Shown in pieces: positions 1-64,000 of a stretch of 64,000 nucleotides of DNA. The DNA is from a virus (taxonomy: Duplodnaviria > Caudoviricetes). Every line of letters begins with the position of its first letter. Positions within the stretch are counted from its first letter, which is position 1. The position numbers and the translations under genes were made by a program. The notes beneath the pieces are model-generated. The model had not been told where the DNA came from. It did not search any database and saw only the letters and a program-made list of their open reading frames with translations. The stretch is from the IMG/VR virus record IMGVR_UViG_3300020046_005360; one strand, 5' to 3'.

Positions 1-328
1 TTCGGATTATACTAGCATTATTAGGTTGGATTACAACATTATTTACAGAAGAACCCGTTGAAGATGCTTCTAAATTTAGATAATTGTTTCTTATTTGGTA
101 TAGGTATACTTCATTACCGTAAGTTGTAACAGCTTCTTCGAAACATAAAAAGAACTGATCTGCCCCCATTTCTACATCTAGTGTAGGATATCCGAGTCTT
201 GATGCACAAAAATTAGCAACTTTTACCGCATCCGAGACGAATTGAGGATCATTATCATAGAAACCAAATGGTGTAGAGGACCCAGAGGTAAATATAGGAT
301 TACCAGTCCAAATCAATGAATTTGCCAT
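1..328 (-). CDS. Neck/head-completion protein, T4 gp13-like (5' part; runs off window)
   Basis: Own translation: MANSLIWTGNPIFTSGSSTPFGFYDND...CASRLGYPTLDVEMGADQFFLCFEEAV. The 'RLGxPxxxVE...DQ..C...A' pattern resembles the gp13 N-terminus; lies downstream of capsid/PhoH. Not in the ORF track because it is truncated. Confidence 0.65.
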   Translation of the reverse strand, partial: MANSLIWTGNPIFTSGSSTPFGFYDNDPQFVSDAVKVANFCASRLGYPTLDVEMGADQFFLCFEEAVTTYGNEVYLYQIRNNYLNLEASSTGSSVNNVVIQPNNASIIR

Positions 329-329
329 A

Positions 330-986
330 TTATATTATATTTCTTTTTATTTCTCTGTTATACTTACTACATAAAGGTTGAAGGTTAGTATAATGACTTA
401 ATTTAATTAATTCTTCCTCTGTTTTAGCACTACTTATTGGGATTATATGATCTAGATCCCAAGTTTTATTGAATTCTAAAATTCCATCTTTTGGATTACC
501 ATAATTTTCTAATTTCATCCAAGGTTCGAATTTAGATTCTATATAATCTTTAAAAATAACCCATTCACAACCTAATATTTGATAGGTTCTAGTTTTTTTC
601 GAATATCCCATATTACGAAAAGACTCATTAATTCTACAAGCAATTCTATTTTTTAATTTAAATAGGGGATCATTATTAGCTCTATTTCTAAAATATTCTC
701 TATCATACTCTTTCTTTTGGGGTTTTTGGAAAATCCTAATCTCTTTAAGTTCTTCAGAATGTTCTTTATTATATTGATTAGAATATTCTTTTATAGGAAC
801 CTCATTAATTTTATTATATTCTTTTCTATTTTCCCATATTTTTTCTTTATTATCTTCTTTATATTGTTTAGCACAAACTTTACATCTACCCGATAATCTA
901 TCTTTTTTAGATTTATCAGAATAAAAATTACTTAATTCTTTATCCTGTTTACAAATAACACATTGTTTCATATAAATAAATATCAT
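330..986 (-). CDS. HNH-type homing endonuclease-like protein (start may be 971, MKQCVIC)
   Basis: CxxC...CxxC N-terminus and C-terminal 'WDLDHIIP...HYTNLQPL'; paralogous to 1897..2484 and 16416..17036. Confidence 0.7.
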   Translation of the reverse strand: MIFIYMKQCVICKQDKELSNFYSDKSKKDRLSGRCKVCAKQYKEDNKEKIWENRKEYNKINEVPIKEYSNQYNKEHSEELKEIRIFQKPQKKEYDREYFRNRANNDPLFKLKNRIACRINESFRNMGYSKKTRTYQILGCEWVIFKDYIESKFEPWMKLENYGNPKDGILEFNKTWDLDHIIPISSAKTEEELIKLSHYTNLQPLCSKYNREIKRNII

Positions 987-1126
987 TAATCGAATCTTGA
1001 TGCACAGAATTTAGTTACTTTTACAGAATCTGCTATAAATTGTGGATCGTTGTCGTAAAATCCGAAAGGGGTTGAGGAACCGGAAGTAAAAACCGGATTA
1101 CCCATATATATTACACTATTGGCCAT
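986..1126 (-). pseudogene. Truncated, diverged duplicate of the neck-gene 5' end (46 aa)
   Basis: MANSVIYMGNPVFTSGSSTPFGFYDNDPQFIADSVKVTKFCASRFD* aligns without gaps to the first 44 aa of the gene starting at 328. Confidence 0.9.
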
Positions 1127-1156
1127 GTTTTATTTTCGTATAAATATTGAAAAGTA

Positions 1157-1176
1157 AAGGCACCTAGCGGTGCCTT
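1157..1176 (-). terminator. Intrinsic terminator after phoH
   Basis: Stem AAGGCACC/GGTGCCTT with 4-nt loop, followed by TACTTTT on the minus strand. Confidence 0.7.
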
Positions 1177-1185
1177 ATTTAATCT

Positions 1186-1836
1186 TTATTTTCCATATAT
1201 ATAATCTAATATATCTCCTACTATACCACTTCTATGGTTTTCTTTAAGTTTAATATGTTCTATACCTTTAATATGTTTAGATAATTCTATTGCGAAGTCT
1301 AAACCTGTAACTCCTTCATTCGTATCTCTTTGAGATGAATCTCCATTTATTATTATTTTCCCTGATACCCCCAGGCGAGTTAAAATAGCTTCCATTTCAG
1401 CTTTAGTCAAGTTTTGAGCTTCTTCCACAATTAAAATATCATCAACTGTTTTACCTCGAATGAATTGTATTGGGAGGGCTTGTATCTTTCCTGCTTTAAC
1501 AAATTCATCTATTTTAAGTCTGTCAGTACATTTATATAAATTTTCAATTAAAGCTTCCATATATGGATTGAATTTATCTTTTAAATCTCCAGGAAGAAAA
1601 CCTAAACTTTTTCCAACTTCAATTGCACTTCTAGATACAAGTATTTTGTCGATCTGTTTTGTGTTTAGAAAATCTAGTGCTGTAATAGATCCAACTAAAG
1701 ATTTTCCAGATCCTGCTCTACCTGTAATTATAACTATTTGATTTTCTAAAATTAATCTTTTTGCTTCTTTCTGTTCTTCATTTAATTGAATGTTGTACTT
1801 AATTTCACTTTTACGAGGGCGATTAGGTTCTTTCAT
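1186..1836 (-). CDS. phoH: PhoH-family ATPase
   Basis: Walker A GRAGSGKS, LGFLPG, IRGKT, EEAQN and GDSSQRD motifs. Confidence 0.95.
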   Translation of the reverse strand: MKEPNRPRKSEIKYNIQLNEEQKEAKRLILENQIVIITGRAGSGKSLVGSITALDFLNTKQIDKILVSRSAIEVGKSLGFLPGDLKDKFNPYMEALIENLYKCTDRLKIDEFVKAGKIQALPIQFIRGKTVDDILIVEEAQNLTKAEMEAILTRLGVSGKIIINGDSSQRDTNEGVTGLDFAIELSKHIKGIEHIKLKENHRSGIVGDILDYIYGK

Positions 1837-1896
1837 GTAATTATTTTTAGTTAGACATTTGTCTTATATAAATATTAACGTACAAAAAGAATATTG

Positions 1897-2484
1897 TTAA
1901 TCCAAATAAGTACCTGATTTTTCTCTATTATCTTGCTTAGTAAGTGGTTGGGTGTTTTCGAAATGGAAACATAGATACATTTCTTGTTCATCAAGTAAGT
2001 TGAATTTGCATATAGGTTTGATGTGGTCTATTTCCCAGTAGGTACCATAGTTGTCCCAGGACATTTCCGAAGTGAATTTGGATTCGAGGTAGAGAGTGTA
2101 GTCACTGATGTTACATCCCAAATATTGTTCTGTACTTCTGTCCTTACCGTCTTTTAATCCGTTGTATATTCTTACTCTAATAGATTCTTTAAGTCTTACT
2201 AGTGGATCTTTACGACGTTCTCTAGCTCTTTCTGTTAATTTTTGAGTGCGAATTGCTTTCTTTTCAGGTGATAAATTAGCTAGTCTGTCTTTATGATAAT
2301 TCCCATTATATTTGTTTTTATTTTGAGTCTTTTGACAAATTTTACAGGGAAAAGTATGACCATTTTTATGTGATGGATGTTTGGATTTATAATACCCATC
2401 TAATGAATAGTCGTTCTTACATTTAGTGCATGTTATTAATTCCATTTTTATTGGTAATATACAAAAAGAGGCTTGGATATCCAA
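1897..2484 (-). CDS. HNH-type homing endonuclease-like protein (true start probably MELITC near 2445)
   Basis: CxxC pairs and 'WDNYGTYWEIDHIKP...HFENTQPL'. The annotated start overlaps the capsid terminator. Confidence 0.7.
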   Translation of the reverse strand: MDIQASFCILPIKMELITCTKCKNDYSLDGYYKSKHPSHKNGHTFPCKICQKTQNKNKYNGNYHKDRLANLSPEKKAIRTQKLTERARERRKDPLVRLKESIRVRIYNGLKDGKDRSTEQYLGCNISDYTLYLESKFTSEMSWDNYGTYWEIDHIKPICKFNLLDEQEMYLCFHFENTQPLTKQDNREKSGTYLD

Positions 2485-2490
2485 GCCTCT
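2467..2490 (-). terminator. Terminator of the major capsid gene
   Basis: Perfect inverted repeat AGAGGCTTGGATATCCAAGCCTCT followed by TTTTG on the minus strand. Confidence 0.85.
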
Positions 2491-2512
2491 AATTTTTATT
2501 CTATTTTATCTC

Positions 2513-4153
2513 TTAGATTGAGTTCAAGTCTGCGACCAGAATTTTACCATAGAACTCAGGACGAACCATTTTCTTAGCGTATCTTGTCATAATACCTTTC
2601 CTAGGTGTAAATGTTTCAGGATCGTATACTAATGGAGTAGTCATTACTGGAATATATGGTGCATATACAGCTCCAGTTTCCAAGAATTGATTACCTTTGA
2701 ATCCCATTAATATCGTATTCTCAGTCATATATGGGTTTTTGTAAACTTTATAACGAGAATTAATAGCTCCTACTTTTTGTACACCGAATGCGTAAGATGA
2801 TTTTTCAACACTACCATCTGTATCTGCTGCAAATCCGGGGATTGATTCAAGTACAGTAGCAACTGTTGGAGATACTACCATGAAGTTAGCACCACCTCTT
2901 AAAGTTTTCTGATGGATTGCATTAGAAACTTTTTGCATTTTAATACCTAGTGTTTGGAACCAAGACATTTTAGTGTAATATAAACCTGCGTTATTTACAT
3001 TTGTAAATCCACTTCCAGTATAATCTTGACCTACTTTAGCTGACCAATATTCTGTTGTTGGAGCGTTTTGGATTAACATATCCAAGATTTCCATATCAAT
3101 CTCTAGTGAGATGTATTCTGACATTAAACCAGTAACCTCAGCCTCAGCATCGATTGATTGGAATGCATTTAAATCTTGAGAGAACTCTGGAGTCCAGCTT
3201 GCTTTTAATTTTTTAGTTTTAGCAGCAATTGTATCAGATTTCATTTGGATATTGAATTCTGGGATAACGATATCTGTTGCAGAAGCAGCATTAGGAATTG
3301 AGAATGTACCTGCTGTACTATCTTCATAATCACCTCTGTTATTATCTTTAGTTTGTTTATTATATAAAACTGAAGCTGCTGTTAAAGTAACTGAACCAGT
3401 ATAGTAGAAATCTACTGTACCTGCAGCTGTTAATCTTGTATAATTTTGTAATAAGTTTACTGGATTAACACCTGAACCTGATACTACAAACGCTCTTACT
3501 CCGTTTACATCAAATGATGTTAATGAAGAAGTTGCTACTGAAACTTTATAGATTTGACCTGCAGCAATAGAAGCTGATACAGCTGAATCATAATTTACAT
3601 CTGCTAATGTAAGTGAAGATGATGCTACAGTTCCTGAAAATACTCCAGAAGCTGATGCTATTGCGAATTGGTTAGTTGAGTAACCAAACTTACCTGCACC
3701 ATATAAACCACCATCTGCGTCATTTGAGAAGATATTATTTTGGCTGTTTTTACCATATAATGAATCTCCTGCGTTAAATGGGGATTTTGTGTTACCATAT
3801 TGGAAATCTAAGAAGAAGATTAAACCTGCTGGTAAAGACATTGGTTGAACAGAAACGAATTCTTTAGCGGCGATTTGACCAAATACTTTACGTACTAATG
3901 GTAATGCAACGGCTGCGTATTGTTCTCCATTACCTGCTGTGAATGTAGCTCCACCTTGGTTTGTTGTATTGCTCTCTCTTACTAATTGCTTAGCTTGATT
4001 TTCTAGCAACTGAGCCATGTGTGCTTTTTCTGTGGTATTTTCGATACCTTCTAATAGACCTGATTTGGCCCATTTACCTGCTAATTTCATAGCTCCAGTT
4101 AATTGAGCTTGATATGGATCTGCAGATTCTAATAATTGTTGTACTACTGACAT
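2513..4153 (-). CDS. gp23: Major capsid protein, T4 gp23-like
   Basis: LLENQ, VQPMSLPAGLIF, KLKASWT.EFSQDL, YAPYIP and FTPRKGIMTRY motifs; follows protease and scaffold. Confidence 0.95.
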   Translation of the reverse strand: MSVVQQLLESADPYQAQLTGAMKLAGKWAKSGLLEGIENTTEKAHMAQLLENQAKQLVRESNTTNQGGATFTAGNGEQYAAVALPLVRKVFGQIAAKEFVSVQPMSLPAGLIFFLDFQYGNTKSPFNAGDSLYGKNSQNNIFSNDADGGLYGAGKFGYSTNQFAIASASGVFSGTVASSSLTLADVNYDSAVSASIAAGQIYKVSVATSSLTSFDVNGVRAFVVSGSGVNPVNLLQNYTRLTAAGTVDFYYTGSVTLTAASVLYNKQTKDNNRGDYEDSTAGTFSIPNAASATDIVIPEFNIQMKSDTIAAKTKKLKASWTPEFSQDLNAFQSIDAEAEVTGLMSEYISLEIDMEILDMLIQNAPTTEYWSAKVGQDYTGSGFTNVNNAGLYYTKMSWFQTLGIKMQKVSNAIHQKTLRGGANFMVVSPTVATVLESIPGFAADTDGSVEKSSYAFGVQKVGAINSRYKVYKNPYMTENTILMGFKGNQFLETGAVYAPYIPVMTTPLVYDPETFTPRKGIMTRYAKKMVRPEFYGKILVADLNSI

Positions 4154-4179
4154 AGGTTTTGTTTAATTATATTTTATTT

Positions 4180-5283
4180 TTATTTTACGATACCAGCTAA
4201 TTGTTGCATTCTAAGTACAAAATCACTTTCTTGTGTTGTTACTTGTTCGTTTAATGCTCTTGGAGAAGAACCCGCTGGTCTTGAAGCGCTTCCTCTGTTT
4301 TCTCTTAATTGAGTAGTTGGCGTTGTGATTAGAGATTCTTTTAATGTTAAGAAAATATTCTTAGTTTCATTAATATTTCTTCCTCTGTCTAATGCATTAA
4401 CTACTTTTACTTTTTGAGATTCTGTTAAATTTTTAGCTTTAAATATTTTATTTACATATAAAAGTTTAGAATTTAACAAATTCATTTCATTAAGTGATTT
4501 TCTTTGTTCTGCTATCACTTTTTTAGCCTCTTGGAGTTCAGTTGATTCTGCTCTTAATGCGGATCCGGCTGCTGATCCTCCTGCGGCTAATTCTGCTTTA
4601 ATTTTAGCTAATACTTTAGGTCCGGCTTTTTTGATCATTGCAATGATATTATCTAATCCAGCGGCTGCTGTATTTGCAGGATCAATTGATCCACCACCCA
4701 TTTCAGATAAAACTTCATCTAAATTAATATCTTCTTCTTCACTTTCTTCTGACTCAGGTTCAAATTCTACTTCACCTTCATCTTCAAATTCTCCTTCAGG
4801 CTCTTCTTCACTTAATTCTAGTTGAACTTGACGAATAATATCTTTAAGTTCATCCACTGTAATTTCACCTACAACATCATCACCTTCAGCGTCTTCTTCT
4901 AATTCTAAACCTTCTGCTCTTAGTGCCGTACCTGCTGCTGCTCCTCCTGCTTCTAATTCTTTTTTAATTTTAGCTAAGATACCTGGAGTTTTTGCTGCTG
5001 CTCCTTTAATCATTGAGATTAAATTATCCAATCCAGCTGCTGCTGCACCAGAAGGTTCTTGCATCGCTTCATCAACGGCTCCTTCTTGTCCTTCTAATTC
5101 GTTAAGTAATTCATCTAAAGATACTTCTGATTCTTCTTCCATTTCATTTAATTGGCTTGAAAGCATACTTTTAATTTGTGGGGCGAACGATTCAGCCATA
5201 GCTAATTTAGCATTACTAAATGCGGTTTCTCTAATTTCTTTTGCTTCTGCTACTGCGTCTGCAAAAAGTTTTGGTTTTGACAT
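4180..5283 (-). CDS. Prohead core/scaffolding protein
   Basis: Acidic, coiled-coil protein between protease and capsid; many L/I-x-E sites; internal ~40-aa duplication; ends RMQQLAGIVK. Confidence 0.8.
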   Translation of the reverse strand: MSKPKLFADAVAEAKEIRETAFSNAKLAMAESFAPQIKSMLSSQLNEMEEESEVSLDELLNELEGQEGAVDEAMQEPSGAAAAGLDNLISMIKGAAAKTPGILAKIKKELEAGGAAAGTALRAEGLELEEDAEGDDVVGEITVDELKDIIRQVQLELSEEEPEGEFEDEGEVEFEPESEESEEEDINLDEVLSEMGGGSIDPANTAAAGLDNIIAMIKKAGPKVLAKIKAELAAGGSAAGSALRAESTELQEAKKVIAEQRKSLNEMNLLNSKLLYVNKIFKAKNLTESQKVKVVNALDRGRNINETKNIFLTLKESLITTPTTQLRENRGSASRPAGSSPRALNEQVTTQESDFVLRMQQLAGIVK

Positions 5284-5424
5284 TAAAATTTATTTTGATT
5301 TTTGATTACTTATTGAGAAAGTAATATAGGAAGTGTTTATTGAGGGAGATCATAATAAGGAATGATCTATCTTATAGTCATAAATATATAAAAAGAGTTC
5401 AAAAACAAAAGAAAGGAAAAAGAA

Positions 5425-5447
5425 ACGCATCCCTTTTGAGGATGCGT
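5425..5447 (-). terminator. Terminator after the prohead protease gene
   Basis: Stem ACGCATCC/GGATGCGT followed by a T-rich tract on the minus strand. Confidence 0.7.
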
Positions 5448-5478
5448 CAATCTATAAATACTATTTATAGGGTGGTTA

Positions 5479-6099
5479 TTATCTTAAGCAGCACATTCCT
5501 GTCTGAGAGCAAACAATTTCTGATATTATTTCGTTTAATTTATCGTATTTAGAATTAGTTTTTGGTATATAATTTTCATTAAGACCTAAAGGTTTAACGA
5601 ATGCTCCTTGTGTTGATGGTTCTGATACTATATCCCAACAAACTAAAGAAAGGTCGTCTTGAACTTCTACAGTACCTTCACCTAAACTTTGCACTGAACC
5701 CATAGCTCTAGATGATATACCTATTTGCACTCCACCTTTTACTAATGCTTTTACTATATTACCTGAAGGGGTGTCTAATATTAAAAGCTTAGCTTTTACA
5801 TCATCTCCATCCCACCAAACCTCTGTTATTCTGTGGCAAACGTTTTTTAAATTGACAACTTGACTATCAGGGTGATCTAATTCTCCTGTTGCTCTATTTT
5901 CAACAACGGGACCATTTTTATAGTTTTCAATTTCTCTTTCAAGTATATTTTTGGGGTAAATCCTTCCATTTTGATTTTTAGCATCAGCACGTTGAATAAT
6001 ACCTTCAAGAATTAAATCACCACTATTATGTTTAATACTCTCATTAATAGATTTAGGGTCGAGTTTAAGTGGAAAGTGTTCTATTAATAATTGCTTCAT
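5479..6099 (-). CDS. gp21: Prohead protease, T4 gp21-like
   Basis: NGRIYP, GELDHP (catalytic His), GISSRAMGS (catalytic Ser) and DIVSEPS motifs. Confidence 0.93.
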   Translation of the reverse strand: MKQLLIEHFPLKLDPKSINESIKHNSGDLILEGIIQRADAKNQNGRIYPKNILEREIENYKNGPVVENRATGELDHPDSQVVNLKNVCHRITEVWWDGDDVKAKLLILDTPSGNIVKALVKGGVQIGISSRAMGSVQSLGEGTVEVQDDLSLVCWDIVSEPSTQGAFVKPLGLNENYIPKTNSKYDKLNEIISEIVCSQTGMCCLR

Positions 6100-7337
6100 T
6101 ATACTCTACTTTTAGTTAATTGAACGCCTTTAGTTCTAGCATTATTTATTATACCAGCAGCTTCATTATCATCTTTAGCATATTGAACATTACCCGCTTT
6201 ATCTTTTACCACAACAGCTTCTTCCATACCATATTTACCACTTGTAATTTTATTTAATTCAGTAGCAATTTCATCTAAGACATCATCATCTTCTAAATCA
6301 TGTTCAGTTAATCCCCAATCTTCAACTATTTGTCCTACAATTTTTCTTTGTTGAGGAGTTAATTCATCTAAATCTAATTCAGGAGCTCTTTCACAATCAG
6401 AACATTCTTCTCCTTCTAAATCCTCTTTTAAACTATTCATTAGTTTATACATTTCAGGAACATCATCTTCCTCCCAAATTTCCATATCTATCATATAATC
6501 TACCAAATCATCCCAACTATTTATAGATAAGACATCTTCATCTTCATTTTCTTGCGAAATTAAATTTTTAAAATTTTGAAACTTTAAAGGATTATTTACT
6601 TTTATTTCTTTTAATTTTTTATTTTGACTTATAAGTTGTTTTCCCCCTGCTTGTTGATTATTATTAAATGTAAATAATATATCTCCTTCATAACCATCTT
6701 CTATATTTTCTATTTTTACATCATAAGGTTTTCCTAATCGTACTCCAAGTATTCTATCCCCAATTTGAACTTTAGAAGGATCAAAATCTGGTATATATTT
6801 ATTTAATTTCCATATCTTGTTGGGGGTATTTACTTTTATTTCTTTTAATTTTTTTAATTGATTTGGAGCAGTAAAGTCTTTTTTTAATTCTTCTGGTCTA
6901 AGATTTTCTTTCTCTGTTTTTTTCTCAGCATCAGAATAACATTTTTTAGTGTAGTAGTAAGGGTCAGAAGTAAGATTTTTTAATACTTTACGTTGTGTTG
7001 AAACCATTTCTTCTTCTGTAGGCATGTTTTGACCAACAGCAAGTTGAGTTAATTCCAATTCATAGTTGATTCCTTTTCCATATTCGTATGGTGAAACTTG
7101 GTCAATCGTAAAAGATTCAATTTCTGGTAGTTTAGGATTTTTATCTGCTTTATATTTTGGGACTAAATCCTTATTTTCGGTAATAATAGATTTTGATTTT
7201 AGAATTTGAATGGTGTCTTTCAACGAGTTAAATTTAGTAATCATAGGAAGTCTAGGATCACGACGTACTTCGTAAAGGAATTTTTCTTCGCTTATAATAC
7301 CCTGTACTAATTGATTATATAGTGTTTGTGCTGTCAT
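6099..7337 (-). CDS. Head-associated protein carrying two EIKVNxP modules
   Basis: Lies in the head cluster; KKLKEIKVNTP and KKLKEIKVNNP each start a distinct segment. Confidence 0.6.
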   Translation of the reverse strand: MTAQTLYNQLVQGIISEEKFLYEVRRDPRLPMITKFNSLKDTIQILKSKSIITENKDLVPKYKADKNPKLPEIESFTIDQVSPYEYGKGINYELELTQLAVGQNMPTEEEMVSTQRKVLKNLTSDPYYYTKKCYSDAEKKTEKENLRPEELKKDFTAPNQLKKLKEIKVNTPNKIWKLNKYIPDFDPSKVQIGDRILGVRLGKPYDVKIENIEDGYEGDILFTFNNNQQAGGKQLISQNKKLKEIKVNNPLKFQNFKNLISQENEDEDVLSINSWDDLVDYMIDMEIWEEDDVPEMYKLMNSLKEDLEGEECSDCERAPELDLDELTPQQRKIVGQIVEDWGLTEHDLEDDDVLDEIATELNKITSGKYGMEEAVVVKDKAGNVQYAKDDNEAAGIINNARTKGVQLTKSRV

Positions 7338-8332
7338 TTATTTTTGGTTTATTATTTTATTCAAATCTGAAATTAAATCTTTTTTATCTTGATTATCTAA
7401 TTCTTCCCACCATTGTCCTTGGTCTGCAAAAGTAGGGTACCCATACATTTCGAGAGTATTATCAGTTTCTTTTTCACTTACTTTATCCCCATCATCATTA
7501 ATTTACGTAAATCCTCAAGTTCTAAAGTGACTATATTAGGGTTATTTATTTTTATCTCGTTTATTTTAGAAATATTTGAAAATGCTTCTTTTAGTTTATT
7601 CTGAATTTTATATAATGAATCTTTAGTACGTTTTAGATATTCTATTTCCTGATCATTTTCCTGTAATTCACCTTTAATACGAGTAGTAAATTCAATAAGA
7701 CGATTTACTTCATCTAATTTTAATTGTATCTCTTTTATCGCGCGATGAAGGATTTCTCTTGGTTTAGGTTTAGAAGTAGATTTTTTAAATTGGGTGTAAC
7801 GAGATTCTGATAGTGTATTTTTTATTTGTAATGATTTGTTATTTTGTTGTAACCAATTTAATATCTTATTAACATCATTGGATTCGAATTCTGGTTCTGT
7901 TGTATAATCGTCTCCCGGTTTATTGAAATCGTAAATCTCAAATTCTCCATCAAATTGGTTTAAATCTTTATATCTTCTTATGACAATATTATCTTCTAAA
8001 AATATTTCACCTTGATCTTTTAGATTTAAAATAGCGTCTTTTAATTCTTGATTATTTGGATTATTAATTTTGATTTCTTCCAAATGTTCTCCTTTCCACA
8101 AATCTTTACTATTTAATCTATCTTTAGGGTCAACTATTTTAAACTTCATAGTTTTAGTATACATGTTTGGTTTAGGAGATGATTCGAATCCTGTTGGTGA
8201 GTTTTTATCTTTTTTGGTTGGTTTACGGAATGCTTTTTTAGTTAAATACCCTCCTGCGTCACCTGATGTAGATGTCTCTAGTAATTCACGGCAGTAGGCC
8301 TTGATTGAGGATTTTAAAATTTTATTATCCAC
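7338..8332 (-). CDS. Head-associated protein with two EIKINNP modules; last module apparently frameshifted (ORF as read is 7478..8332)
   Basis: The -1 frame from ~7500 reads NDDGDKVSEKETDNTLEMYGYPTFADQGQWWEELDNQDKKDLISDLNKIINQK*, ending flush with the next ATG. Confidence 0.6.
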
Positions 8333-9174
8333 TATAGTCTAGATATTTCTTTATTTAACTCAGTGTATTGAAGTAATGATACAACATAGTCGTCTTTCAT
8401 TTTTTTAGATTCAAGAATAGGGTCAATTAAACTAATTATCTCATTTACTTTTATAGTAACAACTTGATCATCAATTTTTGATCTGTTTTCTATTAAGTCT
8501 GATTTTAGTTTATTGAATTCTTTATTTATAAATTCTTTTAAAAATGAAGAGTTTGATATATTGTTGATATATGTTTTAAGTATATTCTTTTGATTTTTAT
8601 CTAACCCATCATATTTCTCGTTGAATTTTTCTAACATCACAGTATAGACTAGATGTCTTTCACCTTTCTCAAGATGAGATAATTCTTGATAAATTTGAGT
8701 TTCATTCTCTAATTTTTGTTCAACCAAATAATCAATTATATTATCTTTAGAAGATATTAATATATTAGGGTTTGGATTATCAACAAAATTGGATTCTATT
8801 AAAGTATATATTGAAGCCAATACTTTATAATTATCTAAAGATGCTTTAAAGAAATCTTCGATATCATATGAATTTTTTATCTCTTTAATTAAATTATATT
8901 TTTCACTATTTAATTTCTTTCTATCTAAACGTGAAGACAATTCTGATATCGTATTAATTACATTATTAGCTTTACTTTCTGTTAGATTTTGGGAGCTTAT
9001 TAAAGTTTGGTATAATCTATTTTCTTTAGATATTTCTGTATTGGTAAAATATTTTTTTAAAATACCGATAGCCTTAGACTCGTTTGTAGTAATAGTTTCG
9101 TTTGTGATTTTTCTTACTAGGAGTTCAAATAATATTCCAGAATTTTTGTACTTACTATGGGATATTTTATTCAT
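8332..9174 (-). CDS. Hypothetical protein in head cluster
   Basis: 280-aa helical ORF directly after portal, preceded by a TATTTATA motif. Confidence 0.6.
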   Translation of the reverse strand: MNKISHSKYKNSGILFELLVRKITNETITTNESKAIGILKKYFTNTEISKENRLYQTLISSQNLTESKANNVINTISELSSRLDRKKLNSEKYNLIKEIKNSYDIEDFFKASLDNYKVLASIYTLIESNFVDNPNPNILISSKDNIIDYLVEQKLENETQIYQELSHLEKGERHLVYTVMLEKFNEKYDGLDKNQKNILKTYINNISNSSFLKEFINKEFNKLKSDLIENRSKIDDQVVTIKVNEIISLIDPILESKKMKDDYVVSLLQYTELNKEISRL

Positions 9175-9199
9175 TAATATATCAATTTACTTATAAATA

Positions 9200-11113
9200 T
9201 TAGATTATTTGGTCTTCATTTAAGATATTATCCTCATTTAACATATTACTTTCTTCAAATAATTTAGTTTTACGGGGAGGAAATATATCTTTATTTTTGG
9301 CATACACAGAATATGTATTTTCTAATCTTAATTCACCTTTTTTAGTTGGAGGATTTAAACTATCTCCATCACTATTATCTTTTTTCATACCATACGAACC
9401 TGTACGATCTTTTCCTAACCCACTTTCTTGAGTGTTATAAGTTGAAGCGTGTTCTTTAGGTCTACCTAAAATAGCATCAGGTACTACGTCAGATTCAGGA
9501 TCATATCCTTTAGGTACACCACCACTTCCAGGATATCTATTTTTTGGTTGTAAAGAGGCTAAATGTGCTGGAGTTCCATATACTTCATTACTTTCATTCG
9601 GATCGTTCCCTTCACTTTCAATTTGAGATATTCTAAACTTACGTTTTTTATCTTCAATAATAAGATCTCTATATTCCTCATATTGATTTTGAGAAAAGTG
9701 GAAAATATTATCGTAAACCCAATCTGATGGTACTAAATTATTCTCAAGCAATGTAACAGCTAAATCTGCTTTTTCTTTAAGTAGTGCTGTTCTTTCTTGG
9801 TCATAAATTATAGAAGGAGTAGTTAAGGATAAGGTAAAATTAGTTAATGCTTCACCATCATATCCTTGGGCATATAAATGCACTAAAGCTATTTTAGTTA
9901 ATTCAGATACTAATATTTTTTGTATACGTTCTACTGTACGAGCAAATCTAATATCTTCTGCAGCAAGTGTACTTTTACCACTTAAATCTTTTTCATATCC
10001 AAAATAAGCTTTTGGAACTTTTAATGCAGCAAACAATTTATCTCTAAGGTAATTGATATCATCAATAGCCATATATTCAAGGCCTTTTGTAGTATCAATT
10101 TTAGTTGCAGTATCATTACCCCTTACCGGAATATAGAAATCTTCTAATATATTTTGTATATTATATTTTAAATTATATTCTCCCGTTTTAGGATCAACAT
10201 ATGGAGTTTTTTTCATCTTATTGATGGTTTTCTGCATATATTGTTCTACCTCATTAGGTGGGATATTACCAACATTTATAAAGAATGTTCTTTTTTCAGG
10301 AGCTCTAACTATTCTATGAATAAGCATAGCATCCTCCATCAATGTAAGTTGTTTAAATATTTTACGAGCAGGTTCAAGATAACTACGTCCATAAGGAAGA
10401 TAATTATAATCCGCTAATAGGCGGAAATGAGCCATCTCATAATTTTTGAACTCTTGTTTATCACCATTTAAATTATTATAAGCTTGATGACCATATGGAG
10501 ATTGTTGTGTGGCGTAAGTAGGATCATATACAAATTTTACTTCCATAGGATTTTCAGGGTTTTCACCTTCTAATCTTACTATAGTATATGATGAATATGG
10601 TATAACATTATATACACCATACTTTTCTGATATTTCTAATTTAAGATAAAAATCACCATATTTACACATATTTCTAGTCCACGACCATAAATTGAATTCT
10701 ATATTTAAAATATCATAAAATAGATTGTATAATATTTTTTGCATAGTTTCATCTGAACTACGTATTTGTAAAGTTTCTCCAAAATCATTTCGTAAAGATA
10801 CTTCATCTGATATTATATCCAGAGTAGAAGCTATAATAGAATCAGTATCCATAGCTTCATAATCAGTATATAACTGTACTCTTGTTGTTGGGACTTGATT
10901 TATACTATTATATTGGTTTCTTCCAGATGTAGTGTAAATTTTGTTATATCTATCGTGTTGGGAATTTGTAACTAATTCTCCTTGTTTTTGGACATCATTA
11001 ATATCCACAACTTTAAGTTGGTTACCTCCTGTATTGTGAAGTACTACATCTGTAGAGAATAATTTCTCTATTTTTTGAAAAAACGTCTTATTTTGTTTTG
11101 GAGTTTCTTCCAT
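9200..11113 (-). CDS. gp20: Portal protein, T4 gp20-like
   Basis: LMEDAMLIHRIVRAPEKRTF.I.VGN, EDFYIP.RG and LFAALKVP motifs. Confidence 0.93.
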   Translation of the reverse strand: MEETPKQNKTFFQKIEKLFSTDVVLHNTGGNQLKVVDINDVQKQGELVTNSQHDRYNKIYTTSGRNQYNSINQVPTTRVQLYTDYEAMDTDSIIASTLDIISDEVSLRNDFGETLQIRSSDETMQKILYNLFYDILNIEFNLWSWTRNMCKYGDFYLKLEISEKYGVYNVIPYSSYTIVRLEGENPENPMEVKFVYDPTYATQQSPYGHQAYNNLNGDKQEFKNYEMAHFRLLADYNYLPYGRSYLEPARKIFKQLTLMEDAMLIHRIVRAPEKRTFFINVGNIPPNEVEQYMQKTINKMKKTPYVDPKTGEYNLKYNIQNILEDFYIPVRGNDTATKIDTTKGLEYMAIDDINYLRDKLFAALKVPKAYFGYEKDLSGKSTLAAEDIRFARTVERIQKILVSELTKIALVHLYAQGYDGEALTNFTLSLTTPSIIYDQERTALLKEKADLAVTLLENNLVPSDWVYDNIFHFSQNQYEEYRDLIIEDKKRKFRISQIESEGNDPNESNEVYGTPAHLASLQPKNRYPGSGGVPKGYDPESDVVPDAILGRPKEHASTYNTQESGLGKDRTGSYGMKKDNSDGDSLNPPTKKGELRLENTYSVYAKNKDIFPPRKTKLFEESNMLNEDNILNEDQII

Positions 11114-11137
11114 ATTTATTTTATAATTTATTTAATT

Positions 11138-13918
11138 TTAGCCTAATAACCAGGTTAAGTCTTCTACACCCCCATGTCCATCTTGCATGCGATATGGATT
11201 TTGTTCATATGGATTATTATATACAGCAGGAGTAGCATAATTTACACTTGTGAAACCATTTAATACTGCTCTCGATAATTCTTCACTTTGTTTTTGATAC
11301 ATTAGTGTTGTTTCTCTCAAGAATAAAAATATTCCAATAGGTAAAACTAAGTCATCATTATGACCTTGTTGTGCTTGTGGTCTACCATTTTTATATATAA
11401 ATGTTCTAATCTCTTCTAATGCACGTTTTGAAAATATATCAACTGAATATTCGTTCATATACGAAATTAGTTTTGAGATGACAAGTGGTCTTGTCTTTTG
11501 GGTCATAGAAAATCCAGGAACCATACCTACATTACTATTATACTTAGATAAATATTGCTCCGAATCAATAGGGTTGTCTATTTTTGGAGAATAATATAAG
11601 TTTTTATATTCTTTGTCTATCATTCTACCTACAACGTCCCATCCTATACTTGCATTTTCGATAACACACAAAGCGTTATTCCATTCAACACAAGCTGCAT
11701 GTATAACATTAGCAAAATCTTTAGTAGGTAATTGAGATTTAAATTCAGCTACTTGACGACATAATTCTATATCAAAAACATGGAATGTAGAACTGTCTGC
11801 TCCATCTCCACGAGCAACATCGGCAATAAGTGCGTAAGATCGAGAATAATCAGGTATTTCAAATATCCAATATTCTCCATTTAACCCTCTACGTTCAAGA
11901 GGTTCTCGTGCTATATTTTTAGTATAATAATTTAATACATCAGTATCGATGACCGATTCACCACTCGTGATGAAATCTGCGTCACAATTATGTACTATAC
12001 CATACTCTGTTACATAAGTGTGTGTATTTTCAACTTCAAAATTATATACTTGTATTTTTTCTGATGAAGGATTTAATTGTAATATAGTTAATGGAATCCC
12101 ATTATCAATCATAAATTTAGTAGTCTTTCTATTATTAACTACTGTATTATAATTTTTTATTCTCTTACTAAATATTTTTTCATTCGAATCAATCTTAGTA
12201 TTACTATAAGTTAATATAGTACTATTTTTACATTGATATTCTTTTCCTAATATAATATTAGTACCTTCTTTTTTATTTATTGATATTGTTGTATTATATA
12301 ACCCCAACAAATTACTTATATATAAAGAATCATACACTAGTCTTTCAGATGTTAAACCTAATTTACAATTGTAATCAGATTTTAACATTCCATCTCCAAC
12401 CATTATACCATCAAGTATACCTTTTAGAGTTTCTTTATTACTATTTTCCCATACAAAAGAACTTATATGTTTATCTTGACAATATTTTCCTCCATCAATA
12501 CATAACTCTATGAATTTAAGAAATATTTGGTTTTTAACATATAAATTAGCTCCTTTATCTCGTTTACTAAGGTAATGAGAAAATATACTTATATTAAACT
12601 TTTTATTAATATAATTTTGTAATATTAAAGGCCATGAATGTTCTTCACTCTCTGTTTCTCCATTATACGAAAATGAAACTACATTATTCCAATAACTACC
12701 TTCAGATAAAAAACAACCTATAATAAAACCTAATTCATAATCAAATTCTATATGTCGATGTACGTAAGATTTTTTATTAATCCAAATTGATTCATCATTA
12801 GATTTTAGAGGAAAATATTGTGGATTATTAACTTTGATATAATCTAATAAATCTATTTTGGAAGGATTATCATACTGATTTATGTTAGTTGGAAATAACT
12901 GTATATATTGATTATGATCATATATACTTTCAACTGTAGTCCATTTATTAACAATGTTTAAGAAAGGATGATTACCTGTTGTATATTTTTGAATATTATT
13001 AATCCCATTTTTGATTTCATATAAATTGTTTTCCTCTATATGATTAAATGTTTTTAATACCTTATTAAAAGTTCCATCATGACTTAATACTATATCTCCT
13101 TCTTGGATGTCTTTAATATATTTAGGTCCTAATTTTGTATACACAATTGTATCTCCTGAGAAACATTCTTGTGCTGCATGTTTTACACCTAAATCTCTAT
13201 CTTGTTGGTCTCTCCAAGTTTGGTCTCGTTCTGGATGGACAGTCCAAGGAAGTAAAAGTGGAACAAAACTGTTTAATTTCTCTTGTGCTTTGGTAAATTC
13301 TTTATAAAACCAATTACCCGTTCCATTTGGTGATGATAATGCGATACAAGAACCCCCAGTAGCTAGGGTTTGTTGAGCACCAGTAAAGATTCTTTCAATA
13401 TTATCAATAAATGCGGCCTCATCTATTACAAGTAAAGTAACGGCTTCAGATCTTGATGCATTATCAGTTGCGGGTTTAGCTTGTATTTGAGAACCGTTTA
13501 CTAACTTAAGTAATAATTTATTATTCTCTGTATCTTTTAATCTTAACCAAGATGGAAGTTGATCGTATGAAAATCGTACTTTAGTAATTAAGTTTTTCGC
13601 TGTATCTTGCGTAGTAGCTAATACAAGAATATTCTTATCCTTATGGAATAACATTAACCAAAGTGAGAAAGCAGAAACTAGGGTTGATATACCTAGCTGC
13701 CTCGATTTATTAATTATACTCCACTCCCCCTTTTGAAAACGCCTTAATAGTGTTTCTTGGAATGGATATAGATTAAATAACATCCTACCTCGTTGTGGAT
13801 GTTGTATATAATAATATTTTTTACAGAAGTATACAGGGTCACTGGCACATTTATAAAATTCGTCTTTAACTAATTCCTTAAATGATTTTTGTGGTATTAT
13901 ATTTTCTTCTTGTGCCAT
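11138..13918 (-). CDS. gp17: Terminase large subunit (gp17-like) with intein
   Basis: KSRQLGIST, IDEAAF, SSPNG ATPase motifs; ADVARGDGAD and HNDDLV nuclease motifs. Confidence 0.95.
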   Translation of the reverse strand: MAQEENIIPQKSFKELVKDEFYKCASDPVYFCKKYYYIQHPQRGRMLFNLYPFQETLLRRFQKGEWSIINKSRQLGISTLVSAFSLWLMLFHKDKNILVLATTQDTAKNLITKVRFSYDQLPSWLRLKDTENNKLLLKLVNGSQIQAKPATDNASRSEAVTLLVIDEAAFIDNIERIFTGAQQTLATGGSCIALSSPNGTGNWFYKEFTKAQEKLNSFVPLLLPWTVHPERDQTWRDQQDRDLGVKHAAQECFSGDTIVYTKLGPKYIKDIQEGDIVLSHDGTFNKVLKTFNHIEENNLYEIKNGINNIQKYTTGNHPFLNIVNKWTTVESIYDHNQYIQLFPTNINQYDNPSKIDLLDYIKVNNPQYFPLKSNDESIWINKKSYVHRHIEFDYELGFIIGCFLSEGSYWNNVVSFSYNGETESEEHSWPLILQNYINKKFNISIFSHYLSKRDKGANLYVKNQIFLKFIELCIDGGKYCQDKHISSFVWENSNKETLKGILDGIMVGDGMLKSDYNCKLGLTSERLVYDSLYISNLLGLYNTTISINKKEGTNIILGKEYQCKNSTILTYSNTKIDSNEKIFSKRIKNYNTVVNNRKTTKFMIDNGIPLTILQLNPSSEKIQVYNFEVENTHTYVTEYGIVHNCDADFITSGESVIDTDVLNYYTKNIAREPLERRGLNGEYWIFEIPDYSRSYALIADVARGDGADSSTFHVFDIELCRQVAEFKSQLPTKDFANVIHAACVEWNNALCVIENASIGWDVVGRMIDKEYKNLYYSPKIDNPIDSEQYLSKYNSNVGMVPGFSMTQKTRPLVISKLISYMNEYSVDIFSKRALEEIRTFIYKNGRPQAQQGHNDDLVLPIGIFLFLRETTLMYQKQSEELSRAVLNGFTSVNYATPAVYNNPYEQNPYRMQDGHGGVEDLTWLLG
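11987..13165 (-). mobile_element. Intein (393 aa) with LAGLIDADG endonuclease in TerL
   Basis: Begins CFSGDT after ...AQE; ends VYNFEV...GIVHN followed by C(+1)DADF; internal FIIGCFLSEGS and GILDGIMVGDG. Confidence 0.93.
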
Positions 13919-14814
13919 TACTCTTTATATTTTTCTATTCTATAATTATTATATTTACCATCTATGGAATTAATACAACGTTTAATATTCCATTCACTAA
14001 TACCTAAACTTCTAATATCTTTTAAATTTTTGAATATATGTATATTATTTTCTATATAAACTTTATAACCACATTTTCTTTTTATCTTTGGTATATTATT
14101 GTTTTTATCATAAATATCATTAGCGTATGCAAATCTAAAATTTTTTATTTTTTGATATTTTCCAGTACAACAATCTCCAATTCCACTAGATCCTATACCT
14201 AACTCATTACTAGCTTCTGTAGTTGAGTTAAATTTTTTAATAAAATTCCAATCTAAATCAAATTGAATTACTTCATTACTAGATTTACCTGTTAATATAT
14301 AATCACATTCCAAAGGATCATTTGAATGTCTCCAAATAAAATCTCCACTAGTCTTATAAATTTTATTACAACAATTAGCTATATTACCTCTATCTATTTT
14401 TAATTTAATAGAAGCATCTAATATACTCTCCCATTCTTTAATAAAATTACCTTCTAAATCATATTGTAATACAGGTTTATTTCTTTTTCCAATATTATTT
14501 TCCTTTATAATATTTTTAGTTAATTCAGAATGAAATTCAGGACCGCTTCCACCTTTCTTTCTAACATTCATTATTTCAAATCCTAAAAATCTAAAATAAT
14601 TAATCCAAAATGTTTCTAGAGGTTCCCAGTCTTCACGACTTAGAGAGTTAACTTCATCTATGTAATCATAATTTATATTTTGACCATAAGTTTTCTTATG
14701 ATCATTTTTTCTTGAACCTTTTGTTTTACCTATATAAATTTTATTTGGATTACCAAAACAATTTGTAACTAGGTAAATTTTTGTAATTTGAGAGGAAGAT
14801 GTTATATTTATCAT
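13918..14814 (-). CDS. GIY-YIG-like homing endonuclease with NUMOD1 repeats
   Basis: KIYLVTNC...IYIGKT; repeated 'V.Q[YF]DL..NFIK.[WF].S...A' segments; paralogs at 32695..33413 and 41842..42576. Confidence 0.8.
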   Translation of the reverse strand: MINITSSSQITKIYLVTNCFGNPNKIYIGKTKGSRKNDHKKTYGQNINYDYIDEVNSLSREDWEPLETFWINYFRFLGFEIMNVRKKGGSGPEFHSELTKNIIKENNIGKRNKPVLQYDLEGNFIKEWESILDASIKLKIDRGNIANCCNKIYKTSGDFIWRHSNDPLECDYILTGKSSNEVIQFDLDWNFIKKFNSTTEASNELGIGSSGIGDCCTGKYQKIKNFRFAYANDIYDKNNNIPKIKRKCGYKVYIENNIHIFKNLKDIRSLGISEWNIKRCINSIDGKYNNYRIEKYKE

Positions 14815-14880
14815 CGTGATATTATTATTGTTAGCACGTATAAATATTACTTCCTTAAGCCTCTATTCAGAGGCTTTATT
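14815..14880 (-). promoter_or_regulatory. Conserved endonuclease upstream cassette (hairpin + GTAATATTTATA), copy 1
   Basis: AAGCCTCT-GAAT-AGAGGCTT..AAGTAATATTTATA; near-identical copies at 33414-33480 and 48813-48875. Confidence 0.8.
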
Positions 14881-14882
14881 TG

Positions 14883-14933
14883 TTTTACTAACTCTTTAAA
14901 CGATAAGGTGGGTTGATTTTGATTTTCTTCCAT
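14883..14933 (-). pseudogene. Orphaned 5' fragment of the terminase gene
   Basis: MEENQNQPTLSFKELVK versus TerL start MAQEENIIPQKSFKELVK. Confidence 0.8.
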
Positions 14934-14934
14934 A

Positions 14935-15339
14935 TTATAATTTTGTAATTAAAAATATAGAAATAGCTGTAGTAACTAAAGTGGTTGTAAACCAGAAAGT
15001 TTTTTTAATATTGGCTTGTTTAATTTGTTTTTTAAATAAAGACTCGTTACTTTTATATGCTTCTTTCTGAATAGAATCGTTTTTAATTATAAATTGATTA
15101 TTTTCATCTAATTTTTTATAACCAAATATTAAACTATCTTTTTCAGATAATTTATTTTCATATAAATCTATTTGAGAATAGAGGTATGTTTTTTCAGCCT
15201 CGCATTTATCTCCTTTTAATAAATCTTTATATATAAGTCTAACAGTATTAGTTGGGAACGACATTTTTGTCGTATCTACTTGTGACAGACTTGAAAAGCT
15301 TATCATAAGAATAGGTATCAACATCATTAATTTCTTCAT
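14935..15339 (-). CDS. Exported/membrane coiled-coil protein (spanin-like candidate)
   Basis: N-terminal signal peptide, coiled coil and C-terminal hydrophobic segment; overlaps the upstream gene by 92 nt. Confidence 0.45.
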   Translation of the reverse strand: MKKLMMLIPILMISFSSLSQVDTTKMSFPTNTVRLIYKDLLKGDKCEAEKTYLYSQIDLYENKLSEKDSLIFGYKKLDENNQFIIKNDSIQKEAYKSNESLFKKQIKQANIKKTFWFTTTLVTTAISIFLITKL

Positions 15340-15670
15340 TGAATTTTTTATTTAAGTTATACCATTTTTGAGTATTATCGTATAATTTATTATCTATAAC
15401 ATTAATATTACTTTCGAATGTACTAAACTTATTTCGTATATCCAAATTTGCTTTAGATATAGAATCGTTTTGTTTTTGTACGTATTCTATTTTGTTTTTA
15501 TTTTCTTCGAGTTGAGATTTAAAATCATTTTGTTTAATTAAACCATATATAATTACGAAAAATAAAAATATAATTATAGAACCGAATATTGCTCGTTCTT
15601 TTGAGAACCAAGAAACTCCCCCGTTAGGAGGAGTTATCTGTTTTTGTATGTCGTAAGGCATATTATCCAA
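15248..15670 (-). CDS. Membrane-anchored coiled-coil protein (i-spanin-like candidate)
   Basis: Single N-proximal TM segment (IFGSIIIFLFFVIIYGLI) then coiled coil. Confidence 0.45.
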   Translation of the reverse strand: MDNMPYDIQKQITPPNGGVSWFSKERAIFGSIIIFLFFVIIYGLIKQNDFKSQLEENKNKIEYVQKQNDSISKANLDIRNKFSTFESNINVIDNKLYDNTQKWYNLNKKFNEEINDVDTYSYDKLFKSVTSRYDKNVVPN

Positions 15671-16340
15671 TTATAGATGAAACTAGACTACGGATAGTAG
15701 GAACAGTTAATGCTTTTACTACTTTTGGTTTAGAAATGAATTGTTTTAAAGCACTCATATCAACAGATTTTGCTCTATCTCTTGGATCAAGGGCTTCAAT
15801 TTTATCTACTTTTTTAGTGATAATATTTTTAAAAGCATTTGCTTGTTCAATATTAGTATCTTGAGCACCTAATCCAGCACTAGCATTTTTAATATCACGT
15901 GCAGAAGGTTCTATTTCTAGTTCATCATCTTCTTCTGGAGTATTCCAAGCATCAATAATATCTTCTTCACCTTCATCCTCACCTTCTGGTTCAATAATTG
16001 AAGATAATTTTGCTGCAGCTCCTGTAGAAACTTCAGAATCTATATCTTGTTTAGCATCTGTACTACCACCAGGTTTTCTACCTCTAGATCCTACTTCTCT
16101 TTCACCTTTTTGTGCAGCGATAAATTTATTTAATTGATTATCATATAAATCTTCACCGTCTAAAGCATCTAATACTGAGGTATCTGCTCTGATTAGTTTT
16201 TTAAGTGGTAATCCATTAACTTCTGGATTGTCTGTTATTACTTTTTCAATAGCTGTTTTTAGGTCACCCTGAATTTTAGCCATTTCATCTAATTCTGTAT
16301 TTTCTTTTAATAGGAAGTTTCTTGAGCTTGCAATATCCAT
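15663..16340 (-). CDS. Hypothetical acidic protein, possibly virion-internal
   Basis: Leader ending FLLKE, LDE|MAK; upstream TATTTATA motifs. Confidence 0.5.
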   Translation of the reverse strand: MDIASSRNFLLKENTELDEMAKIQGDLKTAIEKVITDNPEVNGLPLKKLIRADTSVLDALDGEDLYDNQLNKFIAAQKGEREVGSRGRKPGGSTDAKQDIDSEVSTGAAAKLSSIIEPEGEDEGEEDIIDAWNTPEEDDELEIEPSARDIKNASAGLGAQDTNIEQANAFKNIITKKVDKIEALDPRDRAKSVDMSALKQFISKPKVVKALTVPTIRSLVSSIIG

Positions 16341-16415
16341 TTATTTGTTGTTTTTATTTGTTGTTTTAAGTATATAAATACTAAATTGTTAATTTAGTCT
16401 TGTTCGATATAAATA

Positions 16416-17036
16416 TTAAAGGTTGATTATTTCTAGCAATTGTTTAACTCTTCTTGGTTTGATATAATTAATTATAAGATCATAGTATTCTTTTTCCACA
16501 GGATGGCAATAACTAGCTGCTTTATTTCTATTATCTTCAGTAAATAAAGGTTGTAAGTTTCTTAAATCATTAATTAATATTAGAGGAGTATCTAATTTAA
16601 ACCATGTTATAGGGATTTTATGATCTATTTCAATAGTATTCCAATTCATATTTTCTATAAATAAGTTTTCTATATAATCCTTTATGATTTTATATTCTTC
16701 TTTACCATGACCATTTTGGAATCTATTTTTTAAATTATGAAATAAATTTCTTATTTTATATGAAGGATTATTTATTCTATATTTAATTTGAGCTTCTTTT
16801 ACTTTATCTGGGTTATCTTTGTTCCATTTTTTATTAACTTCTTTAAATCTTTCTAAATTATTACATTTCCAATTTTTATTTCTAATATGGAATGTTTCTT
16901 TATTATTATTATAATAATTCTTATCAATCTCCTTTTTACATAGTCTACAGACATATGATTTCCCATCAGGAGAAGAAGTTTTATTAGTAAAATTAATTAA
17001 TTCTTTATTTTCTTTACACTTATTACAATATTTCAT
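16416..17036 (-). CDS. HNH-type homing endonuclease-like protein
   Basis: CxxC/CxxC and 'IEIDHKIP...NLQPL...N' motifs. Confidence 0.7.
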   Translation of the reverse strand: MKYCNKCKENKELINFTNKTSSPDGKSYVCRLCKKEIDKNYYNNNKETFHIRNKNWKCNNLERFKEVNKKWNKDNPDKVKEAQIKYRINNPSYKIRNLFHNLKNRFQNGHGKEEYKIIKDYIENLFIENMNWNTIEIDHKIPITWFKLDTPLILINDLRNLQPLFTEDNRNKAASYCHPVEKEYYDLIINYIKPRRVKQLLEIINL

Positions 17037-17075
17037 TTATATATTAGTTATCGTTTAGTATAAATATATAAAGCT

Positions 17076-17612
17076 CTAACCCCATATAATATATTTTACA
17101 AAATCAACTCTTTCTTCAACAGTCATTCCATGTATCTCATGGTAGTTTTTAATTTTATATCGATATTTTGATATAAGACGAAGTATTTCAATATCGATAT
17201 CTTTTCTATATTGGGGGTCAATAGTCCTAACAGAATTGTCTTCAATTTCTATTCCATCAGGTGAAATATAAAATATATAATCGTATTCGGAAATGAAACG
17301 TTCGAAATAGCTTTCAAATGCATCTTTATCAATACTGTTTATAGATTGAGCTAAGTTTGTAAAAGACATAACATCAATTATACTACGATCAGTAATTAAA
17401 TTATCATACAATAATTCTGAAAGTCTCTCACTCCCAAATATTGATTGTCCAATAATAGTTGAATCTGTATTAAGAGGAATACCTAAATCCCTCAAGTACT
17501 TACTTCGTTCTGTTGCAATTTTATAGTCTTTAAATTGAGGTAATTTAGCTAAGGCATTTACTAAAGTTGTTTTGCCGCAGCTGACTGTAGAACATAGTGC
17601 TATTTTACTCAT
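17076..17612 (-). CDS. P-loop nucleotide kinase, NadR/AAA_28-like
   Basis: STVSCGKTT P-loop variant, TDRSIID, YDYIFY...EDNSVR. Confidence 0.7.
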   Translation of the reverse strand: MSKIALCSTVSCGKTTLVNALAKLPQFKDYKIATERSKYLRDLGIPLNTDSTIIGQSIFGSERLSELLYDNLITDRSIIDVMSFTNLAQSINSIDKDAFESYFERFISEYDYIFYISPDGIEIEDNSVRTIDPQYRKDIDIEILRLISKYRYKIKNYHEIHGMTVEERVDFVKYIIWG

Positions 17613-17613
17613 A

Positions 17614-17853
17614 TTAGTATGTTGGTGTATCTTTTAAACCTTGTTTACTTGGTGGTAAACCTATTCCATCTTTTTTAACTTCTAACCATGCATCTTTAGT
17701 ATATTGAATACCATATAAATAATATTCATCTTTACGTTTCATTTCTTTAGGGAAGACTAGTGCTGGACCTTCACTCGAATGAAGTTTTCCGTCAAATATT
17801 GTTCTTTTAATTCCATCTGGAGATGTAATTGTTCTTGTTTTATAATCGCTCAT
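17614..17853 (-). CDS. Small hypothetical protein
   Basis: GKLHSSEGPA...EYYLYG resembles the 'LHRxDGPA' repeat unit. Confidence 0.55.
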   Translation of the reverse strand: MSDYKTRTITSPDGIKRTIFDGKLHSSEGPALVFPKEMKRKDEYYLYGIQYTKDAWLEVKKDGIGLPPSKQGLKDTPTY

Positions 17854-17854
17854 T

Positions 17855-19276
17855 TTATTTATTATTTAGTATTGAATTTGCGTTGTATAAGCCATGTAAC
17901 GCAGAGATATAGATCCCGCGCGCTCCAGCTGCGTCACCCTGTAAGTGAATATTTGGATGTTGGGGCAATGATAAATCTTCTTTGTTTAGTAATATTTCGT
18001 TTGTTAAAAATTTAACTTCAGGGCAGTAGAAAATATAATTATCGTCTATTCCAAAAGTTTTATTTAAATCATCGATAAATTCTAATATATAATTAGCATA
18101 TTTTCCAAAACCCTCTTTAAATTCTTCTAATTGGATTCTATATCCAGGAACTGGGGTACCTTGGTCTGTAAGTGATGGTTTTCTTCCTTTAGGAGAATAA
18201 TAAGCTCCTTCTCCATGATGTTGGAAAAATTCTACAAGTTTTTTACTAAATTCAAATGGGTCTTCTATACCACGAGCTTCTAATAAAATACCAAAATTAG
18301 TTAAACCATTTTCTTTATCAGGGTCTTTATGAGCATGTCCATTAAACGACTTCATACCATAAGTTTCTTCTTCAGCAACAAAAGCAGCAAAATTATTTGT
18401 GCAAAATGAGCGAGCACTATCTTCACCAAATTTCTTATATAATTTAAAATCATAAGCTACTTTAGATAATTCTTCAAAATATTTACCATCAGTTTCATAT
18501 CTTACTCCAAATTGGGCAGGTTTAGGTACCGTAATTAGATTTTCTTTTTTAATTAAATAAGTAAGTAAATCCATACCTGACTTACCGGTTCCTATAATCA
18601 ATTTGTCGGTAAATATTTCATATCTTTCATGTTTATAACCATCTTCTATATACCAAATAAAAATACCATCTTCTTTTATAGAAATAGATTTAACTTCAGC
18701 ATTATAAATTTGATTAACTCCTACCTTATCAAAATATTCAAATATATTTTTAACTTGTTGTTGACCATAATCTGTACCTAAATGGTAACAAGGAGATTGT
18801 CTTAATTCAAATGGAGAATCTTTAATAAATTGAGGTTCTTCTACAGGCTCAGTATACATTATTTTAGAGGGGTCAGGATGATATTCAACTATATAATTAT
18901 ATAATTGTTTAGATAACTCAGTTGCATATTCTTCGTCTTCACAATAATGGGGATAGAATAAGCCCCCTTGTTTAAATGATGGTATAACTTTAAAATCTGA
19001 GAAGGTACCACACCCTCCTGCTCCTGACATAACTTCTTTTGGTTTTCTATTATATATAGAATTCCCCTTTTCAATAATAGTTATACATGAAGGGTCGTAT
19101 CCGTTCTTTAATAGATGTATAACACCATATTGTGTACTTACTCCAGCTCCAATAAAAACTAGTTTCTTTGTTTCTTTATTCATACTTATATTTCCAATTA
19201 AATCCGTTGAATTTTTTTTATTTTTCTTTATACTTATTTTTATTAAATCTCTACTTCCTATTATAGCGAGTTTCAT
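17855..19276 (-). CDS. FAD-dependent oxidoreductase (true start probably 19183, MNKETKK)
   Basis: VFIGAG...IIEKG Rossmann motif, GAGGCGTFSD, HLGTD, RSFCTN and GDAAG.RGI. Confidence 0.8.
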   Translation of the reverse strand: MKLAIIGSRDLIKISIKKNKKNSTDLIGNISMNKETKKLVFIGAGVSTQYGVIHLLKNGYDPSCITIIEKGNSIYNRKPKEVMSGAGGCGTFSDFKVIPSFKQGGLFYPHYCEDEEYATELSKQLYNYIVEYHPDPSKIMYTEPVEEPQFIKDSPFELRQSPCYHLGTDYGQQQVKNIFEYFDKVGVNQIYNAEVKSISIKEDGIFIWYIEDGYKHERYEIFTDKLIIGTGKSGMDLLTYLIKKENLITVPKPAQFGVRYETDGKYFEELSKVAYDFKLYKKFGEDSARSFCTNNFAAFVAEEETYGMKSFNGHAHKDPDKENGLTNFGILLEARGIEDPFEFSKKLVEFFQHHGEGAYYSPKGRKPSLTDQGTPVPGYRIQLEEFKEGFGKYANYILEFIDDLNKTFGIDDNYIFYCPEVKFLTNEILLNKEDLSLPQHPNIHLQGDAAGARGIYISALHGLYNANSILNNK

Positions 19277-19455
19277 TCTTTATCTTCATTCATGAATGAT
19301 AATAAGTCAGGAAACCACATTATTACATCTTTTAAGTACTGGATGTAATTACCTCGAACCAATTGATCGTATTCAAGACTACTATATCTCATTACTTCTA
19401 CTATCATAGTACCTATAAGTAAATAAACTGCGGAGACTATTAAAATTACGTTCAT
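19273..19455 (-). CDS. Small membrane protein
   Basis: Hydrophobic N-terminal helix; downstream of a CGTATATT promoter-like motif. Confidence 0.5.
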   Translation of the reverse strand: MNVILIVSAVYLLIGTMIVEVMRYSSLEYDQLVRGNYIQYLKDVIMWFPDLLSFMNEDKE

Positions 19456-19477
19456 TATTTAAGTTATTATATTATTT

Positions 19478-19523
19478 AATATACGAATATTTTTATGGGA
19501 AAACAAAGACCCTTTCGGGTCTT
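19478..19523 (-). promoter_or_regulatory. Hairpin followed by TCGTATATT putative early/host-polymerase promoter
   Basis: AAGACCC/GGGTCTT stem at 19506-19523; motif at 19478-19486; same arrangement near 33718, 40016 and 42789. Confidence 0.55.
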
Positions 19524-19528
19524 GTGAT

Positions 19529-21907
19529 CTAAAGTAATCCTGCGCGATGCATGAGACGTTCTCGAAGGAATTGTTCTTCAAAGTCTTCTTCATCGTCCTG
19601 ATTATCAAGATGTGTATCTATCCTATCTGAAACATATTCTAGATCTTGTAATTCTTCTGGAGTAAGTTCATCCATTCGAATAATATATTTATCAAACCAT
19701 TTTTGGTCAACACCTTTATCTTTCATAAGTTGTTTTAATGGGTTTGGATTATTTACTTTAATTTCTTTAATTTGGTTTATTGATTTAGAAATTTTATAAT
19801 TATTTAAATCATCTTTAGGGATAAATATATGAACATCTTCATCATTTTTATGATAAAATATATAATCTCCTTGATCTTCACCATCGAAAATATAATCATA
19901 TTTTCCATAATCCCCATCATATTCGTATATATCATATATATTTCCTTTTTGGAGATAAAATGGTTTATTGATTTTAATTTCTTTTATATCACTTTTACCA
20001 CTATTAATTTCAAGTTCAGATGAAGGGTATACTCTTCTTGGATCACTACTGAAATCTGGGTATCCACTTATTAAAGGTGTACCTGCTACAGAAGAAGTAT
20101 TTCCATCTATACCTTTTTGTACTACTTTGTTATTTTCATCAACTAAAACCCAATCTTCATAACTATAGTCTTCACCTTTTAGGGGTAGGAGTACTAATTT
20201 TCTACCTTTATCTTCTATAATATAAGGAAGAGCGTATAATAGAGTTGAATATTGTTCTTTCCCATTTACTTTTTCAGCTAAGTTTGTAATAACTTTACGT
20301 TCTTCGGGACTAAGTTGATTCCACTCTTTGGCTGTAATAGGTTTTGGGTTAATATCTTGAACAGGCATATCTGCAGAAGTAGATAATTCTTCGTCACCAA
20401 TATTTGTATCCTTACCAAATTCCCAAGGTGTAAACAGTTTTGAATAAATTTCAAATATTTGTTTTTGTTTTGGATCCTTAATATACTTAATAGCTTGAGG
20501 AGGTAAGTAATCTAGATTTTTTAATTGTTTTTGTACATAATTTTCTGTAGCTTTGGGGCCAAAGAATTTTTCTATATATTCAAATGTAAGATTGTCGTCG
20601 AATGTTTCTAGATATTTTTGTTTAGCTTCGTCATCTAAAAATTTAACGTAAGGTAAAGGTATAGGATCCTTAGAATAATTTGTATGTCTGAAACGGAATG
20701 CTGCATATCTTTTTGCTAGTCCTTCGTTATCTTTTAAGTCCGCATAAGGGAATTTTTGACCATAATTTATGGCTAAGTTCTTTAATTCTTTATCTAATAT
20801 TTTAAGAATTTCAGGTGATAAAGATCCCGCATTAGCTTGAACATAATTTTGTTTATCTTCGTAATCTAACTCACGGAAGTCATTTGCAGATAATCTTTTA
20901 CCTCGCATTGCGGCACCAGAAATCTCAGCTTTAGAAGGATCAACATATTTAAAAATATGTTCTAAATGTCCTATTTTAGGCCAAACTGGTGGAGCTGTTG
21001 TTTTAAGTTTTTCCCAAGGATGAAATTCTTTATCTCCACTATTTTTTGCATCTGTAATCCAATATTTTTTATTTCCTTCACCAACATGAATTACAAAAGC
21101 GTGATATGGATCTGTATCGGGGAGACTTCTATCAAATACGAAATAAAACATACGGTTTGTACCTTCCATAAAACGATACCTATCATACATTGTATTAGAT
21201 GGTTGAGCTATACACCAACCATATTTTTTCCTACCACCTTCGGAAGGATTATAAGCGATACATTTATGTTGTGCATCTCCTTTATAAATTTCGATACCAT
21301 CTTTATCATACACTTTATCTGCGTCTGTAGTAGCGGTATTTTGATCACCTTCTTCCCCAACTTTAGCTTGCATAGGGAATAAAGCATCTAACATATGTTC
21401 CATCTGACCAAAATCCCAAGCACGAGGGTCTAGATATGCATCGTTAGGAATAAGACGTTTTGGGACTAATTTTTGTACTTCTTCTTTGCTATAATTTCCA
21501 TCTTCGGTTCCGTTCGCTAAGGCGTATTTAAGGTTACGTCTGTTATTCATAAAACGAATTACGTAGCTCGTTACATCACCTTTATCCATACGTTCTTTTT
21601 CTACGAACATCTGGATAGCATCTTTTTTTATCTTATCCTCTTTTTCAGGTAAGGAACGCAGTAAGTTAACCATATCAGCCCAAGAATACTTATCTATATT
21701 AAGATAATTTTGACCTGTTTTTAGTTCGTCGCTAAGGGCTACTTGTTGTAGTTTAGAAGATAAACCTGATTTAATCTGATCAAAACGTTGTATTACTTGT
21801 CTTGCAAGATTATCGTCGATTTGAGGTGATGTTTTCTTCCATCTATCTATTGTAGTTTGGATAGTCTTGTCTGAGTATTCTAGTATTAATATATCTGTTA
21901 GTTTCAT
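19529..21907 (-). CDS. Large hypothetical protein with MKLTDILILE leader, WCI-motif domain and two C-terminal EIK[IV]NxP modules
   Basis: GWCIAQ...YDRYR...FYFVFD; EIKINKP and EIKVNNP; ends RLMHRAGLL. Confidence 0.65.
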   Translation of the reverse strand: MKLTDILILEYSDKTIQTTIDRWKKTSPQIDDNLARQVIQRFDQIKSGLSSKLQQVALSDELKTGQNYLNIDKYSWADMVNLLRSLPEKEDKIKKDAIQMFVEKERMDKGDVTSYVIRFMNNRRNLKYALANGTEDGNYSKEEVQKLVPKRLIPNDAYLDPRAWDFGQMEHMLDALFPMQAKVGEEGDQNTATTDADKVYDKDGIEIYKGDAQHKCIAYNPSEGGRKKYGWCIAQPSNTMYDRYRFMEGTNRMFYFVFDRSLPDTDPYHAFVIHVGEGNKKYWITDAKNSGDKEFHPWEKLKTTAPPVWPKIGHLEHIFKYVDPSKAEISGAAMRGKRLSANDFRELDYEDKQNYVQANAGSLSPEILKILDKELKNLAINYGQKFPYADLKDNEGLAKRYAAFRFRHTNYSKDPIPLPYVKFLDDEAKQKYLETFDDNLTFEYIEKFFGPKATENYVQKQLKNLDYLPPQAIKYIKDPKQKQIFEIYSKLFTPWEFGKDTNIGDEELSTSADMPVQDINPKPITAKEWNQLSPEERKVITNLAEKVNGKEQYSTLLYALPYIIEDKGRKLVLLPLKGEDYSYEDWVLVDENNKVVQKGIDGNTSSVAGTPLISGYPDFSSDPRRVYPSSELEINSGKSDIKEIKINKPFYLQKGNIYDIYEYDGDYGKYDYIFDGEDQGDYIFYHKNDEDVHIFIPKDDLNNYKISKSINQIKEIKVNNPNPLKQLMKDKGVDQKWFDKYIIRMDELTPEELQDLEYVSDRIDTHLDNQDDEEDFEEQFLRERLMHRAGLL

Positions 21908-21910
21908 TGT

Positions 21911-22183
21911 TTAATATTTAGGATATAAACCTGTTTTAATAAAAGTTAAATTATGATCAAAATCATTTTGATCAAGATAACCAATATTAATTAAATAATT
22001 CACTGCATCTTCTGGAGTATTCTGGTCCTTAAAGTCTAATATTTCATGGGGTTCATACTCCTGGTCTTGCATACTTAATATATTATCTTCTTTCCATTCA
22101 TTAAAATATGGATATATAGGATTGTTTACTTTTATTTCAGTTATTATACCAGCTAGTTGTTGTAATCTTTTTATTTCGTTCAT
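21911..22183 (-). CDS. Minimal cargo unit: MNEIKRLQQLAGI leader + EIKVNNP module
   Basis: Direct translation; acidic payload. Confidence 0.7.
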   Translation of the reverse strand: MNEIKRLQQLAGIITEIKVNNPIYPYFNEWKEDNILSMQDQEYEPHEILDFKDQNTPEDAVNYLINIGYLDQNDFDHNLTFIKTGLYPKY

Positions 22184-22229
22184 GATAGTTTTAAATATTA
22201 ATTAATCTTCTTTAGGGAGGTTATATATT

Positions 22230-24098
22230 TTAAATATTTTTTATATTAATAATATCATCTTTAGAAATGGTTAAATAATGATCATTATCATCATCATCTT
22301 CATTATTCATATTAATATTTCGATTCCCAACAATAGCAGGTTTAGAATACGGATTTAGTTCATTGGGCGTTTTATTAACTATTATTAATTTTTCCATATT
22401 ACCATTTTTTATTTTGAAACTATATACATCTCCTATCTTTAAATTTTCGAATTTAATTGATTCAGGATTGTTTACTTTTATTTCATCAATCCCTTCTTGA
22501 TCATAATCATCAGCTTTTAAATCGAAAGATATATCTTTTAATGTAGAGTCAACCCATCTTTTTTGTTTTGGAGATAATTCTTCATTAATAGCGTTTTCTA
22601 CGAAATCTATAAAATCACCATCTTCAAGTTGATATACTTCGGAAAAGAAGAATTCTCGTATACGAGGATCAGAGTGTGGTGAGTCTGCAAAAATATCATT
22701 TAATGCATCAAAAATATGTTTACCAAACTTAATATCATGCAACTCATTTGATAAGGTATCTACTTTATCTACAACTCCTTGATTAGCTTCTTTATCACCT
22801 TTAAAACCTTGTAATGAAACTAATTCATATAAACCTTTAATTATTTCATGAACTAACATTGGAAAACAAATAGCGCGAGCACGAATTGTTATACCGGATT
22901 CTTGTTGTTCGTTTAGTCTATCTAATTCATTTTTTATCCATTCAGGATTATTTAATTTTTCTCCTTGTTTTTGGATAATTTTTTGTTTATATTTTTTTGA
23001 ATAACAAGGAGTATTATCTATAGCTTTATTAAATACATTAATGGTATTTTCATAGTCTTTAGTGTATTTAGGAGTTAATAATTTTTGAATGAATTGTTTT
23101 AATTTATCTTTATTCCAATCTTCTAATCCATTAAATCCCAAAGATCCACCCCAATGAGAAAAATCATTTGCCATATTATAAACATTATCTTCTTTATCAT
23201 ATATATTATCCCCATTCATGCTTAATATATTATTCTTAAGCATTTTAAATAATATAGGATTTTGTTTTAAAAAATCAACCCAAGATTCATCAAAAAAACA
23301 TTCTAATATTAATTTAGGTTGTTTTACTTTTATCTCATTAATAATAACTTTACTTGAACCCCCAGCAGCTTTATGACCTTGAGCTAATAAAGATAATAAC
23401 ATTGCTATAGCATTATCATCATCATAAATCCCAAATGAATTTTTCATTATTTGGTTATATTTGTCTATAAGAGTAGGGTCGATTGCGTCAAGATAATCTT
23501 TAAATAGATAGAATGAGAAAGCACCACGTAGTGCTGCACCTTGAGTAATTCCATTTATTATACGGCGACGAGATTCAGGGGATATTTCTTCGTTTATAAA
23601 GGGAATAAATTCTTTTAATCTAGATGTTGGATTTTTTTTAATTAGATTTAAAATCCTCTCTGAAGGTATGTCTCCTAATATATTTTGTGTTTCTTCAACA
23701 AAATGAAGTATCCATTCTTTTTCTCTACCTTTAATAGGTCTTCCTCCTTTACTTGATAATTTTATAAATGTATTTAAAATATCACCATCAGAAATAGGTT
23801 TGTTTATTTTTATTTCATCCAATTCTGAATGAATATCGCTCATTGGAACAATTTTAGCATCCAACTTTATCCCCTCTTCTTCAACAATAGGATATAAATC
23901 TTCTATCATTTGAATAGCAAGTTGTTCTAATTGATCTTTATATGGAGCTTCTGCCTTAGAGATGTCATCCAATAATTCTTGTGATTGAATCATTGTTTGC
24001 ATAAGTGTTTTATCACCAAGCATCGATTTAAGATTTTCTTGGGATTTTTTATTTAGCTTAGCTAGGGTTGAGGGCTTAAATATTTGATTATACTCCAT
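22230..24098 (-). CDS. Hypothetical protein with two internal and one terminal EIK[IV]xxP modules
   Basis: EIKINKP, EIKVKQP and EIKVNNP. Confidence 0.65.
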   Translation of the reverse strand: MEYNQIFKPSTLAKLNKKSQENLKSMLGDKTLMQTMIQSQELLDDISKAEAPYKDQLEQLAIQMIEDLYPIVEEEGIKLDAKIVPMSDIHSELDEIKINKPISDGDILNTFIKLSSKGGRPIKGREKEWILHFVEETQNILGDIPSERILNLIKKNPTSRLKEFIPFINEEISPESRRRIINGITQGAALRGAFSFYLFKDYLDAIDPTLIDKYNQIMKNSFGIYDDDNAIAMLLSLLAQGHKAAGGSSKVIINEIKVKQPKLILECFFDESWVDFLKQNPILFKMLKNNILSMNGDNIYDKEDNVYNMANDFSHWGGSLGFNGLEDWNKDKLKQFIQKLLTPKYTKDYENTINVFNKAIDNTPCYSKKYKQKIIQKQGEKLNNPEWIKNELDRLNEQQESGITIRARAICFPMLVHEIIKGLYELVSLQGFKGDKEANQGVVDKVDTLSNELHDIKFGKHIFDALNDIFADSPHSDPRIREFFFSEVYQLEDGDFIDFVENAINEELSPKQKRWVDSTLKDISFDLKADDYDQEGIDEIKVNNPESIKFENLKIGDVYSFKIKNGNMEKLIIVNKTPNELNPYSKPAIVGNRNINMNNEDDDDNDHYLTISKDDIINIKNI

Positions 24099-24346
24099 TA
24101 TTTTAATTTTTGGAAACGGTCTGCTATTTTTTGAGCTATATCTTGTTCGTTTTCTTTAATTACACCTTCTGCCTTAGGGCGTGTGGAAGGTGCTTCGGTT
24201 GGTGGAGTTAATGTACGTCTCTTTGGTTTACGTTCTGGAGTGTCAGTTTCTGGTTTAACGATTGTTTCACGTTCAGGTGCAACTCTTTGAGGTTGAGTAC
24301 TTCTTACTACCTCTTTAATTATTTGTTTTAATTCGCTACGTTTCAT
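24098..24346 (-). CDS. Small Pro-rich protein with MKRSELKQIIKE leader
   Basis: ORF track; leader shared with other ORFs. Confidence 0.6.
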   Translation of the reverse strand: MKRSELKQIIKEVVRSTQPQRVAPERETIVKPETDTPERKPKRRTLTPPTEAPSTRPKAEGVIKENEQDIAQKIADRFQKLK

Positions 24347-24359
24347 ATTTTATTTTAAA

Positions 24360-25910
24360 TTATTTGTTTAATAAAATTTCTAAGTCTTTATATAATTGTG
24401 TTTTCTCTTCTTGATCTAAAATATTAAAAATTTTTTCATTTTTGATTGGATTTAAAAATACACCCTCACTAAAACCATATTTATTTCCTAATTCTTCAAG
24501 TTCTTCATCTATCTCAGGAAACGTGTCATTTTCTTCAAAATAATCTTCAATTTTATTATGTAATGAATTATATAAATCCATAAGTTTTTTAGAATCAATT
24601 AATGGATTATTTATCTTTATTTCCGAAAGTATTCCAGCTAATTGTTGTAATCTTTTTATTTCGTTCATTGTATTTAAATTATTTTTTTCTAAATATAGAA
24701 TACCATTTTTTTCTTTAACATTATAATGACCCCAACTATTTTTTTCAATATATTGTTTATAGGTATTATTTCTTTTTTTATGAATATCACTAGGGATATC
24801 ACGATCAGGATAATTTATAATTATAACATTTGGGTCATATTTACTAAAATATTTTTTAGCAACATTAAAAACATTATTTAATATTTTTAAATATAATTGT
24901 ATATTAGATTGTTCTCCAGTATTTCTTAATTTGGTAGTACCATATTCTTCATTAACAGAAAAAGATAATATACCAACTTTTTGAAATTTTTCGGGTATTT
25001 CATCTTTTAAATCTTCATAAAAATGTTTGTCTCCAGTCATTAAATTTTGTAAATGAGTTCCATATATTTTATCTATATATTCAAATGATACTGTAGGATT
25101 TACAGATAAAATAACTTCTATAGTATTACCATCTACAGTAAATGTTGATTTAGTAGTATTAGATACATCCTCAAATGCTTGTGTTTGTTTTTCATCTGTA
25201 GGATTTAATTCTTGGTTTATTTTTATTTCTCTTAAAAATGGGTCGATCTTGTACTTCTTACCGTCCATATGAAGTGTCTTTAAACCATCCAAATTTAACA
25301 TTCTGTAGCCCTTAGGACCATTTCCAATTTTAAGGTCGTATACGGGAACAAGTCCTTTATCTTTGGGACTATATGGAAGTTCTCCACCAGACGTATACTT
25401 GCGCACACCTGTAAGGCCATTCATTGCGCGTAGTGATCCGTCTCCTCGTTTAGTGAATACAGCTTGGAATATTTTTCCTTTAAAGGAAAGTAATTCACGT
25501 GCTTGTTCTTTACTTATAGTAGTATACTCGGCTTGTTTTTTCTCTATTTCTGGAGAAATAGGTTCATCTGGAACAGGTATAGTTTCAGGGGCTACTTCTA
25601 CATCAGGTTCAACTGTAATTTCTTCTTCATCACTCTTTGGGATAAGTTCGTCGTCTGAAATTTTTATATTTTCCGGTTCTTCTTTAGGAACAGGAATAGT
25701 TTCAGGTTCTAATTCTACATCCTCTTCGTCTTTGTCTTTGTCTTTGTCTTTGTCCTCATCTTGTTCATTAAGACCTTGTGGAAATGTCTTTTTGTAATCT
25801 AAAACAGCTATTCTCTCCTTAATAACTCCATCGATATATTTTTTATCCCATTTTTTGTTTTGGGGATCTTGAAGGAGAATGTTTGATATGTCGGAAATTT
25901 TTATACTCAT
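24360..25910 (-). CDS. Mosaic protein: acidic linker, WYL-like SH3 domain, EIKINQ module and fused MNEIKRLQQLAGI-EIKINNP unit
   Basis: 'FTKRGDGSLRAM...VYDL...GYRM' resembles the DUF2693/WYL-like fold; DK microsatellite. Confidence 0.55.
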   Translation of the reverse strand: MSIKISDISNILLQDPQNKKWDKKYIDGVIKERIAVLDYKKTFPQGLNEQDEDKDKDKDKDEEDVELEPETIPVPKEEPENIKISDDELIPKSDEEEITVEPDVEVAPETIPVPDEPISPEIEKKQAEYTTISKEQARELLSFKGKIFQAVFTKRGDGSLRAMNGLTGVRKYTSGGELPYSPKDKGLVPVYDLKIGNGPKGYRMLNLDGLKTLHMDGKKYKIDPFLREIKINQELNPTDEKQTQAFEDVSNTTKSTFTVDGNTIEVILSVNPTVSFEYIDKIYGTHLQNLMTGDKHFYEDLKDEIPEKFQKVGILSFSVNEEYGTTKLRNTGEQSNIQLYLKILNNVFNVAKKYFSKYDPNVIIINYPDRDIPSDIHKKRNNTYKQYIEKNSWGHYNVKEKNGILYLEKNNLNTMNEIKRLQQLAGILSEIKINNPLIDSKKLMDLYNSLHNKIEDYFEENDTFPEIDEELEELGNKYGFSEGVFLNPIKNEKIFNILDQEEKTQLYKDLEILLNK

Positions 25911-25911
25911 T

Positions 25912-26205
25912 TTATTTTGATGGAGTTATTTTTGTTAATTCATCTTCCCAAAATTCTATTATATTACCACCATCTTCTTCATCCCAATCATCTTCAAAAC
26001 CATTTGGATCCATTTTAAAAAATGCAGACTTATTATTTTCAACAGGATTATAACCATCAAATTCAACCCCAGTTTCTGATATATTTTCTCCTTCCAAATC
26101 ATATTTTTCTCCTAATCTTAAATTAGAGAATTTTACGTTTGGATTATTTACTTTAATTTCAGTTAATATGTCAGCTAGTTGTTGTAATCTTTGTATTTCG
26201 TTCAT
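25912..26205 (-). CDS. Minimal cargo unit: MNEIQRLQQLADI leader + EIKVNNP module
   Basis: Direct translation; very acidic payload. Confidence 0.7.
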   Translation of the reverse strand: MNEIQRLQQLADILTEIKVNNPNVKFSNLRLGEKYDLEGENISETGVEFDGYNPVENNKSAFFKMDPNGFEDDWDEEDGGNIIEFWEDELTKITPSK

Positions 26206-27509
26206 GATAATTTTAAATAAACAGAGCTTTCGTCTAATTCGCTGCTCGCATAAGAGATAATTTCTGTAAGTATATTATTTTGTATATCTTTAGGTTGAGA
26301 TTCTATAATAGATAAAAATTGTAATCCCATCATTTTAGAAACTCTCCAGTCAATATTTTTTTCCTGTATAAATATATCAATATCCTCCTTAGATTTATTT
26401 TCTATAAATTCATTAAATAGCGAATGAAATATTTGTTTTGTAAGTTCATAGTCTTCCCACAATATTTTATAATGTTTAGAAGTCCTAAATGAATTTATAT
26501 TATGTTTTTCTAAGATAGTGTTAATTGGACCAAAACCAATCTTACCATGCGACGCTGTCTTTCCCAAAATTTCACCAGCCCAATTTGTAGCATGATTAAA
26601 TGTACGAAAATAAATTCGACCTCCATCGTATAATAAAGAAATATCTTTACTTTTTGAAGTGGTTTTATATCCTAAATATTGGTACTTTTTTTTATTATCT
26701 TTATCCATATTCTTTACTTCTAATTTAGGGTTTTTACCTAGTTTCTTTAAACTGACTCCTATTATCTCCTTATTTTGGAACATGTCTTTTACTTGATTAT
26801 TTAATTCTTCTATACTGGATGAAAATCGGGTATCTAACGCGCTGTCTTTTACAATCCATACATCGCTTGGATTCCATTTATCCGATTGATATTTTACGCC
26901 TGTACTCGCGTATTTCGCGTATAGATCGTTTATGAGTGGAGAGTCTCTATGATGAGTATAATTAGATTCGCTTACATAGCTATAGAGTATATTGGAACTA
27001 GTTATAAAGGATTGTTTCCACGATTCGTTTTGTGAAAATTTATATACTTCGTCTAATGGAGTTGTAGTTTGACAGTATTGATATGATTCAGATATTGTAG
27101 TGAAAGTAATATCTTCGGGTTTAATTTCTTGTCCTTTTAAATGTGAAAGAGAATTAAAAACACATTGAGTGGATTCTTGTACTGCTGTATTCTTTGAACC
27201 AGCACCCTGACCTCCTCCAGCACCGAATTCAACTGTTTTTTTAAATTCAGAAAGGGATCTCCATACAGCACCTTCACAACAGAATAATTTTTTACCACCA
27301 CCTAATTCTTTATAATTTTTTTCTAACAAAAGGAGGACTCCAGGTGATGATTTTGATATAGTTGAAAAAGAACCATCTGTTAATTCAAATGGTTCTTCTT
27401 TATTTATTTTATCTAAAAATCTTTCACCTCGATCTTGATATAAACTATAAAACTCGTGATTAGAGTGATAAGGTTTAGAGAGTTGAGTTGGTGATAAACT
27501 TACACTCAT
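26202..27509 (-). CDS. Putative PD-(D/E)xK-like nuclease
   Basis: QE...DKWNPSDVW...IIGVSLKK pattern suggests a restriction-endonuclease-like fold. Confidence 0.45.
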   Translation of the reverse strand: MSVSLSPTQLSKPYHSNHEFYSLYQDRGERFLDKINKEEPFELTDGSFSTISKSSPGVLLLLEKNYKELGGGKKLFCCEGAVWRSLSEFKKTVEFGAGGGQGAGSKNTAVQESTQCVFNSLSHLKGQEIKPEDITFTTISESYQYCQTTTPLDEVYKFSQNESWKQSFITSSNILYSYVSESNYTHHRDSPLINDLYAKYASTGVKYQSDKWNPSDVWIVKDSALDTRFSSSIEELNNQVKDMFQNKEIIGVSLKKLGKNPKLEVKNMDKDNKKKYQYLGYKTTSKSKDISLLYDGGRIYFRTFNHATNWAGEILGKTASHGKIGFGPINTILEKHNINSFRTSKHYKILWEDYELTKQIFHSLFNEFIENKSKEDIDIFIQEKNIDWRVSKMMGLQFLSIIESQPKDIQNNILTEIISYASSELDESSVYLKLS

Positions 27510-27511
27510 AT

Positions 27512-28189
27512 TTAAGCTATTAATTGTTTTACTTCATCAATACCTTCTACGGCTGATTTAAATATTTTCTTCCATTCAAAGTCATATAAACCACAAGGTT
27601 CCGGATTTAGATAAATTATATTTTTATTATATTGAGTTATATTTGCTGATGGGTATACTTGTAGACTAGAACCTATTATAATTAGATGGTTTGATTTTCT
27701 AACTATATTTTTATATAGATGTGGTATATCTACTGGTAGTTGTTCTTCAAAAAGAACTGTGTTATGTCTAAGTTGTTCTTTGGTTATTGGATGTAAATCT
27801 CCTTCTTTAATATCTTCATTCCATTCATATGGGTTGTCTTTATTCCAATCACAAACTTCAAAAACATTTCCATGTAAATGAATTACATTAGTACTACCAG
27901 CCCTTTCATGTAAGTTATCTATATTTGTTGTAATAACAGTAACATCATGGTCTTTTTCTAATTCAGCTATAACTTTATGAGCGTAATTAGGTTCACAAGT
28001 TGAAATTAATTTTCTAGCATCATTATGGAAGTCAAGAACTTGAGTTAAAGCTATATCCAATCCTCTTCTTGATGCAACTAAGTTAACATCATATTTACTC
28101 CATAAACTATCTTCACTACCGCGAAAAGTTGGAATCCCACTTTCCTGTGAAATTCCAGCTCCGGTGAAGAATATTATTTTTTTCCTCAT
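27512..28189 (-). CDS. Sir2/CobB-family NAD-dependent deacylase
   Basis: GAGISQESGIPTFRG, TTNIDNLHERAG, HLHG and GSSLQVYP motifs. Confidence 0.92.
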   Translation of the reverse strand: MRKKIIFFTGAGISQESGIPTFRGSEDSLWSKYDVNLVASRRGLDIALTQVLDFHNDARKLISTCEPNYAHKVIAELEKDHDVTVITTNIDNLHERAGSTNVIHLHGNVFEVCDWNKDNPYEWNEDIKEGDLHPITKEQLRHNTVLFEEQLPVDIPHLYKNIVRKSNHLIIIGSSLQVYPSANITQYNKNIIYLNPEPCGLYDFEWKKIFKSAVEGIDEVKQLIA

Positions 28190-28192
28190 ATT

Positions 28193-29530
28193 TTATTTGT
28201 TAATTAAAAGTATTTCAGGTCCCATTTCTTTAATTTGAATTTGTGGATATTTTTCTTTACAAATTTCAGCACATTTTAAAAATATTCTACGTCTATATTC
28301 ACTTATAGGGTGGAGTTTTATTAGTTGTGGTGTTTTATTTATCAAATATTTTGGGATTATTTCATCTCTAATGATTTTACATATAGTATTAGACCTCATT
28401 TCATCTTTTCCACCTACCAACCCATCCTCAGGATTAATACTTCCAATCATTTTATCATAATCGTAAACTTCTATCCATTCTCCTTTTTTATTTTTTAAAA
28501 CAAAATAAGATTCTATATATTTAGATGAAGGATCAAAACTAACTTCTAATTTATTTCCATACTTATCCTCGAAACCCCAATGATTACTAATGTCTTCAGA
28601 ATAATTATAAGCCATATCAGGATCGGCAAGTTCCATAAATATTTCAGTGTCCGTATGAGATATAGAATCAGACTCATTTAAACCGATACATTCTTTTTGT
28701 ATTCTAGCTTCAATTAAATTTTTCTTTCTAAAAATAGAAGAATCTTTATTTTCTCTTATTATTCTAAACCTAATTGGTTTCTTTACTTGTACTTCTTTAT
28801 CTTCTTGTAATTCAGCTTCCTCTTCTTCAGGAGCTTCTTCATTAGGTACTTCTGAAGTATCAACACCATCTAAATCTAAATTTTCGTCCCCAGGTTCCGC
28901 TGTCATATCTTGGACAAATTGGTCCTTCATGTCGGTCTCGTTTTCAATCTCTTCACCAGGACCTGCACTACCAGGAGGTAGTCCTTGTAGTAATAGGTTT
29001 GATATAGCTTTTATAGCATATTCTTCATCTTTTAAGTTCATTAAATGATAAACTTTTCCAGACACTTTTGCCATATAAGCTTTTGGGTTATAAATTAAGA
29101 GAAAATTACGTCCGTTATGTAAAAGTATTTTAAATGTAGTTGGTTTGGGGCTTACAACAAATATACTTGTTATATAATCTTTATACACAGGAGACATTAA
29201 GTCTGTAAGTGTAGCTTCGAGTGAAGGATATTTTTGAAGAATATATTCGGTTGGATCTTTTTCAAATTCAAGTGTTTCTTGTCTTTGATTCTCAATAGCG
29301 TTATCTATCTCTTCTCTAAGTATGCTTTTTAAATCCATTTCTTGAATAATTTTACTACCAATTTTTAATATACCTTTATAAGATTTAGGTTGTTTAGTTG
29401 AACCATCATTTTCTTTGAACCAACCCCAACCATCATTTTGGTGATGATTTTGCCAATAAAGTTTATCTCCATTTTTGAAGGTAACTAAATCTCCGAAATT
29501 TAATTTTGGTGGAGTATATTTTTTACCCAT
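28193..29530 (-). CDS. Hypothetical multi-domain protein
   Basis: Internal MDLKSILREEI leader-like segment, acidic linker, LxE sites. Confidence 0.55.
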   Translation of the reverse strand: MGKKYTPPKLNFGDLVTFKNGDKLYWQNHHQNDGWGWFKENDGSTKQPKSYKGILKIGSKIIQEMDLKSILREEIDNAIENQRQETLEFEKDPTEYILQKYPSLEATLTDLMSPVYKDYITSIFVVSPKPTTFKILLHNGRNFLLIYNPKAYMAKVSGKVYHLMNLKDEEYAIKAISNLLLQGLPPGSAGPGEEIENETDMKDQFVQDMTAEPGDENLDLDGVDTSEVPNEEAPEEEEAELQEDKEVQVKKPIRFRIIRENKDSSIFRKKNLIEARIQKECIGLNESDSISHTDTEIFMELADPDMAYNYSEDISNHWGFEDKYGNKLEVSFDPSSKYIESYFVLKNKKGEWIEVYDYDKMIGSINPEDGLVGGKDEMRSNTICKIIRDEIIPKYLINKTPQLIKLHPISEYRRRIFLKCAEICKEKYPQIQIKEMGPEILLINK

Positions 29531-30312
29531 TATCTTAGATCTAATTTATCTTTAGGAATTTTGATAAATTTTAATTCATCATCCCCAGTGATTTCATAAG
29601 GAATATTATGTTTATCTAACAAAGAAGTTAATTTATCCATTTGTTCTTGTTCTACTTCCCTATCTTCTTCCTCTTCAAATAAAAATTCCATTTTTATGAA
29701 TCCAGGTTCATCAACATAAGGTTCAGTACCCCACCAAGTTTCCCCATCTTTGGATAATGAAACTACTTTTAGTTCTCCATCATCATCATCTTCATCATAA
29801 TCAAATTGAATTTTTCCAGGTGAGTTTACTTTTATTTCACTAAAAGTAGAATTTTGATCTGCTACAGTATATTCTTGTAATGTTAAATCATACCCAGAAC
29901 GCAATGCTTCTGCTTGGGCTTGTTTGTAACTTTGAGGTAATTCTCCTCCAAAAAAATCTAATATATGCATGTAATCATTAAACTTTTTTAATTGGGGTTG
30001 ATTTACTCTTATTTCACTCTGAATTCCAGCTAATTCCTGCATACGATCTACTTCACCTCCATATACAGGTTTTTCTCCACGAATAATTCGTGCTACGTTT
30101 TCAGGATCAGCTCTATCTAATACTTTATTTCCACGAGCAACTTGATCTTCATCTTCAGTTACTTCAATATCACCATTAGCTATTCTTAATAATATTTTAT
30201 CCAATGTATCTTTAGTTAAACCTTTTGTTGTACCTCCTGGAGCGTAGCGTGAATAACCTTTTTCTTCCAATAGTACTTCTTTAATTATATTTCTTAAATG
30301 CAATTTTTTCAT
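29530..30312 (-). CDS. Protein with MKKLHLRNIIKE leader, RMQELAGI motif and two EI[KR]VNxP modules
   Basis: DRMQELAGIQSEIRVNQP and FSEIKVNSP. Confidence 0.65.
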   Translation of the reverse strand: MKKLHLRNIIKEVLLEEKGYSRYAPGGTTKGLTKDTLDKILLRIANGDIEVTEDEDQVARGNKVLDRADPENVARIIRGEKPVYGGEVDRMQELAGIQSEIRVNQPQLKKFNDYMHILDFFGGELPQSYKQAQAEALRSGYDLTLQEYTVADQNSTFSEIKVNSPGKIQFDYDEDDDDGELKVVSLSKDGETWWGTEPYVDEPGFIKMEFLFEEEEDREVEQEQMDKLTSLLDKHNIPYEITGDDELKFIKIPKDKLDLR

Positions 30313-30335
30313 ATTAATCTTTATATATAAATATG

Positions 30336-31016
30336 TTAAATTTCGAAAATATTACCTTGACTACTTAATATACCAAATTTTCCATCCGTTACTACAGATC
30401 CATTACTAAATATAGTAGGATAACCTGATAATTGTAAGGTTCCTTGGTTTATGATATCCCCACAATTATGTATATGCCCACTCAAAAATAATTTAGGCTT
30501 AATACGATTTAATATATGATTTCGTAATGCTCTATCTCCACAAAATTCTATATTATTATCTCTTCCATAAGATAAATCTAATATTCCTTTACAAGGGCCA
30601 TGACATATAAATACGTCTATATCATCCGGAACGTTAGACCAATGTTTATCCATTTTATCTCTACTTTTCATGAAATACCAATCACCAAATGTTGGAGTGT
30701 TAGGTGAACCCCAAAATTTAATACCTTCTATATAACATTCTTCATTTTCGAGGTAAATTATTCCGAAAGCCGTACATAAATTACGAAATTGAGTATTCCA
30801 ATGGAATGCTAAAGAGTCATGGTTGCCTGCAATAAGTATTTTATATTCAACATCTAAATTCCCAAACCATTGAATAAAATCTTTAGCTTCGGGTTCATTT
30901 TTATATACATCATGATAATTAGAAAAATCCCCAGAATGAACTATTATATCTATATCTTTAGGTATAGTTAGTAAACGGTGGTATCCGTGACTATCTCCGA
31001 TATGTAAGAGTCGCAT
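30336..31016 (-). CDS. Metallophosphoesterase (calcineurin-like)
   Basis: GDSHG, HSGD, AGNHD, CHGP and GHIH motifs. Confidence 0.9.
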   Translation of the reverse strand: MRLLHIGDSHGYHRLLTIPKDIDIIVHSGDFSNYHDVYKNEPEAKDFIQWFGNLDVEYKILIAGNHDSLAFHWNTQFRNLCTAFGIIYLENEECYIEGIKFWGSPNTPTFGDWYFMKSRDKMDKHWSNVPDDIDVFICHGPCKGILDLSYGRDNNIEFCGDRALRNHILNRIKPKLFLSGHIHNCGDIINQGTLQLSGYPTIFSNGSVVTDGKFGILSSQGNIFEI

Positions 31017-31017
31017 A

Positions 31018-31296
31018 TTATTTATTTTTAATTACCCATTGAGTTACTAGTACTTCTTTGGCTTCTACTTCATCTAATTCAACTTCTTCTTCATATTCAA
31101 ATGGACTTTCATCTTGCATTTCTGTAGCACCACTAGACCAACTAGTTTGATAAAATTTACCTGTTGGAATGTGTTTAAATACACCTTCACTAAGAATACT
31201 CCATCTAGAAGTATCTACTATTTTAGTTTCAATAGTTTCAAAATCTTCATGATCGTCATAAACCATTTCTCTAGCTTCTTCTCCTGTTAATTTCAT
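31018..31296 (-). CDS. Small acidic hypothetical phage protein
   Basis: SRW...GATEMQ; ORF track, operon packing. Confidence 0.6.
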   Translation of the reverse strand: MKLTGEEAREMVYDDHEDFETIETKIVDTSRWSILSEGVFKHIPTGKFYQTSWSSGATEMQDESPFEYEEEVELDEVEAKEVLVTQWVIKNK

Positions 31297-31505
31297 AATT
31301 TATTTATTTCTTGTTTAACTTCTTCATAATATTCACCTAAAGCGTAATATCCTTCGGTATAATAATTAGCCATTTTAATTAATTCTTCAACACATATAGA
31401 CGCACTTTTACGTGCGTCTTCTTTTGTGTTATGGTCTGATAAATGAGATAACGTTTCATTATAAAAACGGTCAAATAAAAATTGGGCTTCTTGTTTAGGA
31501 TCCAT
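31293..31505 (-). CDS. Small hypothetical protein
   Basis: ORF track; overlapping start/stop junctions. Confidence 0.55.
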   Translation of the reverse strand: MDPKQEAQFLFDRFYNETLSHLSDHNTKEDARKSASICVEELIKMANYYTEGYYALGEYYEEVKQEINKL

Positions 31506-32689
31506 TATTTCTTTTCATCATATCGATTCGACATGTATTTTGCACTGAATTTGGAATCTAAAGTTCGTAATACAATACCTTCAATCATATTTTGTTTGAA
31601 ATATTCTTCACATTCTTGTTCAATTTCTTGTCTTGAATTAAATTCTTTATGGAACACTTCTTTTACTGTATGAAAATTATAATACTTCATTGTAAGTGTG
31701 AAGTCTTCATAGTTCATTTTTTCAGCAATTCCATTTTCATTGCATTCATCAGCTCCAAAGAATTTAATATTATTTTCTTCTTTACTACTTGGATTTAATT
31801 TATTTCCAGAACCTTTTAAAGTTTTCCCATTTAATTCTCCTCGTAAAATTAAATTATATTCTTTTTGGTCTAATAATTGTTCTAAATATGGTCTACCATA
31901 CTTTATGAAATCAGAATCATTTTCTACTTCTTCATATAAATTTAAATTAGGTTTAGTCCAAAATGATATTTTTTCTAAAAGTGTTTTTTCACGTCTTCCA
32001 ACATGTTTTTTAACCATAAGGTCAAGTTGTTGATTACGAGAACAAATAAATCCTTTACCATTTTTAACACCAATAGTAATACTTGATCCATCTACTTTTT
32101 CAGTACCAACTAGGGTAATTGGATAACCAATTTTATTTTCAATATGACCCCAAAGATTATTAATATTAGTTTCATCTGTTTTATAAAGTCCTTCAGGGAA
32201 TACTCGTGCACCCCCTACTTTATTACCAGCTTTATCTTTAACTTCTGGTTCTTCCCATTTTGTGATACCTAATAAGAATGTTAAATCTTGATCTTCTAAT
32301 TTTTTAGAAGTATTTAAATACTTAGATACTTCATTATATGGTAATAAAATTCCATTACTATAAACAGGATCAATACTTCCTTCACGTGAAAAGTTAAATT
32401 TCTTAGCTCTGATACGTAAAGGTACTCCCTCTACTTTACCTAACATACTTTTAGTTACATCTCCGTTTGGACGTAAAAAAGATTCGAATAAAGGAATATC
32501 CGAAAGATTAAAGTCAGGTTGAATATAAACTGCTTTATCTCCTACTTGGTATAAATCTTTTTGAGATACAAGGGTAAACCCATTTTCTTCTAATTCAATT
32601 AATTCAATTCGTTCTGCGGGTTGTCCATCTTTAAATAAAGGAGACTTCTGCTTAATAGTTACTACAGTAACGGCATTAATTTTTTTCAT
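31505..32689 (-). CDS. RNA ligase (Rnl2/DRB0094-like)
   Basis: TEKVDGSS (motif I), RGEL, EGIVLR and SAK; N-terminal OB-like domain. Confidence 0.85.
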   Translation of the reverse strand: MKKINAVTVVTIKQKSPLFKDGQPAERIELIELEENGFTLVSQKDLYQVGDKAVYIQPDFNLSDIPLFESFLRPNGDVTKSMLGKVEGVPLRIRAKKFNFSREGSIDPVYSNGILLPYNEVSKYLNTSKKLEDQDLTFLLGITKWEEPEVKDKAGNKVGGARVFPEGLYKTDETNINNLWGHIENKIGYPITLVGTEKVDGSSITIGVKNGKGFICSRNQQLDLMVKKHVGRREKTLLEKISFWTKPNLNLYEEVENDSDFIKYGRPYLEQLLDQKEYNLILRGELNGKTLKGSGNKLNPSSKEENNIKFFGADECNENGIAEKMNYEDFTLTMKYYNFHTVKEVFHKEFNSRQEIEQECEEYFKQNMIEGIVLRTLDSKFSAKYMSNRYDEKK

Positions 32690-32694
32690 AAATT

Positions 32695-33413
32695 TTAAAT
32701 TATATTTTTAAATTTCCAAATAAAACCACCAACACTTTTATATATTAATTCATTTCTACACATTGATGATATACCACTTCTACTTATTTTTAATTCATTA
32801 TATACAGCCAAAGCAGAATCCCAATCTTTAATAAAATTACCATCTAAATCATATTGAATTATAGGTTTTTGTTTCTTTTTCCTACCTTTATTTATAGATT
32901 CTTCAGAAATCATTCTACCCATTAATTTTTTAGATATTTTATCTTTTGTTTCTTGAGTTTGTATTCTTCCAACATTAAAACCATTTGGTTTATTTTTTTA
33001 TTCCAAGGTTTTGGTTTAGATAAATTTATTTTATGAGATTCGGATTTGGGTTTTCTCATTTTTTGTTTAGTCTCTTCAGACCTCTTTTTACCTTTATTTG
33101 AATTACTAATTTTTAATTTAGCTTCTTCAGAATATATAGTTGGACCATTCCCACCTCTATTTTTATTTTGAACATTAAATCCCCATTGTGTAAATTGTTC
33201 TATCCAATATGATTCTAAAGGTTTCCATTCTTTACTATTTAGAGAATTAACTTCATCTATATAGTCATAATTTATAGAGGAGCCAAAAGTTTGTTTATGT
33301 TTCCAATATCTACAATTTCTTGTTTGACCAATATAGACTTTGTTTGGATCACCAAAACAGTTAGTAACTAAGTAAATTTTTGTAATTTGTTGGGAAGTTT
33401 GTGTATTTATCAT
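32695..33413 (-). pseudogene. GIY-YIG/NUMOD3/NUMOD1 homing endonuclease split by a frameshift at an A7 run (32993-32999)
   Basis: Adding one A joins ORFs 32922..33413 and 32695..32922 through GRIQTQETKDKISKKLMG (NUMOD3-like). Confidence 0.75.
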
Positions 33414-33480
33414 CGCAGTATGTTTAAATGTTGGCGCGTATAAATATTACTTCTCTAAGCCTCTATTCAGAGGCTTTTAC
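33414..33480 (-). promoter_or_regulatory. Endonuclease upstream cassette, copy 2
   Basis: Hairpin 33457-33476 identical to copy 1; TATTTATA at 33439-33446. Confidence 0.8.
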
Positions 33481-33514
33481 TTACTGTTACGATGCTTACT
33501 GCTTGTTGTTCCAT
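33467..33514 (-). pseudogene. Probable orphaned 5' fragment of the RNA ligase gene
   Basis: MEQQAVSIVTVSK versus ligase start MKKINAVTVVTIK; runs into the cassette hairpin. Confidence 0.55.
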
Positions 33515-33523
33515 AAAATTTAT

Positions 33524-33697
33524 TTAATCATTTAATATTTGTTGATCATTTATATTTACTAATACTGCTTGATAATGAAATTGTCCATCACTATAAGGTC
33601 CTCCTAAAAATTGAACGCTAGGGTTGTTTTTTTGGAAATTTTGGACTTCAAATATAAGATTACCTACAGAATGTCCACTTAATATTGTATATATCAT
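33524..33697 (-). CDS. 57-aa hypothetical protein (DUF1737-like)
   Basis: Own translation MIYTILSGHS...FLGGPYSDGQFHYQAVL; downstream of CGTATATTTA. Confidence 0.55.
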   Translation of the reverse strand: MIYTILSGHSVGNLIFEVQNFQKNNPSVQFLGGPYSDGQFHYQAVLVNINDQQILND

Positions 33698-33762
33698 AAT
33701 ATGTATTTTTATTTGAGTAAATATACGACCCGTCTTTAGATAAAAAAAGACCCTTTCGGATC

Positions 33763-34323
33763 TTATTTTTTAATTCTAAATTTTAATTCTTTTATTTGAG
33801 ATGAAGACCAAAATTCCTTAGTTCCTGGTATTCGTCTTATTGAAGTTTTGATAAAGTCTTTTATTTCTTCATCACTTTTTTCCTTAAAGGGATATGGGTC
33901 TATTTTTATATGTAGATTAGTATCTGATCTAGAACCAGGAATATCTTCTGTTCTTACAACTGTAACACCAAGTATACTTCTTATATCAGATAATACATCA
34001 CTTAAATTTACGTTGTCTTGAACCCTAAGAGTTCCATTTAACATTAATATAGAATCAGATGTTGATTCTTCTAAATCTGGAGCATCTGAAGTATCATATT
34101 TCCCGTAGAATTCTTCCTGTTTTTTTAGATCTGTATAATGAAATGTTTCTGTTGTGCCAGTTTCATCTAAAGTAACTGAATAATATGGATGTTTAGATAA
34201 AACTATAACCCCATCATCTCCTCTATTAGTTTTTACAACATCTCCTTCAGAAAATTTAGTGTCTTGTTCCAGTAAGTTATAAACAGTTTCTCTAATTAAT
34301 TTTATTAGATTGGTTTTATTCAT
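33763..34323 (-). CDS. Hypothetical protein with MNKTNLIKLIRE leader
   Basis: Leader, KOW/SH3-like FSEGDVV segment, LEE site, second domain. Confidence 0.6.
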   Translation of the reverse strand: MNKTNLIKLIRETVYNLLEQDTKFSEGDVVKTNRGDDGVIVLSKHPYYSVTLDETGTTETFHYTDLKKQEEFYGKYDTSDAPDLEESTSDSILMLNGTLRVQDNVNLSDVLSDIRSILGVTVVRTEDIPGSRSDTNLHIKIDPYPFKEKSDEEIKDFIKTSIRRIPGTKEFWSSSQIKELKFRIKK

Positions 34324-34876
34324 CTTCTTTAGGAGCTTCTTTTGAAGGTTTAGAAGAGGAAATAGAAGCGTCTAATCTGGTTTTCAAATCTTCTAATTTA
34401 TCTAATTTTGCGTATAAAGGCTCTAAACTTGCAGACACAGAACTTCTTTGACCAGGATTATCTATTCCTTCTTGAGTTTTAGCTTGAATATCAGCTTTAA
34501 TATCAGCTATCTTAGAATCTATATCTTTTAATTGTTGAGAACCCATTTTGATGTCTTCTTTTAATTCTCCATCTCTAGTACGTAACATTTTACGAGATGT
34601 AGATCTTGCTTTACCTTCTGCTTTATATAAACCTACTATATCTTCTTTTACAAGACCTTGAGAAATCATTTCAGCTAATCCAAAAATATCTACTTCTTGA
34701 ATCATATCTTCTTCAGTCGATTCTTTTATGGCTTTTTTTACAATCCAAAAGTTACCAATTTGATCTTCTAAATTATATTCACTTTCTGGTTGAGAATCTA
34801 AAATTTCTAAATTTTCTTTCATTAATTTAGCTTTCAATTCTTTTTTTATGGCACTTATTAATTCTGTTTGTTTCAT
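34316..34876 (-). CDS. Hypothetical coiled-coil protein with MKQTELISAIKKE leader
   Basis: ORF track; TATTTATA at 34891-34898. Confidence 0.6.
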   Translation of the reverse strand: MKQTELISAIKKELKAKLMKENLEILDSQPESEYNLEDQIGNFWIVKKAIKESTEEDMIQEVDIFGLAEMISQGLVKEDIVGLYKAEGKARSTSRKMLRTRDGELKEDIKMGSQQLKDIDSKIADIKADIQAKTQEGIDNPGQRSSVSASLEPLYAKLDKLEDLKTRLDASISSSKPSKEAPKEDE

Positions 34877-34900
34877 TTTAAAGTATATAATATAAATATA

Positions 34901-35479
34901 TTATTTATTTTTTTCTTTCGCTTCCTTGATTTGTCTCTTCATTTCTTTAATATAATCATGGTCAATTCCTCCTCCTTGCCATGTTTCACGTACGCCGTCT
35001 TCTGTTATAAAATCTTCATTTTTAGAATTAGCGTATTCGTCAAGAGCCTTTTCAAACTCAGTTAAATGTGAAGTAAAGTTTTTAGACATAAGATCTTTTT
35101 GATATTCTTCAAATTTACCTTCAATTTTAAGATTAGTTTCCATCTCAATTACACAATCAAAACATTTTCCATGTATATTATACATTTTTTTATTTAGATC
35201 ATATATTTTAAAATGATTTTTACAACAAGGACAAACTAATGGATATTGACCATATTTTTTAAGTGAATCGTATTTTGTTACGGTTTGTTTGATCCCATTC
35301 TTTATTACCCATTTCTTACCATCTTCTTCCCAAATATCACCTTCTATATGTTCTTCTTGTTGTTTAGAATACCCTGTTTGAGTTTTAGTAGTATCACCAT
35401 AACGTTTAGCTGTTATATTACGAATACGATTTAAATCGGACTCGTTCCATTCTTTTTTTAATAATGTATCTTTGCTCAT
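34901..35479 (-). CDS. Hypothetical protein with CxxC/CxxC
   Basis: EGDIWEEDGKKW, CPCC and CFDC. Confidence 0.6.
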   Translation of the reverse strand: MSKDTLLKKEWNESDLNRIRNITAKRYGDTTKTQTGYSKQQEEHIEGDIWEEDGKKWVIKNGIKQTVTKYDSLKKYGQYPLVCPCCKNHFKIYDLNKKMYNIHGKCFDCVIEMETNLKIEGKFEEYQKDLMSKNFTSHLTEFEKALDEYANSKNEDFITEDGVRETWQGGGIDHDYIKEMKRQIKEAKEKNK

Positions 35480-35619
35480 TTTTTGTTTGGGTCTTGATAA
35501 AGATTTATATAAGTTGGAATATTTCTTCTTTCTTTTGAAGATATATAATTAGCAGCATCTATTAATTTTTTTAATAATTTAACTTCTCTACATTTTATAT
35601 TTGGATTATTTACTTTCAT
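35476..35619 (-). CDS. 47-aa micro-ORF starting MKVNNPN
   Basis: Own translation; ATGA overlaps with both neighbours. Confidence 0.7.
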   Translation of the reverse strand: MKVNNPNIKCREVKLLKKLIDAANYISSKERRNIPTYINLYQDPNKK

Positions 35620-36164
35620 AAACCTAGTTTTTGTAATTCTTGTATAATTTCTTGTGTATTACCTTTATAAAGTAAACCTATCCCATTTCGAGCTTTCCAA
35701 GCCTGTATTGTGTCTTCACGATCGTCTATTAAAATTTGATTTGGACCAGATAGATCTGATTTACGTTCTGCAGATCTGAATTCAATATCATAATCACCTA
35801 AATTATCTTGAACCCAATGGGTTTTACCTTCAACCGAAACATTATTTCGTGATGGTGCAGTAAGAATAATAGGATTATATTGTTTAATATAATTCCACAA
35901 TTCTTGTCCTTCAGGCATCCAACTCATTCCTCTATAAAATCGCATACCGACCTCTTCATCAATAAGTGACCAGAATTTTTGTAATCCAATCTTAGGACCA
36001 AATTCCCTCTCGGCCCTAGCTCTATATTCAGATGGAGATAATCCACTAAAATGTTCGAAGCGGGATTCAAAGTCACATAAACAACCATCCAAATCTTGGT
36101 AAATTTGATATGAATCTTGCATATCTTCTAATAATAATTCATTTAATGTCATAACTTTATTCAA
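35616..36164 (-). CDS. HAD-family 5'(3')-deoxyribonucleotidase-like protein
   Basis: DLDGCLCDF, ILTAP, K..W and LIDDR motifs. Confidence 0.85.
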   Translation of the reverse strand: MNKVMTLNELLLEDMQDSYQIYQDLDGCLCDFESRFEHFSGLSPSEYRARAEREFGPKIGLQKFWSLIDEEVGMRFYRGMSWMPEGQELWNYIKQYNPIILTAPSRNNVSVEGKTHWVQDNLGDYDIEFRSAERKSDLSGPNQILIDDREDTIQAWKARNGIGLLYKGNTQEIIQELQKLGL

Positions 36165-39036
36165 ATATTTCGGGGTTTTCTCTACTAAATTTACGCATCA
36201 TAGTAGCTGCAGTTGAATTACATTCGTTCTCCCATTCATCTCCATCTTGACCAGATTCAGGTTTTAGTCTACCTTCTATATCTTGTTTTAAATGAACCAT
36301 TTCATGAAACATACTTCTTGTAATATCTGCTAAATTACGATTATAAGTAACAACTCTTATACTTTTATCACCGGGAGCATACCCACCAAATGAATGATGT
36401 TCTTTTGTATATTCAGGATTATTTATCAATATAACATTTGGTTTTGGAATATCCAAATATTTCATAGCATACTGTACTGCTTTATTTAATATAGGAGCAT
36501 GTTCTTTTTGAAATACTTCTTTTAATAATTTAGATTCATTAATAGTTTCAGGAACATCATTGGGATTAATTACACTTTTTGTTTTTAGAAAATTATTTAC
36601 TTCATAATCTCCCCACCAATTATTATATATTTTATTTGGATATCTTTCTATATTATGACTTATAATTGCAGGAAACGTAGGTGCTCTAAAATCATCTTTT
36701 ATTTCATTTTCACTAAGCCATTTATATCCATCTCTATTTAAAATAGGGAGTATTTTTAGCCAAGCTTCTTTATCTTTAACGTAATAATGCCAATTTTTAT
36801 CAGTTGGAAAATATAAACCCGGTTTATTCACTTTAATTTCATCAACTTCGTGATAAGGTTCTATAGTTGGTAATATATCTGAGATATATTGTTCCACACT
36901 TATTTCTTTATCTTTGTAAAGTGTTTTTACTTGTGGATATTTTGTTTGTAACTCTTGGATAAGTTTAAGAACACGAGTATTATCTCCCAACTTATCTAAA
37001 AATACATCAATTTCTTTAATATAATTTTTTGCGTTTGGAATTTCCTTTTTAGTACCCAAATTAATTCTTTCTTCAGATTCGTCTTGGGAAATTTTAGGAT
37101 GAACATTATTCGTATCCATTTCATCTGAATAGTAATAAAATGGAACAAATTTATAATTGTTTGATAATTTATTTCCGTCTAGTTTAATACGGACTAAAGA
37201 ACCTCCTATTTTAGGGTCATTTTTCCATAAATTTTTATTACGAGTAGTAGAAAAGTAATTTAAATATTCGATCCCCTTATCTTTAAAATCCGATTCTTTT
37301 TTTCTAAATGATTTAAAATCAGGACCTAAGTCATCAACTGCCGTTACGGAAGAATAAAATTTATTATCATCTAAAATACCTCTTAATCCATTAAGATTAG
37401 AAAAATGATACACATCACCTACGCTTTTAGCTTCATCTACACGTCTTGGTTCTCGTTTCTCCATCCCCATCATAATACCAACTAGTTTTGGAAGAGTAGA
37501 AGTATCTTTAATTCTATTATAGAAATCTGGAATATTATCACCTGACATATCATATCCATGTTTTTCTAATATATCACTTAATTCGGATTGGATTTTTACA
37601 GAATGAATTAAATCTTGGAAATCTTGGTAAGGTATTTTACCAGGCATATTTACTTTAATTTCTTCAATTGAAGCTAGTTTATCATAATATTTTGGATCTT
37701 CAAAGAGGTGATCCATAGCTATTTCTTCTGCTACGTCTTTAGAAGTGGTATGTTCTAATTCTACTTTAATACCTTTTTGGAGTTGTTTTCTTAGACTAGA
37801 TATATTAGCTTTATGTTTATCAGCTATGTCTTGTAAAGTTAGTCCAGAAGATAAACCACCAGGTATTTTTTCTTCATTTAATGAGTCTTTAACCACATTA
37901 AGCAATTCAGGGGCTTTATTAATCCATGATGATGAATCTTCGATATTAATATGAGGAGTAGATAAATATGGAGGTGGATTAGTTATTGCCGATTTTGATA
38001 CAACTTTATAATTATCATCCCAATCCTCAACTAATCTAGACCATTTAGGAACATTCATATTAGCAAAAGATGCTATTATTTTTTTATCTCTAACATCAAT
38101 TAAAAAATAATCTGGAGGTCTTTGTGTTGATTCTTGGGTTTTTAAAAATTCATTATATGAATGACTTTCTCCGTAAGCTTTTTTATAATTAAAGGGTTGA
38201 TTTACTTTTATTTCATTTAAATTTAATAAAGATTCATATTCTTTATAAATTTTATTTAATTCCTGTCCTGGTAGTGCTTCTAAAAATTCTTTAGTATTAC
38301 GAAAAGTTATTACATCCCCATATTTATCTTTAATATCTTCTATTTTATTAATATAATACAGTTGATCATTACTTTGAAGGGTTCTATATTTTTCTCTTAT
38401 TTGTTTTATCAAATTTATAACATCAATAACAGATTTAAATCCCGGAGTATTTACTTTTATTTCATGAAGTTGAAAATTCATTAAGAAATCGTCTACTTTT
38501 ATTCCTTCAGGAATTAAAGATTTAATTGCTAATCTATTTCTAATTCGTATAGCTTCACGCAATGAAGTAGATGATATGTCATCAAAATTACCAGCGTCTA
38601 TAATATCAACATTTGAATATTTTTCTCTATTTTCGTTTATAGAATTATATCTATCTTTTTCTCCTTTTCCATATACAACAATATAATTATTTGTTTTATC
38701 CTTAACTATATTATAAATTTCTGTTATAGGAGAAGATGAAGTAGATATTTTTACTTTAACATTTTCGGGCAATAAAGGAATATATTGTTTCCAAACTTTA
38801 AGTGATACTTCAGGAGTATATCCTTCACGTATATTATTTGAAATAATAATATGAAGTTCATCTACGTGTTGAGCAGCTCTCTTAGCAACTTCAACGTGAC
38901 CACGATGTGGGGGGGAGAACGAACCAGGATATAAGCTAATTATTTTAGCAGATTCGTGTATTATTCTTTCAGCAATTTTTTGTCCTAATCCTTCCATTCT
39001 GTTATTTCTTGTAATATTTTTTCTTTGGGATAACAT
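36157..39036 (-). CDS. Polyprotein-like mosaic: HxGH nucleotidyltransferase, four EIKVNxP modules, DUF5661-like, ART-like and HExxH domains
   Basis: PGSFSPPHRGH...ISST.LR; KGIKVELEH...IAMDHL.EDP.YY; YHF...STTR...ESEE; FHEMVH...E. Confidence 0.7.
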   Translation of the reverse strand: MLSQRKNITRNNRMEGLGQKIAERIIHESAKIISLYPGSFSPPHRGHVEVAKRAAQHVDELHIIISNNIREGYTPEVSLKVWKQYIPLLPENVKVKISTSSSPITEIYNIVKDKTNNYIVVYGKGEKDRYNSINENREKYSNVDIIDAGNFDDISSTSLREAIRIRNRLAIKSLIPEGIKVDDFLMNFQLHEIKVNTPGFKSVIDVINLIKQIREKYRTLQSNDQLYYINKIEDIKDKYGDVITFRNTKEFLEALPGQELNKIYKEYESLLNLNEIKVNQPFNYKKAYGESHSYNEFLKTQESTQRPPDYFLIDVRDKKIIASFANMNVPKWSRLVEDWDDNYKVVSKSAITNPPPYLSTPHINIEDSSSWINKAPELLNVVKDSLNEEKIPGGLSSGLTLQDIADKHKANISSLRKQLQKGIKVELEHTTSKDVAEEIAMDHLFEDPKYYDKLASIEEIKVNMPGKIPYQDFQDLIHSVKIQSELSDILEKHGYDMSGDNIPDFYNRIKDTSTLPKLVGIMMGMEKREPRRVDEAKSVGDVYHFSNLNGLRGILDDNKFYSSVTAVDDLGPDFKSFRKKESDFKDKGIEYLNYFSTTRNKNLWKNDPKIGGSLVRIKLDGNKLSNNYKFVPFYYYSDEMDTNNVHPKISQDESEERINLGTKKEIPNAKNYIKEIDVFLDKLGDNTRVLKLIQELQTKYPQVKTLYKDKEISVEQYISDILPTIEPYHEVDEIKVNKPGLYFPTDKNWHYYVKDKEAWLKILPILNRDGYKWLSENEIKDDFRAPTFPAIISHNIERYPNKIYNNWWGDYEVNNFLKTKSVINPNDVPETINESKLLKEVFQKEHAPILNKAVQYAMKYLDIPKPNVILINNPEYTKEHHSFGGYAPGDKSIRVVTYNRNLADITRSMFHEMVHLKQDIEGRLKPESGQDGDEWENECNSTAATMMRKFSRENPEIFE

Positions 39037-39728
39037 AAGGGTGAATAACCTATTTTATCTTCAATATTGTTTATTTTACTATCAATTTCTCCTAAAAGTA
39101 ATTTGAATTTATTTTCTTTTTCTAAAATTTGTTCTACTGTATAACTAGTTGTATCTGTTCTAAAAGAAGACTCAACTTGAATATTTTGTAATTCATATTC
39201 TACTGTTGTATTACCTGATTCAAATATTTCTACAAGATGCTCTTCTTCCTCAGTATACTCCGTCTCATAAATATAAATATTATCCTTTCCAAACATATTT
39301 ATATACTCGTCTATTTGAGAATATACTTGTAACCATCGTTCTAGAAGAACTTGTTTGGGTATTCTTCGTTCACGAGAAAAATTGCGTTTAAACGCGATAA
39401 TTGGATTACAATATACTATTATGACTTTATATTGGTATTGCTTATAATCGATGATTTTGCGCAGAGTCTTCGTATTTGAACCAACGGTTTGAAGTATAAA
39501 ATTCCACCCTTCATCCATTTGATTTGGGAGGACAGTTTTATACAAGAAATTTGATGCTTTGAGTGGATTATTATAAAATTCACTATCCTCATTTTCAACC
39601 CAAATATCAGGATCAAGTCTCCCCCACATTTCTGGTTCTTGAAAATCATCCCAACGACATAATTCTTCTTCAAATTGGGTTTTACCTGATGCAGGTGAAC
39701 CCATTATTAAGATACCTTTATTGCTCAT
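38985..39728 (-). CDS. P-loop kinase (AAA_33/zeta-like)
   Basis: GSPASGKT, LDPD and RNFSRER. Confidence 0.7.
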   Translation of the reverse strand: MSNKGILIMGSPASGKTQFEEELCRWDDFQEPEMWGRLDPDIWVENEDSEFYNNPLKASNFLYKTVLPNQMDEGWNFILQTVGSNTKTLRKIIDYKQYQYKVIIVYCNPIIAFKRNFSRERRIPKQVLLERWLQVYSQIDEYINMFGKDNIYIYETEYTEEEEHLVEIFESGNTTVEYELQNIQVESSFRTDTTSYTVEQILEKENKFKLLLGEIDSKINNIEDKIGYSPLCYPKEKILQEITEWKD

Positions 39729-39864
39729 GTTTCTTTTGGATTATTGTTTGTAGTTTTTGGCTATCAGAATTTAAAAATTGTGGGAGTATTTCAATCCATT
39801 TTCTCATTAATTCTCTCTTTTTATATTCTTCTTTAGCAGTAATGTTTGGATTATTTACTTTCAT
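39718..39864 (-). CDS. 48-aa micro-ORF starting MKVNNPN
   Basis: Own translation MKVNNPNITAKEEYKKRELMRKW...; TAATG coupling with the upstream micro-ORF. Confidence 0.7.
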   Translation of the reverse strand: MKVNNPNITAKEEYKKRELMRKWIEILPQFLNSDSQKLQTIIQKKHEQ

Positions 39865-40001
39865 TACTTATCATCTTTAAAAAGTGATTGAAATTTATCT
39901 GGTACCATAGCGCTTTTTCTTCCAGGAGAAGTTATATATTTTCTAAATTCTTCATATAACTTAGCTTTTGCTAATACATCGTTTGGGTTATTTATTTTCA
40001 T
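39864..40001 (-). CDS. 45-aa micro-ORF starting MKINNPN
   Basis: Own translation MKINNPNDVLAKAKLYEEFRK...; first gene after the CGTATATTTA motif at 40016-40026. Confidence 0.7.
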   Translation of the reverse strand: MKINNPNDVLAKAKLYEEFRKYITSPGRKSAMVPDKFQSLFKDDK

Positions 40002-40055
40002 AACTTTAATTTTTGTAAATATACGAAGGCCCCTTTATGAGGCCTAATTTTTAAA

Positions 40056-40115
40056 TTATATGTTTAAACATATAAAGATGTAATTTTCGTATATTTTATA
40101 TGTAATTACATATAA
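40056..40115. repeat. Pair of perfect 20-bp palindromes TTATATGT-N4-ACATATAA, 40 bp apart
   Basis: 40056-40075 TTATATGTTTAAACATATAA; 40096-40115 TTATATGTAATTACATATAA. Confidence 0.85.
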
Positions 40116-40907
40116 CTACTTTTTTCGTTTTATAACAGTCGGGAAACTGAAATGTGATGGTTCTTGTTTTGGGTTTTCAATATCGAATATAATTCTTAAT
40201 GCTTTATAAATTTCAATATTTTTTTCATGTTTACGAGTTGGTTCTATAAGCTCCCAACCCTTTCCTTTAATTTTTTTACCTGTTTTGTCTGGTCCTCTTG
40301 AACCTGCTTTTAACCAAAGGATACCGGTTTTTGCTACTTTCTTTTGATAACATTCTTCATAACATGTTCTATATAATGAAGTTTGGATTTCATAAGTAGA
40401 AACAACTTGGTTTGATGTTTTTAAATCTATAATCCAAATTTCACCATTTATTTCACAAACTATATCACAAGTACCTGCTATTTTCAAAACATCAGAAAAT
40501 AAATGAACTTCTGCTTCTAGAAGAGTAGGTTTAAATAATTCCCAAAAGTCAACGAAATTAAGGAACATTCTCCATATTTCAGGATCATATTGTGGTTGTT
40601 GTTTACTATCAAGGAAAAATAATTCTTCTCCATTTAAATATCGTTCACACAAATCGTGTACTTTAGTACCATCATCTGCAGCTTTATGAGCAATAATTTT
40701 TGAATTATAACCATATTTCATCAACCATTCTTCAAAATGTTTACCCTTCGGGTAAAGACCTAATACTGATGTTATAGAGGGGTAATATTTTCCATTACGT
40801 CTATAGAAACGAGAATCCAAAGTTGTTATTTGAAGTGAGTCTTTGGATAATTCTAAAATACGACCGTATTTTTTATTTTTTAATATTATAGGTTTTTGTT
40901 CTGTCAT
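40116..40907 (-). CDS. PD-(D/E)xK exonuclease
   Basis: YPSITSVL, GTKVH, E...AGTCD...IDLKTS and Q..LY motifs. Confidence 0.85.
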   Translation of the reverse strand: MTEQKPIILKNKKYGRILELSKDSLQITTLDSRFYRRNGKYYPSITSVLGLYPKGKHFEEWLMKYGYNSKIIAHKAADDGTKVHDLCERYLNGEELFFLDSKQQPQYDPEIWRMFLNFVDFWELFKPTLLEAEVHLFSDVLKIAGTCDIVCEINGEIWIIDLKTSNQVVSTYEIQTSLYRTCYEECYQKKVAKTGILWLKAGSRGPDKTGKKIKGKGWELIEPTRKHEKNIEIYKALRIIFDIENPKQEPSHFSFPTVIKRKK

Positions 40908-41836
40908 ATACTCATTTTAAGTTTAAGTAAATCCCCATAAGTGAAAGGTTGGGATTTTTGGATTAATTTTGTGAATTTTTCAAAACCCATTTCACTTGGG
41001 TCTTTTCCTTTAAGTCTAACTACGTATACTTTTTTACCTAGATTAATTAACTCTTCTGCTAATTTAATTGTGTTTTTTAAAGCATCCTCATCGAGTGCGA
41101 GGTATATAGATTTTATTTTGTTTAATACTAGTTTTTTCCTAAGTTTTTCAGATACACTTTTTCCAAACAATGGAATCGCATTTCTTTTTATAGCTAACGA
41201 ATCGAAGGGGCCTTCACAGAGAATTACGGGTAAGTCCCAATTAATCATAGACTCAAAACCAATTATATTCTTATCAGATTGTGGGGCGTCTAATTTTTGG
41301 AATGGATCTTCTTCAAATGAACGTGCAACGAAATAATCTAATTTTCCATCTTTAGAATATGAAGGTATTATAACTTTATTTTTATATCGACCCGTTTCAC
41401 AAAATCCGATGTTATGTTTAATTATATCTCCGAATGATATTCCTCTATCTTTAATTAAGTATTTTAATGCATGGCGTGAAATTATATCTGTCTTTTTTAG
41501 ATTAATAAAGGGAGTAAATTCTGTTGGTAATTCAACTTGAATATCAACTTTTATTTTATCTTGTTTATAAGTTGTACCTAATATTTTATTTAATTCTTCA
41601 AATTTAGGAGTATCAACTTTTAACGCGTTAAACAGCGATTTAAGGGTCGTACCTTTACGACCACACGTCCAGCACGCATACGGGTTTTTATTTTTAGTAT
41701 TGGTAATTAAATTGACTTCTAGTTTTTTATTTTTATGATTACAAAAAGGACAATGATATGCGTAGTTCCCCTTTGATCTAACATCCCCTTTTCCTAAAAC
41801 TGATTCCACTAAACCCAATAATATCTGATCTATCAT
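40904..41836 (-). CDS. DNA primase
   Basis: CPFC/CWTC zinc finger; TOPRIM EGPFD, LDED and KDP. Confidence 0.88.
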   Translation of the reverse strand: MIDQILLGLVESVLGKGDVRSKGNYAYHCPFCNHKNKKLEVNLITNTKNKNPYACWTCGRKGTTLKSLFNALKVDTPKFEELNKILGTTYKQDKIKVDIQVELPTEFTPFINLKKTDIISRHALKYLIKDRGISFGDIIKHNIGFCETGRYKNKVIIPSYSKDGKLDYFVARSFEEDPFQKLDAPQSDKNIIGFESMINWDLPVILCEGPFDSLAIKRNAIPLFGKSVSEKLRKKLVLNKIKSIYLALDEDALKNTIKLAEELINLGKKVYVVRLKGKDPSEMGFEKFTKLIQKSQPFTYGDLLKLKMSI

Positions 41837-41841
41837 ATCCT

Positions 41842-42576
41842 TTATTTAAATTTCCATATGAAACCATATGCTTGTTTTGCTTTGTTATTACAACAATTTG
41901 ATATTGAAATTGGACTATTTTTATTAAAAAATAAAGAAGCAGACTTCATATTATCCCATTCTTTAATATAACTACCATCTAAATCAAATTGAATAACTTT
42001 TATACTACGTCTATTTGACTTTTTATCAACATAAACAGGTTTGTCCTTTTTAATTTTGGTGTTTTTATATTTTATATAAGAAAAGTTTTCTTCTAATGGA
42101 TTATTTTTAAATCTCCAAACAAATCCACCAGAAGTATTTTGATTACCTTTAATACAATTCGATATATCTCTAATTTTAATACCTAAAATATTTTCTACTT
42201 CTGTTAAACTAGGCCACTCTTTAATAAAATTACCTTTTATATCATATTGTAATATAGGTTTTACTCCTTTACCTATACTAGATATACTTAATTTTAATAT
42301 GGATTCATAAGAAAATGAACTAGGCCCACCTCCTCCTTCATTTTCATTTAATACTTCGAATCCAAAATTTTTAAATTGTCTAATCCAGAAAGTTTCTAAA
42401 GGTTTCCAATCTTTATGATTCCAAGAATTTACTTCATCAATATAATCGTAAGTAATATACTCACCGAAGGTCTTTTTATGTTTATTTTCTCTAGAATTTT
42501 TTGTTTTACCAATATAGACTTTGTTAGGGTCTCCATGGCAATTAGTAACTAGGTAAATTTTGGTAAGTTCTATCAT
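41842..42576 (-). CDS. GIY-YIG-like homing endonuclease with NUMOD1 repeats
   Basis: Paralog of 13918..14814 (TKIYLVTNC.G.PNK.YIGKT). Confidence 0.8.
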   Translation of the reverse strand: MIELTKIYLVTNCHGDPNKVYIGKTKNSRENKHKKTFGEYITYDYIDEVNSWNHKDWKPLETFWIRQFKNFGFEVLNENEGGGGPSSFSYESILKLSISSIGKGVKPILQYDIKGNFIKEWPSLTEVENILGIKIRDISNCIKGNQNTSGGFVWRFKNNPLEENFSYIKYKNTKIKKDKPVYVDKKSNRRSIKVIQFDLDGSYIKEWDNMKSASLFFNKNSPISISNCCNNKAKQAYGFIWKFK

Positions 42577-42578
42577 AA

Positions 42579-42773
42579 CTATTTATACGTAAAGTTTTTA
42601 ACTAAAAATAATTTATCAAATTCTTCTTTTACGACAAATAATTTATCAAATTCTCCTATTGATAAATTTTTTAATCCAATAAAATAGATAACAGCAAGAT
42701 CTATTCTTTTATTTTCTGTAATAGTTACACATTCTTCTAGATTATTTTTACTATATAAACCGAACTTAGCCAT
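42579..42773 (-). CDS. Small hypothetical protein with duplicated C-terminal EFDKLFxVK
   Basis: ORF track; 30-nt-period repeat at about 42606-42654. Confidence 0.55.
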   Translation of the reverse strand: MAKFGLYSKNNLEECVTITENKRIDLAVIYFIGLKNLSIGEFDKLFVVKEEFDKLFLVKNFTYK

Positions 42774-42825
42774 AATTTATTTTTGTTGTAAGTATACGAA
42801 AAGCCTCTTACGAGGCCTAATATAT

Positions 42826-43266
42826 TTATATAAAATCTTTACGATGGAATTTTCCAAGGATTGAGTTATTGAAGGAATCAGTTTGTAACACATTATAACT
42901 GAATTGATATTGTGTTTCAAAATAAGTAAGTTGTTTTGATGAATAAGCTAATTGTATTATAACTCGTTCGAAATTATCTTTACCTTTCTTTTTAATTTCT
43001 TCATTTAATTCTTTACTTGAACCCCAGTATGTCAACCAATCACTTTCACTCTTTACTCGTTTAGTAGTAGGTCTACGTCCTGGTTTTACTTCTATTAGAG
43101 CGAGTTCTTTTTTCCCTAATTTCTTTTTTCTATCGAATATTAATTGTTTTTTTCCGATATATATTCTTCCTGTTTCTATTTCTGTTATACGGTAAATGAA
43201 ACCAAAGGCTCCATCAAATTCTTCTATATTATTATATTCTTTTCCTTGTAGGTTTGTCCAAGTCAT
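42826..43266 (-). CDS. Stand-alone GIY-YIG nuclease (T4 EndoII/DenA-like size)
   Basis: GFIYRIT...YIGKK...YWGSS...E...N. Confidence 0.75.
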   Translation of the reverse strand: MTWTNLQGKEYNNIEEFDGAFGFIYRITEIETGRIYIGKKQLIFDRKKKLGKKELALIEVKPGRRPTTKRVKSESDWLTYWGSSKELNEEIKKKGKDNFERVIIQLAYSSKQLTYFETQYQFSYNVLQTDSFNNSILGKFHRKDFI

Positions 43267-43280
43267 ATTTTTGTTTTAGG

Positions 43281-43559
43281 TTACATATCAATCCTTACTA
43301 CTATGCATGTATCAGTTGTAGAAGATAAAGGTATGGGTTGTGCTAATTTAGCTACTGCTATTAATTCATTAGTATCATTATACAATCCTACTGTGGTAAT
43401 ATATGGAGAAAAAGTTTCCTCTAAAGCAAATTCTTTTAAATCACCATATGAACCCGTTTGTAATGTTGGATTTTGTGAATAATTTAATTCATTTTCTCCA
43501 ATAATACAACGTATTTCAGTTTCATATATTATATAATTATTTTTAAATTTTAAATCCAT
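43281..43559 (-). CDS. Structural-protein C-terminal domain (paralog of 46443..47462 C-terminus)
   Basis: NYSQNP...YITTVGLYND.NELIAVAKL..P. Confidence 0.7.
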   Translation of the reverse strand: MDLKFKNNYIIYETEIRCIIGENELNYSQNPTLQTGSYGDLKEFALEETFSPYITTVGLYNDTNELIAVAKLAQPIPLSSTTDTCIVVRIDM

Positions 43560-43583
43560 TTATTTATTTTGTTTAACATGAAG

Positions 43584-44381
43584 TTAAATATTTACTTTCC
43601 CTTCTGTATCAATACGTACAACTTGATTTAATTCTTGTGATTTATAATATAAATTATAACCATCAGCTTTATTTGATAGTCCACCATCATACCATAACTG
43701 TGCTCCATTTATTAAAGTAGGAGCATCATTAAAATATACTACTGGATAAGATGTTGCAGCATAAGCTTCACTAATAGTACTTACACCTGGAGAGAAACGG
43801 TGGTAATACGAGGGAGTTGGTTCAATACATTTTGCTTCTTGAATATTAGAATATGAAGAAGAATTTGATCCTGAACATATAGATTTAGCTCTAAAATACA
43901 CAGGTGAATATCGATTTAATGGTAAAGTTAATAATCCACTAGGTGAAGTTTCAGATCTATTAGTTAATCCATTTGATATATTTACAGATAAAGGGCTAAT
44001 TATACTTCCTGAATAATCTGTCACTGTAGTTCCTTTTACTTCTCCTGTAAATCCAGAATTTAGACAGTATTCTACTCTTAATCCAGAAATAGGATTAGAT
44101 CCTGCTTCTATATTAAATTGATATGTGTAGTTATATGAGCTATCACAAAACTGAGATGTAGCTGGGTGTAATATAGGTGCTACACATAATAATGGTACTA
44201 CACAATTATAAGGATCATATGTTTTATAATAAAATAATTGATTACATAATGATGAAGATATAAAATCAGACCCGGAATCGAATGTTACTGTGAATGAAGA
44301 TGTTACTATTGATCCTGAACTAGGTCCTGTTGTAAATATCTGTATTACTTGTGGATTTATTTTATATCCAGTGTTTGCCAT
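43584..44381 (-). CDS. Ser/Thr/Cys-rich virion/tail accessory protein
   Basis: Beta-rich composition, FN3-like YFRAKSIC segment. Confidence 0.5.
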   Translation of the reverse strand: MANTGYKINPQVIQIFTTGPSSGSIVTSSFTVTFDSGSDFISSSLCNQLFYYKTYDPYNCVVPLLCVAPILHPATSQFCDSSYNYTYQFNIEAGSNPISGLRVEYCLNSGFTGEVKGTTVTDYSGSIISPLSVNISNGLTNRSETSPSGLLTLPLNRYSPVYFRAKSICSGSNSSSYSNIQEAKCIEPTPSYYHRFSPGVSTISEAYAATSYPVVYFNDAPTLINGAQLWYDGGLSNKADGYNLYYKSQELNQVVRIDTEGKVNI

Positions 44382-44392
44382 AATTATTTTTG

Positions 44393-46393
44393 TTATATGT
44401 TTTCACAATAAGATCCACTATAAATATATTGTCTTCCATACACTTCTTGGTAAATTGTTTTCTTACAACCATTATTATCAGTAACAGAAGCTGTTAATAT
44501 TAATGGATTTAAATTATCATAATATAATTGGATATTATTACTATCTGAATTGTATATACTTCCAGATGAAAAGACTTTATAAGTATATGGAGCTACTCCT
44601 CCACTAACATTCAATATTATATTAGAGAAACATGGGTTTGAGTAATCTATAGATGATGATAATACCATTTCACTAAACGTTCCTATTATTACACTTGACG
44701 TTTGTGAACAATATCCATCATATGTTTGGATTGAATATGAACCTGATGCTAGATTATTTAAATATAATGATGATGTGTTGTATGAAGATGTAGTTAAGTC
44801 TGGTTTAATTATTCTTATAGATATATTATTTGAGTAAGTTCCTTGGAAATTATTTATAGTTAAAGTTCCACTATTAATACAAGTAACATCACTATAAATA
44901 GTATTATATGAATATGGGTTTAGATTACTTGAACTAAAAGATGATGTTAAAACACATCCTTCAGTATTATATAAATAAACATAATGACTTCCTGTTGAAA
45001 CTAATACAGAAGCTGTTATAGGGTATTGTATCGGATTTGAATCTATTTTAAAATAAGAAGCATTTGATGATGTAACTGTAAATATTCCTCCACTTACATC
45101 ACAAGATGGTAGTGGTTTTATATTTAAGTTATATATAATAGGTTCTTCAAAAGCATTAAATGATGTTGAAGTTATATTATTTATATAATCTTTAACATAT
45201 AATGAGCTTGATAATGAATTTACACTTCCTGTAACTGTTATATTATTAAATCCAGGTATACTAGTATAATTTATATTATCGAATGAATAACTATATACAG
45301 GAACCCCATAATCTATATCAAAACTGTAACTAACACTTCCTGTAGTATTATTACATATTTTTTCTACATTTAGATTATTTATTTCTAGTTTTTGTTGTAT
45401 TATATTTAAATATATATATCCTAAATTACTTTGTAGTCCTGTATTATTATTAACAGTATATCCTATTTTATAAGAACCAGGAACATAACTAGTTTGATTA
45501 TCTACTAAATATAAAAACCCATCAACTCCTATAAAACTGTCAGGAAAATCATATCCTTCTATAGGAATTAAAACAACACTACTAAAATCTATACCTCCAC
45601 AATCTGAATAATCATTTTCTGTAATATCATAATTAATAGATCTAGAAACATTTAGTTCAGTATAATAGTTATTTATTGCGGTTGGAGGTGAACCTAATAA
45701 ACATATATAATCTTGGTTTGTTACAACTACTAATCCTAAAGAATAAAATATATTCCCAATATAAATGGCTGTAGGAATGCCCGATTCTATTATTTCATTA
45801 TAATTTTCCTCTGTTGTATAATCAAATACATTTCCTTCTCCATCATCTTTTACATAATAACTCCCTGATTCTAATAAAAATGTGTTTGGTAGAATATTAT
45901 TCCCATAAAGGTTTTTATCTATTGAGATAATTGTTACTAAACTTCCTCTATAAGCATCAAAAAAGGTTTCATCATATAATGAGGTGTTATCATATACATT
46001 AGAATCATTATATATGCTATTAACCCCTTGAAATGAGGATCCACTTTCTTTTGATATTCTTCTTAAATTTGTATCAAAAGTACCAGAATATAAAGTAGTT
46101 TGAGGGTAATCATAATATGAAGAAGATGTTGTAAGAGATCCACTATCTATATAATTTTTATAAAATAAATGTTTAACAGAATTAAATATTAATCTTTTAT
46201 ATTCATTATTAGAAGTTTGGTTATCATTAACAGGATCAAAATAATTTATTATATCATTTATAGTATATTCACCAAAATATAAAGTTATTCCACTTCCAGA
46301 TATATTTGATATATCAAAATTGTATTGTTTATTAGCATAATATGGGGATATTGTTACATTTTCGGGATGGATTTTTTTATATGCAAAACTCAT
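44393..46393 (-). CDS. Tail/baseplate protein with Ig-like and SprB-like repeats
   Basis: N-terminal DDG.GN...GNIFY..GL domain; SGGVAPYTY...VTDNNGC repeats. Confidence 0.6.
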   Translation of the reverse strand: MSFAYKKIHPENVTISPYYANKQYNFDISNISGSGITLYFGEYTINDIINYFDPVNDNQTSNNEYKRLIFNSVKHLFYKNYIDSGSLTTSSSYYDYPQTTLYSGTFDTNLRRISKESGSSFQGVNSIYNDSNVYDNTSLYDETFFDAYRGSLVTIISIDKNLYGNNILPNTFLLESGSYYVKDDGEGNVFDYTTEENYNEIIESGIPTAIYIGNIFYSLGLVVVTNQDYICLLGSPPTAINNYYTELNVSRSINYDITENDYSDCGGIDFSSVVLIPIEGYDFPDSFIGVDGFLYLVDNQTSYVPGSYKIGYTVNNNTGLQSNLGYIYLNIIQQKLEINNLNVEKICNNTTGSVSYSFDIDYGVPVYSYSFDNINYTSIPGFNNITVTGSVNSLSSSLYVKDYINNITSTSFNAFEEPIIYNLNIKPLPSCDVSGGIFTVTSSNASYFKIDSNPIQYPITASVLVSTGSHYVYLYNTEGCVLTSSFSSSNLNPYSYNTIYSDVTCINSGTLTINNFQGTYSNNISIRIIKPDLTTSSYNTSSLYLNNLASGSYSIQTYDGYCSQTSSVIIGTFSEMVLSSSIDYSNPCFSNIILNVSGGVAPYTYKVFSSGSIYNSDSNNIQLYYDNLNPLILTASVTDNNGCKKTIYQEVYGRQYIYSGSYCENI

Positions 46394-46442
46394 ATTATTA
46401 TATAGGTTGGTGTTTTAATTAAAGAAGTTTGGTGAATTAATT

Positions 46443-47462
46443 TTAGAAATCTATTTTAACTCTCAAAAGTAGTTCTTTTGTAAAATCTTTAGTTAATGGT
46501 TTTGATAGTTTAGCTACTGCTAATAATTCGTTAGCACTATTATATAATCCAACAGTAGTAATAAAAGTTTGAGGATTATTAATTAAAGTATCATAATAAA
46601 ATTCTCCATTGCTATTTATTACTGATGGATTCGAAGTGTAATTAAATTCACCATTTTTTACTCTTATAAAGATATAATCAGATGTTATAGTTTCTTCACT
46701 ATTTAAAGAAAAACGACTTCCAGCATTAATACTATTAAATAATTCAATATTATTATTATCCTTAGCACCATCATTTGGACTAAAATCAATACTCATACCT
46801 ATACCCCCATTAGCTTTTGAAAGTGCTAAGGCTCTTGGATTTAATAATATTAACCCAACATCAGGTAGAAATTTACCATAAGAACCGGATACCGTTTTAC
46901 CACCCCCAGTAATAGATTTTCCATCACTACCACTAACAATATCAAATACTCTACCAGCATCACAATAACTAACTACAGTCGAATCTTTACTATTATTAGT
47001 TAAAGATACAGAGGATGTTGATTTACTTAATACTAGATTAAACGTAGATAAAAATAGTTTTTCTTTATATCTAGATCTATTTATATTAATAGAATAAAAA
47101 TCTACAGAATCTGTATTTCCACTACCAAAATTTATCGGTGTATTTTCATCTCCATTTATTAATGTTCTAATTTGTCCATAAGTAATTCTTGTTGGAGATA
47201 AACTAGGTACTATAGGATTTATAAGAGCTGAACCAGATCCATTTTTATTTCCATATATTATAGAAAATTGGGGAGAAGGAGAAGTTGGAGAATTTGGATC
47301 TAAATTAATATCAGATGAATATACATCTAAATAAGGTTTTGTATTTTCTGCTGATGATTTATATATATTATTTATTATAGGTTTTCCTTCGCTCCATAAT
47401 GTAGATACTATAGAGTCTGAACTTATTACTATGTCTTCTGGATTTAATGTTGAAAAACTCAT
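46443..47462 (-). CDS. Virion structural (baseplate/tail) protein
   Basis: Tail-module context; C-terminal FITTVGLYN..NELLAVAKL. Confidence 0.6.
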   Translation of the reverse strand: MSFSTLNPEDIVISSDSIVSTLWSEGKPIINNIYKSSAENTKPYLDVYSSDINLDPNSPTSPSPQFSIIYGNKNGSGSALINPIVPSLSPTRITYGQIRTLINGDENTPINFGSGNTDSVDFYSININRSRYKEKLFLSTFNLVLSKSTSSVSLTNNSKDSTVVSYCDAGRVFDIVSGSDGKSITGGGKTVSGSYGKFLPDVGLILLNPRALALSKANGGIGMSIDFSPNDGAKDNNNIELFNSINAGSRFSLNSEETITSDYIFIRVKNGEFNYTSNPSVINSNGEFYYDTLINNPQTFITTVGLYNSANELLAVAKLSKPLTKDFTKELLLRVKIDF

Positions 47463-48121
47463 TAATTGTTGTTTTTTATAAGGGTTAAAGGGATTGTTAC
47501 TCTAGCTCCAGAGTCTCTTCCTACTATTGTTATTATGGTTGATATGGAGGTTTGTGTACCAAATAATGTATTGATTGTAGTACCAGTAATATTTAATACT
47601 GTTCCTATAACTGTTTTAGATACGTTTGTTCCTAAAGTAGTTGTTGAATTTATATTATTAACTTCTTGTGTACTTATACCAGTTCCCTCAAATAATGATA
47701 CTAATCTTGAATCACCAATATTAAAAGTATAACCAGATGATTCAAAAGTTGCGTTAGCTCCTAAATAATTTAATGTTTGAGGTGTTATTGAAAGAGAGGC
47801 TCCTTGTTTTAATGATATCGCAGTATAACCAACATCTAGTATAGGAAGTTTTGCTGTTCCTCTAGGTAAAGTTAATAATTTATATTTCATTATTTGATTT
47901 TCATCCGGGAACGCTTCTAATATAGGCATTGCTTCTATAGCTTCTCCAAAAAAAGCAGAACCTGATGGATGATTTGGGTTATATAACGTATAATCTATTT
48001 CATCATCAGATAAAGCAAATTGTGTAATTTTAAAAGAGCCATCATTTTTAGCTAATAATTCTCTTCCTTTCTTCGTAAGAATACTATCTATTGTTATAGC
48101 ATCTCCATTTAAGTATCCCAT
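47462..48121 (-). CDS. Virion structural (baseplate/tail) protein
   Basis: LTKKGRELLA...ITQFALSD resembles the N-terminal domains of baseplate/fibre-attachment proteins. Confidence 0.6.
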   Translation of the reverse strand: MGYLNGDAITIDSILTKKGRELLAKNDGSFKITQFALSDDEIDYTLYNPNHPSGSAFFGEAIEAMPILEAFPDENQIMKYKLLTLPRGTAKLPILDVGYTAISLKQGASLSITPQTLNYLGANATFESSGYTFNIGDSRLVSLFEGTGISTQEVNNINSTTTLGTNVSKTVIGTVLNITGTTINTLFGTQTSISTIITIVGRDSGARVTIPLTLIKNNN

Positions 48122-48128
48122 ATTATTT

Positions 48129-48812
48129 TTATATTTTATATTTAAAAATTAATCCTTTGTAATTATCTTTTTTACCTTTCAAAACTTTAATAATGGAAGA
48201 ATGATCTATATTTAATATTTGTTCTGCTTCTTTTATACTATTAAATTCTTGGTTAGTATTTACACATATAATACTTTTTGATTTTGATTGAATAAATTTA
48301 TTTATGTGTTCTTCACTATGTTTATTAAATATTCCTCTTTTTTCTTGAGTTTCTAAAGTTTGAGGAATATTTAATCTATTATTCTTTTGTTTTTCTCTAG
48401 TAGAATTATCCACTATTTTATTTTTATGTATAGAAGATATAAAAGATTTCCATTCATTTGTATTTCTTTTTTCTTTGAATTTAATTTTCATTTCTTCATT
48501 CCATCTTCCTCCAATACCTAATTCCTTTAAATTTAAACCTTCTTTTATAACATTATAAAAATTACCCCAATAAATTTCTCTTTCATTAAGTAACTCTACA
48601 GAACATTCTTCTATTTTTTCAAAATTATGATTTTCAGGACCATATTTTTTAAGAGAATTATAAAGTTTTTGTTGGCCTTTACATTGTAATTTTTTATAAT
48701 ATTTAAATCTATTTTCCACATCGGTACTTTGACCTACATAAATTTTACCCTTAGGGTTAGTAATTTTATATATTCCTATAATTTTAGGGGATTTTGTAAT
48801 ATTTATCATCAT
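48129..48812 (-). CDS. GIY-YIG homing endonuclease
   Basis: GIYKITN...YVGQS...R...E...N; C-terminal NUMOD1-like HTH. Confidence 0.85.
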   Translation of the reverse strand: MMINITKSPKIIGIYKITNPKGKIYVGQSTDVENRFKYYKKLQCKGQQKLYNSLKKYGPENHNFEKIEECSVELLNEREIYWGNFYNVIKEGLNLKELGIGGRWNEEMKIKFKEKRNTNEWKSFISSIHKNKIVDNSTREKQKNNRLNIPQTLETQEKRGIFNKHSEEHINKFIQSKSKSIICVNTNQEFNSIKEAEQILNIDHSSIIKVLKGKKDNYKGLIFKYKI

Positions 48813-48875
48813 AGTATGTTTAAGTTGTTGCGACTATAAATATTACTTATCTAAGCCCTTATTCAAGGGCTTTCT
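48813..48875 (-). promoter_or_regulatory. Endonuclease upstream cassette, copy 3
   Basis: Hairpin AAGCCCTT-GAAT-AAGGGCTT (compensatory change) plus GTAATATTTATA. Confidence 0.75.
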
Positions 48876-48889
48876 TTATTATATACACC

Positions 48890-51800
48890 CTAAATTAGGT
48901 TTTGATTTTTTAATTGTTTTATTATATTTCCTGCTTTACTTTTTAAAGATTTACTAATATTTCCTGGGAGTGCTAATCCGGGAGATGTTTTTCCATCTCT
49001 TTTGGAGGTATTTATAATAATATTAGTTTCATCTGGTATTTTAGATAAGAATATAAAGTTTTGAATATTAGTAGGTATTGTAGAACCATTATCAGAACAT
49101 GATTGATTAAAAATATTATCATCTACTAAAATAAATAATCTATTAGTATCATCTATAAAATCCATGGAAGGTTGATTTATAGGAGGAAAAACTTTTACAA
49201 CTTCTCTTTCATAAATTATAGGAAATTCTTCTTTATCATGATTATAAAATCTACATAAATCTCCAACTTTTATATTAAAAACTCCTTCTACATCTTCATA
49301 TCCTCTATGAGAAAATGGAGGGAACGTTTGGGTGAAATTATTTCCATTTTGTTTTTGTTTAAAATAAATTAAAGATAAATCATATGACGCTGTTAATAAA
49401 TTATATACATTACTTCCACTATATGTACCTCTTTCAAAATAGTAATTATCTTCAGAACCACTATCAAATCCATTATCTAATGTTCCCGTAATATATAAAA
49501 ATTGAGGTGGGGATCCAAGTATAAATGGAGAACCAAATCTGTTTATATTACTATTTAATGTTGGTGCTGTAGTAAACTGTATGCTATTATTTGGTGCTAT
49601 ATTATTAAAGCTAATATCAGATCTTAATATTCCAGTATTAAGAGATAAATCTTTTAAAATAAGATTAGCACTATTTTGATTTTTAGGTAAAACAACATAT
49701 CCATCTATATTAAATGTTATTTTTATTCCTATTTCATTATTTTTTTCTATTTGGGTTGAAGGAACTGAGTTCCCTATTTCTGATGGAATATATGTTGTTC
49801 CGTTAAATACTAATAACTCATTTTTGATTGGCTTATTAAATGAATTATAAACAGTATATATATTTGCAGATACAAAACAATCCAATATTTTAGTTTCCAA
49901 AGATGACACACCAAATCCAGTACGACATAAAGGACATCCTCCCCATGGATCACTAGGGCCTGTTATAGAAGTTGGACCTACAGCATTAATATAAGGTCCT
50001 TGATAATCACCTTCTCCCCATAAACCTAAAGAAACTCCAGCAGGAATTTGAGCTGATGATATTTTATCATTAGTCCCCGCTAAATTTACGAATGAATCCG
50101 AGTAGTTATTTACCCACCCAGTTGATACGGCTCCATGTATATTATACACACTTCCTACGTAGTTTGGTTGGCTATATAATTTGGTTACTAGGTTTGTGGG
50201 TGGTGAAATGTATGCTATTAATTCAAAACTTCCAGAAATCCTTTGAGTTATTTCTCTATTATCTCCTGTATTTCTTTGTACAGGGATAGAAATAGATGAA
50301 TTTAATCCTACTCCTCTATTATATCGAGAAAGTACCTCTAATTGATCATATGCTATAGGTTTATTCAAGAATGGGATGCCTATAATTAAAGAATCATTAT
50401 CTAAAGGTTCAATGACATTTCCTAATCCTCCACTATTAGGAACTTGATCGTTATTTTCATAAGTATATTCTAAATATTTATGAGTTCCTTTTATATTTTG
50501 TAATATAGGTTCATATCTGAATCCTCCAGAGAAAATACTTTTTAATCCATCTAATTTTTGTTGATTTGATGGTGATTTATTATCATCTAATATAATATCA
50601 ATATTTCCCTTATCAAATATATTTTGAACGTCAAATAAATTTTTATTTTGTCTTGTTAATTCTGTTATATTAGAATTTTCGTCTATTAAATATTTTATAT
50701 TTACATTAACTCTCTCTGGTAATGTTTTTGCTTGAGATGTTATTTCTTGGAAATAAGAAAATTTAATATTTTCTTTATCTATAGCAGCAGTTTTTCCGAA
50801 AGATATATCCCCAATACTATAATTATTATATAATTTAGATTTGGTTTTCGATCCATCATATCTTGGGTTGTTATGTCTTTTTAAAGAATAATTACTCTCT
50901 TGAACATCTGCAAATATAATAGGAATAACAACATTATCTATTAATGAAGAAGTTATATAATTTATGTTATTAGGAATATTTATATTATTACCATAATCTA
51001 CATTAAAACGCTTAGTACTTTTTACAGAATCTTGAACATTGTTTAAAATTGGATCAAATTTTATTCTATCATTATTTACACTATCGATATCTTTTGGAAA
51101 GACTTTATTTTCTTCATAAATAATATTTTCTTGAGATTGAGAGTGAGCTATTATATCAGAACCTGATATTTCTCCACTAAACCATTCTTTTTGATTTACT
51201 CCTTTTTTAATTATATAACCTAGAGAACTTGGGATATTTTCATCGTTAGATATAAATAAATCGGTACCTAATGAATTTGTACCTTCTATATTCCCGGTTT
51301 CTAAAGATGCTTCTAAATATTTATTTTCTAATACAGGTTCAAATTTTTGGATTTTATTTTTTTCTAAGATAGGAGATTTTATTATCAAACCAGAAGATAA
51401 ATTCCCTTTGGCTGGTATGAAGTCTTTTATCATTTTAAATAAAGAGTTATCAAAATATGACAACAATTTAATACTATCTTTTATAGATTTATTACCATTA
51501 TATTTTTTAAAATAAAAATCTCTTAATTCATTTAATGAAGGATAATATGTTTTACTACCATCTTTTGGATCTCCTATATAATCATCTATATTAAAATTAC
51601 CTAATTGTTTTATAATATCATCATTTATTGAATTTTGAGGTGATATTCCAATTTCAATATTTGATGAATTCTTTACTTGATTATATTTAGATTTTTTTAC
51701 AATAGAAACATTAGGAGATAATACATTATCAGGTAAAGTTTTAGTTTCTATTATTTTTATTTTTTGATTAGATTCAATAAAATTACCACCATTAGGAACA

Positions 51801-54400
51801 TTAATTAAATATTTTTCATAGTTATAATTATAAATAATACCACTATTATCACTATTAGTAGCATAAGACGAAGAAATACCCCCACTTATAAAACTACTTG
51901 TGAAAGATGGGTGAACAGAGTATAAACTTGAACTTTTTAAATTATCTAATTCAGAACCTAAAGGCAATCTAAATATTAAATTTTTATAAGATGAAGTTTC
52001 ATCAGTATTGGAAAATGATTTAGGATTTAAAATATGGTCTTTAAAATCTTCTATTGGAGTTGAATTTATCCAGTATCTAAATTCTTGGATTTCTCCTAAA
52101 AATTTACTACCAGATACCCCAAAATTAACAATACCATGTGAATTCCAAGATTGGTTATAATCACTTTGGATCGTTCCATCTATATATATAGAACAAGATT
52201 CTAAAGTCTCTATATCAGTACTATTCTTTTCTCCTATAATTAAAGTGTAATTAGTATTTAAACTATTATCAGTAGTTCCTAATATATCTCTAGATAAAGA
52301 TATATTCCACCAATTGTCGTTGTATAAAGGTAATATTAAACTACTACTAATAACACTAGCACTAGGATATCCTTCCATAGAAAATTCTAAAAGACCATAA
52401 GTACCACTAACATATGTTGTAGTAACTTTTATAGAATTAGGATTAATTTCTAATAACGATTGAGTAGGATTTGATATAATTGTATCTAAATTATTTTTAA
52501 ATCTAAATTCAATACTATCTGGGAATATACTAAACGAACTAGAGTCCACAAATCTTTGATTAGAAGGAAGCCATGGAATAGATAAAGTATTACTTCCACT
52601 ATTATTTAAACTATAATTAAACTTGTTATAATCTTGTTCTATAAAATCTTGTTCTTTAATAACCCCACCAAACTCTTTTATATTTAATATAGTATCTGGA
52701 ATACCAAAACAATTAATTAAAGCGCGTATCCCTTTTCGGGTACCCTTAGATTTAAGTAAATAAGGTAAGTTATTATATATTCTTTTATACGTTTCTTTCG
52801 TGATATCATTATCAGGGATAGTATAATTAGATGATGTTATATAATTATCTATATTATAAGATCCAGTTGATGGTAAAAAAGTACCATCAGGATTTTCTCC
52901 CAACAAAGATATATAAATATTTTGATTATTTCTTGAATTAGTGTACAATTTTATTCCGAAAGATTTTAAGGTTTCACCAACTAAATCTTTAGAAACACCG
53001 TAGTTTAATCTATTATCATTATTATTTTTATTAGTTATATCTTTAATATAAGTCCAAACATAATCATAATGTTGACCTAACATAGATATAAGTAATTCTA
53101 ATTGAGAATTTTGTGAATCATATTTAATATATTCTGGAAGATTATTCCAAATATAATCTCTATTTTGAGTATCATAATTTAAATGATCTAATATTTTACC
53201 TCCATAGTAATTAGATTGTTCATCATCTGAACCAATCCATTCTAGAGATATAGAAGATGTTACATTTTCGTTTATATAAGGTCTTTGGTTATTTACTTTT
53301 GGGAATGAGTTTGAACCTGACTCATAATATAAGAAGTATTCATATCCATCAAAATTTTTAGTGATATTACTTATTTGGTTATTTAATAATAAAACTGAAT
53401 TATTTATACTACTTGTCTCTATTGATGATGAAAGATTTGTAATTATATTTAAGTCTTTTTCTAAATTTTGGATTTGGTTTAACTTATATATAAAGTTTTC
53501 TATTCTTTCTTTTGCGGAAGAAAAATGAATAAATTCTGATATTATATTATAATCTATATTAATATTTACATTCTCCCCAATCAATGACTGTAATTGGTTG
53601 TATGAAGATGTAGTATCATTACTTAATATATTTGATATATTTAGATATGATGTTGGAGTACTTAATTGTTTATTTATTTCTATATCAAAGTTTGGCCCCC
53701 TTAATGGAAATTGATTTTCAACATTTTCCACTATTATACTATTATTTAACCTAAAAGTATAAGGGTCTGATATATTTTCTTCAACCCAAAGAGTGTTTTT
53801 TAAATCATATTCACTTGATAAAGGTTCATATAATTTGATAAATAAACTAGGAACATCTATATTAGTATCTAATTCTATATTTACTCCTATTATAGATTTA
53901 TTCCCACCAAAATTTAGTATGAAATCTGAATAGAAGTTTCTTTGGTTCTTATTAATTATATATTCTATAAAAGAAGATTGGAGATTTAAATAAGAAATAT
54001 CATTAGAAGTTATTTTTATTTCTGTTCTATCTCTCGATATTTCTTTAATAAAGAATTTAGATTGATTAGAACTATTAAATAATAATCTTTTAAAATTATA
54101 AATAATATCAAACTGACCTACATTATATCCATATGATAAAATATCTTCTTCAGGATTCAACACTATGGTATCGAATAATGAAGAATTATCAATATTATTT
54201 ATTTTTTTATAGTTGGTAAAATTATAGTTAGAAATTAATATATCCCCAGAAGGAGATATAATATACATTTCTATTATATCATTTGGTTCCCCAAATTCTT
54301 TATTAATATTAATAGGGGATAAAAGATTTATATCATCTTCATTATATGTTTGGTCTATATATGGAGTTGAATCTATATTATTTATTTGGAATTTTTCCAT
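48890..54400 (-). CDS. Very large baseplate/tail protein (1836 aa)
   Basis: NLPEYI, YLLKSKGT..GI and IPA motifs typical of wedge/tail-I-like proteins; LamG-like segment (FLGEIQEFRYW); beta/gamma-crystallin-like insert. Confidence 0.65.
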   Translation of the reverse strand: MEKFQINNIDSTPYIDQTYNEDDINLLSPININKEFGEPNDIIEMYIISPSGDILISNYNFTNYKKINNIDNSSLFDTIVLNPEEDILSYGYNVGQFDIIYNFKRLLFNSSNQSKFFIKEISRDRTEIKITSNDISYLNLQSSFIEYIINKNQRNFYSDFILNFGGNKSIIGVNIELDTNIDVPSLFIKLYEPLSSEYDLKNTLWVEENISDPYTFRLNNSIIVENVENQFPLRGPNFDIEINKQLSTPTSYLNISNILSNDTTSSYNQLQSLIGENVNINIDYNIISEFIHFSSAKERIENFIYKLNQIQNLEKDLNIITNLSSSIETSSINNSVLLLNNQISNITKNFDGYEYFLYYESGSNSFPKVNNQRPYINENVTSSISLEWIGSDDEQSNYYGGKILDHLNYDTQNRDYIWNNLPEYIKYDSQNSQLELLISMLGQHYDYVWTYIKDITNKNNNDNRLNYGVSKDLVGETLKSFGIKLYTNSRNNQNIYISLLGENPDGTFLPSTGSYNIDNYITSSNYTIPDNDITKETYKRIYNNLPYLLKSKGTRKGIRALINCFGIPDTILNIKEFGGVIKEQDFIEQDYNKFNYSLNNSGSNTLSIPWLPSNQRFVDSSSFSIFPDSIEFRFKNNLDTIISNPTQSLLEINPNSIKVTTTYVSGTYGLLEFSMEGYPSASVISSSLILPLYNDNWWNISLSRDILGTTDNSLNTNYTLIIGEKNSTDIETLESCSIYIDGTIQSDYNQSWNSHGIVNFGVSGSKFLGEIQEFRYWINSTPIEDFKDHILNPKSFSNTDETSSYKNLIFRLPLGSELDNLKSSSLYSVHPSFTSSFISGGISSSYATNSDNSGIIYNYNYEKYLINVPNGGNFIESNQKIKIIETKTLPDNVLSPNVSIVKKSKYNQVKNSSNIEIGISPQNSINDDIIKQLGNFNIDDYIGDPKDGSKTYYPSLNELRDFYFKKYNGNKSIKDSIKLLSYFDNSLFKMIKDFIPAKGNLSSGLIIKSPILEKNKIQKFEPVLENKYLEASLETGNIEGTNSLGTDLFISNDENIPSSLGYIIKKGVNQKEWFSGEISGSDIIAHSQSQENIIYEENKVFPKDIDSVNNDRIKFDPILNNVQDSVKSTKRFNVDYGNNINIPNNINYITSSLIDNVVIPIIFADVQESNYSLKRHNNPRYDGSKTKSKLYNNYSIGDISFGKTAAIDKENIKFSYFQEITSQAKTLPERVNVNIKYLIDENSNITELTRQNKNLFDVQNIFDKGNIDIILDDNKSPSNQQKLDGLKSIFSGGFRYEPILQNIKGTHKYLEYTYENNDQVPNSGGLGNVIEPLDNDSLIIGIPFLNKPIAYDQLEVLSRYNRGVGLNSSISIPVQRNTGDNREITQRISGSFELIAYISPPTNLVTKLYSQPNYVGSVYNIHGAVSTGWVNNYSDSFVNLAGTNDKISSAQIPAGVSLGLWGEGDYQGPYINAVGPTSITGPSDPWGGCPLCRTGFGVSSLETKILDCFVSANIYTVYNSFNKPIKNELLVFNGTTYIPSEIGNSVPSTQIEKNNEIGIKITFNIDGYVVLPKNQNSANLILKDLSLNTGILRSDISFNNIAPNNSIQFTTAPTLNSNINRFGSPFILGSPPQFLYITGTLDNGFDSGSEDNYYFERGTYSGSNVYNLLTASYDLSLIYFKQKQNGNNFTQTFPPFSHRGYEDVEGVFNIKVGDLCRFYNHDKEEFPIIYEREVVKVFPPINQPSMDFIDDTNRLFILVDDNIFNQSCSDNGSTIPTNIQNFIFLSKIPDETNIIINTSKRDGKTSPGLALPGNISKSLKSKAGNIIKQLKNQNLI

Positions 54401-54401
54401 A

Positions 54402-54737
54402 TTATTGTGTTAAATCTTCTATAGTTTGTCTTGCTTCTAATAAATCTAATCTTAATTGATTTATTTCTTCTAATAATAAATCTATTTCTTCTGTATTTTG
54501 AGTTTCCCCAACGTATTCTGTACTTCTTATAATTAATTCTTTATGGGAACCTATCTCTCCATCTATTGGTATTTCAAAAAATAATTTATTATATAATTCA
54601 AAAAACTCATCTACTGTTACATCATCAGGATTTTCTGTTGTAGGTTTAACAAGTTGAGAAAATTCAGTATCTATTATTTTAGGATAATCTTCTCTAGAGA
54701 ATACATCTTTATTAAGTTTTATTAATTCTCCTGCCAT
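54402..54737 (-). CDS. Hypothetical tail-module protein
   Basis: ORF track; coiled-coil C-terminus. Confidence 0.55.
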   Translation of the reverse strand: MAGELIKLNKDVFSREDYPKIIDTEFSQLVKPTTENPDDVTVDEFFELYNKLFFEIPIDGEIGSHKELIIRSTEYVGETQNTEEIDLLLEEINQLRLDLLEARQTIEDLTQ

Positions 54738-55729
54738 TATCTTATAACTTTAAAATAATTTGATTTATCATCTATAATAATAATATTACCGTTAATTATG
54801 GTTTTAAATAAAATTTGATAATATCTTTCAGGTTGAAGACCATTCATATATAATTTGAAATAATTACCATTATTATTTGCTCCTAATTTAGTTCCAAGAT
54901 TATTATAATCTATGATAATTTCTTCAGTTTTTAAATCTTTTAAAGACCAATATGATTCTTCAGGCAATATTTTATTATTTAAATATACTGAACTACTTTG
55001 GAAACTCCTAGTAGGATATTTATCTCTGTTTTTTACTGTGAACGTATAAACACTATTAGAATTGAATTCTTGTTTTAAATTAGTAATATTAGTAGTAAAA
55101 TCTCCACTAACAGTATTTAAAGATGAACTATAACTAGTATCATCCCAATAAAATTCTAGGTGTGGGGGGTATATAGTATGAGTATCTGATGAAAAGAAAT
55201 TAGTTTGTATACTTAATGAAGATGATTCTATAACATCATTATATTTTATTAATAAACCATTATTTGGAATTATATTATTAAACCAAAAGTTAATTATATC
55301 AGTTACATCACAATTAATATCTTTATTATCTTGGTAATTAAAAGATTGAGATATACCAGAATTAGTATAATTTCCCCCATCCCAAGAAGATGTTAATGTA
55401 GAATTATTCCAAGAAACACCATTTTGGGGGTTTGGATTATCTCCATTTCTTCCTGTACCCATATCCCAAGGTTCATTTATTGGATGAAATTCAAAAGAAT
55501 AATCTAGAGGTAATGCAGACGCATTTGAAAAATATAATTTTATATCAGTTCTATAAATTCCCGATGCACTCATTATCAAATCAGTTATTTCTCCTTGATC
55601 AAATTGAATTAATGCTCTAGATTTTGAGTTTGTAGATATCTCAAATATTTCATCACGCCCATAATTAAAATTAGGTTTATCTTCAGAAATATAAGAGTCT
55701 TTTATTGGAAATAGTTTATAAACAGCCAT
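54737..55729 (-). CDS. DNRLRE/CBM96-like domain virion protein
   Basis: KDSYISE..P..NYG...SRALIQFD...W..G.G...NNGLLI...F.S....PHLE. Confidence 0.6.
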   Translation of the reverse strand: MAVYKLFPIKDSYISEDKPNFNYGRDEIFEISTNSKSRALIQFDQGEITDLIMSASGIYRTDIKLYFSNASALPLDYSFEFHPINEPWDMGTGRNGDNPNPQNGVSWNNSTLTSSWDGGNYTNSGISQSFNYQDNKDINCDVTDIINFWFNNIIPNNGLLIKYNDVIESSSLSIQTNFFSSDTHTIYPPHLEFYWDDTSYSSSLNTVSGDFTTNITNLKQEFNSNSVYTFTVKNRDKYPTRSFQSSSVYLNNKILPEESYWSLKDLKTEEIIIDYNNLGTKLGANNNGNYFKLYMNGLQPERYYQILFKTIINGNIIIIDDKSNYFKVIR

Positions 55730-55760
55730 GATTGTATTTTAATATAAATATAAATATATT

Positions 55761-57575
55761 TTAGAATGACGTACTTCTTCCATTTATATCTACTTCTGGG
55801 AATTTTATTTCAAATATACTAGGGTCTAATGAAGGGTATATGACTCCATTAACTGTAGATGAATTAATATCATATCCATATTTCGAATATCCATTTTCTT
55901 CGCCAGATTTATTTATTATTTCTACTTTTTTAACTGTCTGAACTCCATCAACTTTATCTAAAATATTATATATTTCTGATAGTATTATAGGTTGATTTAT
56001 ATTCCATTTATCTGTGTTAAAATATGTTTTTATATCTTGTAAACATCTATTTATTACGTCTCTGTTATTGTAGTTTGGTCTTAATGTTATATCAAAATTT
56101 AATCCGATATTAATTATAAAAGCGTCCTTAATATTAATAGCATCAGTTTCATTATTATATTCTTCTAAATATGTTTGTAAGTTTGTTTTTAATATAATAT
56201 CTCCAATACATAATTTATTATTTATATCTTTAGATAAAATATATAATGATAGAAGATTTTTATCACTACTGTATGAGTCTTTGTTTATAAAAGATTTTGA
56301 GACAATTCCAAATTCTGGAGGAAGAGATAAAACTCTTATATTATAATCATCAAAAGTAACTGCTCTAAGTTGAGTTGGATATGAAGCTAATGTATTAAGT
56401 TTTAATTCTTCATTAGTATCTCCATCACCTCCTCCAACTCCAGGATTTTCATTATTAAAAGAAAGTGAATTAATTATTATATTAGATAATTGACTATCTA
56501 AGTTGTTATTAATAAAAGATACATTACCTGATGATAAAATATTTAGTGTATTAGACGGAGTGTTAGATTCCACTCCACCACCAACAATATATTTGAATGT
56601 TAATGTTGTATTGGAAGGAGCTATTCCATATGTTTTTGTATATAAGAAGTTTGAAGGATCAAAAGCTGTAGTAAGTTTACTAGTTCCATAAGGTAATCCT
56701 AAACCTATATTTTCAAAATTAGGAATTATTTCTTCATCTGGAGATGTAGACACCCCAGGTCCAAATTGGATTTCTAATATATTATTACTTTTAAATCTTG
56801 ATATAAATCTTCTTGGGACACTTTTTATTTTAAGAAAATATGGTGTTGAATCTACATTACTAGATACTTTATCAAATATAGTTTCTTGGGCTAAATATGG
56901 AACTTCATACCAAATGTTATTATTACTATCAACTACATTTACAATTTTTATAATTTTAGAATCATTCAATTCTATAGTAGAAAATCTTTGAGGTTCATTA
57001 AAAGTATAATCTTTGGTTTTAACTTCTCCCGAATATGCATTTCTTTGTTTTTTCAGAAGATAAAAGTTAGGAAGATTATTACCATCTAATGAATATATAC
57101 TAACATCAGTATTATTATTAGATCCAGAAACGCTAAAATCTATTTTATCTGTTATATAAAATTTAATTTTTGGATTTATAGAAGATTGAATTTGAGTTCC
57201 TTCATCTATATTTAAACAATAAGAATAGTCTGGTGATATTAATCCAGAAATATTAATAGAAGGTACAATCTGATATACATCTATTATAGTATTAGATACT
57301 GATGTAATTTGTGGTTTATATCCGTATACATAAGATTGGGCTAATAAGTTTTTTCTTTGTTTAGAAAATTGTAAGAAGTTTTCTTGGATTTGATTATCTT
57401 GGTACAAAGACAAGACATCACCAATATATGATGACATTTCAATTAACATCATCCCAGGAGATGATTCAGAAAAATCATTATATGTTGTTGGATAATAAGT
57501 TTTAGCAAAATTAATTAATTTTGTTTTAAACGAATTAAAATCTTTAGATATGTAATTTATATTTTTATTAACCAT
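55761..57575 (-). CDS. Baseplate wedge protein, gp6/J-like
   Basis: DF...K..L...YNDFSESS.GMM, IQFG.G, GGGDGDT.EE and RAVT.DDY motifs. Confidence 0.85.
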   Translation of the reverse strand: MVNKNINYISKDFNSFKTKLINFAKTYYPTTYNDFSESSPGMMLIEMSSYIGDVLSLYQDNQIQENFLQFSKQRKNLLAQSYVYGYKPQITSVSNTIIDVYQIVPSINISGLISPDYSYCLNIDEGTQIQSSINPKIKFYITDKIDFSVSGSNNNTDVSIYSLDGNNLPNFYLLKKQRNAYSGEVKTKDYTFNEPQRFSTIELNDSKIIKIVNVVDSNNNIWYEVPYLAQETIFDKVSSNVDSTPYFLKIKSVPRRFISRFKSNNILEIQFGPGVSTSPDEEIIPNFENIGLGLPYGTSKLTTAFDPSNFLYTKTYGIAPSNTTLTFKYIVGGGVESNTPSNTLNILSSGNVSFINNNLDSQLSNIIINSLSFNNENPGVGGGDGDTNEELKLNTLASYPTQLRAVTFDDYNIRVLSLPPEFGIVSKSFINKDSYSSDKNLLSLYILSKDINNKLCIGDIILKTNLQTYLEEYNNETDAINIKDAFIINIGLNFDITLRPNYNNRDVINRCLQDIKTYFNTDKWNINQPIILSEIYNILDKVDGVQTVKKVEIINKSGEENGYSKYGYDINSSTVNGVIYPSLDPSIFEIKFPEVDINGRSTSF

Positions 57576-57975
57576 TATTAAAATTTAAAGATATATCATC
57601 TGTTATATTAGTATTTATAACAGAATAACTAAAATATACTGTTATAGTGTGTTCTTCAGGGGTAATTATTAATTTTTCTATTTTAACAATAGGGAAATTA
57701 TTTGTAATATAACTATAAATCATATCTCTCATATCATCCATAGTACCATTATTTATTATTTCAAATATTTGATTTCTTAAACCAGAACCGAAATTAGGGT
57801 TTAAAATTCTTTCCCTAGTACCTGTTAATAAAAAATTTAATAAATTAGTTCTAATAGCATCTTTAGATGTATATGTTATATTTAATCCAGTAGGTCCATC
57901 AAATGGAATACTTACTCCAATACCTTTACTTGGAGTAACATCTAGAGGATTAATATTTCTTATTATATAACTCAT
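57568..57975 (-). CDS. gp25: Baseplate protein, gp25-like
   Basis: NLLNFLLT...ER..NP.FGS.L...FE motif; precedes the gp6-like gene. Confidence 0.85.
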   Translation of the reverse strand: MSYIIRNINPLDVTPSKGIGVSIPFDGPTGLNITYTSKDAIRTNLLNFLLTGTRERILNPNFGSGLRNQIFEIINNGTMDDMRDMIYSYITNNFPIVKIEKLIITPEEHTITVYFSYSVINTNITDDISLNFNNG

Positions 57976-58445
57976 TATATAGTACCTTTTTCTTTCATAG
58001 CACCCATTAATTTAGAAAAATTAGGTACTACATCTATCTCTATTTGATTTAAATCAGATGAAGTTGATGAATTTTGTAACATATCTCCTACAGTACCAAC
58101 TTGAGTTGGTTTTTCTATAAATGAATTTATACCTTGAGCCATTGAAGAATTCATAGTACCTAAATCATTCCAATCATTTCCTGACATTCCACTTCTAGTT
58201 TCGTTAAGTATATCTAACATTGGATTTCCAGTAGATTGAACTTCTTTTATTACAGGTCTAGGTATTGGTTGAGAATTTGTTTCAGAGTAATTTGGTATTT
58301 TAGAAGGCCCAGACCCACCAATATTTTTATATGGTTGTAATATGGTATTATGTTCTCTTAAAGCCATTTTTATTACTTTAAGTTCTTCTCTAAGTACTTC
58401 TCTTACTGTTTCTTTTAATAATTGTTTGAATTCACTTGTTTTCAT
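57975..58445 (-). CDS. Hypothetical protein with MKTSEFKQLLKE leader
   Basis: ORF track; upstream TATTTATC. Confidence 0.6.
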   Translation of the reverse strand: MKTSEFKQLLKETVREVLREELKVIKMALREHNTILQPYKNIGGSGPSKIPNYSETNSQPIPRPVIKEVQSTGNPMLDILNETRSGMSGNDWNDLGTMNSSMAQGINSFIEKPTQVGTVGDMLQNSSTSSDLNQIEIDVVPNFSKLMGAMKEKGTI

Positions 58446-58465
58446 GACGATAAATATTTTAAATA

Positions 58466-60154
58466 CTAATTTTGACTAATAGTAATGTTATTGTTTATTA
58501 TTTTTATATTAAATTTTTCAGAATATATAAATTTATAAGCTGCTTCTATTTCTTGAGGTTGGTAACCTTTTTGAATTAATGATTTGGATAATACTTGTAA
58601 TCTATTTTGTAGTAAAACAGACCTATCATTAGAACTATAGAATTTATTTATATTATTAACAATACGTTTAATTTGATCTACTTTATCTTGATTTATATAA
58701 GTATTATTACCATTTATTAAGTTGTATAATTTTTTATCTTCTGGATTGTTTTGTATTTGTTCTAATAGCAATTTATTTACTTCATTTTCTTTATTAGATG
58801 CTTCTTCTAAAGTAGTAGACTTCATACCTACTTGGGATAATAATATTGATGCTTCTTCATCTGTTATATTATCGCGACCATCATCTCCAGTTCCTAATTC
58901 ATCTTTTTTATCTATAAAAAACTGTCCCTCTTTAATTAATATCTGATCATCACTAGCATATGTAGGAGTTCCTTCATATTCTAATATATCTTGTGAATTC
59001 GTTACTATAACTCTTCTTCTTATTAAACTAGTATTATTATCTGTTGTTTCTTCTTTAAGTATATTAATATTATATCCTTTATATAAAGATGAATTATTTG
59101 AAGATTCTTTTATTGAAGGAAACATATCTTCTAATATTGTTATATTATTATTTAAAGTGTCTATGCTTTTTTTAACTTCATCTAATATAATATCATTATT
59201 AAAATAAGAACAGGCACTTAAATTTTCATATAATTGATTTAATCCAATTAATAACATAAATATTTCATCTCTTATTCTTTTAATTTGTTTAGTAACTGAT
59301 TGAGATAGAAATATTGAAACGCTATTTAGTAATTTACTTAAATCAGATATATCAGTTTCAAATTTTCCTACTTTGGTTGATGATGTTACTATCATTCCCG
59401 ATGTTACATATTTCGCCGGTATTGGAAGTTTTTGGATAATTTTAGAGGAAATTTTAAATATCTTTATTAAGACATTTATCGATTTAATTATTTTATTAAT
59501 TAATATGACTATATTTTGTATTTGTAATATAGATTTATTTATATTATTAACTGTTTTAATAAGTTTAAGTAATCCAGATCTAAATCTTTCTGGTTTGATG
59601 AAATTAGAAAGTTTTTGATTTAATGAAGCTGCTTTACTAGAAATTAATGCTTCTGTTAGATTTATAGGATTAGATAAAGGAATTAATCTATTGGCAAAAG
59701 ATTTAATTAATTTCTTTTTATCATTAGTTGATAAAATAGTATTAGTTATTACTAAAGAATCATTTGAATCTTGTAATAATTTAGTTAATCCATCTCCCCC
59801 AGGAATAATATCTTTTAATTCTTCAGGAAGAATCAGATCTTCTAATGACAATCTTATTTCTTCAATATCATCTAAAATACTATTATTATTTGGATTTATT
59901 TCTAATTTAGTTGTTACCTTATTTATAAACCCAGTTACCTTACCTCCATATTTTTTTAATAAATTATCTACTAATCCTTCTGGGGGTAGTGATTTTGTTA
60001 AAATATAACCTAAAGGATTACAAAAATCTATTGAATTTAACTCTCTAACAAACTCATTTATATTAAATAATATATCCAGAACATTTTCCACAATATTATT
60101 TATCTTTTTAGGAAGTTTATCTAATAATATATTTGAAAATTTAGTAGTGTTCAT
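58466..60154 (-). CDS. Hypothetical helical protein in baseplate module
   Basis: 562-aa ORF with long amphipathic helices. Confidence 0.55.
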   Translation of the reverse strand: MNTTKFSNILLDKLPKKINNIVENVLDILFNINEFVRELNSIDFCNPLGYILTKSLPPEGLVDNLLKKYGGKVTGFINKVTTKLEINPNNNSILDDIEEIRLSLEDLILPEELKDIIPGGDGLTKLLQDSNDSLVITNTILSTNDKKKLIKSFANRLIPLSNPINLTEALISSKAASLNQKLSNFIKPERFRSGLLKLIKTVNNINKSILQIQNIVILINKIIKSINVLIKIFKISSKIIQKLPIPAKYVTSGMIVTSSTKVGKFETDISDLSKLLNSVSIFLSQSVTKQIKRIRDEIFMLLIGLNQLYENLSACSYFNNDIILDEVKKSIDTLNNNITILEDMFPSIKESSNNSSLYKGYNINILKEETTDNNTSLIRRRVIVTNSQDILEYEGTPTYASDDQILIKEGQFFIDKKDELGTGDDGRDNITDEEASILLSQVGMKSTTLEEASNKENEVNKLLLEQIQNNPEDKKLYNLINGNNTYINQDKVDQIKRIVNNINKFYSSNDRSVLLQNRLQVLSKSLIQKGYQPQEIEAAYKFIYSEKFNIKIINNNITISQN

Positions 60155-60157
60155 TAA

Positions 60158-60574
60158 TTATAATGTAAAATTTTGAGTTGAATTTATTGTTTTTAAGAGA
60201 ATTTTTACTCGTTTAGTAGATTTTATTAAAGAATTTCCGGCTGTTTGAACTGAGGGGATTGGATTCCCATTACTATCTGTAGCTGTAAATAGTTGGTTTC
60301 CTACATTTTCTAAATCTGATAATAGTTTTGTCATCATATTATAGAATTTATTTCCACGAACTAATGGTTCAGAAGCTTCTAATCCCAGTTGAATTTTTGA
60401 TGAATTTACTATAAAATCTTTAGCAGTATTTAAGTGTATCCCCTCATTTGATGATAATCCTATAACTTTGTTGGAAAATAAGAATATAGAGTCATTCCTA
60501 GAATTAAATATAATTCTATCGGATGAATATATTATTTGATTACCATTATATGGAAATTGAGGTGTATAAGCCAT
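60158..60574 (-). CDS. Baseplate spike/hub C-terminal-like protein
   Basis: Short beta-repeat pattern (QIIYSSDRIIFNS...IQLG) and EPLVRG. Confidence 0.5.
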   Translation of the reverse strand: MAYTPQFPYNGNQIIYSSDRIIFNSRNDSIFLFSNKVIGLSSNEGIHLNTAKDFIVNSSKIQLGLEASEPLVRGNKFYNMMTKLLSDLENVGNQLFTATDSNGNPIPSVQTAGNSLIKSTKRVKILLKTINSTQNFTL

Positions 60575-61365
60575 TAAAATGAGTTGGATTCAGGTATTAT
60601 TAATTGAGAGTTAAAACTGTTTGATAATGTTATATTGAATGATTCAAGATTTTTACATGATAATTCTAAAGGAATCTCTTGCCCGGATGTCAAATACATT
60701 GAAGATCCATCACTATTTATATCTTCATATGTAGGTACCCATGGAGATGAATCTGGTTGTATTATTTGCCCATTTCGAATTATAACAATTGGATCTCCAT
60801 CTTCTCCTACACTACTCCAAGGATTATTTGATTTTTTGGCTGTTGAAGTAAATCTTATTGAGTTACCAAATCTCCCCTCTATAATAACGTCTCCTTCTTC
60901 TGGTAATAAATTTCTTATTCCTTCTTTTTCTTTAAATGTTTCCCCCAAATTTAAATCTTTAGGATCAAACTCATAATTAGGGATATCTGGAAATGGGTTT
61001 ATATGATTACTATTCCATATTCCTATAGGGTAAGGGAAATAATAAAATTCTGTTGCGTTCGGATTTTCATTTAAATTATTAGAAGGAGCCGTTAATATTA
61101 ATATAATTTCCTCTTTTAAAGGATATTGTTTTATATTTGTAAATAAGGGTTTAGCATATGAATTAGATATAGTATCTATATCCACAGACGAATTAATAGG
61201 TTTAAATTGAATAGTTCCTAAATCAGCCCAACCTTTTAATTTTTTGAATAATTTTTGATTATTATTCAATAGAATATCTTTAACTCGAGCAGGAAATAAT
61301 AAATTATTATATTTTATAGACCCCCCATTAGAATCAGATTTATCAAAAGTAGGATACCAACTCAT
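60574..61365 (-). CDS. Baseplate spike/hub N-terminal-like protein (gp5-like)
   Basis: ARVKDI...YAKP...YPL..E.I (OB-fold-like) and EGDVIIEGRFGNSIRF. Confidence 0.5.
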   Translation of the reverse strand: MSWYPTFDKSDSNGGSIKYNNLLFPARVKDILLNNNQKLFKKLKGWADLGTIQFKPINSSVDIDTISNSYAKPLFTNIKQYPLKEEIILILTAPSNNLNENPNATEFYYFPYPIGIWNSNHINPFPDIPNYEFDPKDLNLGETFKEKEGIRNLLPEEGDVIIEGRFGNSIRFTSTAKKSNNPWSSVGEDGDPIVIIRNGQIIQPDSSPWVPTYEDINSDGSSMYLTSGQEIPLELSCKNLESFNITLSNSFNSQLIIPESNSF

Positions 61366-61706
61366 TATACAACATTTAATTTTTTAACACTGTCTAATAA
61401 TTGTTCCTTTTCATCATCAGATAATCCTAAACTTCCATCTTCATTTTGTTTATTAGCTAGCATAGCTTTTTGAACGATCATTGCCATTTTAATTAAATTA
61501 TCATCATTTTTTACTGATACATCAATATATGATTTAATTAAAGGGACTATTATAACAGCATCCCCAGGAGTTGATATAAGTGGTTTTAAATCTGCAATTA
61601 ACTGTTTGATTTCCTCTTCTTTATCTTGGGTTTTTTGATGGATTTCTTTTAGTATGTCAGAGAAATTTTTCTTTCCATATAAAATTATGTCTTTAAAATC
61701 ATTCAT
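61365..61706 (-). CDS. Hypothetical helical protein
   Basis: ORF track; TATTTATA at 61723-61730. Confidence 0.55.
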   Translation of the reverse strand: MNDFKDIILYGKKNFSDILKEIHQKTQDKEEEIKQLIADLKPLISTPGDAVIIVPLIKSYIDVSVKNDDNLIKMAMIVQKAMLANKQNEDGSLGLSDDEKEQLLDSVKKLNVV

Positions 61707-61739
61707 AATAGTATTATTTTAATATAAATATGGATTCTA

Positions 61740-62486
61740 TTAAAAATTAAGCGAAATCCAACCGTATTCTAAATATTGATTATTTAATCTACTATATATC
61801 TTGTGGATTTTTTTTATTATTTTAGTTATTTGAGGTGTTTCTTGGTTAGTCATCTCTCTAATGTAAATAAATAGGGCTTTTTTATTAAATATTTCTATAT
61901 ATTCTCTACGTTTAAATAATTCAATTATTGCTACACACGACTTATAATCTTCTTCATCTTTAAAAATATTAGAACCATGCGTATCTATATATTGTATAAA
62001 TTTATCCATTACATAATTTTCATCATTAAATGGTTTATCATTTTTATTTGGATTATTAATTAAATCTATTACAAGACTTTTTTCATCATCTATACCTTCT
62101 AAATTATCAGTACCAAGGATTTTTTTATATTGAGCGTTATTGTTGTTAATAAGATAATATTTTACTATAGTACCGAAATATGAATACGCAGCTCCTTTAT
62201 CTTGAGAATATAAATGTAATTTCTCTAATAAATGGTGAATACATTCTTGTTGAATATCTTCAACAGTGCCGTCCATATAAGGGAATTTAAAAGTATTAAT
62301 TATATTTTGAGTGAGTTTAAAGAAAGGGTAATCAATACGATCTTTATATAATTTATTTCGATGACGTTGATCTTTTGATCTTACATATTCAAGGATAGCT
62401 TCTTCAGTATCTTTAGTAAAATAATATATTTTTTGTTTAGGTTTACGTTTACGTACGGTACCTTTTTTTGTTAATTCTTGCTCCAT
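61740..62486 (-). CDS. Phage sigma factor, T4 gp55-like
   Basis: Sigma region-2-like EDIQQEC...L..Y...KG.AYSYFGTI; N-terminal K.YF. Confidence 0.65.
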   Translation of the reverse strand: MEQELTKKGTVRKRKPKQKIYYFTKDTEEAILEYVRSKDQRHRNKLYKDRIDYPFFKLTQNIINTFKFPYMDGTVEDIQQECIHHLLEKLHLYSQDKGAAYSYFGTIVKYYLINNNNAQYKKILGTDNLEGIDDEKSLVIDLINNPNKNDKPFNDENYVMDKFIQYIDTHGSNIFKDEEDYKSCVAIIELFKRREYIEIFNKKALFIYIREMTNQETPQITKIIKKIHKIYSRLNNQYLEYGWISLNF

Positions 62487-62613
62487 ATTATAATAGGTAT
62501 ATTTTAATGAAATATAATACGAACAGGGAAGTTAATATCCTAATTTTTATTAGAAAAAAGAACCCACTATTTCTAGTGGGGTAAATTAAGGTGTGAGAAT
62601 ACCTTAAGGCAGA

Positions 62614-62910
62614 CTAAATAAATTCATCCAATTCTCTTATTCTATCTTCTGCAATATATATTCTGGATCTAATTACACCTATTAATTCTGATATTAATTA
62701 TTTTATTGTTTCTGATGATTTCTTAATATCACCACTCGATTTACATGATTCTTCGTAATTTCTTATACCAGCTTTATTATTAATATGGTCTAATTTATCA
62801 TTATTAGATCCTAATAAACTCACTATATTTTCTAATTCTTGTATAGTACTAGATAAAAATGTTTGTTGACCTGGTTCTGCTAAGTATTCTTTTCCTTGTA
62901 TTTCTTTCAT
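62614..62910 (-). CDS. Small coiled-coil protein; TAA at 62698-62700 is followed by 27 in-frame codons
   Basis: ORF 62698..62910 plus LISELIGVIRSRIYIAEDRIRELDEFI*. Confidence 0.45.
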
Positions 62911-62915
62911 AATTT

Positions 62916-63206
62916 TTATTTTACAAATTTTATATATCCTTCTAATTGTTCTGATAATTCTTTCATTGTAGTAAAGAAGAAACCTACCTCATCATCTCCT
63001 TGAAATATTCCTGCTTTATCTATTTGTTTAATCTTGGTACTAGTATATGTAATAACTTCATATATCTCGTTAATATAAGTGTTTTGTTTCTCAACAATTT
63101 CAGTTAATTTTCTATTCTTGATAATTAGACTTCTAACTAACCAAATCCCAACTCCTAATATTAGGAGTCCAAATTGGATTCCTAAAAATAACCAAATGTT
63201 TATCAT
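62916..63206 (-). CDS. Membrane protein
   Basis: N-terminal TM; F..DDEVGFFF motif. Confidence 0.6.
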   Translation of the reverse strand: MINIWLFLGIQFGLLILGVGIWLVRSLIIKNRKLTEIVEKQNTYINEIYEVITYTSTKIKQIDKAGIFQGDDEVGFFFTTMKELSEQLEGYIKFVK

Positions 63207-63334
63207 TGTTTTTCTTTTTTAATTTTACGTTCTAACCATAATATATAATTAGTATTATTAGTTAAAAATAATGCTTCTATTTTAGAAACGTTTTTATTCT
63301 TTTGCTCTAATTCAAATTGTTCTCTTAAACTCAT
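63203..63334 (-). CDS. 43-aa hypothetical protein
   Basis: Own translation MSLREQFE...YILWLERKIKKEKQ; ATGA overlaps on both sides. Confidence 0.5.
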   Translation of the reverse strand: MSLREQFELEQKNKNVSKIEALFLTNNTNYILWLERKIKKEKQ

Positions 63335-63993
63335 TTTATTAATTTTTTATCAGTTTGATATTGTTGTTCAAATTCTATTGTAGCAGCTATCATATCAGCT
63401 TGATGTAAAACGTGAGGTAATACTGTACGGAATCTGGCTTCCGGAGTATAAGCTTTTATATAGGCTTCATTAGCTTGATCATAAAGTCCATCATGGGTTT
63501 TAATTGCAATCCATTCATTTTGAGATAATCCGATTTCATGTTGTTGCAATAAAAACAAAGAACGATCAGGAATAGACATAAATGAAAGTTTAGTATTATG
63601 AGTGTATAATTCTCCTAAATTTTCAGTTCTCCATTTATCAGTTGAAGGAGTATAGGCTTCATTAAACATATCTCCCATTTTACCAAGGTCATGATTAATT
63701 GCAGAAAAAATTAATTCCTCAAGAGTATAAGATTCTTGACTAGCTCCCATTACACCCCACAGTTTATGTAAGTATAAAGCAGCTTTAACTACTTTATTCA
63801 CATGGAATACGTAGCCCCCCTCTCCACAGCTATGATATTTAGTCATATTAGATGCGGGCATAACACAAATACGTTCTTCATATTTTTTGTAAAAATCAAG
63901 TAACTGATTCTTCCTATTTCCAGTAATATATTTTTCAATATTTTCATTAAACTCATTCCAGTTATCTAGAATTTCTTGTGCACTTAATTTCAT
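63331..63993 (-). CDS. HD-domain phosphohydrolase
   Basis: H...GG...H, HDLGK, HDG and HQAD motifs. Confidence 0.85.
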   Translation of the reverse strand: MKLSAQEILDNWNEFNENIEKYITGNRKNQLLDFYKKYEERICVMPASNMTKYHSCGEGGYVFHVNKVVKAALYLHKLWGVMGASQESYTLEELIFSAINHDLGKMGDMFNEAYTPSTDKWRTENLGELYTHNTKLSFMSIPDRSLFLLQQHEIGLSQNEWIAIKTHDGLYDQANEAYIKAYTPEARFRTVLPHVLHQADMIAATIEFEQQYQTDKKLIK

Positions 63994-64000
63994 AATTTTT

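Follow-up and report, generated by a model that had tools for sequence, protein, structure and literature searches.

The peptide E-I-[KR]-[VI]-[NK]-x-P, which recurs in nine ORFs of an uncultured T4-like phage and connects dozens of mutually unrelated modules in this phage and its near relatives, can be read with moderate confidence as the cassette at module junctions in a capsid-cargo system of the T4 type, in which polyproteins would be cut by a prohead protease of the S77 family. This is the best-supported reading because the residues preceding the tag form the cleavage logo of such a protease, which the phage encodes, the tags lie in linkers, insertions and deletions between orthologues begin at tags, tag-free relatives have [IL]xE junctions, and scaffold-like peptides are present on carriers. 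The stretch of DNA analysed (the window) has 64,000 nucleotides; the whole genome, G000, has 175,065 bp and 28% GC.

A six-frame scan of the window found exactly 19 sites, all on the minus strand and within the nine ORFs listed in Table 1, which reproduces the count of an earlier, sequence-only reading of this DNA. The called ORFs of G000 contain 25 peptide sites, spread over 14 proteins, against 0.11 expected from composition; this answers the objection that the motif might occur at chance frequency in an AT-rich proteome. In 200 shuffles the mean was 0.115 sites and the maximum 2, and a genomic scan with the DNA pattern gave 22 forward hits, 0 in reverse and 0 in the control. Every genomic copy is in the coding frame and on the coding strand, and the variant EIKVHNP provides one extra site (26). 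As previously claimed, I, L, F or V stands two residues before the Glu (24 of the 25 sites) and codons vary synonymously, ATA/ATT/ATC, AAT/AAC and all four Pro codons being present. Since the E, I, K, N and P codons within the tags follow genomic usage, selection acts on the peptide.

Other properties ascribed to the modules needed revision. Their size, given as about 50-190 aa, ranges from 25 to 284 aa; most are acidic, as stated, but some are not; and they are not all different, since some (family A) are homologous to each other. BLAST clustering of 105 segments gave 68 groups. Capsid protein, portal, scaffold, tail genes and enzymes all lack the motif, as had been noted for enzymes and tail proteins, the sole exception being a tag-like IKVNNP inside the terminase intein, where the preceding residue is Tyr and not Glu.

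A logo anchored on the core alone, [IV][KR][VI]NxP, was built from 171 unique sites of the study phage and its relatives. P1 is Glu in 98% of them, and P3 is L (42%), I (34%), V (5%) or M (4%), together 85%. This P3-P1 pattern equals the published logo of T4 gp21, L/I-x-E, which has few other determinants (PMC9026906). On the P′ side, P4′ Asn and P6′ Pro are invariant, P5′ is free (N 52%, K 24%, Q 8%), as is the residue that follows the Pro. S77-type proteases on record have almost no P′ preference and, therefore, the invariant P1′-P6′ stretch is unexplained by cleavage alone. A 2A-like (NPG/P) or Asn-Pro self-cleavage was ruled out by the logo, in which both the x of N-x-P and the residue following Pro vary.

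The gene of the candidate enzyme lies between carriers and the scaffold and capsid genes. Its product had been called gp21-like, an assignment borne out by matches to Peptidase_S77 (PF03420, 3.3e-33) and phrog_207 (2e-57). It has a conserved L-I-E at residues 5-7, as T4 gp21 also has an LIE near its N-terminus, and E175 is invariant in 52 homologues; thirteen alignment columns separate the proteases of tag-bearing phages from those of tag-free ones. The N-terminal propeptide of the capsid protein keeps a QAKQL[VI]xE/[SNA]N site (the slash follows the Glu) in all eight aligned phages and has no tag. The scaffold also lacks the tag, and its C-terminal peptide ARMQKLAGI is kept in eight phages, tag-free ones included. 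Because the capsid protein, the scaffold and the tag-free relatives have plain [ILV]xE, the tag is not required by this protease family.

Alignments with relatives indicate that the [IL]xE junctions predate the tag, which is confined to a subclade. Tag-free homologues retain FQ[IL]HE and YYDKLxxIE, ending in the Glu, at the same module ends. Orthologues of the 412-aa carrier, including that of phage immuto, show a plain [VIL][IL][KR]E/[NG] where the study phage has two inserted tagged modules. Insertions and deletions between orthologues, by which modules are gained, lost or replaced, start exactly at tags: the orthologue of ORF 7478 in relative G001 has extra modules, each headed by E-VK[VI]N.P; the orthologue of the 792-aa carrier in relative G002 consists of core and tail with no modules; and in the 622-aa carrier the differences from the orthologues of G001 and G003 begin at tags. 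The cultured relatives, phages immuto and Mel-JY01, are devoid of the tag, and no other over-represented peptide was found in immuto, Mel-JY01 and L092-L096, which are tag-free. A megablast search of 20 kb against phage records gave no match, and literature searches retrieved nothing relevant for the tag peptide strings and no virion proteome for immuto or Mel-JY01.

Table 1. Features of the window; tag positions are given in the order of translation.
Feature	Position	Strand	Tag sites	Tags	Remarks
Major capsid protein, gp23-like	2513..4153	-			phrog_138 at 7e-68
Scaffold	4180..5283	-			gp22 position; acidic, Ala-rich; C-terminal end VLRMQQLAGIVK
Prohead protease	5479..6099	-			candidate enzyme cutting after Glu
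Carrier, 412 aa	6099..7337	-	2	6822-6842, 6588-6608	gp68 position
Carrier, 284 aa	7478..8332	-	2	8057-8077, 7538-7558
Terminator-like hairpin	19506..19523	-			directly after 792-aa carrier; closes block 30333 to 19529
Carrier, 792 aa	19529..21907	-	2	19961-19981, 19745-19765
Small cargo, 90 aa	21911..22183	-	1	22118-22138	leader MNEIKRLQQLAGIITE, then IKVNNP
Carrier, 622 aa	22230..24098	-	3	23796-23816, 23316-23336 (EIKVKQP), 22464-22484
Carrier, 516 aa	24360..25910	-	2	25209-25229 (degenerate EIKINQE), 24603-24623
Small cargo, 97 aa	25912..26205	-	1	26140-26160	leader MNEIQRLQQLADILTE, then IKVNNP
Carrier, 260 aa	29530..30312	-	2	29995-30015 (EIRVNQP, after DRMQELAGIQS), 29818-29838
Late-type promoter-like motif (ATATTTATA class)	30326..30333	-			21 nt before 260-aa carrier
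Micro-ORF, 47 aa	35476..35619	-			start MKVNNP; pI 9.9
Carrier, 959 aa	36157..39036	-	4	38443-38463, 38194-38214, 37642-37662, 36820-36840	five modules
Micro-ORF, 48 aa	39718..39864	-			start MKVNNP; pI 9.7
Micro-ORF, 45 aa	39864..40001	-			start MKINNP; pI 9.6

The largest carrier, of 959 aa, is composed of an adenylyl/cytidylyltransferase-like module, an 83-aa module, a DUF5661-containing module, an alpha/beta module and a C-terminal HExxH zincin-like module, in this order (Pfam, NCBIfam), and different combinations of these modules occur among 6,432 homologues. In its AlphaFold model all four tags fall in segments with pLDDT below 50 (residues 190-206, 268-393, 458-466 and 729-756); the domains between these segments reach about 90, four of them being confident and the fifth module having no resolved fold. 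The N-terminal domain resembles PPAT/NMNAT structures (Foldseek). In the model of a family-A module, for which Foldseek gave no fold match, tag residues 1-6 are disordered. The 792-aa carrier has a 643-aa conserved core followed by two tagged modules and a scaffold-like C-terminus, RERLMHRAGLL; in the ESM Atlas it retrieved only viral clusters without names, below 0.9. A homologue search with the 90-aa cargo recovered only itself, and PHROG and Pfam searches with all carriers found no match to T4 internal-protein families.

Several carriers bear peptides that resemble the C-terminus of the scaffold and may address them to the prohead. This C-terminus, ARMQKLAGI, recurs as a leader before nine tags. 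Leaders of 16-18 aa, such as MNEIKRLQQLAGIITE, copy it on six small or medium-sized proteins (16 aa in five small ones), and in the 516-aa carrier the internal leader IKRLQQLAGILSE precedes the second tag. A scaffold-like C-terminal tail is found in the 792-aa family and in ORF 7478, whose last 25 aa consist of a tag plus the tail LRKLMMMGIK. With respect to gene location, the 412-aa and 284-aa carriers sit between the portal and the protease, which is the position of T4 gp67/gp68. The 260-aa carrier opens a gap-free block of six carriers headed by a ATATTTATA motif. This motif shows a strand bias of 40:9, and 29 of the 40 copies are located 8-45 nt before a start, including baseplate and head genes; it is a putative late promoter. 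By contrast, the corresponding T4 motif, the late promoter TATAAATA, is neither enriched nor strand-biased (54 against 65), ATATTTATA and TTCGTATATTTAC being the real upstream motifs, and a sigma-70 scan gave no more hits than shuffle level.

According to the proposed mechanism, carriers would be prohead-core proteins or polyproteins, some of them addressed to the assembling head by an RMQxLAGI copy of the C-terminal helix of the scaffold, which could be deployed at the C-terminus as a tail or, as a leader, at the N-terminus or internally. Within the prohead, the gp21-like protease would cut after the Glu of [L/I]-x-E, taking the address peptide off and separating the modules. Each freed module would then start with a flexible IK[VI]NxP, a lineage-specific addition on the P′ side, and modules would be gained, lost and exchanged at the tags.

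Several facts stand against the capsid-cargo reading. ORFs opening with MK[VI]N[NK]P, of which the study phage has nine (small and basic), G001 four and G003 two, are devoid of a targeting peptide and cannot be substrates for cleavage. Some of them are syntenic between phages though otherwise diverged, and in G001 and G003 the orthologue of the 959-aa carrier has syntenic MKVNNP ORFs on either side. In these stand-alone ORFs the start Met stands exactly where Glu would be, and they keep the tag without any cleavage. The 959-aa and 622-aa carriers have no recognisable scaffold-like or targeting peptide, most carriers are located among metabolic genes, and the operon of the 959-aa carrier starts with the promoter-like motif TTCGTATATTTAC, which is typical of the small-ORF region; such a motif lies 25 nt upstream of the 45-aa micro-ORF. 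Moreover, acidic modules would be unusual as DNA companions, the internal proteins of T4 being basic.

Since the tag is dispensable for recognition by the protease family and is kept in MK[VI]N[NK]P starts, its most likely role is that of a free N-terminal signal carried by the mature proteins, with sorting, ejection, stability and partner binding as candidate functions. A more specific proposal, which we put forward tentatively, is that IK[VI]NxP and MK[VI]N[NK]P constitute a dedicated free-N-terminus address, exposed by the head protease on modules and native on small basic proteins. Such an address might assign a variable set of at least 30 proteins per phage to one shared fate (such as DNA retention and ejection, or recognition by one reader), and would be a second, post-cleavage signal atop T4-type targeting.

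The conservation of the tag at true N-termini, where there is nothing to cut, equals that at junctions and could also mean that no cleavage takes place, E-IK[VI]NxP being a short linear motif bound by a phage or host partner that recruits modules to one place, with Glu and P3 as part of the motif or a helix cap. The disorder of the tag in both models agrees with this, and the clade also has a C-terminal EPxYEIY tag on other proteins (top pentamers). However, this explanation is unlikely: in tag-free homologues the same junctions have a conserved [IL]xE but no motif, Met replaces Glu exactly in the stand-alone ORFs, and five small proteins have, ahead of the tag, a 16-aa leader of the kind typical for removable propeptides.

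It is improbable that the carriers are polyvalent proteins which a different peptidase, such as the HExxH domain of the 959-aa carrier or a host enzyme, cuts in the cytoplasm or following injection, with the tag as recognition site and the prohead uninvolved. The C-terminal module of this carrier does have an invariant HExxH...ENEAN, and its profile matches the active site of a neutral metalloprotease (E 7e-4) and, weakly and below threshold, putative metallopeptidase families of Pfam; a PDB sequence search with the module alone, which did worse than the profile search, found nothing. Zincin peptidases form a hub among the domains of polyvalent proteins, and it has been proposed that they free the others (PMC5512222). 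A P′ motif of six strict residues is, moreover, more in keeping with a sequence-specific peptidase than with gp21. However, the HExxH module is recognised in only one carrier of the genome, against 25 sites in 14 proteins, the P3-P1 logo matches the gp21 logo exactly, the same Glu junctions occur in tag-free relatives, and the scaffold-like peptides would be left unexplained. Finally, it is very doubtful that the 21 conserved nucleotides serve mainly as a site of recombination for module exchange between genes or phages, with the peptide as a tolerated by-product: module gain, loss and replacement exactly at tags, the 59-aa middle cassette of the 260-aa carrier, of which ORF 168424-169389 of the genome has an identical copy, and the absence of the Val codon GTT from tags (0/17, vs 42% genome-wide), a hint of DNA-level constraint or shared descent, would fit, but the other synonymous codons follow genome usage, no tag is out of frame or off the coding strand, P5′ varies while P4′ and P6′ are invariant in the 171 sites, and 20 nt is short for homologous exchange.

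The capsid-cargo reading has its closest precedent in T4, in which a capsid-targeting sequence (CTS) present on IPI-III and Alt is removed by gp21, the cargo being diverse and fast-evolving with only the address peptide in common (PMC3012670, PMC9026906). Both systems share a short N-terminal peptide (10-16 aa) ending in L/I-x-E, a putative propeptide in the study phage, and an S77-family protease, and enzymes are represented in both, by Alt in T4 and by the nucleotidyltransferase-like module in the study phage. However, the carriers do not resemble the CTS or the internal proteins of T4 in sequence, the leader copies the scaffold C-terminus, the cargo is polyprotein (up to five modules, seven in relatives), most modules are acidic, and mature proteins would have a conserved hexapeptide N-terminus that T4 lacks. 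The 412-aa and 284-aa carriers can also be compared to T4 gp22, gp67 and gp68, which are cut into several fragments by gp21: they are placed like gp67/gp68, have several candidate cuts and a conserved [IL]xE site in all orthologues, but at this ancestral site some phages, and not others, have acquired additional tagged modules.

Polyvalent proteins (Iyer et al. 2017, PMC5512222) are multi-domain effector-type mosaics predicted to travel with DNA, in which zincin-like peptidases are frequent and domain shuffling is extensive. The 959-aa carrier, a large mosaic of unrelated effector-type domains, resembles them; many other carriers are small, with one or two modules, and do not qualify, and a fixed junction peptide with a head-protease logo does not appear in the passages of that work that were consulted. 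In the giant phages phiKZ, 201phi2-1 and SPN3US, many head and ejection proteins are cut after Glu, some multiply, by a gp21-related protease (PMC10052503), but the motif is A/S/G-x-E, with a small P3 residue instead of Leu/Ile and weak P1′ preference, and no shared mature N-terminus is known. The system proposed for the study phage would be a new form of the T4 capsid-targeting and polyvalent-protein theme.

To our knowledge, the choice of capsid cargo and its entry into the host with the DNA are understood for very few phages, essentially through the 10-residue CTS of T4. The clade described here would provide a readable code in three parts, namely a scaffold-copied address, a protease site and a conserved mature N-terminus, so that the sequences of uncultured T4-like phages from fresh water and the sea would suffice to predict injected cargo. 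It would also illustrate how cargo evolves when modules are exchanged at a junction that stays fixed. Current knowledge of gp21-type proteases does not account for the conserved neo-N-terminus, which could point to a novel signal for sorting or ejection or provide a portable tag for loading proteins into phage heads.

The window corresponds to positions 102,777-166,776, reverse strand, of a 175,065-bp IMG/VR virus record of 28% GC that is rated complete, and one strand of it holds nearly all genes. The sequence-only reading had listed 19 copies of E-I-[KR]-[VI]-[NK]-x-[PE] in nine named ORFs, all of which were recovered by a six-frame scan of the window. Throughout the genome, a degenerate DNA pattern gave 22 coding-strand matches, none on the opposite strand and none with the reversed-pattern control. 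That the motif might occur at chance frequency had been named as a refutation; the peptide is present 25 times in the called ORFs against 0.11 expected, with a maximum of two in 200 shuffles, and the genome holds one more copy as the variant EIKVHNP. No pentapeptides in the proteome are more over-represented than EIKVN and KVNNP. PxYEI and xYEIY, which belong to a C-terminal EPxYEIY tag, also rank high, both in this genome outside the window and in the tag-bearing relative G001, where QYEIY reaches 23 copies.

Residues around the proposed cut (written here as a slash) follow a clear pattern. The hydrophobic residue two positions before Glu, also pointed out earlier, is I, L, F or V at 24 of the 25 sites of this genome. 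A stricter logo, for which Glu was not required, was built from all unique [IV][KR][VI]N.P matches of this phage, its relatives and the homologues of one carrier (n=171). In these core-anchored sites P1 is Glu in 98%, P2 is polar, and P3 is Leu (42%), Ile (34%), Val (5%) or Met (4%); Asn at P4' and Pro at P6' are invariant and P5' is free. T4 gp21 cuts after the Glu of L/I-x-Glu with "extremely few other determinants" (PMC9026906), and the related proteases of giant phages act on A/S/G-x-E with a merely weak P1' preference (PMC10052503). The main exception to the rule of Glu before the tag is found in the large terminase, which carries an intein with LAGLIDADG motifs (residues ~253-645; CFSGDT...VHNC; weak match to Pfam Intein_splicing). 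This intein contains the tag-like LLDY-IKVNNPQYFPL, with Tyr in front, a stretch also conserved in contig L091, whose terminase has 916 aa.

Some ORFs begin directly with the tag as MK[VI]N[NK]P: nine in this genome (three within the window), four in G001 and two in the relative G003. Those beside the gene of the 959-aa carrier are syntenic in three phages but have diverged in other respects. Modules of the cleavage type are mostly acidic, whereas the nine ORFs of this genome all have a basic pI (8.9-9.9). An EPxYEIY C-terminus is present on none of the nine. The start Met stands exactly where a cut module would have its first residue, Ile. This argues that the hexapeptide would function at a free N-terminus, and also against the tag being only a recognition element on the P' side. 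The same operon includes a gene for a Zeta-toxin/AAA-like kinase (PF06414, 2.9e-6), with the MK[VI]NNP micro-ORFs on one side and the 959-aa carrier on the other.

The head genes are arranged as terminase (with the intein), portal, a 280-aa ORF, the 284-aa and 412-aa carriers, protease, scaffold and gp23-like capsid protein. This matches the T4 order 20-67-68-21-22-23, and therefore both carriers sit where T4 has processed core proteins. The gp21-like protease proposed from the sequence matches Peptidase_S77 (3e-33), and the L-I-E present in T4 gp21 is kept here at its residues 5-7. The closest cultured phages, Flavobacterium phage immuto and Microcystis phage Mel-JY01, have proteases and capsid proteins ~50% identical to those of this phage. 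Thirteen protease columns (13, 14, 16, 28, 31, 71, 109, 118, 121, 124, 126, 183 and 190 of the window protein) split four tag-bearing from five tag-free phages, for instance D109 versus P or N and A118 versus E or S; they may be candidate specificity positions or plain phylogenetic signal.

The scaffold is acidic and ends in VLRMQQLAGIVK; a comparison of eight phages shows its C-terminal ARMQKLAGI conserved in every one. The same peptide recurs before nine tags as the leader I[KQ]R[LM]QQLAGI[IL][TS]E/, which forms residues 1-16 of five small proteins and is internal in the others. In the 792-aa carrier family, each of the four orthologues has the scaffold-like peptide as its extreme C-terminus, and tagged modules are inserted between a conserved core and this tail; the orthologue of the relative G002 consists of core and tail with zero modules. 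The last 25 residues of the 284-aa carrier (ORF 7478) hold the tag and LRKLMMMGIK. Since the scaffold-like peptide, the putative address, lies on either side of the tag, a cut there would free the cargo from it in both orientations. One immuto protein contains RRMQKLAGIITE/SQF, in which the leader and I-x-E are present and the tag is missing. A literature search found no paper mentioning the peptide. The best reading, which we hold to be moderately probable, is a T4-type cargo system in which a peptide mimicking the scaffold C-terminus would provide the address, the S77 protease would cleave after [L/I]-x-E, and every module so released would begin with IK[VI]NxP.

The 959-aa carrier has 6,432 homologues among 1.84 billion representatives, with modules in many combinations; 19 of the best 150 bear one to six tags. 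Its C-terminal domain is widespread and has an invariant HExxH...G.DG..ENEAN; in many of these 150 it either stands at the C-terminus or accounts for most of the sequence. It has no Pfam match at threshold and is probably a zincin-like peptidase. Processing by this embedded domain, as proposed for polyvalent proteins (PMC5512222), is a less probable rival to cutting by the S77 protease; the gp21-type residues at P1 and P3 speak against it. In an AlphaFold model from a 28-sequence alignment, residues 30-189, 400-457, 534-728 and 841-959 form confident domains, and the low-confidence segments 190-206, 268-393, 458-466 and 729-756 hold all four tags (residues 192, 275, 459 and 733). On this model the tag is a linker outside any predicted fold, a position that would also suit a second, less probable rival, an uncleaved linear docking motif. 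The end of DUF5661 coincides exactly with a conserved [IL]-x-E (YYDKLxxIE) in tag-bearing and tag-free phages; the Pfam boundary there may be a protease site. The last DUF5661 helix (KLASI) is similar to the scaffold-type KLAGI peptide.

Among the modules, family A comprises 14 members of ~75 aa in which the tag IKVNxP is followed by 2-4 residues and then FPIxI...L...GYxW. Its model (pLDDT 71.5) is beta-alpha-beta-beta with tag residues 1-6 disordered, and no fold match was found in the PDB. Some of its copies are stand-alone basic proteins and others lie within polyproteins.

Coordinates of the features discussed (window positions unless stated)
Feature	Position	Strand	Detail
Capsid protein (gp23-like)	2513-4153	-	
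Scaffold	4180-5283	-	
Protease	5479-6099	-	Peptidase_S77
Large terminase	11138-13918	-	with intein
HExxH domain	36160-36520	-	residues ~841-959 of the 959-aa carrier
DUF5661	37660-37830	-	residues 403-459 of the 959-aa carrier
Zeta-toxin/AAA-like kinase	38985-39728	-	
Family A reference	L002:2078-2305 (own genome 90965-91192)		plus 13 relatives; alignment A1
ATATTTATA examples	30326-30333; upstream of 8332-9174, 54737-55729, 61365-61706	-	putative late promoter class
TTCGTATATTTAC examples	40026, 33728, 42799, 19486	-	promoter-like

In alignments of six carrier families from this phage, G001 and G003 (G002 being added for the 792-aa family only), whole-module insertions, deletions and replacements start exactly at tags. 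Splitting the carriers at tags gave 105 segments in 68 BLAST clusters, and one 59-aa cassette is common to two genes of this genome. The last rival, the tag as a recombination junction, would draw on these exchange points; tag codons match genomic usage, Val GTT, never used, being the sole deviation, and therefore selection is essentially on the peptide, as the sequence-only reading had claimed.

Carriers outside the head locus sit among enzyme genes. A gap-free run of six such carriers lies between a ATATTTATA-type motif and a hairpin that resembles a terminator. ATATTTATA, which differs from the T4 late promoter TATAAATA, has 40 coding-strand versus nine opposite-strand copies in the genome; 29 of the 40 lie 8-45 nt upstream of a start, in front of genes that include baseplate, head and homing-endonuclease genes, and it is probably a late promoter class. 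The operon of the 959-aa carrier opens with a different promoter-like motif, TTCGTATATTTAC, which lies 25-35 nt upstream of ~30 gene starts of the genome, most copies being in the small-ORF region of which it is typical. Its TCGTATA core has 49 coding-strand versus 17 opposite-strand copies, and the motif is similar to the -7 element of Bacteroidota, TAnnTTTG.

Glu junctions also exist without the tag. Tag-free homologues of the 959-aa protein retain DFLxNFQ[IL]HE/ after the nucleotidyltransferase domain and YYDKLxxIE/ (or L.LEE/) at the DUF5661 end, with unrelated sequence after it. At the point where two tagged modules have entered the gp68-like protein of this phage, all orthologues, that of immuto included, show [VIL][IL][KR]E/[NG]. 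In the capsid protein QAKQL[VI]xE/[SNA]N is kept in eight phages with no tag, and the distance from this site to SVQPM is close to that expected from T4 gp23. Thus, the protease family evidently needs no IK[VI]NxP, and by sequence comparison the Glu junctions appear to predate the tag and to be more widespread.

When IMG/VR was scanned with the pattern, some two dozen AT-rich contigs (25-30% GC) proved to contain the tag, with several leader types (MIKLIDILRE/, IQRLQQLAGILTE/ and MDIAKQRNFLLSE/). AT-rich Bacteroidota are the probable hosts of tag-bearing phages. G001 has 23 matches (often E/VKVN), G002 ten and G003 nine, on the coding strand only; immuto and Mel-JY01 have none. Contigs with protease identities of 71% and 65% carry the tag, and the 12-20 kb around the head genes of five contigs with 61-68% protease identity lack it; the tag is therefore a subclade marker. 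The tag system stands out by its gp21-type logo, by a predicted neo-N-terminus that is strictly conserved, and by the copies that start with Met.

Follow-up and report, generated by a model that had tools for sequence, protein, structure and literature searches.

Among described systems, the one closest to the locus analyzed here is the capsid-targeting sequence (CTS) of phage T4, the leader of IPI-IPIII and Alt, internal proteins that are processed by gp21. It has been suggested that the CTS serves evolution as a device by which a variety of proteins can be loaded into heads (PMC9026906, PMC3012670). The gp21 protease is specific for [LI]-x-E↓ (the arrow marks the known or putative cut), its processing needs, within the 10-aa targeting leader, residue 8 (P3) and residue 10 (the P1 Glu), and few determinants beyond these two are known (PMC9026906). 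The phage studied here is also T4-like and has a protease of the gp21 family, and it too carries short N-terminal leaders ending in [LI]-x-E in front of diverse, fast-evolving small proteins, together with a scaffold candidate that is rich in such sites. Unlike T4, it has a near-invariant hexapeptide, IK[VI]NxP, behind the putative cut site. One polypeptide can contain as many as 10 cassettes in a row, cassettes also lie nested in the loops of a folded protein, where each has a site at both flanks, and the leader is a copy of the scaffold candidate's C-terminal sequence. In giant phages, whose head and ejection proteins are cleaved at multiple sites, several cuts are made per protein and fragments are discarded, the cut motif being a small residue, X and Glu; to our knowledge, no conserved prime-side tag, exchangeable cassettes in fixed loops, or allelic series of insert-free and insert-bearing forms has been described for them. 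For phiKZ, 201phi2-1 and SPN3US, diverged gp21 homologs are reported to cut many head proteins after Glu in a short motif (PMC9026906, PMC5694885, PMC10052503).

Three further systems share features with the locus. Inteins are likewise in-frame passengers of conserved proteins whose removal leaves a seamless host, but splicing residues and a Hint domain are lacking here, and removal, if it occurs, would leave a nicked rather than a re-ligated host. The polyvalent proteins of phages and conjugative elements, reportedly described by Iyer, Burroughs, Anand, de Souza and Aravind in 2017 as self-processing into separate effector domains, are very long chains of many small domains with roles in conflict, which proteolysis is predicted to set free once they have been delivered, and the present proteins may resemble them in this; the Imm5 immunity family is matched by one cassette here. 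They are defined, however, by particular enzymatic or peptidase domains and not by a repeated peptide tag, whereas the joints here are uniform and only 2 of 148 cassettes have a Pfam match, leaving 146 with none. Finally, the motif-mediated swapping of modules in T-even tail-fibre adhesin genes, said to have been reported by Tetart et al. in 1998, also places short conserved motifs beside exchangeable protein segments in T4-like phages, but it is driven by DNA homology at one locus, while the motif described below is conserved as a peptide and occurs in at least 14 genes.

The features of the window (the whole stretch of 64,000 nucleotides analyzed) are collected in Table 1. All three extra segments of the ORF at 22230-24098 begin at [LI]-x-E↓I-K-[VI]-N/K-x-P, and both internal ones end in [LI]-x-E; these inserted cassettes bear the tag alone, with no leader. 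The ORF, its three tags and the segment coordinates 23586-23813 and 22908-23333 of an earlier note on this DNA were confirmed, with one small correction: the [LI]xE rule and the alignment with homologs (FINE↓SITPE) favour E170 (INE↓EISPE) over E171 as the end of cassette A. Neither the whole ORF nor its three core pieces or three cassettes gave a significant family in Pfam and PHROGs, and a search for stand-alone relatives of cassette B returned as its sole match a fragment of the same protein.

Table 1. Positions of the carrier ORF, its parts and related features in the window.
Feature	Position	Strand	Observation
Host ORF P0001	22230..24098	(-)	622 aa; conserved ~340-aa core and three cassettes
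Core segment 1, aa 1-95	23814..24098	(-)	Core HMM positions 8-101; pLDDT >90
Tag A, LDE↓IKINKP, aa 95-101	23796..23816	(-)	Model pLDDT <50 at residues 99-104
Cassette A, aa 96-171 (likelier end INE↓ at aa 170)	23586..23813	(-)	Helical, orphan; missing or different in homologs; pLDDT 50-68
Core segment 2, aa 172-255	23334..23585	(-)	Homolog match, core HMM, model
Tag B, INE↓IKVKQP, aa 255-261	23316..23336	(-)	Motif scan, model
Cassette B, aa 256-397, end RLNE↓QQESG	22908..23333	(-)	Helical; homolog alignment, model
Core segment 3, aa 398-539	22482..22907	(-)	Bears conserved H-E-x-x-K...E and N-E-P-x-D motifs
Tag C, IDE↓IKVNNP, aa 539-545	22464..22484	(-)	Motif scan, model
Cassette C, aa 540-622	22233..22481	(-)	Small beta-rich C-terminal module
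Stand-alone cassette gene, leader MNEIKRLQQLAGIITE↓IKVNNP	21911..22183	(-)	Body homologous to site-A insert (P0054) and C-terminal cassette (P0030) of other phages
Stand-alone cassette gene, same leader and tag as 21911..22183	25912..26205	(-)	Leader/tag match
516-aa ORF, complete internal leader including Met (..NTMNEIKRLQQLAGILSE↓IKINNP)	24360..25910	(-)	Once a stand-alone cassette gene, now fused
792-aa ORF with two C-terminal cassettes	19529..21907	(-)	643-aa body fused in frame behind core in six other phages, with flanking tags in five of these
Second host protein, between portal and protease	7478..8332	(-)	Insert LEE↓IKINNP...LSE↓SRY and C-terminal cassette
Head-cluster ORF, two tags (LKE↓IKVNTP, LKE↓IKVNNP), then LKE↓D	6099..7337	(-)	Motif scan
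ORF with tag-to-tag 59-aa cassette	29530..30312	(-)	54/59 identical copy in gene ~31 kb away
959-aa protein, cytidylyltransferase-like domain, four tags	36157..39036	(-)	One cassette homologous to site-B insert of P0027
Prohead protease, Peptidase_S77 (T4 gp21 family)	5479..6099	(-)	PF03420 E 3.3e-33; phrog_207 head maturation protease E 2.1e-57
Scaffold candidate	4180..5283	(-)	16 [LI]xE sites; C-terminus ...LRMQQLAGIVK resembles cassette leader

Most full-length homologs match the host ORF in three stretches (about 1-95, 170-255 and 398-540; whole-library phmmer). Among hundreds of metagenomic homologs, the segments are either missing, as in the 48 homologs of 320-360 aa that lack all three, or replaced by unrelated ones at the identical three sites. 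When 266 homologs were aligned with hmmalign, inserts of at least 25 aa were found only at core-HMM column 109 (45 proteins), at columns 184/192 (55) and at the C-terminus (157), apart from N-terminal extensions in 22 rows. [LIVMF]xE forms the end of 38 of the 39 inserts at site A and of all 46 at site B (84/85 together); IKVNNP does not follow this distal end, and Ser is the usual residue behind site A. The longest homologs have 1967 aa, and no protein is more heavily loaded with cassettes than the core, with 10 tags in one homolog of 1810 aa. By alignment, then, the segments of ORF 22230-24098 are true in-frame insertions, as the earlier note had proposed, and interchangeable cassettes with a protease-type [LI]xE motif at both flanks, and homologs lack exactly these segments or carry different ones in their place. 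The structure models place the junctions in loops, again as anticipated: the sites are modelled as a disordered loop, the tip of a beta-hairpin and the C-terminal tail, with pLDDT <50 at the junctions, and the core fold is predicted to be intact (pLDDT >90) despite the 76-aa and 142-aa inserts.

The tag, scored as E-[IV]-[KR]-[IVL]-N-x-P, is far above chance expectation: the 175-kb genome has 23 copies, while 200 shuffles within proteins gave 0.045 on average and never more than 1. P1 is always E, and P3 is I or L in 19 of the 23. Among 87 copies from other contigs, a few chance-frame matches included, the six residues behind the cut are near-invariant (I 92%, K 92%, N 99%, P 100%). Six strings of the motif found no match in the literature searched, and GenBank phages, searched by tblastn at E 10 with leader and tag together (23 aa), gave none either; no cultured phage with the system was found. 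Two other functions for the tag were dropped: 2A-like ribosome skipping (NPGP), whose motif is unlike and whose mechanism is eukaryotic, and an internal late promoter in the tag DNA, given that the synonymous positions vary.

Members of one cassette family can be found at different sites of the core (A, B and C), in other host proteins and in stand-alone genes with leaders. These stand-alone genes have the leader MNEIKRLQQLAGIxxE↓IKVNNP, and six ORFs of the genome start with M(x)NEI(K/Q/E)RLQ(Q/E)LA(G/D)IxxE↓; the scaffold candidate ends in RMQQLAGIVK, to which the leader NEIKRLQQLAGI corresponds. Other phages have leaders of 10-13 aa, for example MIKLIDILRE↓IKVNNP, that are like the T4 leader in length and ending, and in some other contigs ORFs start with MNE↓IKVNKP, a "leader" of only 3 aa. 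The body of ORF 19529, a separate gene here, is ~50% identical over ~650 aa to versions that continue in frame behind the core in six phages. Tags precede this body in the five proteins that could be checked, and the sixth (P0063) is incomplete and has one tag. Judged from these fusions and from the internal leader of ORF 24360, tags stand in place of gene boundaries. The bracketing that the earlier note described in ORF 7478 and ORF 6099 is real (the latter reads LKE↓IKVN... LKE↓DLEG), and the family of ORF 7478 shows the same insert behaviour, with short homologs that lack the insert. The two copies of the 59-aa cassette differ by ~22 synonymous changes, and their identity begins and ends at the tags. 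In all, 182 distinct tagged cassettes were found in one protein family; the insert pieces are mutually unrelated, with more than 100 singletons among them.

The window also encodes the gp23 capsid protein, the gp20 portal and a Peptidase_S77 protease (ORF 5479-6099), which is the candidate processing enzyme. In T4, the prohead-core genes 67 and 68 sit between the portal and protease genes, and the tagged ORFs 7478 and 6099 both occupy this position. [LI]xE is about threefold enriched in the scaffold candidate and the protease (4.4 vs 1.5 per 100 aa), and this enrichment, like the I/L pattern at P3, is expected if the specificity of the T4 enzyme has been kept.

On balance, we consider it slightly more likely than not that the cassettes are cleavable cargo, an elaborated form of the T4 system of capsid-targeting sequences and internal proteins. 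In one lineage of T4-like phages, a conserved folded protein of ~340 aa would have become the carrier of small exchangeable cassettes, which occupy two surface loops and the C-terminal tail of its predicted fold. The unit of exchange would be IK[VI]NxP...[LI]xE, and its placement right behind an existing [LI]xE would give the motif at both flanks. We infer that the carrier goes into the prohead and that the gp21-type serine protease (Peptidase_S77) cleaves there behind the Glu of every [LI]xE, so that the cassettes would be freed as small proteins starting with IK[VI]NxP while the three interwoven core fragments hold together non-covalently. The stand-alone cassettes would be cut at the same site, which follows their 16-aa leader; this leader, a copy of how the scaffold candidate ends, may act as a capsid-targeting sequence, and the freed proteins would probably be ejected with the DNA, as the internal proteins of T4 are. 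Excision by double cleavage, suggested in the earlier note, would be the explanation that fits best; what the data show is insertion at fixed loop sites, exchange of cassettes, conservation of the tag as a peptide and presence of the protease, and cleavage, packaging and the role of the cargo are inferred. Some observations sit against the cargo reading: P1' is a bulky Ile, some tagged hosts resemble cytoplasmic enzymes (such as the cytidylyltransferase-like ORF 36157), the 3-aa start MNE↓IKVNKP is too short for targeting, and the gene for the core, which has neither a recognised function nor a recognised leader, is not among the clustered head genes. In addition, five complete related genomes have the core with no tag at all, so its own function needs no processing, and the six near-invariant residues behind the cut, going beyond the few determinants known for T4 gp21 (PMC9026906), demand a further function. 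A complex prediction for the capsid protein with leader ORF 21911 scored 0.00; it gave no answer and counts neither for nor against binding.

If the tags are processing sites, the single leader per internal protein of T4 would be extended to a general cassette system, in which a seven-residue signal marks any module for release, many per polypeptide and even within folded proteins. This would explain the fast diversification of ejected, probably counter-defence, phage proteins, and many small proteins that lack annotation would come to light, since the distinct cassettes of this one family have almost no Pfam match. In the conserved prime-side residues, a gp21-type protease would for the first time be seen to have a strong determinant of specificity, and the tag would be a compact natural means of loading foreign proteins into T4-type capsids, a purpose for which the T4 leader is already used in engineering.

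A less likely reading is that the cassettes are permanent nested domains which are never cut, the tag being a flexible linker or a peptide that binds the scaffold, the capsid interior or another partner, and the carrier displaying the domains on its surface loops. Insertion of domains into loops is common, the fold of the core is predicted to tolerate the inserts, and the MNE↓IKVNKP starts suggest a function in the tag itself. The strict IK[VI]NxP also exceeds what gp21 is known to need (PMC9026906). However, this reading leaves unexplained why the far ends of the inserts carry [LIVMF]xE with no tag behind it, which neither a pure linker nor a remnant of the tag would explain, why separate genes of one phage are joined by tags in another, and why in stand-alone genes the tag directly follows a leader ending in [LI]xE. 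We suggest, tentatively and as an unlikely elaboration of the cargo reading, that in a lineage of environmental T4-like phages the heptapeptide E↓IK[VI]NxP is a dual-purpose signal not described so far, whose prime side docks on the zymogen prohead protease or the scaffolding core and which is later cut, so that bracketed segments, even those nested in a loop of a folded enzyme, would be loaded into the capsid and freed as ejectable effectors. Docking would then provide targeting in the complete absence of a leader, as in the MNE↓IKVNKP ORFs, the protease would cut after its activation, and cassettes could move freely among carriers as a natural plug-in system for capsid cargo.

It is improbable that the tags are cut by a protease other than the prohead protease, for which the candidate would be the carrier core itself, weakly zincin-like, following the logic of polyvalent proteins. 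No protein is more loaded with cassettes than the core, its polar motifs H-E-x-x-K...E and N-E-P-x-D are conserved (E220 and E254 invariant; K223, D249 and D257 98-99.6%; H219 94%), and the best structural neighbours of its model in VIA-align are DUF885, M32 carboxypeptidases, oligoendopeptidase F (M3) and a predicted zincin-like protease, at Z 4.3-6.2, which for helical proteins is within the noise stated for the tool (noise that includes Z 5-6). However, in H(94%)-E(100%)-x-x-K(99.6%) an almost invariant Lys replaces the second, zinc-binding His of HExxH, so that the core departs from the zincin motif, and the P3/P1 pattern of the tags is that of gp21. The core is also present with zero tags in five complete related genomes, and 74 of 80 core loci have no tags nearby. 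A profile of the core found nothing below E 0.2 among PDB sequences, and its model found no match at E <=0.001 in the PDB with Foldseek, one uncharacterised phage protein in BFVD, and nothing usable in the ESM Atlas by shape or by features. In the tag-free complete genome L045, the neighbours of the core are mostly of no known function; an upstream ORF of ~81 aa and a downstream dehydrogenase-like gene form its synteny and give no functional clue.

Still less probable is that the tag is chiefly a DNA-level recombination joint for shuffling cassettes, similar to the motifs by which T-even tail-fibre genes exchange adhesin modules, with no role as a peptide. Cassette identity does start and stop at tags, the same families occur at many sites, and the 20-nt AT-rich tag sequence could supply microhomology. 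Against this, the synonymous positions vary about as codon usage predicts (Ile ATA/ATT/ATC 12/5/1; Pro CCT/CCA/CCC/CCG 8/5/3/2), with only Val GTA over-used (12/13), and selection therefore acts on the peptide. Phages with as little as ~50% identity between their cores still share the amino-acid motif, and the distal junction, [LI]xE alone over ~9 nt, differs from the proximal one. Recombination at the tags may nevertheless contribute as a side effect. That the inserts are inteins or other splicing elements that re-ligate the host is practically excluded on sequence criteria, since, in spite of the seamless host and the Ser usual after site A, they start with Ile and end with Glu rather than with Cys/Ser...His-Asn, and are unrelated to each other, and Pfam scans, run on the inserts and on 148 cassettes, showed neither a Hint nor an intein domain.

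The phage is known from metagenomes alone, and the nearest cultured relatives of its capsid protein are those of Flavobacterium phage immuto (53%) and Microcystis phage Mel-JY01 (50%).

The pattern E-I-K-[VI]-x-x-P occurs in the 622-aa carrier ORF (22230-24098) at aa 95, 255 and 539, opening three cassettes (A, aa 96-171; B, 256-397; C, 540-622) within a conserved core of about 340 aa. The earlier note had located the in-frame segments A and B correctly; for cassette A its start stands, while the end probably moves from E171 to E170 (INE↓EISPE; ↓, presumed cut) by the [LI]xE rule, in which E is P1 and [LI] P3. A word-indexed search returned 275 homologs of 342-1086 aa and an exhaustive phmmer search 750 matches, most of the full-length ones matching in exactly three stretches, ~1-95, 170-255 and 398-540. 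In an alignment of 21 homologs (A1), 343-aa forms have none of the three segments and others carry unalignable sequences at the same three positions, starting LDE↓IK(V/I)NxP and ending (L/I)(N/D)E↓S or ↓Q. When 266 homologs were aligned to a core HMM built from 48 insert-free forms, inserts of at least 25 aa fell only at column 109 (45 proteins), columns 184/192 (55) and the C-terminus (157), besides N-terminal extensions (22 rows). Nearly all distal junctions read [LIVMF]xE (38 of 39 site-A and 46 of 46 site-B inserts). The proposal that modules ride inside a host protein had anticipated relatives lacking exactly these segments or carrying different ones in the same places, and both kinds were found. 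Empty sites are also [LI]xE in the close subfamily (SLDE↓SIS, VIINE↓QQSG) and lack it in a distant one; from the former we infer that a cassette is a unit IK[VI]NxP...[LI]xE inserted right behind a pre-existing [LI]xE.

The junctions had also been expected to lie in loops, and the predicted structures agree. The insert-free close homolog P0052, modelled from a 51-sequence alignment, gave a confident fold (pLDDT 87, pTM 0.86) with residues 92-97, the place of site A, forming a disordered loop; site B is at the turn joining two beta strands (172-178, 186-192) and site C within a disordered tail. In the full 622-aa model the core exceeds pLDDT 90 and the site-B strands still pair despite the 142-aa insert between them. 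Each cassette came out as a separate unit at low to moderate confidence, helical for A and B and beta-rich for C, and tags and junctions fell below pLDDT 50 (residues 99-104, 159-171, 261-268, 397-399, 539-548).

Cassettes are exchangeable. A set of 336 insert pieces and window modules, compared all against all by BLAST, fell into 152 groups (108 singletons), and several families span sites A, B and C as well as other window ORFs. For example, the body of a stand-alone leader gene (21911-22183) resembles the site-A insert of core homolog P0054 (E 4e-7), and a cassette of ORF 36157 matches the site-B insert of another, P0027 (39% over 101 aa, E 4e-19). In six other phages the core is continued in frame by a counterpart of the 643-aa body of the downstream gene 19529-21907 (~50% identity over ~650 aa), and tags stand before that body in the five proteins with tag positions listed. 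The longest core homolog has 1967 aa, and another, 1810 aa long, bears 10 tags. A 59-aa cassette of ORF 29530-30312 is 54/59 identical to one in a gene ~31 kb away, with the tags bounding the similarity; the ~22 synonymous differences at this identity show purifying selection on its body. ORF 24360-25910 contains an internal complete leader, Met included, and is therefore a fused former gene. The bracketed insert reported in ORF 7478, whose family lies between portal and protease, likewise held up: homologs of 160-170 aa are without it, and in others its place is taken by other tagged inserts, which end LNE↓S(R/H/K)Y. The pattern is solid, and it extends to hundreds of metagenomic proteins and a second carrier family.

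Thirteen ORFs of the genome together hold 23 strict tags, every one on the coding strand, against a mean of 0.045 in shuffled proteins; 19 of the tags have I or L at P3, and a 14th ORF has one IKVHNP variant behind a leader. Synonymous variation of tag codons is about that expected from genome codon usage, GTA for Val (12/13) being the sole over-used codon, and the peptide is conserved across phages with ~50% identical cores. It is present in 38 IMG/VR stretches; 87 copies from these, including a few chance-frame matches, show almost no variation at E, N and P and have I and K at 92%. Codon variation and retention among diverged phages together indicate that selection acts on the peptide.

In T4, N-terminal capsid targeting sequences of 10-19 aa direct internal proteins of various kinds into the scaffolding core and are cleaved off by the prohead protease gp21 (PMC9026906, PMC3012670), processing being governed by leader residues 8 and 10, the P3 and P1 Glu (PMC9026906). 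Here, six stand-alone small ORFs start MNEI(K/Q)RLQ(Q/E)LAGIxxE↓IKVNNP, the scaffold candidate (4180-5283) ends in LRMQQLAGIVK, and leaders in other phages include MIKLIDILRE↓IKVNNP and MDIAKQRNFLLSE↓IKINNP. [LI]xE is about threefold enriched in the scaffold candidate (16 sites) and protease (9 sites), which fits a retained gp21-like specificity. Together with the T4 leader logic, these features point to cutting of the tags by a gp21-type protease as the predicted mechanism that fits best. Double cleavage of the segments as putative passengers is the best available interpretation, one toward which we lean slightly. It would be a variant of the T4 scheme with three added features: a conserved prime-side tag, concatenated cassettes, and cassettes nested in loops of a folded protein. 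A literature search for the tag motif strings found no paper containing them. The N-terminus of ORF 19529-21907, MKLTDILILE↓YSD, resembles the 10-aa leaders MIKLxDILxE↓IKVNNP of tagged ORFs on other contigs and may represent a second, T4-like type of capsid-targeting leader that lacks the tag.

Several points call for caution. Neither a function nor a leader has been recognised for the carrier core, whose gene lies outside the head cluster. Among 80 IMG/VR loci whose cores carry no insert, 74 are free of tags within 10 kb, and not one tag was found in five complete genomes (161-183 kb) with the core; the core family predates the tag system and is independent of it. Six conserved residues behind the presumed cut go, to our knowledge, beyond anything known for gp21. 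ORF 36157-39036, with a cytidylyltransferase-like domain, has four tagged cassettes. At loci L006, L023, L039 and L104, some ORFs start MNE↓IKVNKP, with just three residues ahead of the tag, which suggests a function for the tag in its own right and hints that it, rather than a leader, carries the signal.

A minor alternative is that the carrier core processes itself. Its fold shows weak similarity to zincin-type peptidases, with Z scores of 4.3-6.2 that do not rise above the noise for helical models. No HExxH motif was found in the core. The core contains the conserved motifs FPMLV-H-E-x-x-K-G-L-Y-E and V-D-x-L-x-N-E-P-x-D-L-x-Y-G-K, with E220 and E254 invariant, K223 and D257 at 98-99.6%, H219 at 94% and E227 at 93%, and looks like an enzyme or degenerate peptidase. 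It is widespread in T4-like phages and also occurs in megaphage records of >600 kb. Directly upstream of the carrier gene lies an 82-aa ORF (24098-24346), and the tag-free complete genome L045 has an 81-aa ORF in the equivalent position (9738-9983), alike in position and size only; the product of the 82-aa ORF may have a conserved partnership with the core protein.

As to cargo, the 148 distinct tagged cassettes have a median length of ~90 aa, and 36% are net acidic. Pfam gave one DUF5754 and one Imm5 immunity-protein match, the latter in a homolog cassette of alignment A5 (E 6.5e-10) and the sole conflict-related annotation. The other 146 matched no Pfam family and a few cassettes match PHROGs of unknown function, so a role such as counter-defence could be proposed only by analogy with T4 internal proteins. 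Three of the matched PHROGs also match a stand-alone ORF adjoining the core in a tag-free genome.

The window covers positions 102777-166776, reversed, of a 175,065-bp virus contig; its GC is ~27-28% and its long ORFs are all on the minus strand. The nearest cultured capsid protein relatives are those of Flavobacterium phage immuto (53%) and Microcystis phage Mel-JY01 (50%), and the source is an uncultured, distant T4-like myovirus.

Head genes and core motifs located in the window
Feature	Coordinates	Strand	Remarks
Major capsid protein, gp23-type	2513-4153	minus	Pfam Gp23 E 1.5e-72
Prohead protease, Peptidase_S77	5479-6099	minus	
Portal, T4-type	9200-11113	minus	
Large terminase	11138-13918	minus	926 aa
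Core polar motifs H-E-x-x-K-G-x-x-E, N-E-P-x-D	22482-22907	minus	core aa 398-539

The large terminase has an extra middle region between its N- and C-terminal terminase matches, which may be an intein or other insertion; an HNH endonuclease gene (13918-14814) comes directly after the terminase ORF. Three dispersed paralogous endonuclease VII / HNH-like genes (330-986, 1897-2484, 16416-17036) are likely homing endonucleases. Auxiliary genes encode a Sir2-family protein (27512-28189), a PhoH-like protein (1186-1836) and the cytidylyltransferase-like enzyme (36157-39036).

Follow-up and report, generated by a model that had tools for sequence, protein, structure and literature searches.

A conserved heptapeptide at the starts of phage mini-genes and behind presumed prohead protease sites: a candidate N-terminal label

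Related systems and how the locus compares

Some short motifs are active only at a free N-terminus. The IAP-binding motif AVPI is exposed by processing, and bacterial N-degrons are read by ClpS. The tag described here (MK[VI]NNPN at three micro-ORF starts, with related copies inside larger proteins of the same genome) may resemble these motifs by function only, as a short peptide located after a protease cut or at a protein start. It has no sequence likeness to them and no known reader, and Ile, Val or Met at the N-terminus is not known as a classical N-degron of bacteria.

The T4 internal proteins IPI, IPII and IPIII and their polymorphic replacements carry a capsid targeting sequence as a short conserved N-terminus (PMC3012670). 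The present system is similar in that small unrelated proteins encoded at a variable locus have only a short N-terminus in common, and in that the genome encodes a gp21-type protease. However, gp21 cuts off the T4 sequence, which has [LI]xE at its end, whereas the start-codon tag corresponds to the residues that follow a cut and has no such site. Moreover, the true targeting sequence of this genome looks to be a different, longer leader that is similar to the scaffold C-terminus, and the mini-genes are located behind a promoter motif of early type.

The cleavage sites of T4 gp21 include ITE and LTE (PMC5694885). The internal tags follow I/L/V/F-x-E and thus a site of the T4 type, but here six residues are conserved after the presumed cut, while the accounts of T4 and giant-phage sites consulted here give no conserved prime-side residues (PMC5694885). 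The micro-ORFs cannot be substrates of a gp21-type (Peptidase_S77) enzyme at the tag because no residues precede it.

In the hyperplastic regions of T4-like phages, ORFan cassettes are bounded by PeSLs (Arbiol et al. 2010; Comeau et al. 2014; PMC2839356, PMC4122927). In our locus, a hairpin and a promoter-like motif of early type head the junction, and, as in the PeSL regions, small unrelated genes are inserted, deleted or replaced precisely between close relatives. In contrast to PeSLs, the repeat between the cassettes is not a promoter-terminator unit but the first ~18 coding bases of each gene, which would be translated, and a single hairpin-promoter unit heads the whole array.

Tagged micro-ORFs, their neighbours and their relatives

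The window is the whole 64,000-nt stretch of phage DNA that was analysed. The minus strand is the coding strand for all three micro-ORFs and for every large gene in the window. The features are listed in the direction of reading.

40116..40907, minus strand: PD-(D/E)XK exonuclease gene, conserved upstream border of the variable junction
40027..40045, minus strand: G+C-rich hairpin of 7 pairs, terminator-like, directly ahead of the promoter-like motif
40015..40026, minus strand: TCGTATATTTAC, promoter-like motif of early type
39864..40001, minus strand: ORF3, 45 aa, MKINNPN start, first gene after the hairpin and the promoter-like motif
39981..40001, minus strand: 21 nt coding for the ORF3 tag
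39718..39864, minus strand: ORF2, 48 aa, MKVNNPN start, member of a small conserved family of tagged helical mini-proteins
39844..39864, minus strand: 21 nt coding for the ORF2 tag, the first base being the last base of the ORF3 stop codon
38985..39728, minus strand: P-loop kinase-like gene with Zeta_toxin/AAA matches, conserved downstream border of the junction
36157..39036, minus strand: gene of a 959-aa multi-module protein (NMNAT-like, DUF5661, HExxH end)
35616..36164, minus strand: 5'-3' deoxyribonucleotidase gene, upstream neighbour of ORF1
35476..35619, minus strand: ORF1, 47 aa, MKVNNPN start, between the nucleotidase gene and the 192-aa gene
35599..35619, minus strand: 21 nt coding for the ORF1 tag, with an ATGA that contains the nucleotidase stop codon
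34901..35479, minus strand: 192-aa gene with no assigned function, downstream neighbour of ORF1
5479..6099, minus strand: T4 gp21-type prohead protease (Peptidase_S77), presumed enzyme for the internal E|I sites

An earlier note on this DNA had described three ORFs that start with MK[VI]NNPN, are tightly coupled to their neighbours and continue with unrelated sequences. We confirmed all three at the coordinates listed. They are also included in the gene calls of the public collection. Their shared start is ATG-AAA-[GTA/ATA]-AAT-AA[T/C]-CCA-AA[T/C]. The start of ORF1 overlaps the nucleotidase stop by 4 nt (ATGA) and its stop overlaps the start of the next gene likewise (4 nt, ATGA); ORF2 start and ORF3 stop share 1 nt (TAATG), and the kinase start overlaps the end of ORF2 by 11 nt. 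No significant mutual similarity was detected among the three bodies.

The ATG of ORF3 is separated from TCGTATATTTAC by 13 nt, and the arrangement of hairpin and TCGTATATTTAC is kept at the same junction in the relatives L004, L038, L039, L040 and L041. This unit (putative terminator/promoter) was found once, at the head of the array; none was found between or after the cassettes. The core GTATATTTA occurs in 36 copies on the coding strand versus 3 on the other strand. Nearly all copies are located 23–50 nt ahead of an ATG, and they cluster in the small-gene region, with none in the head/tail block. Two ORFs had been thought to sit directly behind the promoter-like motif. This holds for ORF3 but not for ORF2, which comes ~160 nt further on in the same putative transcript, so that only one ORF directly follows the motif.

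In the whole 175-kb genome, we found nine starts of the MK[VI]N[NK]P type, three of them inside the window, when 0.011 were expected by chance according to the residue frequencies at positions 2–6 of the other 288 ORF starts. The earlier note had proposed a search for tagged micro-ORFs in relatives, and in ten related sequences we counted 31 different ones, with as many as six arrayed at the exonuclease-kinase junction. The bodies behind the common start are unrelated among the nine tagged ORFs of the genome as well as among the 31 of the lineage. All MK[VI]N starts across the ten sequences continue with [NK]P (31/31), and no decayed tag was detected; the tag is unchanged in bodies of one family that have diverged to 30–60% identity, and family bodies with 32–81% identity likewise keep it. 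Relatives with a kinase identity of 44–87% have one to six tagged ORFs at the same junction; depending on the relative, the junction contains 1, 2, 4 or 6 of them, or no more than an untagged one. These findings speak against the micro-ORF tag being a relic.

Coding-strand DNA matches to the tag in the genome are in-frame tags in 26 of 27 cases. We discarded the idea that the tag is purely a DNA motif, for instance a binding or homing site, as all 26 copies are in frame and none is in a spacer. With one exception, each in-frame copy in the window's own genome either opens an ORF or immediately follows a Glu, so that what the two contexts have in common is a location at an actual or potential N-terminus. 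Judged from these sequence patterns, the tag is under selection and would be a so far undescribed label.

When IMG/VR was scanned for the exact DNA pattern, 26 single matches were obtained, mostly chance matches or in-frame internal sequence of unrelated proteins, and L012 and L017 alone look related. A megablast of the region against cultured phages gave no match, and a search of viral and metagenome contigs for loci related by the kinase returned no relatives. Another search with the kinase listed 50 clusters. The closest cultured relative is Flavobacterium phage immuto. The synteny at the exonuclease border is kept in immuto as it is in the relatives. No coding sequence of immuto matches K[VI]N[NK]P, and small ORFs are missing from its matching junctions. 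The idea that this phage has the system was therefore dropped.

Internal tags and the proposed N-terminal label

The tag peptide is preceded by [ILVF]xE at 44 internal sites. The window's own genome has 23 internal tags, and 22 of these have I/L/V/F at position −3 and Glu at −1. In an alignment of the 9 start-codon tags and 23 internal tags of this one genome, the same hexapeptide heads both groups, and the Met of the former aligns with the Ile of the in-frame [ILVF]xE-IK[VI]N.P sites, as the earlier note had proposed in saying that Met replaces Ile. In five proteins, the tag comes immediately after the xxE that closes a 16-aa leader, and this leader is a copy of the scaffold C-terminus. A leader-bearing protein is encoded, for example, at 25912..26205 of the window. 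We infer from the [ILVF]xE context and the presence of a gp21 homologue that the internal sites are cleaved at E|I.

Four E|IKVN.P tags occur inside the 959-aa protein (starting at 38460, 38211, 37659 and 36837). This protein is encoded in an operon behind an early-type promoter and lacks the scaffold-like leader; for this reason, cleavage in proheads should not be presumed for all internal tags.

Two other explanations of the internal context were rejected. The motif lacks the NPGP of 2A-like ribosome skipping, and its [ILVF]xE context better matches a protease site. Internal translation starts at ATA or ATT would not account for the conservation of Glu at −1 and of a hydrophobic residue at −3.

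The micro-ORFs have no comparable site. Ahead of their tags we found in-frame stop codons or another reading frame, and no I/L-x-E site; the seven-residue tag itself contains no Glu, and no consistent [LIVF]xE site follows shortly after it in ORF1–3.

Our preferred reading is that the heptapeptide is an N-terminal label, selected for a function at the front end of a polypeptide and shown either by unmasking or by direct translation, in real mini-genes. We give this reading a probability of about 0.5. The tagged class consists of predicted basic proteins of 40–106 aa, all starting with MK[VI]N[NK]P, which are widespread in the phage lineage; the one family for which a fold was predicted in this context came out helical. 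Their genes occupy variable junctions between conserved genes, most clearly the exonuclease-kinase junction behind the hairpin and the early-type promoter, and come and go as precise cassettes. Since ATGAAAGTAAATAA has stops in both other frames, the mini-genes are chained by overlaps within the tag DNA. The same peptide would be the N-terminus left by cleavage of [ILVF]xE|IK[VI]N.P by the T4-type prohead protease in leader-bearing and multi-module proteins. In this short linear motif, the M/I-K-V/I part may be extended, with N-N-P forming a turn or helix cap after it. Capsid cargo would then display the motif once the protease has unmasked it, and early mini-proteins would be translated with it at their start, and the ~18 conserved bases would additionally serve as a coupling joint and recombination handle.

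That the tag works at a free N-terminus had been suggested in the earlier note. The claim is partly supported: it is strengthened by the retention of the tag at starts or after Glu and weakened by nucleotide constraints and by the location of tags at breakpoints. From the sequence, we infer translation of the ORFs, early timing, a peptide-level function and the existence of a partner.

In a more specific version of the label, [M/I/V]K[VI]N.P would serve as an address that one common partner, from host or phage, recognises only when the N-terminus is free. It would be unmasked by the protease in injected cargo and translated directly in fast-evolving basic early mini-proteins, and both sets of proteins would end up at one site of the newly infected cell. 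We regard this version as speculative and on the unlikely side. In charge, the basic tagged mini-proteins differ from the acidic modules bounded by protease sites (p = 3e-8), a contrast that argues against one shared role for both groups. The bodies of ORF1–3 have a pI of 9.6–9.9, whereas the modules are mostly acidic, and no significant similarity of these bodies to any internal module was detected. Only one tagged family, outside ORF1–3, resembles an internal module (hhalign P = 0.002 with the tags removed). The earlier idea that the micro-ORFs are counterparts of virion-delivered modules is thus a poor fit, and the basic versus acidic character suggests that the mini-proteins are mostly not such counterparts.

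A functional N-terminal label would be a new viral way of marking proteins, with seven residues that either a capsid protease or a start codon exposes. A simple sequence rule would then serve to find candidates for injected and early effectors among uncultured phages of the lineage, and capsid-cargo studies would gain a natural minimal tag.

Alternative readings of the tag

The most serious alternative is that the tag of the mini-genes is kept for nucleic-acid reasons only. The peptide would then matter only at the prime side of internal protease sites and the mini-proteins would inherit it. The DNA would supply a start codon in an A-rich context, out-of-frame stops that end the upstream cassette and couple translation, and ~18 bases of homology for swaps. 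We consider this reading rather unlikely but well worth weighing. The Val codon of the start-codon tags is always GTA (19/19, versus 47% genome-wide) and codon 4 (Asn4) is always AAT (31/31, versus 83% genome-wide). These fixed codons keep TAA at bases 8–10 and 12–14 of the tag, which has stop codons in both other frames. The nucleotide constraint of the start-codon tags exceeds the needs of a peptide function.

The breakpoints point in the same direction. ORF1 is a precise presence/absence cassette; it is missing in L004, where only 3 nt separate the upstream stop from the downstream ATG. L010 has one extra tagged ORF. The indels coincide exactly with start and stop junctions, and at least eight junctions in L010, L038 and L042 use a 14-nt overlap, because of which the upstream ORFs end in [YN]E[GSN]K-stop. 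When the 959-aa protein was compared with that of L004, replaced modules diverged from the tag onward and a module of ~112 aa was inserted between a Glu and the next residue. One whole leader, Met included, was found as an internal copy, which shows that cassettes fuse in frame. Conserved handles that drive shuffling, the PeSLs, are known in T4-type phages (PMC2839356, PMC4122927). Since module replacements in the 959-aa protein start at tags, the role as a recombination handle appears to be real and could suffice alone; together with the nucleotide constraint, it could keep the start-codon tags without any peptide function.

However, codons 2 and 6 vary freely (AAA/AAG 26:5 and CCA/CCT/CCC 23:7:1), AAT and AAC are both used at codon 5, and this synonymous variation indicates selection at the peptide level. 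In the internal tags, every synonymous position varies. Pro6 lies past the built-in stops and is still invariant (31/31). Most tagged ORFs do not use the internal stops. A role in nucleic acid alone also does not account for why the joint encodes the prime-side peptide of a protease site, or for the untagged small ORFs at the same junctions. If the tag is mainly a joint in coding sequence, the PeSL idea of a shuffling handle would be extended to a handle inside genes rather than between them, packing start codon, stops in both other frames and homology into 18 bases.

Improbable in our view is a function directed at the prohead, in which the N-terminus of the mini-proteins would fill the prime-side pockets of the protease or dock to the core, making them pseudo-substrates, regulators or packaged cargo. 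The tag does correspond to P1'–P6' of the presumed protease sites, one tagged mini-protein of L042 also has an RQLAGI stretch resembling the scaffold C-terminus, and T4 packages diverse small proteins with only a short common N-terminus (PMC3012670). But the mini-genes are located in early-type clusters behind an early-type promoter motif and not in the head block, the mini-proteins have no [ILVF]xE site ahead of the tag, and, with one exception, they lack the scaffold-like leader of the presumed cargo.

Very improbable, finally, is that ORF1–3 are untranslated leftovers, that is, decayed module fragments or chance frames in an A+T-rich spacer: the tag enrichment excludes chance, the bodies are basic and unlike the internal modules, the stop/start overlaps are exact on both sides, a gap of ~390 nt would be left in a tightly packed genome, and the same gap in relatives holds one to six ORFs of the same design. 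The earlier note had itself raised decayed modules lacking coding conservation. The tags are undecayed and the ORF2 family is conserved, with a common L.KW.E[IR]LP core shared by its relatives in L010, L042 and L043 and thus kept in four lineages, whereas for the ORF1 and ORF3 bodies only near-identical strains or genomes gave relatives. For ORF3, this result comes from a search of 1.84 billion representatives, which returned only ORF3 and a repetitive 916-aa protein that we judged to be spurious; an ESM Atlas search with ORF3 gave scores below 0.9. Pfam and PHROGs contained no family for ORF1, ORF2 or ORF3.

Coding signals were mixed. Spurious open ORFs reached the codon-usage score of ORF3 in 8 of 291 cases, that of ORF1 in 32 and that of ORF2 in 91; the test is suggestive for ORF3 alone and indecisive for ORF1 and ORF2. 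The dN/dS of ORF2 versus its L010 relative was ~1, from only 12 changes, which would fit a non-gene. ORF3 and its L004 counterpart (93% identity) gave 0.33, from only 5 changes, and body dN/dS was 0.33–0.51 in five of six pairs.

An AlphaFold2 model of ORF2 predicted a single helix at residues 6–47, with tag residues 1–5 outside it. The tag was rejected as a piece of a common fold, the bodies being unrelated and the tag lying outside secondary structure also in a second AlphaFold2 model, of low confidence, for another family.

A class of tagged mini-genes

The window corresponds, in reverse complement, to bases 102777-166776 of a viral contig of 175,065 bp (28% G+C), and all large ORFs lie on the window's minus strand. 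Window and genome record differ by a two-base mismatch (positions 1067 and 1078). Genes for a major capsid protein and a large terminase, both of T4 type and the latter with an intein, are present in the genome, as is one for a Peptidase_S77 prohead protease; its nearest cultured phage is Flavobacterium phage immuto (capsid protein identity 53%). Three ORFs starting with MK[VI]NNPN were present as the earlier note had described, and all are listed in public gene calls:

35476..35619, minus strand: ORF1, 47 aa, behind a deoxyribonucleotidase gene
39718..39864, minus strand: ORF2, 48 aa, exonuclease-kinase junction
39864..40001, minus strand: ORF3, 45 aa, same junction

The reported tight coupling to neighbours was also found (overlaps of 1, 4 or 11 nt), as was the lack of any relation among the three bodies after the tag (MK[VI]N[NK]P at start codons).

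Nine ORFs of 42-80 aa in the whole genome start with the tag, compared with 0.011 expected from residue frequencies at other ORF starts. Relatives were reached via the adjacent kinase (87-44% identity), and the same exonuclease-kinase junction was inspected in each.

Small ORFs at the exonuclease-kinase junction of related viral loci
L042: six tagged ORFs
L038: four tagged ORFs
L039: two tagged ORFs; three more elsewhere in the locus
L040 and L041: one tagged ORF each, 106 aa
L043: one tagged and one untagged ORF
L046: untagged ORF only

All 31 distinct ORFs with an MK[VI]N start across the compared sequences continued with [NK]P, and no decayed tag copy was found among them. The earlier note had allowed for decayed fragments without coding conservation in relatives, but the junctions of all the listed relatives except L046 hold intact tagged ORFs. 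Family bodies were 32-81% identical between relatives (dN/dS 0.33-0.51) and the tag was unchanged. Immuto is syntenic around the ORFs (primase, exonuclease, kinase-like gene, ~900-aa NMNAT-containing protein, deoxyribonucleotidase); the tag has no coding match anywhere in it, and its matching junctions are without small ORFs. We conclude that tagged early mini-genes form a real class under selection, to which the three ORFs belong.

Several tagged mini-proteins of two families (junction ORFs, L010, L038, L039) share the end K-S-K-[YF]-H-K directly before the next gene's overlapping start, possibly another conserved sequence of the junctions. Between primase and exonuclease, L042:4031-4183 encodes a tagged mini-protein with the tag first and, further on, an RQLAGI stretch that resembles the scaffold C-terminus; in the presumed capsid cargo the two come in the opposite order.

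Selection on the tag

With one exception, the tag stands at a start codon or behind Glu throughout the genome, which supports the importance of an N-terminal position. To this extent the earlier claim that the motif works at a free N-terminus is supported; we put an N-terminal peptide function of the tag at about one half. No partner that the tagged proteins might bind came to light. At internal sites (IK[VI]N.P) every synonymous position varies (e.g. ATA/ATT/ATC and CCA/CCT/CCG/CCC), a pattern that speaks for selection on the peptide. In start-codon tags, codons 2, 5 and 6 are variable, but Val is always GTA (19/19, against 47% on average in the genome) and codon 4 always AAT (31/31, against 83%). 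With GTA and AAT at these places, ATGAAAGTAAATAA keeps stop codons in each of its other two frames. At least eight array junctions (L010, L038, L042) make use of the last such stop, the upstream ORF terminating within the next tag with an overlap of 14 nt. On the coding strand, 26 of the 27 DNA matches to the tag in the genome are in-frame tags; the opposite strand has one match. Taken together, codon variation, GTA/AAT fixity, stop use and in-frame matches suggest that start-codon tags are under peptide-level and nucleotide-level selection at once.

The tag bases clearly also serve as a joint that couples genes, and exchange breakpoints fall on them. A purely nucleic-acid role of the tag in the mini-genes would fit these properties and the fixed codons, sits less well with the variation at codons 2 and 6, and is in our estimate the less probable reading, though one to be taken seriously. 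In AlphaFold2 models, the ORF2 family is a single helix (residues 6-47; mean pLDDT 80) with tag residues 1-5 outside; residues 1-12 of another tagged family are without secondary structure at low confidence (mean pLDDT 67), and its remaining four models were poor. These predictions hint weakly that the tag may be a linear N-terminal overhang, not a fold element.

Internal tags and presumed cleavage

Met does take the place of Ile, as the earlier note had it: the hexapeptide with Ile occurs 23 times inside proteins of the genome, directly preceded by I/L/V/F-x-E in 22 copies. A 16-aa leader, ending xxE right before the tag, heads five proteins and is a copy of the C-terminus of a protein encoded in scaffold position. 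T4 gp21 cut sites include ITE and LTE (PMC5694885), and T4 internal proteins have only a short N-terminal targeting sequence in common (PMC3012670). This context and analogy make cleavage at E|I plausible.

The protein at 4180..5283 (minus strand), between the protease and major capsid protein genes, ends RMQQLAGIVK, a motif that recurs as leader of five tagged proteins. A complete 16-aa leader with its own Met also lies in frame, just ahead of an internal tag, inside a 516-aa protein (24360..25910, minus strand; around 24620-24670), which points to the fusion of a leader-tag-module gene to one upstream of it. The large terminase gene (11138..13918, minus strand) contains an intein by Pfam Intein_splicing and PT-HINT hits. 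A tag-like copy in the intein region, from 12838, reads D-Y-IKVNNP and is the sole in-frame genome copy without a preceding Glu; the F-P-L stretch after it resembles the 'FPI' family of tagged mini-proteins.

The NMNAT-like 959-aa protein adjoining the micro-ORFs (36157..39036, minus strand) has four internal tags. Relative to L004, two of these modules have been replaced by others, beginning at the tag, and an additional module of ~112 aa sits between a Glu and the residue after it. The inserted module (36499..36837, minus strand) is in frame, tag-headed and has its own end I-N-E. With a protease-type site on either side, it has the look of a mobile cassette inserted in frame. The protein is without the scaffold-like leader and located behind the putative early-type promoter; it may or may not be processed inside proheads.

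Two known systems come nearest: T4 internal proteins, with the targeting sequence they share, and PeSL-bounded cassettes. The micro-ORF tag lacks the cleavable [LI]xE, one defining feature of the former; the likeness to the latter is partial, the repeated unit of the micro-ORF arrays being coding sequence. Tagged mini-proteins are basic (pI 8.7 or above in 32/35), whereas internal modules are mostly acidic (Mann-Whitney p = 3e-8) and the remaining small ORFs of the genome neutral on average. The bodies of the three micro-ORFs gave no match to internal modules. Another tagged family, with four paralogues in the genome, can be aligned to the module inserted in the 959-aa protein (hhalign P = 0.002 with tags removed), a suggestive likeness in sequence. 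A prohead-directed role of the tagged mini-proteins, for which the T4 analogy would speak and the missing cleavage site would not, is improbable.

Single ORFs and their junctions

Relatives of ORF2 occur in L010 (83% identical) and in L042 and L043 (about 35%), with a common core L.KW.E[IR]LP. ORF3 recurs in a closely related lineage only (five changes, dN/dS 0.33), without a homologue among 1.84 billion representatives searched. No relative of ORF1 was found in searches, and L004 lacks ORF1 via a precise indel between upstream stop and downstream ATG. The codon-usage score was matched by 8/291 spurious open ORFs for ORF3 (suggestive), 32/291 for ORF1 (weak) and 91/291 for ORF2 (uninformative). 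By these homologue, indel, dN/dS and codon-usage results, the evidence that each ORF singly is a gene is moderate; that for the class is much stronger. That the three are non-genes, as the codon usage of ORF1 and ORF2 would permit, is unlikely beside the intact tagged ORFs of the relatives.

ORF2 DNA (39718..39864) is 100% identical between the window lineage and the L004 lineage (L004-L009), whereas the adjoining ORF3 differs at 6/138 bases and the kinase protein is just 82% identical; this contrast indicates a mosaic of recent exchange.

The earlier note had placed two of the ORFs right behind a promoter-like motif, and this stands for ORF3, which TCGTATATTTAC precedes with 13 nt between motif and start. 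The core GTATATTTA, mostly as TCGTATATTTAC, has 36 copies on the coding strand of the whole genome and 3 on the other, nearly all 23-50 nt ahead of a start codon. They cluster in the small-gene region; the head and tail block has none. Copies in the window are:

54988: GTATATTTA
40024: GTATATTTA
33726: GTATATTTA

The motif resembles the Bacteroidota -7 element, TAnnTTTG. We infer that it is an early-type promoter, likely the early consensus of this phage lineage. A 7-pair hairpin lies ahead of TCGTATATTTAC at ORF3, and the hairpin-promoter unit is kept at this junction in five relatives. The unit resembles PeSLs, which bring about shuffling in T4-like phages (PMC2839356, PMC4122927). In the primase-exonuclease area, homing-endonuclease-like genes (GIY-YIG, NUMOD; 41842..42576, minus strand, and relatives) vary in presence and position among the window, L004, L039 and L041.
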